A stretch of DNA of 42,617 bases from Octopus sinensis (lineage: Eukaryota). The notes under the pieces were generated by a model. It was not told the DNA's origin, did not search any database, and worked only from the letters and a program-made list of their open reading frames with translations. Position numbers and translations under genes: made by a program. Location: positions 1-42,617 of the forward strand of contig NW_021835070.1 in NCBI RefSeq assembly GCF_006345805.1. The letters run 5' to 3'. This document shows, piece after piece, positions 1 to 42,617 of this stretch. Each line of letters starts with the position of its first letter. The stretch's first letter is position 1.

Positions 1-68
1 TTATATCTCACACAAAATATCTTAAATAACAAAATTATACTAAATTAAATTTATTGTCATCTAAATAG

Positions 69-69
<1 letters not shown>

Positions 70-111
<42 letters not shown>

Positions 112-120
112 TAATAATAA
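70..120. repeat. (TAA)n microsatellite
   Basis: Direct TAA run; a second run at about 712-732 brackets the LINE fragment. Confidence 0.95.
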
Positions 121-124
121 CGAT

Positions 125-712
125 GCTCATAGACACGACAGAGTTGGGACCTACATACCCTGGAAGCTATGCCAACACTATGGAATAACAACAGAAAAAA
201 GATGGTATAGGCACACACCAGAAAAGGTCACAGAAAACGAGAAAGCAACTACACTCTGGGATATGCCAATACACACAGATAGAGAAATTAAGGCCAGTAG
301 ATCAGATATAGTTGTCAGAGATCATGAAGAAAAAATGCTTTCTAACTGATGTATCAATACCAGCAGATGACAACGTTTCTCTAACAGAAATGGAAAAGTT
401 TCAAAATACAGAGACCAAGAAATAGAGGTAACTCGAATGTGGAATCTAAAAACAGAAACAATTCCTATCTTACTAGGTGCATTAGGCATGATAAAAGAAT
501 ATTCAGACAAATGCATAACAAAAACACCAGGACTTAAAAATATATATAACATACAGAGAATAGCACTACTGGGCACTCCACACATCCTATGCAAAAAAAC
601 TTTCAATACAGTAACCATAAGAGCATCACAGCAAACCACAGCACATACCCAAGGCACACAAGATCTGCGCTCGGTAGTGAAGTGAAAGCATGCTATAAAA
701 ATAAAACTACTG
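125..712 (+). mobile_element. 5'-truncated, degenerate non-LTR retrotransposon with restriction-like endonuclease domain (Dong/R4-like)
   Basis: Manual translation from 128 gives HRHDRVGTYIPWKLCQHYG...LWDMPIHTDREIKASRSDIVVRD, then after frameshifts DVSIP...KY...MWNLKTETIPILLGALG, matching the RHD / (P)D / KY motifs of RLE LINEs. It is flanked by (TAA)n on both sides, the known target of Dong elements. Confidence 0.7.
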
Positions 713-732
713 AATAATAATAATAATAATAA

Positions 733-989
733 TTTATAGGATTGAGGTAACTCCTCCAGTAGGTATACAGAAGCAAAAATAAGAAGAGCGCTATTGTTAT
801 CAAGTGAACAATATTTCGGCATCTAGTGTGACTTCCACAAGTTCAAAAAATAAACTTTGCTTCTGTATACCTACAAAAGGAGTTACCGCAATCCTATAAA
901 ATATTACCAAAAATGAAGTAGATTGACAGTTTATCTTTTGAACCTGTGGAAGGTACACTAGATGCTGAAATATCGTTCACTTAATAATA
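733..989. repeat. Two interleaved inverted repeat pairs (A-B-A'-B')
   Basis: 733-777 is the reverse complement of 856-900 (41/45 matches); 795-856 is the reverse complement of 928-989 (54/62 matches). Confidence 0.85.
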
Positions 990-993
990 TAAT

Positions 994-1208
994 CCTTTCT
1001 ACTATAGGCACAAGGTGTAAAATTTGGAGAAGGGGAATAGTTAATTACGTCGACCCCCAGTGTTTCACTGGTACATATTTTAGCGATCGCCGAAGGGATG
1101 AAGGCAAAGTTGACCTCGGTGGAATCTGAACTCAGAACATAAAGACAAATGAAATACTGCTAAGCATTTAGTCCGGTGTGATAATGATTCTGCCAGCTCA
1201 CCATCTTA
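994..1208 (-). mobile_element. tRNA-derived SINE (family recurring about nine times in the window)
   Basis: Shared core ggcacaagg...gaccccagtg...ctggtac...ggatgaa(a)ggcaaagt.gacctcgg.ggaat.tgaactc; the reverse complement contains a B-box-like gagttca. Confidence 0.7.
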
Positions 1209-1559
1209 ATAATAATAATAACAAAACATTCTTGGTTTATTATATACTAAAAAAGACATAAACACTTAACAGAGTATATCTGTATCTATCTATCTATCTA
1301 TCTATCTATAGGGATATTAGTGATCTGTTAGAGTTCATTGAAGGTAGAGAAAGATTAAGACTTAATCAGTGAATTATTACAACAAAATAGATATAAAATA
1401 TATTGACATACATTATTATCATCCAGTCTTTTTGGCTATCAATCTCATGATGTCTGTCAGTGAAATAAATATATATACACATAGTTTGAACAATATAATA
1501 TAAATATTATATATAAAACATATTTTAGCAATATATATAGTTTAAAATATCTTGTATAA

Positions 1560-2222
1560 TGTTTCATGTTTGATTCTGACACTAAAAGATGTAATGCAGT
1601 TTGAAGTAATTGTATTACAATGACAACTGCAGTTGTGTTGTTAATGGTGGAAGTGATGGCTAGATCTCTCGATCCTCCAGTGTCCCAGTCCCTGTGTATA
1701 TACAACATGGCAGACATTTTAGATATTATCCTTACCCTGTCTTTCATTAGAAACACAAATAATATAAATGTTATAATGAATATGAAAAGATAATAAAGAG
1801 AAAGAGAGAGAGGGAGACTTACCTGCATTGTTTAATCCTTCACTGTAGTTGTGTGTGATGGATGATGTGTATCCTGCTGTAGTGTTCCACTCCAACTGCT
1901 GCTGCTGTAGTGGTATTATAGTGGTACTGCTGCTGTTGTAGTAGTGTTCCTGTGTTACTGCTCCTGCTGCTGCTGTTCCTGTGTAACTGCTGATATAATA
2001 GTGTGTGACAGTTGCTGTATGTAGTGGGAGGTGATGTTAGCCAGATGCTGGTGTGTGCTAGTTACAACTCTATGTCCTCCACACACACACACACCACAAT
2101 TGTGTGTATGATGAACAAAGAAAAAAGCTATCAGCCTCACTTTCAATATTGAAAGAAATAGAGAAAATCTCTCTCATCCAATAGGAAATTACTGCAATGA
2201 TGTCTGTGTCACACAAACACAT
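1560..2222 (-). promoter_or_regulatory. Conserved promoter / leader exon / proximal intron cassette, copy A (for a Pcdh gene left of the window)
   Basis: CCAAT at 2178-2182, 16-bp palindrome at 2140-2155, CAG-repeat leader with no ATG until its last 6 nt, donor ATGCAG|GTAAGT (exon ends 1823). Near-identical to four other copies. Confidence 0.7.
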
Positions 2223-3123
2223 CGAACAAGAGAATTCATGTTAAACAGAAGCAACTTCATTTTTTCTATTTAATAAAAACACTAAGTTTACATATTTGAT
2301 GTTATAAGATTTATAATAATATTTCTTGATATTTAATGGGTTATTATTAACTTCACTATGAGAATACATTTTCAGGATTTCTATCAGAAAGAAATTGATT
2401 TTAGATGAAGTCTTCAAAGATTTCATTATTTAAGGAGTTTACAAGACTAGATAAACTGTAAACTAAGTAAATTCGGAGAAACAAAAAGTATTTTTGAGTT
2501 AAAAATTTAAAAAACACGATTTTCTGACACTTACTTTACTTTATACATAATAAAATATGAAACTTTTAGAATTTCTAAGAAAACTTCAAAAATGAATTGA
2601 CAGCTTTAGTATGTTACCAATATAGGTAACAGTACATTATTGGATGTTATGGGAGCTAACAATTACCTATACTTATATTAACTAGTAATTACCTATATTT
2701 ATATTCATTAGTAATTAGTAAAATTCAATATACACTAAATATAAAAGAAGAGGGAAACCAAAGTGGAATATTTTAAATGAAAGCAAACAATTTATGGTAG
2801 AATTGATATCAAACCAAAAGACACAACAACTAAACATTCTAGGATGACTCAAACAAATTTACCTATGTTTAGTGAAATGTCTATACTAAGACTGAGAGGA
2901 AAATTACTATTTTATAATAGTGGATTATAGTAAGTAGGGTAGGGACTTTGTGATAGGTAATGAATCAGAGATGTAAATTAGCAGTAATAATGGATGCCAC
3001 AGGTAGGCTCTTTAAGTGTGACGTGTGAAAGAAACATAGAGTTGATATTTTTACATGAATATAAAGTATTGTATAAGATTTGGTATGTGAGAGAATCATT
3101 TAACAATAGTCATGGAACATCTA

Positions 3124-6100
3124 CTATGTTGGCTGTAGATAGGTATCTTGTATTTGTTGTCCCTTTAGTATTGTGGCTGCAACTGGATTGTCATTGGTAT
3201 ATTCTGCAAAATATCAAATATACAAACACAAATTACATTTCAATATAACAACTCCAATATATAAAGATACAAACATTGATCTTATATTACACTAAGCATA
3301 ACATTATATATTGTCCTACAGTAATAAAGGCAATTACATTTATATGTTATGTTTTGATAAAAGTTACCTGGTTCTGCAGGTATCTCATCATATGGTTTAG
3401 TCTTGCCATTACTCTTGCTAGCTTCTCTGTCCTTTTGGGATGTTAAGGTGTCACTGTTGTAAGACATGATGGAACTGGTGCGACGTCCTTGACTATGGAT
3501 TGAATCACATCTCTGTTGATTAGAAAAAAAAGCAGAAGAAACATTCACATTTCATTTCTAGAATGTTCGTGGTAAGACTAAGAAAGGAATACTTTTATGG
3601 AGTTGAAATGCTATAATTAAATTTTTTAACTAATAAAAATAAACTGGAATTCACAATTAAATAAAATGAAAATATTGTTCAATGAAATACTTATATGCAA
3701 ATTTTAAATGGGTATTACTAGTAAAAAGTAAAATTATGAAACATCTTTCATCTTTTACGGAAAAAATATAAGAAAGGGATATGACATGTAAAAAAAACAA
3801 GATGTATAGCATACGTTTTCAGGAATATTGTGAAGAAATGTGATGCAACAACTGGATTGTTTCAAAATATATTTACCTGAGGCACAGGTGGAAGTCTCCT
3901 TTGTGTTGTTGAGAATTTCCACTCATCTGGTGTCTGTTCCATCTCCAGAAAAAACTGACTTTTAGATTTTATTGTCTGAAGATTTCGGTTAAATATCTCT
4001 TCTGCATTTCTCGTTATTGCAACAGGATTGTTAGTCTGATACAGTAATTGTCTCATCTCAGTCTGAGAGAGAAAGTTGGGATTCTCTGCTGTTGTGGGTG
4101 AGTTATTTGTGTGATTAATACATCTGAAAACACACAGTGTTATGGACACTACAATAGCCACAGATAGTATTACAGCTGCTGCTACAATGATAATTACCCA
4201 AGTCATATTCAGGTCGTGACCAGACTGGAATGGCACAGCAGTCAACATTGGAGATGTATCATTACTAACAAACAGTGTTAGTATGATAGCAGTTGTTGCT
4301 GATTGAACTGGAGTACCACCGTCTTTCACTATAAACTGCAGCTCATATGTTCCTGCATCATTTTGGTAAACTGTGCGAGAGAAAGATAACACACCAGTGT
4401 GTGAGTTCACTGTAAACAGGTTTTATCATTGGATCTCAGTATTCCATATGTGAGGAAAGCATTGTTTCCAGTGTCTTTGTCAGATGCTCTCAGAATTGTG
4501 ATGTCCTTCTTACTGTGTGGATGGTAGTGGACATCGAGATTGTAAGGGTCATTATTAGGAAACGTAAAATACGGAGCATTATCATTTTTATCTAGAATCT
4601 CAATAACAATATTGCAGTGTCACTGAGAGAAGGTGTTCCATTATCTTTCACTAAAACCTTGAACTTATAGATGTCTTTCATTTCTCGATCTATTGGTTGT
4701 GATGTAGAAATAAATCCATATTTTGTCAGTTGGAAAGGAATGTTATCATTGTTGTTATCATTGATGATAGAATATGTAAGTTGGCCTCCATCTTCAAGAT
4801 CTGGGTCTGTAGCATTGATGAAGCCAATAGGGAAGTCAACTTTCTGGTTTTCATAGGTGAGGAATTGGAATGTTTCTTTGGTAAAATGTGGTTCTACATC
4901 ATTGACATCAGTTACTTTGACAGAGAAATATTTTTTACTTTCTAGTTGAGGTGACCCCATGTCATGACACACAATAGATGCTTTATAGTGGTCCCTTATC
5001 TCTCTGTCAAGGTGGCCCTTAACAATCATTTTATATTCTTTAGAATCTATTTTGGCAAGTTTAAATTTATCATGTTTTAAATCACAGATAACCTCACCAT
5101 TAGGTCCACTATCAGTGTCAGTGACCATAACATAAGCTATAAAACTATCTACTTCACTGTCTTCTGAAACTGCAGCTGAGCTCTCTGATAAAGGAGATAC
5201 AAAATCTATATTTATCAATGGAGCATTATTCTGGTTATTAACTATATGAATCTGAACTGCTGCAACAGATTTTTTTGGTGGTTTTCCTCCATCCCTTGCT
5301 TCAATAAATAACTTATAATACTGCATTTTACTAAAATGAAAGCTGTCATGTAAAAATAAATCTCCAGTTTTCTTATCTAATACAAAATATTTCTGGATAT
5401 TTCGAGATGTTTTATGGTTGAAATGATACGAAATCCTTCCATTGTCTCCAGAATCTTTATCTGTGGCCTTTAAAGTAAAAATTGGTAAATGTCTTTGATG
5501 TGAATTACTTACAGATGTGTTGTACAGGTCGTGTGAAAATACAGGTGTGTTATCATTGACATCAGTTACAGATATGTGTACCTTGAGTGTAGCTGTTTTG
5601 GGAGGATTCCCTCCATCTTTAGCTTCAAGGTTAACATGTATGAGTCTTTTACTTCCCTGTCTAACTTATCTTCAAGAATTATTTCAGGTGTGAAAATACC
5701 TTTGTGTTTTGTGACAGAGAGTGAAAATGGTTCTCTTTTACTTTTCTTGATCATATATGTAATTTGGGAATTTTTTATTGAAATATCTTCATCAATGGCA
5801 TTTAAAAGTGGGATTTTAGTACCTTTAAAATCTCTCTCTAAAAACTTTATTGTGATTTCATTCTGTGGAAATTCTGGAGAATGGTCATTGATGTCATCTA
5901 TTAATATTTTAATTTTTAGAATCTTCATAAATGTTTTTCCTTTTCTCACTGCTACTTTAACTATTCTGGAACATTCTTTGTTGTATGTACACAGGGACTC
6001 TGCATCCAGTGTCTGAGTTGTGTATAGTTTTCCTGAGTTGGTGACATTAAATAAGTGAGAACCACTCTCGACTGTCCTTTGTAGTTGTGTAAATGTAATG

Positions 6101-6270
6101 AGAGTGTGTTGTTGATGTGTGAGAGGGTGTGATAAGTTAGAGTCAACAGCAATGTCTCCTATATAGGTGTGAGGTCTGTCTTCTTCCTTGACATGGTATG
6201 TAATATCTATGGACAGTACAAGGGTGATCAGTAAATGTAGAAGACACAGTAGACCAATATATGCTGTCAT
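3124..6270 (-). CDS. Pcdh: Protocadherin gene 1 (6 EC + TM + cytoplasmic tail), three 1-bp deletions as assembled
   Basis: Coding exons 6270-3877, 3512-3368 and 3203-3124 with GT-AG sites in consistent phase. Cadherin motifs LDRE and DxNDN, EC1 Cys loop. Single-base losses relative to paralogs at about 5629, 4614 and 4421-4424. Confidence 0.9.
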
Positions 6271-6424
6271 GTCTGGAATTCTTCATCACATTTCAGCAGG
6301 AGAAATTGCTACAAAACATGAGAAATACATTTAAAGTTTATTTATAATTCAACAAATCTAATTATATTTACAATAATCACTGTGACACATCTATTTCTAT
6401 CTGGAAACGTGTTCCATTTGTCAA

Positions 6425-8015
6425 AATTGAACGTGGAGCAAAAAAAGGTACTTTTTACACAGTTTTTTTAAATATGTTTCCAAAAATATATTTTTCATTG
6501 CAAAATCCTTTATAAACAACTGTGTTAAAATCTGAAGTTCTTAAATATACATCTTCAGGCTCCACAGCCCACGTGAAATTTTGAATAATGAGCAAAAAAT
6601 CAATTTATAACACATTTGCATTCCTCATTTTATTTTTTATATTCATTGTTACAAATTGATTTTCTTTCGCGAAATTATTTAAAAACAAGAGTGTTAAAAT
6701 CTCAAGGTCTACAATTTATATCTTCAGGGTCCACCACACACTTGAAATTTCGAAATTATGTGAAAGAAATAGACTTTGTGACTTTGTTTCCTTTATTATT
6801 TTTAATACTAGGTCACTGAATATATGTGTTACATGAGGTCTAGATCACACACACATTAAAATAAAATTACATATAAACCAATTTTTGATTCTTGACACAT
6901 TTTGGTGATAAAAATATTTCCAATAAAAAATGTCAAATAAATCTTTTGTTGCATTTTTCTTAAACACATTACACTGTTTGAAATGATGGAACATTTTTTC
7001 TATTTCTCCCAGATTTAGTAATGCTTGATACTTTAGATAAAAGTTCAAGATTTTTAGTTTAACTGACTCAATTGTAACACAAGGGATGGATGCCTTTTGC
7101 CAAAGAAGTATTATCTTTTCTGCCTCAATCTCGAAAATTTGTTTAAATGAAGGATCTTTCTTAACTATATTCTTTTCTTTATCTTGTTCAAATAAAACAC
7201 ATTTTAGTATGTCCCACCTAGTTGGCAAAACTCACTTGCTAAGATCATATGGAGTACCAAATATTGGGCATTCAATATCATGGTGCGTTATTGGCTTACG
7301 AGTCATCACTAAATGTAAACAACACTAAATTTAACGTGATCGTTAATTTTAATACAATGGCCTAAAGTCAAGGTACAAAGCAGAAAACTTCACACGTACC
7401 ATGTACATCCACACACAATGACTGCTGCAGTGGCACTGGAGAGAAGTTCACACTCCCGTTCTCTATATAGTCAGTGCGAACCTCAAGATATTAATCAATT
7501 GTATTGAAACTTGGTATGCAACCTCTTAAGGATACTATATTTACTGTTTTGCATTTTGCTATGTAGAAATATATATACATTACGACTTATAATCGATGAA
7601 ATCCAAAATTTGACCAAAAATAGCGATTTTTAAATTTTTCAATTGTGTTGCGGAGCCTGAAAAGCATATTTAATCGCAATGTTCTTTATACACTTTTCTT
7701 TTTAACCTAATTCACAACAAAATATCTATTTCTTTATTACGCATAAGGGGCTAAACACAGAGGGGACAGACAAGGACAGACATAGGTATTAAGTCGATTA
7801 CATCAATCCCAGTGCATAACTGGTACTTAATTTATCGACCCCGAAAGGATGAAAGGCAAAGTCGACTTCGGCGGAATTTGAACTCACAACGTAACGACAG
7901 ACGAAATACGGCTACGCATTTCGCCCGGCATGCTAACGTTTCTGCCACCTCACTGCAACAAAATATCGATTCTTGGTTACCAATTTCGAAAGTTGCACTT
8001 TTCGCTCCACCCTAC
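6425..8015 (-). mobile_element. Probable decayed DNA transposon, superfamily not assigned
   Basis: ORF remnant 6845-7228 (PT.WD.L...LWQKASIP) resembles N-terminal regions I associate with invertebrate transposon-derived proteins. Imperfect inverted ends (gtggagcaaaaa at about 6432; ttttcgctccac at about 7999-8010) and internal repeats at about 6555 and 6725, inverted at about 7650. Confidence 0.4.
7728..7952 (-). mobile_element. tRNA-derived SINE, relatively intact copy nested in the transposon relic
   Basis: Same core as 994-1208 with CpGs retained: atcgaccccgaaaggatgaaaggcaaagtcgacttcggcggaatttgaactc. Confidence 0.75.
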
Positions 8016-8611
8016 TGAATAGTCTTCCGTGATCTAACAATACATAACGAGAGTTATCTCCCTCGAATAAACCTCACTCATTTATCTTAATTATTGTGTT
8101 GTTTATCTAGTCTCAATGTTTTACGTTGTCTCTCAGAAAATTCTGTTGTTGGATTAAACGTTAGCAATCATGTTTTAGGTTTAATGTTCATAATTTATCA
8201 ATAGATTAATGTATTTCTTCAAAAATATATCTATACTGAAATAATAAAACACTATATTAAAAATGAGTATCAAAGTGAGATATGACATGTCTGGAGCTCA
8301 ATTTAAATTGCTTGTCCCAACCCTCTGACCGATTACAGAAACTATTTGATAAAAATATCTACCGTCACAATCCTAACGATACAGTTACTTTTTCCTGTTC
8401 CGAGAACAATTTTGGAATGAATGTTTCTGCATTTCATTTTAATGTGGAAACAGGATGGTGGAGAGTAAAGAATCGAGGGAACTGTCTAATCCAATATGTA
8501 CATATGATGATAAAGATGAGGAGATAGAAAATATAAATTCTCAACCCAAATGTCACCATGTTTGAACAGTTATAAGGATTGCTACATGCTGGAATATAAC
8601 ATTTACTCTCT

Positions 8612-9160
8612 GTCATCATCATCGTCGTTTAACGTCTGCTTTCCATGCTAGCATGGGTTGGACGGTTTGACTGGGGTCTGGGAAGCCAGGAGACTGCACC
8701 AGGCTCCAGTCTGATCTGGCAGTGTTTCTACAGCTGGGTGCCCTTCCTAACGCCAACCACTCCAAGAGTGCAGTGGGTACTTTTTTACGAGTCACTGGCA
8801 CAGGGGTCACAGGGGGCTGACATTGACTGAGATTGGATGGTGCTTTTTACGTGACACCGGCATGGAAGCGAGTCAAGGTGACATATCATCTTTGTCGTTT
8901 AACGTTCGCTTTCCATGCTGGCATGGGTTGGACAGTTTGACTGAGGTCTGGAGAGCCAGAAGGCTGCACCAGGCTCCAATCTGATCTGGCAAAGTTTCTA
9001 CAACTGGATGCCCTTCCTAACGCCAACCACTCCGAGTGTAGTGGGTGATTTTACATGCCACTGGCATGAAAGCCAGTCAGGCAGTTCTGGCAATGACCAT
9101 GCTCAAAAGGTGTTTTTATGTGCTACCTGCACAGGAGCCAGTCTGGCGGCACTGGCAATG
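8612..9160 (-). mobile_element. Two tandem RTE-LINE 3'-end fragments
   Basis: gtcgtttaacgt...ctttccatgct.gcatgggttggac.gtttga at about 8625 and about 8895 matches the 3' end of the LINE at about 36362; (CAT)n tail. Confidence 0.7.
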
Positions 9161-9388
9161 AAATATACAGCTTAATTGAAGAAAGAGAACAAAAAACGTA
9201 GTGACAATTGTGATTGACTTAGAAACAAGAGAGATCTTTTCATCAAATGAAGAAATAATCTCACAATATTTACATGCTAAAGGAAATAAATGTATAATAT
9301 TTGTTTGCAGTAAGGGACTATTTTATATAAAGTAAAAGAATTATGAATATTTTTTTTACCACAATTATTTACATAATTACAACACGAG

Positions 9389-9469
9389 CTCCGTCCAAAC
9401 CGTGCTGTCCGTCCAACCCGTGCTAGCACGGAAAACGGACGTTAAACGATGATGATGATGATGATGATG
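9389..9469 (+). mobile_element. RTE-LINE extreme 3' end with (GAT)n tail
   Basis: ccaacccgtgctagcacggaaaacggacgttaaacgatgatgatg is the reverse complement of the terminus above. Confidence 0.7.
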
Positions 9470-10653
9470 AGATCAGAGAAATAACTGCAATGTGACAATG
9501 GCATCAGTGATAAATAATGGTGTGATGTACTGGATGCTGTATACAAAATAACTCTTTAAATAATTGAAAAGTGGCTCTGAACGAAAAAACACCCTAATGA
9601 CAATTTATGCTATTTCCAGAGATTTGTGAAAGCTGAAAAATAGGTGTCAGCTGAGCCTAAAACTGAATCAACAACACTAGACAGAGTTGACAATCATCAA
9701 AGTCCTTTCCTTTGGACAATAATATTTGCTTCATGTCAATGTGCCATTCTGTTACCAGTAGGTGAAAGGATATGTTTAGCAATGAGAATTACATTGATAG
9801 GAGAAGGCAGAAAAGCTCTGTGAATTATCCACTAAATCAATAAAAAACTACATAGTCTTTTCATTGCTTTACATACAAATATGTATTTTTCAGAAAATAT
9901 AACAAGACAATCTCTAGTTGACTTCTCTTACTCTCAACCTCTTTTGTAAAAGCAGCTTAGGATTAGAATATTTATTCTAATCCTAAGAAATGCATTTAAG
10001 AAGTACTAAAAATTATTAACAGAATATTATTGGTACGAAATCTCACACAGATGGATTAAAAGATGTTGATAAATTTGAAAGAAGATATTTAGTAGCCATA
10101 TTTGTCCAATATCTTTAAGGAATACTTCATATTTAATTTGAATGAAATATTTAATTTATAGAAAAAATAATTATGAGAATTTGGTACAAAGGTGTTAATG
10201 ACATACACAAAACAGTGTGTAAAATTTTGTGTAATAATTCACAATACATTTTATTCATAAGTAGATGGGGATTATTGAATATTTCGCTGGAAGTTAATAA
10301 TGAAAACAAAAAATTGATAAGTATCAGACAGAGATATTTAGAACTATTTATTAAGTGAAGTATAATGATGATAATTAAACCTCCATTTATATGTTTCGTA
10401 TTATACTGCTAAATATAATAAATTTCTGTGATGTTTTGGTATATTATAATAACAACTACATTAATGTGATGTATGATAGTTTGTTGAAAGACGATGATAT
10501 TATTTCTGATTCTCAAAATTCATCAATTGTTGTCAGAGTTAATAGATTTTAACAACAGTTGACAATATCGTCAGTTTCTAACTCACAATAAATACCTTAA
10601 ATAACAAATCTACATTAAATAATATTTATCAACATCTTAATTATAAAATATAA

Positions 10654-10840
10654 ACCTTTCTACCATAAGCACAAAGCCTGAAATTTTGGATGGGTAAGGG
10701 TTAATTGATTACATCAACCCCACTGCTTATCTGGTACTTATTTCATCCTGGTAGTCTTTGAAATCAGAAGGTAAAGACAAATAAAATGCCATAAAGCATT
10801 TTCTGTTGTCTGCCAATAATTCTGCAAACTTGCCACCTTG
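10654..10840 (-). mobile_element. Degenerate tRNA-derived SINE
   Basis: gcacaaagcctgaaattttgg...gattacatcaacccc...ctggtacttattt similarity to the family core. Confidence 0.55.
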
Positions 10841-11124
10841 AAAATAATATCAGTAATAACAATAAACATCCTTAGTTTATTATTTACAATATATATATGT
10901 ATATCTATAAAATGGATATTAATAATCTATCACAGTACATTGAAAATTTAATTAGTGAGTTATTACAACAAAACAGATATAAACTATACTGACATACATT
11001 AGTCAACACCCAGTCTTACTGGTTAGTGATGTCTTCTGACAGTGAAATAAAATATATATATATACAACTAGTTTAGACTATATTAGACCAATATTCTTTA
11101 TAGCAATATATATGTTTTTTAATA

Positions 11125-11815
11125 TTTCTTGTATAATGTTGTCTTGTGTGATTCTGACATTAAAAGGTGTAATCCAGATTGAAGTAATTGCATTACAATG
11201 TCTACTGCAGTTGTGTTGTTAATGGTGGAAGTGATGGCTAGATCTCTCGATCCTCCACTGTCCCAGTCCCTGTATATATACAACATGGCAGACATTTTAG
11301 ATATTATCCTTACCCTGTCTTTCATTAGAAACACAAATAATATAAATGTTATAATGAATATGAAAAGATAATAAGAGAGAGAGAGAGAGAGAGAGAGACT
11401 TACCTGCATTGTTTAATCCTTCACTGTAGTTGTGTGTGATGGATGATGTGTATCCTGCTGTAGTGTTCCACTCCAACTACTGCTGCTGCTGCTGTAGTGG
11501 TATTATAGTGGTACTGCTGCTGTTGTAGTAGTGTTCCTGTGTTACTGCTGCTGCTGCTGCTGTTCCTGTGTAACTGCTGATATAATAGTGTGACAGTTGC
11601 TGTATGTAGTGGGAGGTGAGATGTTAGCCAGATGCTGGTGTGTGCTAGTTACAACTCTATGTCCTCCACACACACACACACACACACAATTGTGTGTATG
11701 ATGAACAAAGAAAAAAGCTATCAGCCTCACTTTCAATATTGAAAGAAATATAGAAAATCTCTCTCATCCAATAGGAAATTATTGCAATGTTGTCTGTGTC
11801 ACACAAACACATCAA
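11125..11815 (-). promoter_or_regulatory. Promoter / leader cassette copy B (gene 1)
   Basis: CCAAT at 11768-11772; donor after 11404; matching acceptor ttttgtag before 6308. Confidence 0.7.
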
Positions 11816-12457
11816 ATAACAGAAGCCACATGGAAGTAAAGCAGTTTGTAGTGCTAAGAATTTCGTTTGTGTTTAATATTAATAAGCAAAGAAACTTCAT
11901 ATTTTCCTTTTATCTTCAAGTTATAAACTATTTGATATTCTAGTCTAGAAATTAATCTTTATAATTATTTAAATTCAAAATTATATTTGACGCTAATATT
12001 GATTTTAAACTGCTATATAATGGTGGAAAATAATTAATTCTAACTTTTTATCTTTGAATATTTATGAATTTGTCTGATGCTTAACTTACAAATTCTATAA
12101 TACAATAAATATACGATTTCCTTAGTTGGTTTTGAAATATAATCATATATTTCAGGTAAATATTATGAAATGAGTTATGAACTACTTCATGTAAAATTAG
12201 GGTTTTTAGATGAATATGAGAAAAATAAAATCTATAACAGTTGAAACAAACTAAAGAAGTATGGAAATATAGTTTAAAATATTAACATTATTTAAGTATC
12301 AGACATGGAAATTATACACCATAAGGAAGATACTGTTGGCCGTTTATGTGTGCGATGTGTGAAAAAAACATAGAGTTGATATTTTTATAGGAATATAAAG
12401 TATTGTATAAGATTTGGTGTGAGAGAGAATCATTTAACAATAGTCATGGAACATCTA

Positions 12458-15400
12458 CTATGTTGGCTGTAGATAGGTATCTTGTATTTGTTGTCCCTTT
12501 AGTATTGTGGATGCAACTGGATTGTCATTGGTATATTCTGTAAAATATCAAATATACAAACACAAATTACATTTCAATATAACAACTCCAATATATAAAG
12601 GTAGAAACATTGATCTTGTATTACACTAAGCATAACATTATATATTGTCCTACAGTAATAAAGGCAATTACATTTATATGTTATGTTTTGATAAAAGTTA
12701 CCTGGTTCTGCAGGTATCTCATCATATGGTTTAGTCTTGCCATTACTCTTGCTAGCTTCTCTGTCCTTTTGGGATGTTAAGGTGTCACTGTTGTAAGACA
12801 TGATGGAACTGGTACGACGTCCTTGACTATGGATTGAATCACATCTCTGTGGATTAGAAAACAAAGCAGGGTGAAACAATATAAAATAAAAGTAGCAATT
12901 GCATCTATATTCTGGAATGTTCCTAGAATGAAAGAACAGATTAAAGCTTTGAATTCAACAAAAATATAATTGAAGATTTTCTTAGTAAATTATAATAAAC
13001 ATTGAGGAGAGAATTAACAAATATATTAGTGCAAAGAAATATTTATAATTGCTTCTCCAAAAAGTAAATTTATGAAATGCCTCACCCGGGGCACTGATAT
13101 TATAGGCGCAGGAGTGGCTGTGTGGTAAGTAGCTTGCTAACCAACCACACGGTTGCGGGTTCAGTCCCACTGCGTGGCATCTTGGGCAAGTGTCTTCTGC
13201 TATAGCCCCGGGCTGACCAATGCCTTGTGAGTGGATTTGGTAGACGGAAACTGAAAGAAGCCTGTCGTATATATGTATATATATGTATATGTGTGTGTGT
13301 TTGTGTGTCTGTGTTTGTCCCCCTAGCATTGCTTGACAACCGATGCTGGTGTGTTTAGGTCCCCGTCACTTAGCGGTTCGGCAAAAAGAGACCGATAGAA
13401 TAAGTACTAAAAGGTGGTGCTCCAGCATGGCCGCAGTCAAATGACTGAAACAAGTAAAAGAGTAAAGAGTAAGAGTATCAATAATCTTTTATAAAGAAGA
13501 TATAAGGAATATGATATGACATGTAAATGAAATAAAATATATAAAACATGTTTTCAGAAATATTGATCACAAATATCTAACAAGAAAATTATTTTAAAAT
13601 ATATTTACCTGAGGCACAGGTGGAAGTCTCCTCTGTGTTGTTGAGAATTTCCACTCATCTGGTGTCTGTTCCATCTCCAGAAAAAACTGACTTTTAGATT
13701 TTATTGTCTGAAGATTTCGGTTAAATATCTCTTCTGCATTTCTCGTTATTGCAACAGGATTGTTAGTCTGATACAGTAATTGTCTCATCTCAGTCTGAGA
13801 GAGAAAGTTGGGATTCTCTGCTGTTGTGGGTGAGTTATTTGTGTGATTAATACATCTGAAAACACACAGTGTTATGGACACTACAATAGCCACAGATAGT
13901 ATTACAGCTGCTGCTACAATGATAATTACCCAAGTCATATTCAGGTCGTGACCAGACTGGAATGGCACAGCAGTCAACATTGGAGATGTATCATTACTAA
14001 CAACAGTGTTAGTATGATAGCAGTTGTTGCTGATTGAACTGGAGTACCACCGTCTTTCACTATAAACTGCAGCTCATATGTTCCTGCATCATTTTGGTAA
14101 ACTGTGCGAGAGAAAGATAACACACCAGTGTGTGAGTTCACTGTAAACAGGTTTTTATCATTGGATCTCAGTATTCCATATGTGAGGAAAGCATTGTTTC
14201 CAGTGTCTTTGTCAGATGCTCTCAGAATTGTGATGTCCTTCTTACTGTGTGGATGGTAGTGGACATCGAGATTGTAAGGGTCATTATTAGGAAACGTAAA
14301 ATACGGAGCATTATCATTTTTATCTAGAATCTCAATAACAATATTGGCAGTGTCATTGAGAGAAGGTGTTCCATTATCTTTCACTAAAACCTTGAACTTA
14401 TAGATGTCTTTCATTTCTCGATCTATTGGTTGTGATGTAGAAATGAATCCATATTTTGTCAGTTGGAAAGGAATGTTATCATTGTTGTTATCATTGATGA
14501 TAGAATATGTAAGTTGGCCTCCATCTCCAAGATCAGGGTCAGTAGCATTGATGAAGCCAATAGGGAAGTCAACTTTCTGGTTTTCATAGGTGAGGAATTG
14601 GAATGCCTCTTTGGTAAAATGTGGTTCTACATCATTGACATCAGTTACTTTGACAGAGAAATATTTTTTACTTTCTAGTTGAGGTGACCCCATGTCATGA
14701 CACACAATAGATACTTTATAGTGGTCCCTTATTTCTCTGTCAAGATGACCCTTAACAATCATTTTATATTCTTTAGAATCTATTTTGGCAAGTTTAAACT
14801 TATCATGTTTTAAATCACAGATAACCTCACCATTAGGTCCATTATCGGTGTCAGTGACCATAACATAAGCTATAAAACTACCAATTTTACTTGCTTCTGA
14901 AACTGCTGCTGAGCTCTCTGATAAAGGAGATACAAAATCTATATTTATCAATGGAGCATTATTCTGGTTATTAATAATGTGAATCTGGACTTTGGTTACA
15001 GAACTTAAATGTGGATTTCCTTCATCCTGTGCTTCAATAAATAATTTATATGATTGCTTTTTACTAAATTGAAAGCTGTCATGTAAAAACAGATCTCCAG
15101 TCTTCTTATTTAATACAAAATATTTCTGGATATTTCGAGAGGTTTTGTGGTTGAAATGGTAAGAAATCTTTCCATTGTCTCCAGAATCTTTATCTGTGGC
15201 CTTTAAAGTAAAAATTGGCAAATGTCTTTGATGTGAATTACTTATAGAGATGTTGTAAAGTTTCTGTGAAAATACAGGTACATTATCATTGACATCTGTC
15301 ACAGATATGTGTACCTTGAGTATAGCTGTTTTGGGAGGGTTTCCTCCATCTTTAGCTTCCAGAGTCAACATATATGAATCTTTGAGTTCCCTGTCTAATT

Positions 15401-16007
15401 TGTCTCCTAAAACTAGAGCTGGTATGAAAACACCATCATATCGCTTTTCAACTGAGAGAGAAAATGGTTCTCTTTTACTTTTCTTAATCATATATGTTAT
15501 TTGTGAATTCTGTATTGAAATATCTTGATCAATGGCATTTAAAAGTGAGATTTTAGTACCTTGAAGGTGACTCTCAAGAAATTCAATTTGAACTTCATTC
15601 TTTGGGAATTCTGGTGAGTGGTCATTGATGTCTTCTATTAATATTTTTATCCTTAGAATCTTCATAAAAGTTTCTTCTTTCCTCACTGCTACTTTGACAA
15701 TTTTGGAACATTCCTTGTTGTATGTACACAGAGACTCAGCATCCAGTGTTTGAGTAGTGTATAGTTTTCCTGAGTTGGTGACATTAAATAAGTGAGAACC
15801 ACTCTCGACTGTCCTTTGTAGTTGTGTAAATGTAATGAGAGTGTGTTGTTGATGTGTGAGAGGGTGTGATAAGTTGGAGTCAACAGCAATGTCTCCTATA
15901 TAGGTGTGAGGTCTGCCTTCTTCCTTGACATAGTATGTAATATCTATGGACAGTACAAGGGTGATCAGTAAATGTAGAAGACACAGTAGACCAATATATG
16001 CTGTCAT
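12458..16007 (-). CDS. Pcdh: Protocadherin gene 2, one 1-bp deletion just before the TM segment as assembled
   Basis: Exons 16007-13609, 12846-12702 and 12537-12458. The 677-aa ORF shifts frame at 14002-14003 (caaca versus caaaca in the paralogs). Confidence 0.92.
13105..13476 (+). mobile_element. Near full-length tRNA-derived SINE in the intron after the large exon of gene 2
   Basis: A-box-like gtggctgtgtgg, B-box-like ggttcagtcc, core-like ttgggcaagtgtctt, internal (TA)/(TG) tract and taaaagag-type tail; absent from the paralogous introns. Confidence 0.8.
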
Positions 16008-16439
16008 GTCTGGAATTCTTCATCACATTTGAGCAAGAGAAATTGCTATAAAGACAACAAAGATATTTAAATGAAATTAAATTTAAAAAACAATAATTTT
16101 TCTAAATGTTATTGCTATTTCTTAATAAAGTCCGGTAGACACAACTGAATAATTTAAAATTAGCTTCTGTGATACAGGTTGGAAGCATTAGAAAGTATAA
16201 TATTGGTTTATGGAAATCAATTGGTTCATGCTGAAAACATTGGTTCATGCTGATCAAAATACGAACTAAACAAAAGGTTAATAATATTCCTTTTATGCCA
16301 GGAATACATCTCTTTATAGAGAAGCACCATGTTGATAGTGACAAAGAACAAGATCAAATGTGTAATGCAACTATACTTAAGAGAAGTACTTCATCATCAC
16401 CAACACCATAGTCGTCATTGTTGGTGGCGGCAGTGGACT

Positions 16440-16640
16440 CATTGTCATCAGCATTATCTAATGTCCATTTTCCATGCTGGCATATATTGGGCAGTTTGAT
16501 AAGATCTGAAGAGTGACAGAGCGGCATCGGGCCCTAATATCACATGGTTTCTATGGCTTGATGCCCTTCTTAATGCTAAATTTTTTATAGTGTATACTGG
16601 ATGCCTTTCCTGATATTGGTACCAGTGACGTTGTTAAGTA
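16440..16640 (-). mobile_element. Degenerate RTE 3' fragment
   Basis: tttccatgctggcat...ggcagtttga...gatgcccttcttaatgc similarity to the 36362 region. Confidence 0.5.
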
Positions 16641-18167
16641 ACTTAAAAAAACAAAGAAAAAAATAAACCTCCTTAATTGAGTAGGAGTGTAGCAAAATTT
16701 AGAAATTAAACAAGATTAGTATTAAAAACTACTCTGATGAAGCAGTGCTAAGGTACAGAGGAAGGCGAGGGGAACAATTAGGTATGATCCACAGATCTAT
16801 TGTTGCAGTTACACCATGTCTCCATCTAGCTGAGAACCAGACTTTGATATGTGATGTAAAGTGATGGTCTGAGCCAATGCAAGAACTTTTATATGGTCAT
16901 TCTGTCTGTGGTAGTAAAAGGCAGCCCAACCTTCAAATCTGATTCTACAGTCTCACAAATAGATGAATATACTTGATAAAGTAATCCTGAATATAATAAA
17001 CCAGAAATGATGACAGAATGTTGACAGCTTGAATAATGCAGACTCTGACAAGGAAATATTAAAACCCTTTAAATTTACATCACAGAGAAAGATTTTAGTC
17101 GTTGGAGATTAATGATATATACAATATGAAAACAACAGCAATTCTACTCTAAGCTGATGGTAGGTCCTAATCAAAAGAGAAGTAAAATATATTGTGAAAT
17201 TAATGAACAGTAGTCTCTCGAGATATTTAATTAATGAAGTTTAGGTTTGCAGAGCGAAAGATTAAGGACATGATAACCTAAATGTACTTTATTGTGTCTT
17301 GTTGGTTGGAATTTCTCTCTTTTGTTACCGTATTTCTGTTGGAATACATTGCTTTTGTTTCGATCAATTTCAAAACTACAGCAAAAATTTAGTAAAATAA
17401 CTTTGTCAAAATGAATCTGGTGATTGGAACACAAATCAAGATGAAATTTGATGGAAAGCTTTAATTTAAAGCACTTTAAGAAGGAAGTTAATATCATAAA
17501 ACCTGGCACAATTGGAGGCAAGTTGGTATCAGAGAGGGTGAAAGACATTTGATAATAATATACCTGTTTCACAGAAATGTAGGATAAGTGTATCTAAGAA
17601 ACCTAATAACCTGGATAGAAGATGTCTTGATTTATTTCACAAATAACTGACAAAGAATAGATTATAAAATTATGTGGAAATATTTTACAAAAATGGGAAT
17701 TATAAAATGGTGGAGTGATATGTTTTTGATGGAAAAATATGTATAATTATCTTCACAAAATATGCAGATAACTTTCTTATCAAATTAATTGTAATAAAAG
17801 TAATTTAATCCCTATTTAATCCATCTCTTGTCAGGATTAATATATTTTAACAACAGATGACAATATCATCAATTTATATCTCCTGACAAATATCTTAAAT
17901 AACAAATCTACACTAAATAATATTTATCAACATCTTTTTTACATAACTTTGGCTTTGTAAATGAACAATCTCATGTGTTTATTTAAATGGTCTACAAATG
18001 CATACAGCGAGTTTCTTTGCTCTAGAAGTCGGAAAGATACTTGGCAGGAAATGGAAATGAAAACTGAAATTAGGACAATACATAATAATATTGATGATGA
18101 TGATGATGATGATAAATATTCTTGATCTATTCTATACAAAAGAATACATAACAGATATTCAAAAGGG

Positions 18168-18211
<44 letters not shown>

Positions 18212-18414
18212 TACGGATAAAGGTGATCTGTTAGAGTTAATTGAAGCTACAGCAAATTAAGATTTAATTAGCGAACTATTACAACAACAAAGATACAAGC
18301 AACATCGATAGACATTATTAACACCTAGTTTCATTGGGTACAAATCAATGTTTTGTGACTTTAAATGATTATATACTTTACACAAATGTATATAATATAT
18401 ATTGTAGCGATACA

Positions 18415-18927
18415 TATGTGATTCTGAGATTAAAAGATGTAATCCAGTTCAAAGTAATTGTATTACTGCAGTTATTGTTGTTAATGGTGGCAGTGATGGC
18501 TAGATCTCTCGATCCTCCACTGTCCCAGTCCCTGTATATATACAACATGGCAGACATTTTAGATATTATCCTTACCCTGTCTTTCATTAGAAACACAAAT
18601 AATATAAATGTTATAATGAATATGAAAAGATAATAAAGAGAAGAAAGGGAGAGAGAGAGACTTACCTGCATTGTTTAATCCTTCACTGTAGTTGTGTGTG
18701 ATGGATGATGTGTATCCTGCTGTAGTGTTCCACTCCAACTGCTGCTACTGCTGCTGTAGTGGTATTATAGTGGTACTGCTGCTGTTGTAGTAGTGTTCCT
18801 GTGTTACTGCTGCTGCTGCTGCTGTTCCTGTGTAACTGCTGATATAATAGTGTGACAGTTGCTGTATGTAGTGGGAGGTGAGATGTTAGCCAGATGCTGG
18901 TGTGTGCTAGTTACAACTCTATGTCCT

Positions 18928-18960
<33 letters not shown>

Positions 18961-19086
18961 TGTGTGTATGATGAACAAAGAAAAAAGCTATCAGCCTCAC
19001 TTTCAATATTGAAAGAAATATAGAAAATCTCTCTCATCCAATAGGAAATTACTGCAATGTGGTCTGTGTCACACAAACACATCAAA
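18415..19086 (-). promoter_or_regulatory. Promoter / leader cassette copy C (gene 2)
   Basis: CCAAT at 19038-19042; donor after 18666; acceptor ctttatag before 16045. Confidence 0.7.
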
Positions 19087-19727
19087 TAAAAGAATTCATA
19101 TTACACTGAAGCAGCTTGATAATTTACAGGGGTATAATTAGTAATATGACTTTATTATATATTTAGTCTTAGTAAAAAGGAATTTCTATTAAAAAATTTA
19201 TAATTTTATAATTATATTTCTTAGTATCATGCAAGTTGTGAGATGACAATTCAGTAATTTCTATGAAAAAAATTTGACTAAACTTTCAAGGGAAAATAGA
19301 GAATGTTTTATCAATGTGAGGGATAAATTACTTCTTGAGTTGATACAATGAGAAAAAGCTAAGAGAAAAGTTGTAAATAAAGGTAAAACAAATGAAAGTA
19401 CATTTTAGAATTGGTGTCAAATGAAAACAACATAATTAAACTTCCGAGGATGACTCAGACTAATTTATCTATGCTTAGTGAAATGTCTATACTAAAACTG
19501 ACGGGAAAATAACTATAATAATTAACTATGGTAATGTAGAGTTGGGTGTTTGTAACAATTAATTTACCACAGATGGAAATTAGGGGTCATAAGAGATGCC
19601 GCTGTAAGGCCCCTTACGTGTGTGATGGATGAAAGAAACATAGAGTTGATATTTTTATATGAATATAAAGTATTGTATAAGATTTGGTGTGAGAGGGAAT
19701 CATTTAACAATAGTCATGGAACATCTA

Positions 19728-22700
19728 CTATGTTGGCTGTAGATAGGTATCTTGTATTTGTTGTCCCTTTAGTATTGTGGCTGCCACTGGATTGTCATTG
19801 GTATATTCTGCAAAATATCAAATATACAAACACAAATTACATTTCAATATAACAACTCCAATATATAAAGATAGAAACATTGATCTTGTATTACACTAAG
19901 CATAACATTATATATTGTCCTACAGTAATAAAGGCAATTACATTTATATGTTATGTTTTGATAAAAGTTACCTGGTTCTGCAGGTATCTCATCATATGGT
20001 TTAGTCTTGCCATTACTCTTGCTAGCTTCTCTGTCCTTTTGGGATGTTAAGGTGTCACTGTTGTAAGACATAATGGAACTGGTGCGACGTTCTTGACTAT
20101 GGATTGAGTCACATCTCTGTTGATTAGAAAACAGAGTGAAACATAATGTTAAAAAGAGAAAAACATCTACATTTGCATTCTAGTATATTCCCTGTGTTAT
20201 AGAAAAAAGGAACATTTTATTTTTCAAAATAAAAAATATTATAATTAAATATTTTCTTATTTAATTAAAATGCATTAGAGTCAAAAATAAATCATAACAA
20301 ATGTATAGGTTAGATATTAATGCACAAATTTTAAATATATCTATTTGGTTAAGTATAAAATGAAGAAAAAATCATTGAATCTTTCACAAAATAAATGCAG
20401 TATATTTTTGTAATAAATCACTTAAATGTACAAAATACACGAAATAGAATATAATATGTAACAAATACAAGGTTCGGCTGAACACTTCGTAGGCTCAACA
20501 AGATCCTCACATAGAATGTGACCAAACAAGGTTTATTTTGCAACATAATCACAGAAAAAGGGATCTTGCATTAATACAGAGTTAGATCACTCCTAATAAA
20601 ACAGTCTTTATATTAAGAGTATTGTATTTCTATAATAGGCATTGTGACCGCTTTGCTATCACTAAATAAAGAATAATTAATTCAGAATGTCAAAATAAAC
20701 TATGACATTTGATTATTAAAAACAATACATGTACATTAGAATCTAAAGTTGATATTTTATAGAAATATTTGAACATACATCACTAATGGAAAGAATACTC
20801 TTGTATTTAAAATCATAAGGATATCAAAAACAAGATAATATTTACCTGAGGCACAGGTGGAAGTCTCCTTTGTGTTGTTGAGAATTTCCACTCATCTGGT
20901 GTCTGTTCCATCTCCAGAAAAAACTGACTTTTAGATTTTATTGTCTGAAGATTTCGGTTAAATATCTCTTCTGCATTTCTCGTTATTGCAACAGGATTGT
21001 TAGTCTGATACAGTAATTGTCTCATCTCAGTCTGAGAGAGAAAGTTGGGATTCTCTGCTGTTGTGGGTGAGTTATTCGTGTGATTAATACATCTGAAAAC
21101 ACACAGTGTTATGGACACTACAATAGCCACAGATAGTATTACAGCTGCTGCTACAATGATAATTACCCAAGTCATATTCAGGTCGTGACCAGACTGGAAT
21201 GGCACAGCAGTCAACATTGGAGATGTATCATTACTAACAAACAGTGTTAGTATGATAGCAGTTGTTGCTGATTGAACTGGAGTACCACCGTCTTTCACTA
21301 TAAACTGCAGCTCATATGTTCCTGCATCATTTTGGTAAACTGTGCGAGAGAAAGATAACACACCAGTGTGTGAGTTCACTGTAAACAGGTTTTTATCATT
21401 GGATCTCAGTATTCCATATGTGAGGAAAGCATTGTTTCCAGTGTCTTTGTCAGATGCTCTCAGAATTGTGATGTCCTTCTTACTGTGTGGATGGTAGTGG
21501 ACATCGAGATTGTAAGGGTCATTATTAGGAAACGTAAAATACGGAGCATTATCATTTTTATCTAGAATCTCAATAACAATATTGGCAGTGTCATTGAGAG
21601 AAGGTGTTCCATTATCTTTCACTAAAACGTTGAACTTATAGATATCTTTCATTTCTCGATCTATTGATTGTGATGTAGAAATGAATCCATATTTGGTCAG
21701 TTGGAAAGGAATGTTATCATTGTTGTTATCATTGATGATAGAATATGTAAGTTGGCCTCCATCTCCAAGATCAGGGTCTGTAGCATTGATGAAGCCAATA
21801 GGGAAGTCAACTTTCTGGTTTTCGTAGGTGAGGAATTGGAATGTCTCTTTGGTAAAATGTGGTTCTACATCATTGACATCAGTTACTTTGACAGAGAAAT
21901 ATTTTTTACTTTCTAGTTGAGGTGACCCCATGTCATGACACACAATAGATACTTTATAGTGGTCCCTTATTTCTCTGTCAAGATGGCCCTTAACAATCAT
22001 TTTATATTCTTTAGAATCTATTTTGGCAAGTTTAAATTTATCATGTTTTAAATCACAGATAACCTCACCATTAGGTCCACTATCAGTGTCAGTGACCATA
22101 ACATAAGCTATAAAACTACCAATTTTACTTGCTTCAGAAACTGCTGCTGAACTCTCTGTTAAAGGAGATACAAAATCTATATTTATCAATGGAGCAGTAT
22201 TCTGGTTATTAATAATGTGAATCTGGACTTTGGTTAAAGAACTTAAGGGTGGATTTCCTCCATCTCGTGCTTCAATAAATAATTTATAAGACTGCATTTT
22301 AGTAAACTGAAAATTGTCATGTAAAAACAAATCTCCAGTGTTCTTATCTAAAACAAAATATTTCTGGATATTTCGAGATGTTTTATGGTTGAAATGATAA
22401 GAAATCTTTCCATTGTCTCCAGAATCTTGATCTGAAGCTTTTAAAGTAAGAATTGGTAAATGTCTTTGATGTGAATTACTTATAGAGATGTTGTAGATTT
22501 CCTGTGGAAATACAGGTGTATTATCATTAACATCTGTTACAGATATGTGTACTTTGAGTGAAGCTGTTTTTGGTGGGTTCCCTCCATCTTTAGCTTCTAG
22601 TATCAACATATAATAGTCATTGAGTTCCCTGTCTAATCTATCTTCTAGAATTAGCGCAGGTATGAAAATACCCTTCTGTTTTGTGACAGAGAGAGAAAAT

Positions 22701-23242
22701 GGTTCGCTTTTACTTTTTTTAATTATATATGTAATTTGAGAATTTTTGATTGAAATATCTTTATCAATTGCATTCAGAAGAGGGATTTTGCTTCCTTTAC
22801 TCTCTCTTTCTGAAAAATGAATCTTAACTTCATTTTGTGGAAATTCTGGAGAATGGTCATTGATGTCTTCTATTAATATTTTTATTTTGAGAATTTTCAT
22901 AAATGCTTCTTCTTTCCTCACTGCTACTTTAACTATTCTGGAACATTCCCTGTTGTATGTACACAGAGACTCAGCATCCAGTGTTTGAGTAGTGTATAGT
23001 TTTCCTGAGTTGGTGACATTAAATAAGTGAGAACCACTCTCGACTGTCCTTTGTAGTTGTGTAAATGTAATGAGAGTGTGTTGTTGATGTGTGAGAGGGT
23101 GTGATAAGTTAGAGTCAACAGCAATGTCTCCTATATAGGTGTGAAGTCTGTCTTCTTCATTGACATGGTATATAATATCTATGGACAGTACAAGGGTGAT
23201 CAGTAAATGTAGAAGACACAGTAGACCAATATATGCTGTCAT
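19728..23242 (-). CDS. Pcdh: Protocadherin gene 3, intact, 873 aa predicted
   Basis: Exons 23242-20846 (2397 nt), 20116-19972 (145 nt) and 19807-19728 (80 nt). Signal peptide, six EC repeats, TM WVIIIVAAAVILSVAIVVSITLCVF, C-terminus ...DTYLQPT*. Confidence 0.95.
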
Positions 23243-24940
23243 GTCTGGGATTCTTCATCACATTTCAGCAGGAGAAATTGCTATAAAAGACAACAAATAT
23301 TTAAACATTAAGTACAATAAAATAAGTTCATTTGAAGTTATAATAACCATTATATAAATGATTATTGATTGTATGTCTTTTACATGTGCTCTAAATAATT
23401 CAAAATGTTTCTTTTAATCTAACAAGCTAAGTGACAATATATAGATGATGCCGCTTCTTTGGAAAAAGGCAACAACCTTTCTGTGTTTAGAATTGCATTT
23501 AGAATGTTTTGGCATGACAAGTTTCATAATTTACTATTGAGAGAGTACTTAGAAAGGGACAACGTCTTGATATTGATTTCTAATTATGGCACAAGGCTAG
23601 CAGTTTTGGGGGAGGGGTTAAGTTGCTTACATCGATCCCAGTGCTCACCTGGTACTTATTTTATTAACCCCAAAAGGATGAAAGGCAAAGTCAAACCTGG
23701 TGGAATTTGAACTCAGAATGTAAAGGCAGACGAAATACTGCTGAGCAGTTTGCTTGGTAAGATAATAATTCTAGCAGCATATTGCCTCACAGTAGATTGA
23801 TACTGAAATATCACATCTTTGTTGACTCCATGAGTATCTGATGAGGATATTTCATTGAGATATTTTGTAACAAATGTTTAATCTTGTTCAGGCTCCATGT
23901 CTTCCTTAGAAACGATTTCAAAACAGACACGGAGCCTGAACAGCCTTTCAGCTGGTCAGTTCCTACCAGACCATCCAACCCATACTAGCATGAAAAATGG
24001 ACATCAAATGATGATGACAATGGTGATTAGATGTAATCAATTTACAGTTAGATATTTAGAATTTAATCCACACTGTAGTTATATGTTGGAATATTAACTG
24101 ATAATGCTGTTAATGATTCTATTTTTGGTTGAAAGAATAAATGTAATGCAAAACATATCTTTATATTGTAGAAGTGTATGTAATACCTCTCTGTAGAAAT
24201 ATGAAGCCAAGTTCCATTCCTCAATACACACACCAATATAAACACCTTCAGGCACACATATATATTACAAGCAAGCAAAACAGTCAATATTCTTCTGGAT
24301 AGGTAACAACACTGGGTGGACAAAGTAAACATATTGGAGGTAGACAAAAGGATAGATAAAGAAACTGAGGCAGTCAGAGAAGATACCAGAACAATTACAA
24401 TTAGACTTGTCATAGACAACATGACTGCAGCCATTATCTCTTCACTTAAACTGCAAACAAGAGGAACAGATGAACAACAGGATTGTTTCAAAAAACTCTC
24501 TTATGGATCATCATGATAACAAAATAAAAATAAGAAAACAGTGGAAATTTTACCGGTGAGTGTGTTACATTATAAGGCACAAAAAGAAAATGATTCTCCC
24601 CAAAATGAGTTTATATTTCACACAAAATATTTTGAATAAAAAAGCTAGACAAGATTATATTTATCATCCATTGTAATGATAATGGTGACGAGGAACATTC
24701 TTTGCTTATTATGCACAAATGAATATATAATGTATATATATATATATATATATAGGGATATTACTAATGTTAGAATTCATAAATTATTAACACTGTCTTA
24801 TTGGCTATAATCAATGTTTTTTGATAGTTAAATAAATGCACACACACACATACACGCACACACATATATCAGTTTGGACTATATTAAACAATTCTATATA
24901 AGATATATAGTTTAATATCCTTTGTATAATGTTGTCTTAT
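22826..24940. repeat. Near-identical duplicated or converted segment, copy 1
   Basis: Matches 29009-31120 at an offset of about 6183, including intron sequence and embedded SINE and RTE remnants. Confidence 0.9.
23585..23788 (-). mobile_element. tRNA-derived SINE
   Basis: Family core; duplicated at 29768-29971. Confidence 0.7.
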
Positions 24941-25590
24941 GTGATTTTGATATTAAAAGGTGTAATCCAGATTGAAGTAATTGTATTACAATGACTACTG
25001 CAGCTGTTGTTAATGGTGGAAGTGATGGCTAGATCTCTCGATCCTCCACTGTCCCAGTCCCTGTATATATACAACATGGCAGACATTTTAGATATTATCC
25101 TTACCCTGTCTTTCACTAGAAACACAAATAATATAAATGTTATAATGAATATGAAAAGATAATAAAGAGAAAGAGAGAGAGAGAGAGACTTACCTGCATT
25201 GTTTAATCCTTCACTGTAGTTGTGTGTGATGGATGATGTGTATCCTGCTGTAGTGTTCCACTCCAACTGCTGCTGCTGCTGTAGTGGTATTATAGTGGTA
25301 CTGCTGCTGTTGTAGTAGTGTTCCTGTGTTACTGCTGCTGCTGTTCCTGTGTAACTGCTGATATAATAGTGTGACAGTTGCTGTATGTAGTGGGAGGTGA
25401 GATGTTAGCCAGATGCTGGTGTGTGCTAGTTACAACCCTATGTCCTCCACACACACACACACAATTGTGTGTATGATGAACAAAGAAAAAAGCTATCAGC
25501 CTCACTTTCAATATTGAAAGAAATATAGAAAATCTCTCTCATCCAATAGGAAATTACTGCAATGTTGTCTGTGTCACACAAACACATCAA
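24930..25590 (-). promoter_or_regulatory. Promoter / leader cassette copy D (gene 3)
   Basis: CCAAT at 25543-25547; donor after 25194; acceptor ttttatag before 23280. Confidence 0.7.
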
Positions 25591-26489
25591 ACAAGAGAAG
25601 TCATATTAATGACCCAAAGCAGCATCACTTTTTCTTTTTAATAAAAACTCTACATTACATATTTAATGTTAGGAAATAAGACTTATATATATTTATAATA
25701 ATATTTCTGGATATTTGATGGATTATTATTAACTTGACTATAAGAATACATATTCGAGATTTCTATTAGAAACAAATTGATTTCATGGTAAGTCATCAAA
25801 CATAATTATTTAAGAAGTTTACATGATTAGTCAAACTAGAAACAAAGTAAATTAGGAGAAGCAAAACTATTTCCATTTTAAAAAGACACATGATTTTCCA
25901 ATATGTTTTATGTCTTATTTCATAAAATATATAACATTTAAATCTTAACACTTCAAAAAACTTTATAAATATGTCGGTAAGTTTAGTATATTAACAATAT
26001 AGGTAACAACACTTTATTGAATGTTGTGGGAATCAACACTTATCCATTAATGCTGGTATTGATCAATGAAATTTAAAATACATTGAACATAAAGTGGTGT
26101 GAACAAAAGACGAAATGCAAATAAAATAAAACAATGGTAAAAGTGAGTATGATAATGTTAAATGGTAGAATTCATATCAAACTAAAATTCTATAACTAAA
26201 CTTCTGAGAATGATTCAGATTAAGTTGTGTATGTTTAGTGAAATGTATATACTAAGACTGAGAGGAAAACAACTATTTTGTAATAATGAACGTTGGTAAT
26301 GCAGAATAAGTTGTTTGTGGTATTTAACGTATCAGTGCTGCAAATTAGGGGTCATAATAGATGCCACTGTAAGGCCCTTATGTGTGATGTGTGAAAGAAA
26401 CATAGAGTTGATATTTTTATAGGAATATAAAGTATTGTATAAGATTTGGTGTGTGAGAGAATCATTTAACAATAGTCATAGAACATCTA

Positions 26490-29425
26490 CTATGTTGGCT
26501 GTAGATAGGTATCTTGTATTTGTTGTCCCTTTAGTATTGTGGCTGCCACTGGATTGTCATTGGTATATTCTGCAAAATATCAAATATACAAACACAAATT
26601 ACATTCCAATATAACAACTCCAATATATAAAGATAGAAACATTGATCTTGTATTACACTAAGCATAACATTATATATTGTCCTACAGTAATAAAGGCAAT
26701 TACATTTATATGTTATGTTTTGATAAAAGTTACCTGGTCCTGCAGGTATCTCATCATATGGCTTAGTCTTGCCATTACTCTTGCTAGCTTCTCTGTCCTT
26801 TTGGGATGTTAAGGTGTCACTGTTGTAAGACATGATGGAACTGGTACGACGTCCTTGACTATGGATTGAATCGCATCTCTGTTGATTAGAAAACAAAGCA
26901 GGGTGAAGCATAATGTTAAAAAGAAGAAACATTAACATTTCTATTCTAGAATGCTCCTGATGAAAGACAAGAAAGGCATGCTTTTATAATGTGTAGAAAT
27001 ATTATCGAATTTTTTCAACTATATTTACCTGAGGCACAGGTGGAAGTCTCCTTTGTGTTGTTGAGAATTTCCATTCATCTGGTGTCTGTTCCATCTCCAG
27101 AAAAAACTGACTTTTAGATTTTATTGTCTGAAGATTTCGGTTAAATATCTCTTCTGCATTTCTCGTTATTGCAACAGGATTGTTAGTCTGATACAGCAAT
27201 TGTCTCATCTCAGTCTGAGAGAGAAAGTTGGGATTCTCTGCTGTTGTGGGTGAGTTATTTGTGTGATTAATACATCTGAAAACACACAGTGTTATGGACA
27301 CTACAATAGCCACAGATAGTATTACAGCTGCTGCTACAATGATAATTACCCAAGTCATATTCAGGTCGTGACCAGACTGGAATGGCACAGCAGTCAACAT
27401 TGGAGATGTATCATTACTAACAAACAGTGTTAGTATGATAGCAGTTGTTGCTGATTGAACTGGAGTACCACCGTCTTTCACTATAAACTGCAGCTCATAT
27501 GTTCCTGCATCGTTTTGGTAAACTGTGCGAGAGAAAGATAACACACCAGTGTGTGAGTTCACTGTAAACAGGTTTTTATCATTGGATCTCAGTATTCCAT
27601 ATGTGAGGAAAGCATTGTTTCCAGTGTCTTTGTCAGATGCTCTCAGAATTGTGATGTCCTTCTTACTGTGTGGATGGTAGTGGACATCGAGATTGTAAGG
27701 GTCATTATTAGGAAACGTAAAATACGGAGCATTATCATTTTTATCTAGAATCTCAATAACAATATTGGCAGTGTCATTGAGAGAAGGTGTTCCATTATCT
27801 TTCACTAAAACCTTGAACTTATAGATGTCTTTCATTTCTCGATCTATTGATTGTGATGTAGAAATAAATCCATATTTTGTCAGTTGGAAAGGAATGTTAT
27901 CATTGTTGTTATCATTGATGATAGAATATGTAAGTTGGCCTCCATCTCCAAGATCAGGGTCTGTAGCATTGATGAAGCCAATAGGGAAGTCAACTTTCTG
28001 GTTTTCATAGGTGAGGAATTGGAATGTCTCTTTGGTAAAATGTGGTTCTACATCATTGACATCAGTTACTTTGACAGAGAAATATTTTTTACTTTCTAGT
28101 TGAGGTGACCCCATGTCATGACACACAATAGATACTTTATAGTGATCCCTTATTTCTCTGTCAAGATGGCCCTTAACAATCATTTTATATTCTTTAGAAT
28201 CTATTTTGGCAAGTTTAAATTTATCATGTTTTAAATCACAGATAACCTCACCATTAGGTCCACTATCATTGTCAGTGACCATAACATAAGCTATAAAACT
28301 ACCAATTTTACTTGCTTCTGAAACTGCTGCTGAGCTCTCTGATAAAGGAGATACAAAATCTATATTTATCAATGGAACATTATTCTGATTATTGACTACG
28401 TGAATCTGAACTGCTGCAACAGATTTTTTGGGTGGCTTTCCTCCATCTCTTGCTTCAATAAATAACTTATAAAACTGCATTTTACTAAACTGAAAATTAT
28501 CATGTAAAAATAAATCTCCAGTTTTCTTACTTAATACAAAATATTTCTGAATATTTCGAGATGTTTTATGGTTGAAATAATATGAAACCTTTCCATTGAG
28601 TCCAGAATCTTGATCTGTGGCTTTTAAAGAAAGAATTGGTAAATGTCTTTGATGTGAATTATTGATAGAAATGTTGTAAAGTTTCTGAGGAAATACAGGT
28701 ATGTTATCATTGACATCTGTCACAGATATATGTACCTTGAGTGTAGCTGTTTTGGGTGGGTTCCCTCCATCTTTGGCTTCCAGGGTCAACATATATGAAT
28801 CTTTTATTTCCCTGTCTAATTTGTCGTCTAGAATTAGTTCAGGTATAAAAATACCATCACGTTTTGTGACAGAGAGAGAAAAAGGTTCTTTTTTATTTTT
28901 CTCAATTATATATATAATTTGAGAATTTTTTATTGAAATATCTTCATCAATGGCATTCAGAAGAGAGATTCTAGTTCCTTTACTATCGCTTTCAGAAAAT
29001 CCAATTTCAACTTCATTTTGTGGAAATTCTGGTGAATGGTCATTGATGTCTTCTATTAATATTTTTATTTTGAGAATTTTCATAAATGCTTCTTCTTTCC
29101 TCACTGCTACTTTAACTATTCTGGAACATTCCCTGTTGTATGTACACAGAGACTCAGCATCCAGTGTTTGAGTAGTGTATAGTTTTCCTGAGTTGGTGAC
29201 ATTAAATAAGTGAGAACCACTCTCGACTGTCCTTTGTAGTTGTGTAAATGTAATGAGAGTGTGTTGTTGATGTGTGAGAGGGTGTGATAAGTTGGAGTCA
29301 ACAGCAATGTCTCCTATATAGGTGTGAGGTCTGTCTTCTTCCTTGACATGGTATGTAATATCTATGGACAGTACAAGGGTGATCAGTAAATGTAGAAGAC
29401 ACAGTAGACCAATATATGCTGTCAT
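26490..29425 (-). CDS. Pcdh: Protocadherin gene 4, intact, 873 aa predicted
   Basis: Exons 29425-27029, 26878-26734 and 26569-26490; same domain layout as gene 3. Confidence 0.95.
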
Positions 29426-31120
29426 GTCTGGAATTCTTCATCACATTTCAGCAGGAGAAATTGCTATAAAAGACAACAAATATTTAAACATTAAGTACAA
29501 TAAAATAAGTTCATTCGAAGTTATAATAAACATTATATAACTGATTATTGTTTGTATGTCTTTTTGATGTGCTCTAAATAATTCAAAATGTTTCTTTTAA
29601 TCTAACAAGCTAACTTACAATATATAGATGATGCCGCTTCCTTGGAATAAGGCAGCAACCTTTCTGTGTTTAGAATTGCATTTAGAATATTTTGGCATGA
29701 CAAGTTTCATAATTTACTATTGAGAGAGTACTTAGAAAGGGACAACGTCTTGATATTGATTTCTAATTATGGCACAAGGCTAGCAGTTTTGGGGGAGGGG
29801 TTAAGTTGCTTACATCGATCCCAGTGCTCACCTGGTACTTATTTTATTAACCCCAAAAGGATGAAAGGCAAAGTCAAACCTGGTGGAATTTGAACTCAGA
29901 ATGTAAAGGCAGACGAAATACTGCTGAGCAGTTTGCTTGGTAAGATAATAATTCTAGCAGCATATTGCCTCACAGTAGATTGATACTGAAATATTACATC
30001 TTTGTTGACTCCATGAGTATCTGATGAGGATATTTCATTGAGATATTTTGTAACAAATGTTTAATCTTGTTCAGGCTCCATGTCTTCCTTAGAAACGATT
30101 TCAAAACAGACACGGAGCCTGAACAGCCTTTCAGCTGGTCAGTTCCTACCAGACCATCCAACCCATACTAGCATGAAAAATGGACATCAAATGATGATGA
30201 CAATGGTGATTAGATGTAATCAATTTACAGTTAGATATTTAGAATTTAATCCACACTGTAGTTATATGTTGGAATATTAACTGATAATGCTGTTAATGAT
30301 TCTATTTTTGGTTGAAAGAATAAATGTAATGCAAAACATATCTTTATATTGTAGAAGTGTATGTAATACCTCTCTGTAGAAATATGAAGCCAAGTTCCAT
30401 TCCTCAATACACACACCAATATAAACACCTTCAGGCACACATATATATTACAAGCAAGCAAAACAGTCAATATTCTTCTGGATAGGTAACAACACTGGGT
30501 GGACAAAGTAAACATATTGGAGGTAGACAAAAGGATAGATAAAGAAACTGAGGCAGTCAGAGAAGATACCAGAACAATTACAATTAGACTTGTCATAGAC
30601 AACATGACTGCAGCCATTATCTCTTCACTTAAACTGCAAACAAGAGGAACAGATGAACAACAGGATTGTTTCAATAAAACTCTCTTATGGATCATCATGA
30701 TAACAAAATAAAAATAAGAAAACAGTGGAAATTTTACCGGTGAGTGTGTTACATTATAAGGCACAAAAAGAAAATGATTCTCCCCAAAATGAGTTTATAT
30801 TTCACACAAAATATTTTGAATAAAAAAGCTAGACAAGATTATATTTATCATCCATTGTAATGATAATGGTGACGAGGAACATTCTTTGCTTATTATGCAC
30901 AAATGAATATATAATGTATATATATATATATATATAGGGATATTACTAATGTTAGAATTCATAAATTATTAACACTGTCTTATTGGCTATAATCAATGTT
31001 TTTTGATAGTTAAATAAATGCACACACACATACACGCACACACATATATCAGTTTGGACTATATTAAAAAATTCTATATAAGATATATAGTTTAATATCC
31101 TTTGTATAATGTTGTCTTAT
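29009..31120. repeat. Near-identical duplicated or converted segment, copy 2
   Basis: Matches 22826-24940. Confidence 0.9.
29768..29971 (-). mobile_element. tRNA-derived SINE (duplicated with the segment)
   Basis: Matches 23585-23788. Confidence 0.7.
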
Positions 31121-31783
31121 GTGACTCTGACATTAAAAGGTGTAATCCAGATTAAAGCAATTGTATTACAATGACTACTGCAAATTTTGTTGTTGCCAAT
31201 GGTGGAAGTGATGGCTAGATCTCTCGATCCTCCACTGTCCCAGTCCCTGTATATATACAACATGGCAGACATTTTAGATATTATCCTTACCCTGTCTTTC
31301 ATTAGAAACACAAATAATATAAATGTTATAATGAATATGAAAAGATAATAAAGAGAGAGAGAGAGAGAGAGAGAGACTTACCTGCATTGTTTAATCCTTC
31401 ACTGTAGTTGTGTGTGATGGATGATGTGTATCCTGCTGTAGTGTTCCACTCCAACTACTGCTGCTGCTGCTGTAGTGGTATTATAGTGGTACTGCTGCTG
31501 TTGTAGTAGTGTTCCTGTGTTACTGCTGCTGCTGCTGTTCCTGTGTAACTGCTGATATAATAGTGTGACAGTTGCTGTATGTAGTGGGAGGTGAGATGTT
31601 AGCCAGATGCTGGTGTGTGCTAGTTACAACTCTATGTCCTCCACACACACACACAATTGTGTGTATGATGAACAAAGAAAAAAGCTATCAGCCTCACTTT
31701 CAATATTGAAAGAAATATAGAAAATCTCTCTCATCCAATAGGAAATTACTGCAATGTTGTCTGTGTCACACAAACATATCAAA
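31110..31783 (-). promoter_or_regulatory. Promoter / leader cassette copy E (gene 4)
   Basis: CCAAT at 31735-31739; donor after 31382; acceptor before 29463. Confidence 0.7.
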
Positions 31784-32816
31784 TATGAGAAGTTGTGTTA
31801 AAATAAACAAGACTGATAATTTCCACAGAACATTATATATTTAGTTTTAATAATCAAACCATTTCATCTTTACATTCCTTTTAATTATTTTTGAAATAGA
31901 AATATCTTTTTATATTTAATGTTATAATTGGTAACTACAAAACTACAATCAGTCATAATATATATTTTTTTTAAACAGTTCTGTATATTTTACTTGTTAT
32001 CTATAAAGAAATGAATGTGACAAACCCATAGCTTTTGACATACAAAGTATAGAAGAATAAAGAGAAATATGTTAGAACATTGTGATTTTGAGGAAATGTA
32101 TTTAATATTTAACCATTATCACCTCAATATCTCACCTATGTAAAGCAAAAATCCTTTAGCAATATTTCTTATTCAAAATAGAATCATGGCTTATTAGTCA
32201 TATTAATGTAAAGGTGAGGAATAAAATTAATTCTTACTTTTATTAAAATATTAATGTTTCCCTCTCAAAACTAACTTACTAAATGTTACAATGTAGTATA
32301 ATGTAAAGCTATCTCAAATATTTTTGGTGATATTAGAAGAATCTATAGAATCGTATGGGCAAATTATATCATGAAAGGAACATTAAATAATGTGTAATTG
32401 TATTTTGCTGGTTAGCTCCAGGAGGTTTTTCTGTTATACAAATGAAAATTATAAATCTAAAAGGGAAAATTAACAATCAGAAGCTTAATTAATATAAGTG
32501 GAACTATAATAATTGTTTGTTTATGTAACAACATCTGACAATTCCTGACCAGGCTTTTTTATTTTTCATACTTTGTAGAGTAAAATGCAGTAACATTTAA
32601 TGTTATATGAAGCCATAACAAACGAGTGGTGTCAACTGTTTTAAATAAGCCAATGATGGTTATACAGGACAATATTTGTACTATTAGTGTTAATTAGGGC
32701 TCAATATCAATGACAATGAAAGCTTTATGAGTGGTAAATATCATATTAATGCTTTAAATCAATGTAAAATATTGGGTGTGTGAGAGAATCATTTAACAAT
32801 AGTCATGGAACATCTA

Positions 32817-35800
32817 CTATGTTGGCTGTAGATAGGTATCTTGTATTTGTTGTCCCTTTAGTATTGTGGCTGCCACTGGATTGTCATTGGTATATTCTGC
32901 AAAATATCAAATATACAAACACAAATTACATTTCAATATAACAACTCCAATGTATAAAGATAGAAACATAGATCTTATATTACACTAAGCATAACATTAT
33001 ATATTGTCCTACAGTAATAAAGGCAATTACATTTATATGTTATGTTTTGATAAAAGTTACCTGGTTCTGCAGGTATCTCATCATATGGTTTAGTCTTGCC
33101 ATTACTCTTGCTAGCTTCTCTGTCCTTTTGGGATGTTAAGGTGTCACTGTTGTAAGACATGATGGAACTGGTACGACGTCCTTGACTATGGATTGAATCA
33201 CATCTCTGGTGATTAGAAAACAGAGTGAAACATAATGTTAAATCAAAGAAACATTCGCATTTATATTCTAGAATGTTTCCAGTAAGACTCGAGGAAGGAA
33301 TGCTGTTAAAATGTGCAGAAATAATGTAATTTTAAAGATCTACTAAGTTAATAAAAAGAACTTGGAGAAGTGATAAACAAAACGGAAAACTCATTTAATG
33401 AAGTATGTGAAAATTTTAGATCTATTATATTTACATACTAAGCAAATTAAAATATTTTGGAGTAAACAAAACAAAGATACTACTTTAATGAAATATTTGG
33501 AAATTTTAAATTTAAGACATCTGCAAAATGTAAAACTATCAAAAAGGGCACTGAGAAAATATAAAGAACATAACATGTAAATAAAACTAGATATTTAAAA
33601 TATGTCTTCATGAATGTTATACAAAAATGCTATCAAACAATAGAATTGTTTAAAATAATATTTACCTGAGGCACAGGTGGAAGTCTCCTTTGTGTTGTTG
33701 AGAATTTCCACTCATCTGGTGTCTGTTCCATCTCCAGAAAAAACTGACTTTTAGATTTTATTGTCTGAAGATTTCGGTTAAATATCTCTTCTGCATTTCT
33801 CGTTATTGCAACAGGATTGTTAGTCTGATACAGTAATTGTCTCATCTCAGTCTGAGAGAGAAAGTTGGGATTCTCTGCTGTTGTGGGTGAGTTATTTGTG
33901 TGATTAATACATCTGAAAACACACAGTGTTATGGACACTACAATAGCCACAGATAGTATTACAGCTGCTGCTACAATGATAATTACCCAAGTCATATTCA
34001 GGTCGTGACCAGACTGGAATGGCACAGCAGTCAACATTGGAGATGTATCATTACTAACAAACAGTGTTAGTATGATAGCAGTTGTTGCTGATTGAACTGG
34101 AGTACCACCGTCTTTCACTATAAACTGCAGCTCATATGTTCCTGCATCATTTTGGTAAACTGTGCGAGAGAAAGAAAACACACCAGTGTGTGAGTTCACT
34201 GTAAACAGGTTTTTATCATTGGATCTCAGTATTCCATATGTGAGGAAAGCATTGTTTCCAGTGTCTTTGTCAGATGCTCTCAGAATTGTGATGTCCTTCT
34301 TACTGTGTGGATGGTAGTGGACATCGAGATTGTAAGGGTCATTATTAGGAAACGTAAAATACGGAGCATTATCATTTTTATCTAGAATCTCAATAACAAT
34401 ATTGGCAGTGTCATTGAGAGAAGGTGTTCCATTATCTTTCACTAAAACCTTGAACTTATAGATGTCTTTCATTTCTCGATCTATTGGTTGTGATGTAGAA
34501 ATAAATCCATATTTTGTCAGTTGGAAAGGAATGTTATCATTGTTGTTATCATTGATGATAGAATATGTAAGTTGGCCTCCATCTCCAAGATCAGGGTCTG
34601 TAGCATTGATGAAGCCAATAGGGAAGTCAACTTTCTGGTTTTCATAGGTGAGGAATTGGAATGTCTCTTTGGTAAAATGTGGTTCTACATCATTGACATC
34701 AGTTACTTTGACAGAGAAATATTTTTTACTTTCTAGTTGAGGTGACCCCATGTCATGACACACAATAGATACTTTATAGTGGTCCCTTATTTCTCTGTCA
34801 AGATGGCCCTTAATAATTATCTTATATTCTTTAGAATCTATTTTGGCAAGTTTAAATTTATCATGTTTTAAATCACAGATAACCTCACCATTAGGTCCAC
34901 TATCATTGTCAGTGACCATAACATAAGCTATAAAACTATCTACTTCACTGTCTTCTGAAACTGCAGTGGAACTCTCTGTTAAAGGAGACACAAAATCTAT
35001 ATTTATCAACGGAACATTGTTTTGGTTATTAATTACATAAATGTGAATTCTGGCTACCGACGTTAGAGGTGGATTCCCACCATCTCTTGCTTCTATAAAT
35101 AAAGACTGCATCTTACTAAAGTAAAAATTATCATGTAAAAATAAATCTCCAGTTTTCTTATCCAATACAAAATATTTCTGGATATTTTGAGATGTTTTAT
35201 GGTTGAAATGGTAAGAAATCTTTCCATTGTCTCCAGAATCTTGATCTGTGGCTTTTAAAGTAAGAATTGGTAAATGTCTTTGATGTGAATTATTTATAGA
35301 GATATTATAGAGTTTCTGTGAAAATACAGGTGTGTTATCATTAACATCTGTCACAGATATGCGTACCTTGAGTGTACCTGTTCTGGGAGGGTTCCCACCA
35401 TCTTTAGCCTCTAAGGTCAATATATACAAATCTTTTACTTCCCTGTCTAATTTGTCTTCTAAAGTCAGTTCAGGTGTAAAAACACCATCATTATCTTTTG
35501 CCATATACAAAGAAAATGGTTCTCTTTTATGATATTTTATGTTATATGAAATTTGGGAATTCATGATGGTAATATCTCTGTCTATAGCATATGGAATTTT
35601 TTTCTGATTTCCTTTCAGACTATCTTCTGCAAACTTGATACCTATTTCATCATCCGTAAATTCTGGAGAATAGTCATTGATGTCTTCTATTATTATTTTC
35701 ACCTTCAAAATCTTCATGAAAGTTTTTCCTTTCCTCACTGCTACTTTAACTATTCTGGAACATTCCTTGTTGTATGTACACAGAGACTCAGCATCCAGTG

Positions 35801-36062
35801 TTTGAGTAGTGTATAGTTTTCCTGAGTTGGTGACATTAAATAAGTGAGAACCACTCTCGACTGTCCTTTGTAGTTGTGTAAGTGTAATGAGAGCGCGTTG
35901 CTCATGTTTGAGAGGGTGTGATAAGTTGGAGTCAACAGCAATGTCTCCTATATAGGTGTGAGGTCTGTCTTCTTCCTTGACGTGGTAGGTGATGTCTACA
36001 GACATTACAACAGACTGTTTTATATATAGCAAACACACCAAGTAAAAAACGTTTTCATTCAT
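32817..36062 (-). CDS. Pcdh: Protocadherin gene 5, intact, 873 aa predicted, divergent signal peptide and EC2
   Basis: Exons 36062-33666, 33205-33061 and 32896-32817; acceptor atttgtag before 36100. Confidence 0.95.
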
Positions 36063-36361
36063 GATTGCAACTCTTCATTCTTCATTATTATTGAATATTT
36101 CTACAAATATAATAGAAATTATTTAATACCAGCTTAAAGAAAAAATTTGACATGAAAGTTCATCAAATATAAACCTTGGAGTACTATACAATAGAAATAT
36201 ATTTGAAAATTGTGAAAGAAAGTCATTAAAAGTAAGTTTTTATGTGTTCCTGTTAGTGTGAAGAAATAGTCCGGATTTACATTAGAGTTATCTCCCCTAG
36301 ACGTTGTAAACAATACTCATCTGAAGCGTTCTTTCAAAAATTTTATACATCATCCTGCTCA

Positions 36362-38655
36362 ACGTCGTTTAACGTCCGCTTTCCATGCTGGCATGGGTTG
36401 GACAGTTTGATCTGGCAAAAGTTTCTACAGCTGGATGCCCTTCCTAATGCTAACTACTCCAAGAGTGTAGTGCGTGCTTTTTATGTGCTACCGGCACGAG
36501 GGCCAGTCTGACAACGACCATGCTTGAATGGTGCTTTTTATGTACCACCAGCACAGAACCAGTTAGGCAGCACTGGCATCGAACACGCTCGAATGGTGCT
36601 CTTTACGTACCACCAGCACGAGTGCCACTCAGGTGGTACTGGCATCGGGCACGACAATGACTTCACTTGACTCAACAGGTCTTCGAAAGCACCATTTATT
36701 GCCCAGTAATTGAAGGGTATTCTTAAATGGGCCGATTGTGCTGCACTGGCATAGGCAACGTTATGGTCTCACTTGGCTTGCCAGGTCTTCTCAAGCACAG
36801 CATATCTCCAAAGGTCTCGGTCACTCATCATTGCCTCCTTGAGTTCCAATGTTCAAAGGTTGTACTTCACCACCTCATCCCACGTCTTCCTGGGTTTACC
36901 ACTTCCACAGGTTTTCTCTACTGCTAGGATGTGACACTTTTTCACACAGCTGTCTTCATCCATATGCAGCACATGACCATACCAGCACATTCGTCTCTCT
37001 TGCACACCACATTTGATGTTTCTTATGTCCAATTTTTCTCTCAGGGCGATACACTCTGTCGTGTATACACACTGACGTTACACATCCAGCAGAGCATACT
37101 AAGTTAATTTCTTGCAAGCTTATGCATGTCCTCAGCAGTCATAGCCCATGTTTGACTGCTGTGTAGCATGGCTGTTCACACACATGCACCATAGAGTCTA
37201 CCCTTTACTCTGAGCAAGAGAGGCCCTTTGTTACCAGCAGAGGTAGGAGTTCTCTGAACTTTGCCCAGATTATTCTTATTGTCGCAGCTACACTCTCAGA
37301 GCATCCAGCCCTGCAACTGACTTGACCACCTAGATAATGGAAGCTATCAACTACTTCTAGTTTTTCCCCCTAGCAAGTGACAGAAGCTGTTTTCTGAACA
37401 TCTTCAGTGTTTGTTGCCCCTGAGCATTTGCCACACAAAAACTATCTTCTCAGTTAGCCTTCTTTTGATATTGCTGCCCCTCTTATGTGTCCATAGCTTA
37501 CACCAGGTACATCTTATGGAGTTTCTACCTATGCCTTTTCTATAAATCAAGCAGGGCCATCTACTTGGAGGGATTTGTGATTTGTCTGCCTTCCTACTTA
37601 TTAAGACTTTGGTTTTTGCTAGATTGACTCTAAGGCCCTTCGATTCTAGACCTTACTTCCACACATGAAACTTCTCTAGTTCTGATAGTGACTCAGCTAT
37701 TAGAGCAAGGTCATCAACACAGAGAAACTCCCAGAGGCAGCCTGTATTGAATTCCTCTGTTATTGCCTGGAGGGCTATGATAAATAAGAGAGGGCTGAGG
37801 ATTGATTCTTGGTGGACCCCTACTCCTACATGGAATTCTTCAATATACTTGTTGCCAACCCTCACCTTATTGTCAGCACCCCTGTACATGGCTTGTACAG
37901 CTCTCACTAACCACTCATCCATCTCTAGTTTTTGCACTGACCACCAGATAAGGGATCGGGGGACACTGTCAAAGGCTTTCTCTATGTCAACAAAAGCCAA
38001 GTACAGAGGTTTATCTTTGGCTAGGTATTTCCCCTGCAGCTATCTTACCAGAAATATAGCATAAGTGGTACTTTTCCCTGGCACAAACCCAAACTGCATT
38101 TCATCTAAACTAACTCTCACCCTATGTCCCTTTCTGTAACTTTCATTACCTGAACCAACGACTTGATACCTCTAATTATTTGTATCCAATGCATCGCATT
38201 TACCTTTGTAGCAGTTGACTATGGTGCTGCTACACCAGCCATTGTGTATGACTCCTTCATGTATCACCTGACTAACTATACGACTGACTAGACTATAGCC
38301 AACACTGCCAGATATTTTAAGCATCTCTGTGGTGATTCCTGATGGGCTGGGGGCATTCCCTATCTTCATACCCTTAATTGCTTTATCTACCAAGGTACTG
38401 TCAATTTGGATAGCTGGTCCCTCTGTTTGGTTGACAATTGGTAGACTCTTTTTCCCATTCATTCTCTTCATTTAGCAACCTTTCATAGTGGCATCTCCAA
38501 GTCTCTCCTATGACATCATGATTCTCTCTCAAAACAGTCTTGCAACACTAAACACTTCAAGTCTTTGGTCTTCATGATGCAGAATTTTTTATCTGTTTTC
38601 CCTCTGGCTAAGTAAACCTATCTCCTAGCTTTCCTTCTGGCAATCTGATACAATA
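36362..38655 (-). mobile_element. Degenerate 5'-truncated RTE-clade LINE (reverse transcriptase pseudogene)
   Basis: ORF fragments GNAPSPSGITTEMLK, FVDIEKAFDSVPR, GVHQESILSPLLF and CVDDL (decayed YADD), broken by stops and frameshifts. The 3' terminus is shared with short fragments elsewhere in the window. Confidence 0.88.
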
Positions 38656-38904
38656 CATTAATGAGATGCAAAATTGTTTAACTAATTCATAAACAGAGTT
38701 CCATGGATGTAGAAAAGGCAAACAGTGAAGGTGATGAAATGAATATCATTCTTTTACACCTGATTGTAATTAACATAAAAAAATCAACAGAAGGGATATA
38801 CATATAGCCAAAAATGGCTGATATACTGATGAAGTGGGAATTAAAAAGAAATAATGAGTCTTTTCTTATTAGAACTAACTAATAATGACAACTGTTTGTA
38901 TCAT

Positions 38905-39598
38905 AGGCACAAGGCAAAATATTTATGGAGAGAAAGTATATAACGGCAGTGCATCAGCATGGCCACAGCTCTGAGCTGAAACTAGAGAGAAAAAAAAAAT
39001 AGGTGGATTATATCAAGTCTTAGTGGATGACGGGTGCTGTTTTACTGGCCCCACCCCCACCCCACAGGGATGAAAAACAATCTGGCCTGAGCAGGAGTTG
39101 AATTCAGAATATTTGCCATACACCAACAAGAATATTCCCTTCTACTAAAGGCATGAAAGCAAAAATTTCGTGGGAGGGGGTGGGGTAGTCGACTACATCG
39201 ATCTCAGTGCTTGACTACCTATTTTATCAACACTGGAAGAGTGAAAGACAAAATCAATCGTCAGCCTCAGTGGAATCTGAAATCTGAATGCAAATCCAGA
39301 AATGCCATGAAGTACTTTGTCCAGTGTGCTAACAAATCTGACACTTGCCTGCCTTCATTATCATCATCGTCATAATAATAGTTTCAAATTTTGGCACAAG
39401 GCCAGCAATTTTAAGGCTAGGGTTTAGTCAAGAATATTGACCCCCAGTAAATGACAGATACTTTTATTTTATTGACTCTGAAAGAAGAAAAAACAGATTT
39501 AACCTCAATGGGTTTTTAATTAAGAACATAAAAACCCGGAAGAAATGCGAATAAGCATTTTGTGAGACACACAAATGATTTTGTCAGCTCACCACCCG
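38905..39598 (-). mobile_element. Three tandem degenerate tRNA-derived SINE copies
   Basis: ggcacaagg / ggcatgaaag starts at about 38906, 39150 and 39393, each followed by the decayed family core. Confidence 0.6.
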
Positions 39599-39699
39599 AT
39601 TAATTACAGTAATAATTGATTTTCTTTATTACCTACAAATAGTTGACAGACAAGATTAAGGAAGGGACAGGACAACACATTGTCAGGTGACATAGATAC

Positions 39700-40330
39700 T
39701 GTATAAGGTAAACAACATAAGCAAAAAATATACAATTCAAAGACCTGCTTTTAGAAACACTTCAAACAGCATGGGTCACTCTGAAAACAAAAGCAAAGCA
39801 CCTTTACCCAGCTGTCCTCTAGTCCACAGGTGCATACTCAAAGCAGACCTGTTCCCTCAGACCATACTCATCACTCACATCCATCTTTCAACAAATTTCC
39901 TGGAGGGGCAACACTTCTCTCTCAACACTCATTTTCTTTTTCAAGTGAAACTTGAAAATGTTGATGAGGACTTGGCAAAAAGGGGAAGGTGTTGGTCTTC
40001 AGCCATTTCAGTCAGACCACCTGATCATGGAACTAACATGTGATGGCACTTCCATGTCTGTGGAAATTATCTCAAAGCAGCAATGTGCTCACCTACGGGT
40101 GGCATTGTCAGACCAGGCATTTCTGAGAGTTATTCATGGAACTTGTCCTGAAAGTCCTCCAGAAGAGATCTGCCAATTGATTTTCACTGATGCTCAGAAT
40201 TTTCTCAAGTACATTGTCCCTTTTGGCCTCTGCTAATCCTTTATAGAATGCCAATATAGAACTTCCATCTACAGGCTTGGTTCAGTGGTCAAAGAGATGA
40301 GCTGGGCTAAAATGTATCTGACAAAAAGTA
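39700..40330 (-). mobile_element. Possible highly decayed LINE 3' region (L1/Tx1-like)
   Basis: GC-richer tract; minus-strand fragments such as QCHP...HRHGSAI near 40040-40110 loosely recall post-RT zinc-finger regions. No intact ORF. Confidence 0.25.
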
Positions 40331-42429
40331 TTACACCTTTTTGCTTTTAATTAAGGAATTGCAGGAGATATTACAACCTCAGTGCATGCTTGGACAATGG
40401 ATAAAGGAAAAATTACAAAGGAGTAACAGAATAAAGGGGCCCCATAAGGAATATCACAAAATCTATTGCAGAAAAAAATGGCATTGAAAACAACAGTACA
40501 CAAAAGGAATGAAATGAGACACATCAATAAGGGGTGCACAGCTACCTAGGGCCAATTACCTAACATTATAGACCGAGAATTACCTTAAATAGAAAGAGTT
40601 AGTACTTACTCCATGCTGGTCTCTCTAGCATAAAAGCACATGCTGAAAAGAGACCCTCTCTAACCTCTCAGCATTTTAAGAAGAAACACTAGATGTTTCT
40701 TAAACCATAAATTACAAAAGTATTAATAAGAGTGAGAAATCTCTTCTGACAAAAACATTGTCTAAATCATAGTGGGAAAATAGTCAAAATAGAAAGATAT
40801 CAGCCTGAAAATAAAAAACAGTACCAATGATAATTAAAATACTAGGTTTGTTTAAAATGGACAAAAATATACAAGTCACACCATGGCTTACAACATTACA
40901 CACAGTTCACAAGGTAACTTTGTGTAGCACTTTCTACATCCTACACAAATACTTTGAATCCTATAGCACAACTTATACAGTACACCAGCACATATACAAT
41001 ACAATAAGTACAAAATATAATAACACAGATTCATAGTCTATAGAATCAACACCAAATAACACAATGTAATACTAAACACCATCATTACTCAATGAAATTA
41101 AAGATACTCCTAAATAACTGAAAATCAACAATGCAATGTTGGAAAACTGTGGGCTCTTATTGACATAGAATTACTGATAGAGCAACTTGTACAACTAATA
41201 CTACAATAAAGGTCTATGGCACTCAAAAATAGATAGTTGAAGATAAAGATTCTGAAATAACCAAAAGTAAATATTTTGCCAAACAAAACAATGAGGGAAA
41301 GTTCATAAAACAATGAAAAACTATTTCATTCTTCCCTTAAATTTAGTTTCTACCAGAATGAATATGTACATGTCAACAGAGCACTACTTGGCTGACATGT
41401 TGTACAAATATTTGATGTTTACTCTCAGGTTTGTGGAAAAATCATTGAAGCTGAAGCACTCTGCAGGACTGAAGACACGTGTTCCCATTCTTACAGCAAC
41501 AGATTGGAACTATCTTCATGCTTCCAGGAACACTTTATGTACATACTATATATGCTATATCAAAACAGGAGATTAAGAAGAAAAAAAATGTTGGTTTCCA
41601 ATATTCTGTTTTGATATGTAATTACTCAGTGAAAAATATTTCCCAGTATTTTCAACTCTTATGCATATCTCACACAAATATAGCATCCAGATATAACTTT
41701 GAAATACTGAAATAAGCAAATGTGTTTCAAGAGGACACACTTTGGATTATAACTCTCTCTCCTCATACCATACCTGGTACATACAATTGTATAACACCAA
41801 CAACTCACTCTATACAACTGAAACTTATTACTGCCATACAAACAACTAGCACACAGACACACATACACACACTACACAACAAAAAACACAATCACCACTC
41901 AACAAAATAATACAATTCACGCAGCACATATTCTACACAACAGAAAAGCACAATCATTGGTCCACATCCTTAAAGGACAATGCTGCACACACCTTGGGAA
42001 TACTGGAGGTATCCTTGGTGACAAGACAATGTCACTAGCACTGATGCCATGATAAAATGCACCCAGAATATTGGTTGGCAAAATAGAAAGGACATTCAAT
42101 CTTATAAAACATGCCAGAAATGGAATGCATGAGTGAGACAAGAGGAATGGTCCCTGATCTGAAACAGGATTTGACTAAGTCTGTGACAAGCCATCCAAAC
42201 CATGCTAGCAATGGGAGGCTGACAAAAATGAAGATGATATAAGTATGTGTGTGTGTGTTTATATGGGTATGTGTTTGTTTATGTCTACCAATATGTTTAC
42301 CCTGGTCTAAAATCTAGTGGTGTTTATGTTGTGACTCTATGTCCAGTGAGATAAAGGTTTGATAGAAATGATGGCTGAAACTAACATAAGAATACAAAAT
42401 AGCAACACTCTAATATCAGAGACAATATT

Positions 42430-42580
42430 CTTTTTTACTCTAAGCACAAGGCCCGAAATCTTGGGGAAGGGGGCCAGTTAATTAGATCATCCCCAGTACA
42501 CAACTGGTACTTAATTTATTGACCCCAAAAGGATGAGAGGCAAAGTTGACCTCAGCAGAATTTGAACTCAGAAGACAGAC
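42430..42580 (-). mobile_element. tRNA-derived SINE fragment
   Basis: gcacaaggcccgaaat...ccccagtacacaactggtactta...ggatgagaggcaaagttgacctc...tttgaactcag. Confidence 0.7.
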
Positions 42581-42617
42581 AAATATCAGAGACAATAAAA
42601 AAAAGAGAAAAGGATTG

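Follow-up and report, generated by a model that had tools for sequence, protein, structure and literature searches.

Whether the expanded protocadherins of cephalopods give neurons identities, like the clustered protocadherins of vertebrates, is the question on which this locus of Octopus sinensis bears. A 2019 paper states, in its available text, that nothing is known of the adhesion specificity of cephalopod protocadherins (PMC6339937), and the literature searched, with some subscription papers outside it, returned no binding, structural or interface work on any of them. The window, which is the whole stretch of 42,617 nucleotides analysed (contig NW_021835070.1), carries five protocadherin genes, all on the minus strand (Table 1). 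From these five genes alone, the original prediction held that the FG loop of EC1 and the AB loop of EC4 carry reciprocally swapped charges, and that the two patches co-evolve as an electrostatic lock and key defining two specificity classes.

Table 1. Exons and charge motifs of the five window genes. Residue numbers follow gene 3, with mature residue 1 at 23182 and the cleavage site placed by eye.
Feature	Position	Strand	Remark
Gene 1 exon 1, class K (GKT/DSEVD)	3877..6270	-	signal peptide, EC1-EC6, TM, tail start; frameshifts near 5626, 4615, 4425
Gene 1 EC1 FG tip, residues 91-93, GKT	5932..5940	-	translation
Gene 1 EC4 AB loop, residues 351-355, DSEVD	5147..5161	-	translation
Gene 1 cytoplasmic exons 2 + 3	3127..3515	-	ends approximate
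Gene 2 exon 1, class E (EET/ASKIG)	13609..16007	-	frameshift near 14005, EC6 end
Gene 2 EC1 FG tip, EET	15669..15677	-	translation
Gene 2 EC4 AB loop, ASKIG	14880..14894	-	translation
Gene 3 exon 1, class E (EEA/ASKIG)	20846..23242	-	intact; numbering reference
Gene 3 EC1 FG tip, EEA	22904..22912	-	translation
Gene 3 EC4 AB loop, ASKIG	22118..22132	-	translation
Gene 4 exon 1, class E (EEA/ASKIG)	27029..29425	-	intact
Gene 4 EC1 FG tip, EEA	29087..29095	-	translation
Gene 4 EC4 AB loop, ASKIG	28301..28315	-	translation
Gene 5 exon 1, class K (GKT/DSEVD)	33666..36062	-	intact; allele of L029 on C14
Gene 5 EC1 FG tip, GKT	35721..35729	-	translation
Gene 5 EC4 AB loop, DSEVD	34938..34952	-	translation
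Exon 2 + 3 pairs behind genes 2-5	12461-12852, 19731-20119, 26493-26881, 32820-33208		one pair per gene

The proteins are protocadherins of the 6-EC type, with Pfam Cadherin_2 followed by five Cadherin stretches (genes 3 and 5), a single hydrophobic (TM) segment visible in the translations, and EC1-4 structures of protocadherins, PCDH18 first, as the top fold matches. Like a cephalopod tandem array, the locus consists of complete genes with their own exons 2 and 3 (five of five); 40 close paralogs lie on contig C14 (59.99-60.73 Mb), and the best protein matches are named proteins of O. sinensis, O. vulgaris and Argonauta hians. The genes fall outside the vertebrate alpha, beta and gamma clusters, with about 30% identity to vertebrate chains and no constant exon of the alpha/gamma style common to the five window genes, and labels such as 'beta-15-like' in databases reflect similarity only. 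Cephalopod and vertebrate clusters have been called convergent (PMC4978886). A search among 50% representatives matched long multi-cadherin proteins throughout and was left unused, and the sequencing-run data are assembled contigs covering the stretch, their RNA label being a guess. On this contig the frame is shifted three times in gene 1 and once in gene 2, and the gene 1 deletion at 5626 is not present in the near-duplicate contig C11250; frames are broken in 12 of 31 young copies.

The translations bear out the predicted motifs. RKGKT is read on the minus strand at 5932-5946 and 35721-35735, with DSEVD in EC4 of the same two genes, and genes 2-4 have VRKEE(T/A)F with VSEASKIGSF. The ends of EC3 group the genes as described, with KPPKKSVAAVQ in genes 1 and 4, SS-TKVQ in genes 2 and 3, and gene 5 alone, and the EC1 tract common to genes 3 and 4 is identical over CDS nt 133-392, motif included. 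The pairing extends from the five window genes to all 30 young paralogs, comprising 26 C14 genes and window genes 1-4 (gene 5, an allele of L029 with 5 differences, was dropped): Lys92 occurs with DSEVD in 17 and a non-basic residue 92 with ASKIG in 13. Mismatched combinations (GKT with ASKIG, or EE with DSEVD), whose frequent occurrence would have spoken against the original prediction, number 0 of 30, and 0 of 11 among Argonauta counterparts. The linkage of the motifs is complete at 778 nt and far beyond chance (r2 = 1.0; Fisher p 8.4e-9, or 1.6e-4 after correction for 19,471 far pairs), and it holds in the C14 genes alone (n = 26; 16/0/0/10, p 1.9e-7) and in genes with an intact first-exon frame (n = 19; 9/0/0/10). 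Linkage across paralogs shows that the two patches co-evolve. The claim of a swap needs refining, as the charges match in 30 of 30 genes without reversing at the same position: K92 goes with D351/E353/D355, and E92 with K353. Within the EC1 motif the tight linkage belongs to residue 92, whereas G/E91 reaches an r2 of only 0.75; G91 stands on an ASKIG-type EC4 in two genes (L007, GQT; L106, GTT), both of which have lost Lys92 and have broken frames. The class differences are partly A/G at the codon level (AAA/GAA at 92 and 353, GAA/GGA at 91, GAT/GGT at 355).

We propose that the octopus proteins would dimerize as vertebrate protocadherins do, antiparallel with EC1:EC4 / EC2:EC3 contacts, so that two identical molecules on facing cells would pair head to tail and bring the two patches into contact. 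A longer FG hairpin would pass the start of EC4 strand B and reach the AB loop, where K92 could bridge D351/E353 in class K, and E92 could bridge K353 in class E. Gene conversion of one patch would produce a like-charge homodimer, either selected out or rescued by a neutral residue 92. Pairing of a class K with a class E protein would leave both EC1:EC4 ends like-charged (K92 against K353; E91/E92 against D351/E353/D355), and the switch might therefore act as one binary digit atop EC2-EC3 variation, with both states retained. From sequence, we strongly infer that the patches are in physical contact, and the charge pairing would likely help each protein bind its own kind. A charge contact between molecules of a trans-dimer under epistatic selection, antiparallel dimer and longer hairpin included, appears very probable. 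For the whole chain, including the split into two mutually disfavoured recognition classes, we estimate a probability of roughly 0.6; its weakest step is that the two states would be specificity classes and not equal self-binding solutions, which we consider likely. We put at about even odds an independent octopod origin of a modular, combinatorial code for self-recognition, in which a two-state charge key in EC1:EC4 is combined with a variable EC2-EC3 module; such a code would involve balancing selection across genera for at least ~29 million years, with conversion freely recombining the key with EC2-EC3.

Genes cluster by genus, yet both states occur in Octopus and Argonauta, the 11 Argonauta counterparts comprising six with K92/D351/E353 and five with E92/K353 (p 0.002). 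The split of the genera is dated by a fossil minimum to at least ~29 Ma (PMC12682272). Family-wide, K92 goes with D351/E353 and E92 with K353, and acidic 351 is found in 69 of 80 basic-92 loci versus 1 of 57 acidic-92 loci (163 loci in total); in class K of the young array, E353 and D355 come on top of the family-wide D351, and a separate subarray pairs R92 with D351 (3 of 3 versus 0 of 20). Acidic 351 is missing in 11 of the 80 basic-92 genes, and one 8-gene subarray is an exception to the rule, combining K92 with G351/K353. Two states are not required everywhere, since K92/D351 is close to fixation in a 35-gene subarray. Among 14 independent pairs, a large share of whose signal comes from tandem subarrays, the trait shifts the same way in 12.1 and the opposite way in 0, and column controls (n = 203) place 351, 353, 353 and 355 as the top four; the dispersed genes alone (n = 54) give three well-supported independent pairs, which is not significant. 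In a mean-field coupling analysis 92-353 and 92-351 rank second and third of 94,395 pairs, and 9th and 14th without the young subfamily, in an alignment that is shallow (effective 73-151 sequences) and where the high ranks of 63-330 and 41-240 resemble phylogenetic noise. The charge scan of an older 12-gene subarray gives r = -0.85 for 92-351, with a ranking spoiled by undefined values. The young array offered a candidate second code, in EC2:EC3 (172 with 314, r2 0.64), which was rejected because 22.6% of permutation runs reached that value, and the 176-313 and 141-270 couplings are leads only.

The strongest competitor accepts the contact and limits it to securing self-binding: the two states would be equal solutions on either side of a fitness valley, both persisting since switching takes two changes, with diversity not favoured and no sorting of cells. 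It predicts perfect linkage equally and fits a subarray nearly fixed in one state, but the states are near even in two genera (17:13 and 6:5), with EC4-EC6 homogenised to 1-2% diversity and genes clustering by genus, conditions in which drift should tend to lose one of them. EC2-EC3 already differ at 14-20% of sites, and one vertebrate study describes EC1:EC4 as giving affinity and little specificity (PMC5001838); against this, self-binding patches give like charges in the heterodimer, as between gamma-A and gamma-B (PMC5106212), and the young class K carries E353 and D355 beyond the D351 of the wider family. We consider self-binding alone unlikely, and favour two recognition classes.

The geometry of a trans contact can be followed residue by residue. 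In the predicted monomer, strands F and G of EC1 span 81-90 and 93-105 with 91-92 at the hairpin tip, and 350-356 form a loop ahead of EC4 strand B, in agreement with the loop names FG and AB. Residue 351 directly follows glutamate 350, which in the cadherin motif is a conserved residue of the calcium linker between EC4 and EC5. In alignment to PCDH10, octopus 97, 95 and 85 correspond to L88, L86 and E79, and 360 and 357 to L362 and V359, while octopus has three more residues in the FG hairpin, with the gap at 91-93. Octopus 99:392 and 93 were mapped on PCDH1 96:398 and 90 via PCDH10 and published equivalences, that of octopus 392 with PCDH1 398 being provisional. Complementary covariation occurs at 92:351/353, in extension of the register of EC1:EC4 crystal contacts, and, with only 2-4 independent pairs, largely from one clade, at two pairs that reverse charge: 85:362, where 21 of the 54 dispersed genes have D/E with K and where 362 is the counterpart of PCDH18 R356, and 99:392 (K:E 34, E:K/R 19 and K:R 1 of the same 54). 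The last two are homologous to published bridges, and 97:357 also lies in the published trans register. The core contacts L88:L362 and L86:V359 are published, as is a proposal that K356 of PCDH9/11 pairs with an acidic residue at 90 (PMC7082078), and by alignment both octopus loops appear to continue this register. A contact at 351-355 would extrapolate two to six residues past the known ones; the EC4 AB loop is absent from the shared EC4 contact motifs of one figure legend, and the A-B hairpin is named in the accompanying text (PMC5115871). A complex prediction for two gene 5 EC1-4 copies, run without alignment, scored 0.01 (mark 0.32), returned no contacts and is given no weight either way.

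Since covariation carries no geometry, the patches might instead interact as cis neighbours, in a lattice or through a common third partner, and position 351, adjoining the calcium-linker glutamate, might have other roles. We judge this improbable. With EC1 and EC4 at the two ends of a rigid rod, a parallel cis contact would be hard to build; of the 30 strongest inter-domain couplings, 23 (six of them from this loop pair) join EC1-EC4 or EC2-EC3, versus four joining EC1-EC3 or EC2-EC4; and 85:362, 97:357 and 99:392 match the trans register.

The antiparallel trans-dimer is also consistent with the distribution of diversity, which is high in EC2 (0.20) and EC3 (0.14) and low in EC1 before the tip (0.025-0.045) and after the EC4 island (0.008-0.021), as expected of protocadherins that dimerize through EC1-4; vertebrates are reported to show a similar distribution (PMC4978886). 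Diversity at the EC4 island is itself a peak (0.20), falling to 0.015 just downstream. Inheritance of the pairing from two ancestral backbones, its spread by long-tract co-conversion, or its creation by assembly chimeras is largely refuted, even with a 260-nt EC1 tract common to genes 3 and 4, many broken frames, and a window that possibly represents another haplotype of C14 genes, which would leave some rows not independent. The C14 genes carry the linkage alone, and separately annotated proteins of Argonauta hians, O. vulgaris and O. bimaculoides show the same pattern. Across the 30 genes, nt 334 is completely linked (r2 = 1.00) to six sites at nt 1112-1124, whereas all other informative sites except nt 332 stay at r2 <= 0.28 with class, the flanks upstream of the EC1 island and downstream of the EC4 island at <= 0.10, and a synonymous site 5 nt off the EC4 island at 0.00; linkage elsewhere is at background past 60 nt (mean r2 ~0.04). 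In a block-permutation null some far pair reached r2 = 1.0 in 1.15% of 2000 runs, these cases probably being rare sites. Ancestry common to a class does not explain the pairing, because in each of the seven regions genes of opposite class are as far apart as genes of one class. Only 13 of the 30 genes share their class with their closest EC2-3 neighbour; of the 157 biallelic sites lying between the motifs, 100 combine with class in all four ways; and on a tree without the motif columns class changes 9 times versus 10.0 with shuffled labels. A Hudson-Kaplan count of 88 is inflated by repeated mutation and was given no weight. Nearest EC2-3 neighbours of opposite class (such as L012/L008, L015/L004, L026/L006) offer natural near-isogenic pairs. 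The downstream spacer places gene 2 (class E) where L028 (class K) sits, and L028 is also its nearest neighbour in EC2-3, suggesting that alleles have switched class; with no match in the upstream flank, this case was not counted. Linkage at the RNA level, by pairing of the islands or A-to-I editing between states, is highly improbable: editing is extensive in coleoids and several class differences are A/G, but the states are genomic, both islands are purine-rich and by eye not complementary, and other lineages reach the same charge logic with other codons or residues (K or R at 92).

In sum, the pairing is selection evidence, with residues named, that EC1:EC4 self-complementarity matters in octopods, and a clean case of epistasis, in which sites ~780 bases apart are held together despite strong conversion in the gene family. 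A modular code, if true, would be the first residue-level evidence that protocadherins of cephalopods discriminate self from non-self via a vertebrate-type antiparallel dimer, and a recognition code could be read straight from long-range linkage among paralogs.

Charge-based EC1:EC4 specificity is already known in vertebrates, where gamma-B has E41:K338/R340 and gamma-A and alpha have R/K41 (PMC5106212). As predicted for octopus, the charges there are opposite in the homodimer and like in the heterodimer, with classes at subfamily level. Unlike the octopus FG tip and AB loop, the vertebrate positions lie in strands C and B, and the classes are old clades, whereas in octopus they are 3- and 13-nt islands without a class backbone, on mixed paralogs of an array of separate origin. 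Delta-protocadherins, which include delta-2 members among the closest solved folds, also reverse charge between subtypes, with variable contacts E96:K398 in PCDH1 and a Glu80-equivalent with R356/R351 in delta-2 (PMC7082078); K398E abolishes PCDH1 binding (PMC6769022). Octopus 85:362 corresponds to the PCDH18 bridge and 92-93 adjoins position 90, although the delta genes are about ten and dispersed, their hairpin (in PCDH10) is the shorter one, and in octopus the site that covaries with the hairpin tip is further out, within the AB loop. Published cephalopod arrays are likewise young expansions of whole-gene tandem duplicates on one chromosome, with conversion suggested, and the available text of these papers covers numbers, arrangement and expression, not binding surfaces (PMC9068888, PMC9795677, PMC6339937). 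Covarying EC1-EC4 and EC2-EC3 pairs have been read as evidence of the antiparallel dimer in clustered protocadherins too (PMC5001838; bioRxiv 10.1101/493106), from deep vertebrate alignments; the octopus signal, in contrast, is a complete long-range linkage among the paralogs of one genome, visible by eye, with recombination between the motifs as a built-in control.

Residues 91-93 at the tip of the EC1 FG hairpin (numbering follows mature gene 3) read GKT in genes 1 and 5 of the window and EE(T/A) in genes 2-4, and are accompanied in the EC4 AB loop, residues 351-355, by DSEVD and ASKIG, respectively; all motifs lie where the original prediction had placed them. We extended the comparison to 30 young paralogs of this recent tandem subfamily, 26 from contig C14, where the main protocadherin array is located, and genes 1-4 of the window (gene 5 is an allele of locus L029 and was excluded; the pseudogene-like L106 was added only later, outside the count). 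Lys92 occurs with DSEVD (class K) in 17/30 and a non-basic residue 92 with ASKIG (class E) in 13/30, whereas free mixing at these frequencies would give, by arithmetic, about 15 mismatches among the 30. The mismatched combinations on which the original prediction turned are absent from all 30, and every gene with an intact frame is matched (19/19). EC1 nucleotide 334 and six EC4 class sites are in complete linkage across 778-790 nt, against a background mean r2 of 0.04 beyond 60 nt, and sites between or outside the two islands never exceed an r2 of 0.28 with class. Fisher's test gives p = 8.4e-9 (1.6e-4 corrected for 19,471 far pairs; 1.9e-7 for the C14 genes by themselves), and a perfect far pair arose in 1.15% of block-permutation runs. 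The pattern is both real and strong.

Contig C11541, which makes up the window, belongs to a genome of 2.72 Gb. Its five genes, all on the minus strand, each comprise a long first exon, encoding a signal peptide, six cadherin repeats and a transmembrane segment, and two small private cytoplasmic exons; among named proteins, those nearest to them come from Octopus sinensis, O. vulgaris and Argonauta hians. From C14 we took 160 protocadherin loci of a larger family, chosen among the matches listed, at most 150 for each of two genome searches. Because the far end of the window is 99.9% identical to C14 beside L029, the window probably represents a second haplotype of this array segment. Against C14:60500001-60570000 (L161-L167), identity is 99.9% beside gene 5, while each of the remaining window genes shows 53-96 base differences from the C14 gene nearest to it, spacers are 93-98% alike and gene order differs, which suggests strong divergence between haplotypes. 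Gene 2 and L028, counterparts by position (downstream spacer) and nearest in EC2-3, are of opposite class at both islands. Contig C11250, a 99.96% copy of the first 26 kb of the window, was left out of the counts. It lacks one of the three frameshifts of gene 1 (gene 2 has one), so some frameshifts may be sequencing errors, and the broken first-exon frames in 12/31 young copies mix errors with true pseudogenes. Each window gene is followed downstream by a spacer with one occurrence of a 31-bp tandem unit, which belongs to the duplicated unit.

Positions in the window of the first exons of genes 1 and 2 and of the spacer repeats
Feature	Position	Strand
Gene 1	3877-6270	minus
Gene 2	13609-16007	minus
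31-bp tandem unit	1895-1969	
31-bp tandem unit	11478-11559	
31-bp tandem unit	18748-18818	
31-bp tandem unit	25270-25344	
31-bp tandem unit	31456-31538	

Set against EC2-EC3 relationships, as originally proposed, the pairing holds and class is independent of EC2-3 neighbours. The classes are without a backbone of their own, since among the 30 paralogs between-class distance equals within-class distance in every domain, the nearest neighbour in EC2-3 has the same class in only 13/30, 100 of the 157 biallelic sites lying between the islands form all four combinations with class, and class changes 9 times on the tree (10.0 with shuffled labels), with no clustering. Diversity is 0.20 in the EC4 island and 0.015 in adjoining sequence. 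Where a G91-type EC1 is joined to an ASKIG-type EC4, in two genes, residue 92 is Gln or Thr, and one Argonauta gene has GET together with SNKIN; the lysine at 92 is lost where the blocks have recombined.

The original prediction took the two patches for a co-evolving electrostatic lock and key defining two specificity classes. In the mechanism we propose, each protein would bind its own kind head-to-tail, and at either end of the dimer the lengthened EC1 tip would contact the AB loop of EC4, Lys92 against Asp351 and Glu353 in class K, and Glu92 against Lys353 in class E. Conversion would mix EC2-EC3 and homogenise the remaining sequence, but a tract altering one patch only would leave a self-repelling protein, to be purged. 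Cross-class dimers would face like charges at both ends, and the charge switch would add one binary digit to isoform identity. That the patches form a selected contact is very probable; for the full class code, contact together with discrimination between classes, we estimate a probability of roughly 0.6. The main rival, by which both states merely secure self-affinity, is rather unlikely, although one vertebrate study argues that EC1:EC4 gives mainly affinity (PMC5001838). A binary identity digit would explain why both states stand near even frequency in two genera. In the five window genes, most class differences at codons 91, 92, 353, 354 and 355 exchange A and G, which means that a transcript could in principle be shifted towards the opposite state by A-to-I editing.

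In the predicted EC1-4 monomer (mean pLDDT 87.6), residues 91-92 form the tip of the F-G hairpin of EC1 and 350-356 the loop preceding EC4 strand B; the folds that match this model best are EC1-4 structures of vertebrate protocadherins. Vertebrate dimers bring the C-F-G face of EC1 against the A-B-E-D face of EC4; in PCDH10 numbering, L88:L362 lies at the centre of this interface and L86:V359 on its flank (PMC7082078), and by profile alignment these pairs correspond to octopus 97:360 and 95:357. The octopus hairpin tip falls opposite a three-residue gap in PCDH10 (exactly 91-93), gamma-B4 and gamma-A9, and opposite a one-residue gap in Xenopus pcdh8.1. Judging from alignment and covariation, an outward extension of this antiparallel ladder would let residue 92 meet 351-355. 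Within one gene the charges are opposite, as expected for homophilic binding; if binding were obligate across classes, like charges would be expected. In addition, two pairs reverse charge in one clade, 85:362, which corresponds by homology to the delta-2 Glu:Arg bridge (octopus 362 is aligned with PCDH18 R356), and 99:392; both would support the same EC1:EC4 interface. This clade (C14 1.5-9.4 Mb) comprises L118, L120, L123, L125, L126, L137, L138, L140, L143-L146, L148-L152, L154 and L160, and Glu353 is present in 5/5 of its K92 genes. Weaker EC2:EC3 covariation, of 172/176 with 313/314 and of 141 with 270, did not reach significance in the young array alone, and may form a second layer of the code.

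Among Argonauta counterparts having both regions (n = 11), six are GKT/DSELD and five E92 with K353 (p = 0.002). When the motif columns are left out of the tree, genes separate by genus, Octopus from Argonauta, and both classes occur in each group; fossils place the split at a minimum of about 29 Ma (PMC12682272). As far as seen, proteins from O. vulgaris and O. bimaculoides agree (P0043, P0020, P0021, P0023, P0040, P0041, P0271). Across 163 loci (gene 5 and the partial L093 left out), acidic 351 accompanies basic 92 in 69/80, neutral 92 in 4/26 and acidic 92 in 1/57. The rule recurs as R92/D351 in a separate subarray, L071-L096 (C14 59.10-59.35 Mb), with EC1 tip types KK-[DE]SF, NKGTSV and NKGRSI and D351 only with the R92 type. 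Against it, K92 occurs with G351/K353 in an eight-gene subarray (L121, L122, L127, L129, L130, L133, L135, L139; C14 58.53-58.62 Mb), whose EC1 tip, RRKT, is very basic, and against two states everywhere, one 35-gene subarray is nearly fixed. Under phylogenetic control (133 rows), 12.1 of 14 independent pairs change together and 0 in the opposite sense (median p 5e-4), with 351, 353 and 355 leading 203 column controls; the 54 dispersed genes taken alone hold only 3 supported independent pairs. Coupling analysis of 256 sequences ranks 92-353 second and 92-351 third of 94,395 pairs; without the young subfamily (213 sequences) they rank 9th and 14th, with some noisy pairs among these ranks.

Identification of the octopus genes with vertebrate clustered protocadherins is ruled out, as they lack the shared constant exons of the latter. 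Papers on cephalopod protocadherins cover tandem expansion, possible conversion and expression (PMC9068888, PMC9795677, PMC6339937), and no study of their binding surfaces was found in the largely open-access literature searched. The principle is already known, since EC1:EC4 charge complementarity has been described as a specificity device for gamma-B versus gamma-A and alpha isoforms (PMC5106212) and also for delta-protocadherins (PMC7082078, PMC6769022, PMC5115871). The octopus pairing would be a variant form of this recognition device.

Follow-up and report, generated by a model that had tools for sequence, protein, structure and literature searches.

The window analysed here is the whole 42,617-nt stretch of Octopus sinensis DNA; it corresponds to the entire contig C11541 of assembly G000 and carries five protocadherin genes, all on the minus strand, with start codons at 36062, 29425, 23242, 16007 and 6270 (W01 to W05, respectively). 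The nearest named proteins are labelled as belonging to Octopus sinensis, O. vulgaris and Argonauta hians. The genes and their leader blocks are positioned as follows:

32817..36062, minus strand: W01, of the array-edge type; exon 1 36062-33666, intron 460 nt, exon 2 33205-33061, intron 164 nt, exon 3 32896-32817; intact
26490..29425, minus strand: W02; exon 1 29425-27029, intron 150 nt, exon 2 26878-26734, intron 164 nt, exon 3 26569-26490; intact, with Pfam cadherin repeats
19728..23242, minus strand: W03; exon 1 23242-20846, intron 729 nt, exon 2 20116-19972, exon 3 19807-19728; intact
12458..16007, minus strand: W04; exon 1 16007-13609 (1-bp deletion near 14003), intron 762 nt, exon 2 12846-12702, exon 3 12537-12458
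3124..6270, minus strand: W05; exon 1 6270-3877 (three 1-bp deletions), intron 364 nt, exon 2 3512-3368, exon 3 3203-3124
31388..31766, minus strand: non-coding first exon of W02; an RNA contig joins 31388-31766 to 29465
near 25200-25609, 18672-19128, 11410-11825 and 1829-2245: other copies of the leader block, 92-96% identical

A same-strand array of 27 such genes is located at 60.49-60.73 Mb of contig C14 of the same assembly, and the window is likely the second haplotype of part of this array. Positions 31083-42617 match C14 at 99.5%, and below 31083 the window is still collinear with C14 genes 3-7, but is diverged and holds one gene fewer. The variable part of W01 is identical to that of C14 gene 2, and the signal peptide of W01 differs, being a version of its own. 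Non-coding DNA of window 1-31100 is 2-9% different from G000:C14:60515000-60553000, the likely haplotypes also differing by one gene, and the flank at 36111-42617 differs by 0.14%. Between the putative alleles, 12-28 of 219 EC2-3 residues differ, which is about the distance of each to its nearest O. vulgaris gene. The divergence below about 31100 reflects either highly divergent haplotypes or an assembly switch; the transition falls at the homogenised promoter/leader block, which is a candidate site of an unequal crossover or a mis-join. Small frameshifting indels occur in 12 of the 27 C14 copies and in two of the five window copies (W04 and W05), indicative of error-prone assembly here. A second contig, C11250, duplicates window 1-26459 with no mismatches and 12 gap bases; the 1-bp deletion at 5625 in W05 is absent from it and is likely a sequencing error, whereas the deletion near 14003 in W04 is present in both contigs and represents either an error or a pseudogene. 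Directly before the first full gene of the C14 array lies a partial gene (G000:C14:60490419-60491740) composed of constant-part pieces only.

Each gene consists of a non-coding first exon and three coding exons of 2.4 kb, 145 nt and 80 nt, separated by a variable intron and a second intron of 164 nt. The lengths given by the initial annotation for the intron after the large exon (364, 762, 729, 150 and 460 nt) were reproduced exactly, and all of these introns have GT..AG boundaries. Both introns of W02 are spliced in RNA contigs of all four short-read runs, the RNA nature of which was judged from splice joints. The non-coding first exon is contained in a conserved promoter/leader block of ~750 bp, which is repeated upstream of each gene and is 92-98% identical in 25 of 26 C14 copies. 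This exon (window 31388-31640 and the four other leader blocks) carries CAG-rich repeats of 31 bp, and the paralogues also share a conserved stretch of about 300 nt in the intron that follows it. The encoded proteins have a signal peptide, six EC repeats, one transmembrane (TM) helix and a cytoplasmic tail, with Pfam matches to Cadherin_2 and five Cadherin stretches, and their top PDB matches are protocadherins. EC3 of all five copies is without the usual LDRE and DxND calcium motifs (in W02, window 28370-28500, comprising the EC3 E-F loop and the EC3-4 linker).

As tandem, same-strand, complete multi-exon genes with observed splicing, these genes belong with the clustered protocadherin sub-arrays described from coleoids (Albertin et al., 2022, PMC9068888; Styfhals et al., 2019, PMC6339937; Jiang et al., 2022, PMC9795677). 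In the portions of these accounts available, the sub-arrays are likewise head-to-tail multi-exon genes on one chromosome that arose by full-gene duplication, with no shared final exons. The earlier view that the genes use private rather than common exons is borne out by gene structure, since private exons 2 and 3 with intact GT..AG sites and gene-specific 3' ends are found in 26 of the 27 C14 genes and in all five window genes.

The distribution of identity within the genes divides them into two parts, which are given here for W02:

28286..29143, minus strand: variable module, aa 95-380 (EC1 F-G strands to EC4 A-B loop)
near 35777-34923, 22960-22103, 15725-14865 and 5988-5132, minus strand: equivalents of the variable module in the other four genes
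27029..28195, minus strand: homogenised scaffold, aa 411-799 (late EC4, EC5, EC6, TM and first part of the tail); identity ends at the splice donor
26570..26733, minus strand: second intron, 164 nt, ~2% divergent among paralogues and homogenised with its flanking exons

The initial annotation had described most of EC1 and everything from mid-EC4 to the stop codon as nearly identical, third positions included. Comparison of the five copies agreed with this description, nucleotide identity being 99.1% for aa 411-799 (97.9% at third positions) and 96.1% for aa 21-94, against 84.4% (75.3% at third positions) for aa 95-380. The same annotation had confined the strong divergence to EC2-EC3; the five EC2 starts on which it relied are all present, but the variable part is wider: it has two peaks and reaches from the EC1 F-G strands (about aa 100) as far as the EC4 A-B loop (about aa 380). 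Synonymous divergence is far from uniform along the exon. For the C14 paralogues (25 of the 27 genes, after removal of two with many indels), the dS values are as follows: early EC1 0.06, late EC1 0.44, EC2 0.58, EC3 0.42, EC4 0.10, EC5 0.03, EC6 0.02 and the surroundings of the TM helix 0.007, so that EC2 and EC6 differ about 30-fold. Identity starts at the acceptor ~40 nt before the ATG, ends within 10-20 nt of the donor, begins again from exon 2 and fades ~80 nt past the stop codon. Intron 2 differs by p=0.02 among 26 genes vs 0.35 for the last 100 nt of intron 1.

The variable part has been shuffled among copies rather than left untouched, and in this respect the earlier picture of an EC2-EC3 variable module, correct as to its diversity, needs to be amended. 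Successive segments of one gene's variable part resemble different paralogues, a PHI-like test was significant (p=0.0005), and the incompatibility of informative sites, 0.35 at short range, increases to 0.49 over long distances. A Sawyer-type tract test, the counterpart of the GENECONV analysis suggested earlier, was positive in five of 325 pairs, one of them allelic, but in none of the 325 on silent sites. Along the region pS and pN co-vary (rho 0.74), synonymous divergence peaks coinciding with amino-acid differences. Genes lying farther apart in the array are no more diverged in their scaffolds (rho -0.08, p=0.22), and weakly more diverged in their variable parts (rho 0.22). GC at four-fold sites is not significantly raised in the homogenised part (p=0.24; p=0.012 for GC3), and GC-biased conversion is accordingly weak at best. 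The ending of identity at splice sites had suggested conversion mediated by cDNA, which was rejected as the main route because intron 2, spliced out in all four RNA runs, is homogenised too. As a separate observation, the upstream introns of W02 and W03 (window 29471-30711 and 23291-24527) are 97.7% identical, yet the two genes are 15% different in early EC2, a pattern that represents either a recent duplication or a long conversion with a swapped module.

Comparisons between Octopus and Argonauta were made at the protein level only. Protein distances in EC5, EC6 and TM are 0.002-0.028 within each of G000, O. vulgaris and Argonauta, vs 0.08-0.18 between Octopus and Argonauta, whereas EC2-3 distances within a genus (0.19-0.33) are close to those between genera (0.28-0.33). 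The homogenised domains hold 35 fixed differences between the genera, and aa 95-353 hold none; in the latter region, 119 sites have at least two states common to both genera. Variability tends to fall on the same sites in the two genera (rho 0.57). Between two Argonauta subfamilies, differences affect 53% of the sites in EC2-3 but only 1-3% in EC5-TM, and at least two further subarrays repeat the pattern of variable and homogenised parts. Domain-wise trees with related species conflict as conversion predicts, in line with the earlier proposal that the identity is maintained by gene conversion: the EC5-TM tree (95 rows) separates the genera with an SH-aLRT of 99 and rejects a subfamily clade (p-AU 0.03), and the EC2-3 tree, from 31 hand-picked rows, rejects a genus split (p-AU 8.9e-83). 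Singleton orthologues diverge by 0.05-0.14 in EC5-6 between genera, like the converted genes, which indicates that these domains are not frozen. Concerted evolution of the array genes is therefore well supported, by silent sites and intron 2 within species and by protein sequences between genera.

By EC2-3, the first C14 gene pairs with the first gene of the Argonauta subfamily and the last with the last (the Argonauta order being by accession), so that the array is older than the Octopus-Argonauta split. Core EC2-3 sequences mostly cluster by genus with weak support (83), so that a slower turnover acts in EC2-3 also, and together with the intron-1 types shared by some genes this grouping shows whole-gene duplication and loss to be at work too. 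The claim that the duplications are old is borne out at the level of the array edges and the subfamilies rather than gene by gene in the core.

Several other explanations of the uneven identity were considered. Recent whole-gene duplication without conversion, the scaffold then being held by strong purifying selection and EC2-3 changing fast, would accord with the clustering of core EC2-3 by genus, with the shared intron-1 types, which do indicate some recent duplicates, and with the published burst at 8-14 Ma (PMC9795677); we nevertheless regard it as very unlikely, because homogenisation extends to synonymous sites and to intron 2 but not to intron 1 or the synonymous sites of EC2-3, because the Argonauta subfamilies are so far apart in EC2-3 and so similar in EC5-TM, and because the edge genes have orthologues across genera. 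That assembly or polishing collapsed similar parts into one consensus is a concern in view of the frameshifting indels described above, but appears highly improbable: separately deposited Argonauta and O. vulgaris proteins repeat the pattern with different residues, the scaffold of 29 genes retains 18 shared and 77 single variants, and in all four runs long RNA contigs with 1-5 differences cross the constant part. Equally improbable is a true shared tail, in which large exons would be spliced across genes to one set of final exons as in the vertebrate alpha and gamma clusters. The tail exons are indeed so alike that short-read contigs could not be assigned to a gene, and splicing of a large exon to the tail of a neighbour may go unseen in such data, yet nearly every gene has its own intact exons 2 and 3 with specific 3' ends, EC5-TM lies within the large exon and so could not be shared by splicing, and cephalopods are described in the relevant part of PMC9068888 as lacking shared final exons.

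Near the two ends of the variable part lie two loops, positioned in W02 as follows:

29087..29095, minus strand: EC1 F-G loop, aa 111-113; acidic in W02-W04, basic in W01 and W05
28301..28315, minus strand: EC4 A-B loop, aa 371-375; lysine where the EC1 loop is non-basic, acidic where it is basic

The charges of these loops are matched over ~260 residues, from one end of EC1-4 to the other. Among the 50 subfamily rows with both loop segments (allelic pairs included, and under a charge rule set in the light of earlier observations), the EC1 F-G loop is basic and the EC4 A-B loop acidic in 28 genes, and the former is non-basic and the latter lysine-bearing in 22, without a single exception, and the neighbouring Argonauta subfamily follows the rule in 15 of 15 cases. 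On the EC2-3 tree, 15 changes were counted for each loop state, and independent pairs agreed in eight of eight (p=0.008). When 1602 distant site pairs were compared in 26 genes, nine passed the Bonferroni threshold, eight of which connect the EC1 loop with the EC4 loop, the remaining one connecting EC2 192 with EC3 338 (p=2e-5). As the loops are at opposite ends of EC1-4, contact between them would require an antiparallel dimer. Solved structures of protocadherin dimers place EC1 (C-F-G face) against EC4 (A-B-E-D face) and EC2 (A-B-E-D face) against EC3 (C-F-G face) (PMC7082078). Dimer-type faces are more variable in three of four gene groups (p=5e-4, 4.5e-6 and 0.019; p=0.1 in the fourth, with 11 rows), in a coarse test that takes whole strands rather than exposed residues and assigns them from a predicted model (pLDDT 87.7). 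A complex prediction for two EC1-4 copies, in which the alignment was not used, gave a score of 0.01 and speaks neither for nor against such a dimer. The face enrichment and the EC1-EC4 and EC2-EC3 covariation would fit a putative antiparallel, self-binding EC1-4 dimer that may be isoform-specific. The antiparallel binding mode is shared with non-clustered delta-protocadherins (PMC7082078) and may be ancestral; the parallel with vertebrates lies in how the genes have diversified.

Positive selection was not detected by dN/dS, which is about 0.2-0.3 in EC2-3, and a site-class test for sites above 1 was unsupported in each domain (2dlnL about 1.0). A first site-class run had indicated positive selection (2dlnL 6.6 and 7.3) with the scale parameter at the grid edge, and this signal was gone with a wider grid. 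The dN/dS values below 1 throughout and the failure to find a positively selected site class would suit a purely mechanical escape, in which conversion is real and EC2-3 is spared because, having diverged beyond a threshold, it no longer serves well as a template, with no selection on specificity; so would the sharp ending of identity at splice sites where introns have diverged, and the co-variation of pS and pN. Such an escape leaves unexplained the charge match of two loops 260 codons apart in 50 of 50 rows, with a mosaic between them and homogenised DNA outside, as well as the variable sites common to Octopus and Argonauta, and we consider it unlikely. We favour the explanation, which we hold to be probable as a whole, that conversion homogenises the scaffold while selection spares the predicted self-binding surfaces. 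Repeated gene conversion between neighbours most likely homogenises the leader, early EC1, EC5-TM, the tail exons and the second intron within species, and selection likely removes conversion events by which the predicted surfaces of a head-to-tail self-binding dimer would be disrupted or made alike, with the result that diversity persists between the EC1 F-G hairpin and the EC4 A-B loop. The outcome would be a de facto constant region (EC5-6, TM and tail) without shared exons. We infer from these patterns that the exchange is conversion rather than another unequal kind, that selection forms the barrier, that EC1-4 make an antiparallel dimer and that the proteins act in neuronal self-recognition; the near-identical EC5-6 domains would permit promiscuous cis pairing.

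Cephalopod protocadherins expanded independently of the vertebrate cluster (PMC9068888; PMC4978886). In vertebrate clustered Pcdhs, EC2-3 are divergent and EC5-6 homogenised (Etlioglu et al., 2016, PMC4978886, citing Noonan et al., 2004), and EC1:EC4 and EC2:EC3 specificity has been published (PMC5106212; 10.1101/493106). The octopus array combines conversion-homogenised EC5-6 with divergent EC2-3 in the vertebrate manner. As in the vertebrate alpha, beta and gamma clusters, six EC domains are encoded in one large exon, dS is highest in EC2-3 and lowest in EC5-6, variation falls on the faces of the predicted antiparallel EC1-4 dimer and a conserved block precedes each gene. The contrast between highest and lowest dS is much stronger in octopus, at ~30 vs ~2.5 in two Xenopus rows of PMC4978886. 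Unlike the vertebrate alpha and gamma clusters, the octopus variable exons are not spliced, by gene structure, to one shared constant set, each gene having its own exons 2-3; each also has a non-coding first exon, and the two private tail exons and an intron are homogenised too. Vertebrate beta-Pcdhs also lack constant exons, but they are single-exon genes. Divergence peaks kept by selection against gene conversion are known from red/green opsin exon 5 and from MHC microconversion. The octopus array resembles these in that synonymous divergence peaks at amino-acid differences and short cassettes are shuffled among copies; it differs in having two distant peaks that need to match each other, consistent with a homophilic receptor. 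The EC2-3/EC5-6 pattern is familiar from vertebrates, and the octopus array joins to it a spared and matched module with a putative recognition role.

Gene conversion has been suggested, in general terms only, as a possible cause of similarity in cephalopod arrays (PMC9068888; PMC6339937); compared with the coleoid accounts available, the present analysis resolves conversion by domain and identifies the spared variable module and the matched loops. Our literature search found no domain-resolved conversion study in cephalopods, and subscription papers and supplements may contain one. Jiang et al. (PMC9795677) dated the burst by whole-gene distances, and the word "conversion" is absent from the main text of that paper in the form available. 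Whole-gene distances would misdate such arrays, the mean JC distance being 0.07 for the whole gene, 0.18 for the variable part and 0.011 for the scaffold.

The array would represent a second route to a constant/variable receptor layout, sparing the same domains as in vertebrates. According to a passage of Styfhals et al. (PMC6339937), nothing is known of the adhesion specificity of cephalopod protocadherins, and the covariation provides residue-level predictions for a possible neuronal identity code, pairing EC1 111-113 with EC4 371-375 and EC2 192 with EC3 334/338. Taken further, and here we would put the chances at somewhat less than even, octopods may possess a neuronal barcode of vertebrate logic, in which conversion builds a common scaffold for cis pairing and signalling in the absence of shared exons, selection keeps a two-state EC1:EC4 charge switch and a shuffled EC2:EC3 code matched for self-binding, shuffling is so rapid that an individual carries different barcodes on its two haplotypes, and the reported burst is largely a conversion artefact of an array that predates the Octopus-Argonauta split.

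Short-read RNA data are unable to count the array genes separately. Public gene models P0127, P0153, P0157 and P0162 (1794-5758 aa) merge several array genes, and many O. vulgaris models begin at an internal Met; database gene counts for the array are unreliable for these two reasons. Outside the protocadherin genes, window 37653-38039 contains a reverse-transcriptase-like fragment, presumably a LINE remnant.

Follow-up and report, generated by a model that had tools for sequence, protein, structure and literature searches.

Why would a gene end its first exon with an AUG that splicing turns into a short upstream open reading frame (uORF), and let the stop codon of this uORF overlap the start of the protein? 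The question is raised by the window, i.e. the whole 42,617-nt stretch of Octopus sinensis DNA analysed here (contig NW_021835070.1), which carries five such genes on its minus strand. PF08266 (the N-terminal Cadherin_2 domain) and five PF00028 stretches (cadherin repeats), all within one large exon, were found by Pfam in genes 4 and 5, and homologues of the window genes carry the name protocadherin. The observation itself, a splice-created uORF with an ATGA overlap in the window's genes, holds. As its best explanation, with a probability of about 0.5, we propose from sequence comparison that a homologous first exon, usually ending in AUG, is common to the arrayed octopus protocadherins, that splicing would convert this AUG into a short uORF, and that the uORF would probably lower protocadherin translation, the protein presumably coming from ribosomes that scan past it. 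Both initiation at the upstream AUG (uAUG) and repression of the main ORF are what we infer from these comparisons.

The initial annotation had placed the beginning of all five large exons 38 nt before the protocadherin ATG, and this was found in 5/5 genes. With main ATGs at 6270, 16007, 23242, 29425 and 36062 (genes 1-5, minus strand), each has an AG exactly 38 nt upstream and an A at +4, giving the ATGA overlap. The exon-1 end described there, ATG-CAG followed by GT, was likewise seen at all five exon-1 copies of the window, which end in ATGCAG/GTAAGT (ATG at 1828, 11409, 18671, 25199 and 31387, minus strand). Intron 1 of genes 1-4 measures 5095, 2620, 1913 and 1918 nt, in this order. Exon 1 of gene 5 lies beyond the window, 8630 nt upstream on the C14 copy, and ends in ATG-CAG/GT too (L167). 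The uORF runs for 15 codons and closes with a TGA that sits at the main ATG. Checks of the spliced peptides, of both synonymous changes in gene 2, of the F>S change in gene 3 and of the gene 5 peptide all agree with the earlier description. The features are as follows.

25194..25604, minus strand: first exon of gene 3 (5' leader) with its donor after 25194, from RNA-like contigs, one of which reaches 25604
25194..25209, minus strand: conserved exon-1 end GGATT..ACA-ATG-CAG with the uAUG at 25199-25197, from sequence comparison
23243..23280, minus strand: leader portion (38 nt) of gene 3's exon 2, with uORF codons 3-15, from sequence and the ends of RNA-like runs
23239..23242, minus strand: ATGA, overlapping main start and uORF stop of gene 3, from sequence
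23157..23258, minus strand: 33-codon out-of-frame ORF into the CDS of gene 3, from an internal ATG 16 nt before the main start, from sequence
20846..23242, minus strand: coding part of the large exon, gene 3, from the ORF
20117-20845 and 19808-19971, minus strand: downstream introns of gene 3, from CT..AC-ended joints in three runs
11404..11764, minus strand: exon-1 copy of gene 1, ATG-free stretch and uAUG 11409, donor after 11404, from sequence
6267..6308, minus strand: 38-mer and ATGA overlap of gene 1, from sequence
18666..19034, minus strand: exon-1 copy of gene 2, uAUG 18671, from sequence
16004..16045, minus strand: 38-mer and ATGA overlap of gene 2, from sequence
31382..31731, minus strand: exon-1 copy of gene 4, uAUG 31387, downstream of the gene 5 stop codon, from sequence
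29422..29463, minus strand: 38-mer and ATGA overlap of gene 4, from sequence, with Pfam cadherin domains in the ORF
36059..36100, minus strand: divergent gap-free 38-mer and ATGA of gene 5, exon 1 outside the window (G000:C14:60501606), from sequence
1823..2174, minus strand: exon-1 copy, uAUG 1828, of the following gene, its large exon lying beyond the window, from sequence

The ATG-free leader stretch, earlier put at about 340 nt, measures 340-363 nt, where base composition would predict about 5 ATGs; this prediction is overstated because tandem CAG/CAC repeats lie within the stretch. The five genes are not independent, because genes 1-4 are 92-96% identical and the 38-mer of gene 5 is a gap-free homologue (23/38 identical; open frame by chance, P=0.39). 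The first ATG of ATGTGATG is present in 12/22 array paralogs and the second in 22/22.

The exon-1/exon-2 junction is supported indirectly, by RNA-like contigs ending at the predicted donor and acceptor and by a public gene model, and this includes the proposed join 25194>23280. Runs were treated as RNA by guess, four of them showing canonical introns, and the donor region 25155-25199 was masked as a (TC)n repeat in the contig comparison. One RNA-like contig spans 25200-25604, extending 96 letters more, and two further contigs stop 6 letters past 25200. At the acceptor, three RNA-like runs end at 23280-23282, while run X19 goes on into the intron. The public model P0153 joins the same donor and acceptor. 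Its own join into exon 1 was set aside as a likely chimera; the idea that exon 1 encodes part of the gene upstream was rejected, because gene 5 already has three downstream exons and a stop codon of its own. Based on contig ends, depths and P0153, the presence of the uAUG in mature mRNA is thus supported indirectly as well. The O. vulgaris model P0007 begins with the predicted in-frame fusion of an array-B exon 1 and exon 2. The uAUG may not be the first AUG in every transcript, because the contig reaching 25604 passes further ATGs 343-405 nt upstream. A second donor-like site lies about 90 nt into intron 1, with depths in its bin of 0, 0, 0 and 1.26, which speak neither for nor against its use.

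How far the arrangement extends was surveyed in the 105 paralogs with an assignable exon 1 among 144 gene records. The other 39 records (32 dispersed, 7 arrayed) have no assignable exon 1; copies on unplaced contigs were excluded as duplicates, and acceptors outside arrays A and B are heuristic predictions. The AUG 6 nt before the donor is kept in 78/105 paralogs, with a purine at -3 in 77/78, a wider spread than the initial annotation could see. Its inference that ribosomes would have to leak past or reinitiate after an upstream AUG is supported. The larger count of 104/105 with an ATG is weak, because chance alone should place one in 70 AT-rich bases. The exon-1 end is common to five sub-arrays, and its pattern gave 46 genome matches, all in protocadherin arrays or duplicate contigs, compared with 1 match for the control. 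A genome search for ACAAWGGAT..GTAAGT was dominated by a repeat. In array C, 21/21 genes have no AUG at -6, but other exon-1 AUGs are present.

The uORF ending varies. ATGA overlap occurs in 24/27 genes of the window's homogenised array (absent in L032, L106 and L112) and in 0/78 others; L032, whose open frame spans 817 aa and whose exon 1 is the same, has lost the overlap. Outside this array some uORFs stop short of the main start, others overlap it and others are fused to it in frame; in three A2 genes the overlap with the CDS is 71-143 nt. Start-stop, 2-5-codon and 10-codon forms are common; exon 1 ends in ATG-TAG in five A2 paralogs, and ATG-TGA stands inside the 38-mer of 12/22 array genes. 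Predicted acceptor-to-ATG distances range from 0 to 90 nt, and the frames in 33 dispersed genes divide 13/10/10. Hence the initial annotation, which had read the 38-nt spacing, frame and overlap as a conserved translational gate, is only partly supported as a whole. Its conserved gate is not supported, and the refuting outcome that it had named, random acceptor-to-ATG distance and frame across the wider family, largely holds. Within the array the 38-mer is 93% identical, versus 98% at neighbouring four-fold sites, so duplication and conversion account for its constancy. The ATGA overlap is confined to one recently copied array and is, as far as these alignments tell, the outcome of one lineage, which would have spread by tandem duplication and gene conversion.

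In a sharpened form of the initial annotation's model, ribosomes on the uORF would pass one or two internal AUGs, the out-of-frame overlapping one among them, and would then restart at the main AUG by coupled termination-reinitiation. We regard this as improbable. It would suit the 24/27 array genes with the overlap, a single 3-nt deletion that keeps the frame, the overlap retained in gene 5, and the internal overlapping ATG kept in 22/22 array paralogs. A Met-Thr start, which keeps ATG-A, is also seen in four Argonauta proteins of this kind and in one from O. vulgaris, but Met-Thr may be retained for the sake of the protein. Variants in the uORF frame are 6 synonymous to 6 non-synonymous (3.1 synonymous expected, one-sided P=0.039), but the value comes from a set of 12 frame tests, in which array D gave 0.043 for an unrelated frame. 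The single origin of the overlap, its losses and the lower conservation of the 38-mer than of four-fold sites also speak against the idea. Compared with the TURBS of caliciviruses and influenza B (as excerpted from PMC5972666 and PMC10275272), the AUGA stop/start geometry is alike in 5/5 window genes, but the upstream ORF has 15 codons and is not long, the UGGGA motif 1 is absent from gene 3 in the 307 nt of exon 1 and 45 nt of exon 2 scanned, and the overlap is not conserved in the family. Delayed reinitiation of the ATF4/GCN4 type, which needs a permissive short uORF and, beyond a spacer, an inhibitory one, does not fit the leader either, the overlapping ORF starting inside the first uORF with no spacer. 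An overlap of even 1 nt is said, in an excerpt of PMC5972666, to be likely to preclude typical reinitiation. Because it would leave no room to reload initiator tRNA, leaky scanning would dominate in the window's array, and termination at the overlap might expose the mRNA to nonsense-mediated decay. In arrays with the stop 9-67 nt upstream of the start, ordinary reinitiation may also occur.

Evolutionary hints that the AUG may be read come from array B. Its uORF stop is kept in 11/11 diverged copies, although the leader is only 71.5% identical between copies, and among 54 triplets this TAA is the top-conserved one (11/11), tied with the overlapping TTA. The stop kept in diverged copies suggests that the AUG is read. 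TAA/TGA swaps are found in L142 and array B2. After each of three stop-spanning deletions in array B (8, 11 and 14 nt, by eye), the AUG and the main ORF share a frame (chance 0.037, for three events chosen after seeing the data, with L079 and L121, which have larger deletions and no overlapping uORF, excluded). The indel frame bias inside uORFs was not significant (4:2 vs 5:11, P=0.18). A serious alternative, which we hold to be possible though only tentatively, is that a conserved DNA or splicing element at the exon-1 end brings the AUG with it and the AUG is merely tolerated; the stop conservation, stop swaps and in-frame deletions of array B are left unexplained by this view. ACAATG is similar to a Sox/HMG site, and GGATTA to a K50-homeodomain site. 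Among 24 exon-1 lineage representatives, whose choice favoured divergent copies, ATG is kept in 13, compared with GAT in 23, GGA in 22, AAT in 19 and CAA in 17; since the flanking GGATT and CAAT are better conserved than ATG, the DNA element is a live rival. The upstream half-site alternates between ACAAAG and ACAATG, the antisense CATTGTC, which is unable to form an AUG, is common to arrays B, B2, C and part of A2, and in L121, L179 and L034 only the G is lost while CAAT is kept. Against this, L037 and L058 keep the ATG with a purine at -3 although the CAAT core is broken, and the remaining array-A leader is without ATGs. Exon 1 can be aligned over its full length across arrays, so much is accounted for by plain inheritance, and the DNA-element and uORF readings are not mutually exclusive. 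It is very unlikely, in our judgement, that a functional 15-residue peptide is made from the uORF, or that the uORF is left over from an N-terminal extension encoded in exon 1. In favour of this, 15-codon uORFs predominate in arrays A and B, the AUG is fused in frame in four B genes (the O. vulgaris model matches one), one Argonauta protein starts MK with a similar extension, and in array D the uORF is in frame with a single stop closing it. However, the uORF peptides are unrelated across arrays and range from 1 to 56 codons, very short forms are common, and most of 120 homologous proteins, among the matches listed, start at the signal peptide. Tests for a synonymous excess gave P=0.039 in A, 0.084 in B and 1.0 in D, combined 0.076, the codon tests covering gap-free subsets (A 23, B 15, D 8, C 7).

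Removal of the uAUG by A-to-I editing, put forward earlier as a speculative switch, has no support from the fold or from the contig A>G at 23263. With 150 nt of intron included, the pre-mRNA folds no better than shuffles (-99.4 vs -101.6 +/- 4.1), without a stable duplex around the uAUG, whose A is unpaired with P=0.95. The A>G at 23263 was rejected as editing because a second change accompanies it and paralogs carry the two in their genomic sequence.

The preferred reading, a uORF inherited with the first exon, agrees with uORFs in general, whose start is conserved while the peptide is free (excerpt of PMC7889888). Like the canonical short animal uORFs described there, the octopus one is short, has a purine at -3 and keeps its start more persistently than its peptide, length or frame; unlike them, it spans a splice junction and is inherited by about 80 tandem paralogs. 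In the text available from PMC5972666, the long isoform of human SLAMF1 has a 29-codon uORF with its stop overlapping the main start (UGAUG). Both are cellular mRNAs in which a short uORF has its stop overlapping the main AUG, but the octopus overlap is AUGA, lacks a UGGGA-like motif and belongs to one sub-array only. Start-stop elements, as excerpted from bioRxiv 10.1101/2021.07.26.453809, resemble the five A2 ATG-TAG ends and the 12/22 ATG-TGA in the 38-mer, whereas the window's main element has an elongation phase. The literature searched held no description of these octopus protocadherin leader uORFs, and the cephalopod protocadherin literature, in the portions available, covers gene number and clustering, not leaders or promoters. 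The surprise is moderate because uORFs as such are common.

Vertebrate clustered protocadherins carry per-gene promoter elements. In both systems a conserved regulatory sequence, shared among the paralogs, precedes each gene of a tandem series, but the octopus has a separate leader exon, and its motifs differ and lie in or near exon 1. Octopus protocadherin genes are full duplicates (excerpt of PMC9068888). It is rather doubtful, but conceivable from sequence, that the first exon is a shared control module, the counterpart of the vertebrate promoter element, in which the terminal AUG would set paralog translation, sub-arrays would be tuned differently and the window's uORF would ferry ribosomes past inhibitory AUGs to the main start. 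If so, start-stop, spaced stop, in-frame fusion and AUGA coupling would be its sub-array variants. The matter bears on how cephalopods choose and dose 150-300 protocadherins, for which the shared exon-1 module and uORF of about 80 paralogs provide concrete testable sequences. Behind near-identical first exons, one genome thus holds a natural allelic series of start-stop, spaced stop, overlap, fusion and loss.

The minus strand of the window carries five protocadherin genes, each comprising a leader exon (exon 1), a 1.9-8.6 kb intron, a large coding exon and small 3' exons. In all five, an acceptor AG is followed by 38 nt (the 38-mer) and then by ATG-A, where the stop of the 15-codon upstream frame (uORF) overlaps the main start. 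Five copies of the exon-1 ending ATG-CAG/GTAAGT, containing the upstream AUG (uAUG), were found in the window, and the uORF peptides and substitutions listed by the initial annotation are all present as stated. The leader is free of ATG for 340-363 nt before the uAUG, a repetitive stretch in which about 5 would be expected; ATGs further upstream are within reach of one contig. Other features are as follows.

25194-25420: exon 1, alignable across arrays (also at C14 59.1-60.7 Mb, e.g. L044, L051, L073)
25104 and 11313, minus: AGG/GTAAGG, a second donor-like site about 90 nt into intron 1, in a block conserved among copies
36014-36100: chimeric gene 5, a divergent 38-mer and signal peptide behind an array-type exon 1
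36760-38500, minus: broken reverse-transcriptase-like frames with many stops in the first intron of gene 5, apparently a non-LTR retrotransposon remnant
982-1224, 23566-23778, 29749-29961, 42424-42583: a highly abundant short interspersed repeat, with two of these copies in first introns
4424, 4614, 5625 (gene 1) and 14003 (gene 2): large exon interrupted by single-base deletions

The window (contig C11541) is apparently an unplaced duplicate of C14, a contig with protocadherin arrays, at about 60.5 Mb. Near-duplicates of the whole window occur on contig C11250 and at about 60.51-60.55 Mb of C14, and the window is probably a haplotype copy. Because the open frame of gene 1 is 563 aa long on C11250 and 238 aa here, assembly error is likely for the single-base deletions. 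The protein search gave at least 150 matches (150 of 294 candidates scored), and almost all of those listed were on C14. The body of gene 5 is 92% identical to gene 4. Its exon 1 lies outside the window, and the C14 copy carries it with the same ATG-CAG/GT-type ending; its 38-mer is a gap-free homologue of the array 38-mer, with a 39% chance of staying open.

The exon-1/exon-2 junction is very probably used. The runs consulted were taken as RNA by guess, none being recorded as such, and the joint row itself was masked; three of these four runs showed two downstream introns with canonical ends. Two leader contigs end at the predicted donor, exactly six letters past 25200. A 513-nt contig (depth 9.27) spans 25200-25604 plus 96 further letters, and the 38-mer has the same depth. 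Coverage in three runs, each from a different study, ends at 23280-23282, and run X19 extends into the intron. Moreover, the chimeric model P0153, an independent annotation, joins exon 1 to the 38-mer exactly in the predicted register, and the N-terminus of O. vulgaris P0007 is the in-frame exon-1/exon-2 fusion predicted beforehand for two array-B genes. The public models P0153, P0152, P0133 and P0144 (938-4439 aa) are apparently fusions of adjacent array genes; P0153 extends into the leader exon of the next gene.

Upstream DNA was taken for 144 gene records, with acceptors predicted by a simple score and exon 1 assigned by homology in 105. A nearby acceptor upstream of the start is a general feature, but the 38-nt spacing with ATGA, initially regarded as a conserved translational gate, does not extend to the family. 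The predicted acceptor-to-ATG distance varies from 0 to 90 nt. It is 38 in 24 of 27 genes of A (the window's own array), 0-60 in B, 40-60 in C and 33 in D, and its frames are 13/10/10 in 33 dispersed genes. An AUG stands six bases ahead of the donor in 78 of 105 genes (A 26/27, A2 9/12, B 28/29, B2 7/7, D 8/8, C 0/21, other 0/1); one is at -5. The frame of the last exon-1 AUG stops before the start in 71 genes, ends in ATGA in 24, overlaps otherwise in 5 and is fused in frame in 4, and one gene has no AUG. In two of the five overlaps the uORF crosses only an additional in-frame ATG and terminates 14 nt short of the homologous start. In L032 (817-aa open frame, same exon 1) the spacer is 36 nt and the uORF ends 15 nt early.

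All 24 ATGA cases are in array A, so the overlap has one origin. Between array-A copies the 38-mer is 93% identical, less than the exon-1 end (99%) or the four-fold sites of the following 240 nt (98%), so duplication and conversion explain its constancy. Over those first 240 coding bases, four-fold sites are 98.1% alike versus 96.5% for second codon positions. Homogenisation is mosaic (L091-L115, array B loci): identity within arrays is 99% at the end of exon 1 and 62-65% at the 3' end of intron 1. The synonymous excess noted initially is present in array A (6 of 12 variants, where 3.1 would be expected; P=0.039, in a set of 12 frame tests) but is marginal, with P values of 0.084 in B, 1.0 in D and 0.076 combined.

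Signs that the uAUG is read are strongest in array B, as hints from sequence comparison. Its exon-2 leader is only 71.5% identical between copies, close to the intron level of 62%. Of 15 copies, 12 have the uORF frame open, and 3 and 6 the other two frames; in the control array C, each frame is open in 3 of 7. The TAA is nevertheless retained in all 11 full-length copies, ranking first among 54 triplets, level with the overlapping TTA. TAA and TGA are swapped in L142 and array B2. Three deletions across the array-B stop (8, 11 and 14 nt) all put the uAUG in frame with the main ORF, for which the chance, calculated post hoc, is 0.037. Most likely, at a probability of about 0.5, the uAUG, with its purine at -3, takes part of the scanning ribosomes and lowers protocadherin output. 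The uAUG as by-product of a DNA element is judged less likely, but an ACAATG-containing element, alone or jointly with translational use, is plausible, because ATG was kept in only 13 of 24 exon-1 representatives (a selection biased to divergent copies) versus 23 for GAT, 22 for GGA, 19 for AAT and 17 for CAA, and because exon 1 shares further motifs, including an antisense CATTGTC that is incapable of forming an AUG.

As to how ribosomes would pass the uAUG, reviews (PMC5972666, PMC10275272) state that ordinary reinitiation is probably prevented once uORF and main ORF share as little as one base, and that leaky scanning is the way past uORFs with a substantial overlap. In array A, a leaking ribosome would also have to get past an internal ATG, which opens a 33-codon frame overlapping the coding sequence. 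This is the best argument for coupled restart at ATGA, as first suggested, but neither a UGGGA motif nor a stable fold speaks for it, and we consider it improbable. A functional peptide or relic N-terminal extension seems more improbable still. We found nothing in favour of the proposed A-to-I editing switch, but the uAUG itself lay outside the sequence readable for editing.

In the usual uORF pattern the start is conserved and the peptide neutral (PMC7889888), and a cellular precedent for a uORF stop overlapping the main start is SLAMF1 (PMC5972666). The portions of PMC9068888, PMC6339937 and PMC13218726 seen treat only protocadherin number, clustering and gene conversion. No account of leaders, uORFs or first-exon elements in cephalopod protocadherins was found in the literature searched, and Albertin 2015, Wang and Ragsdale 2017 or supplements may hold one; the octopus uORF is real and apparently undescribed.

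Of greater interest than the uORF is the exon-1 module shared across the family. A 21-letter exon-1-end pattern gave 46 matches, every one in the arrays or their duplicates (controls 1), and a looser pattern gave 122 versus 47, with 68 of the 100 listed in C14 58.5-60.7 Mb. Blocks common to exon 1 are YTCCCAC, TGACTCA, CCATTGTCAC, CAGCAGTTACAC, ACAAWGGAT and ACAATG. We take these to resemble CSL, AP-1, Sox and K50-homeodomain sites, and together they are a candidate per-gene control element. Some exon-1 copies may be orphan or alternative first exons: L182:459 (C14:60416459), where another exon 1 follows before any matched protocadherin start, and L180:463 (C14:60074163) and L181, with none matched in the next 19 kb. 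Additional exon-1 AUGs occur in L073 (array C; -69, -20), L051 (array B; -106) and L071 (array D; -18), some having A at -3 and G at +4.
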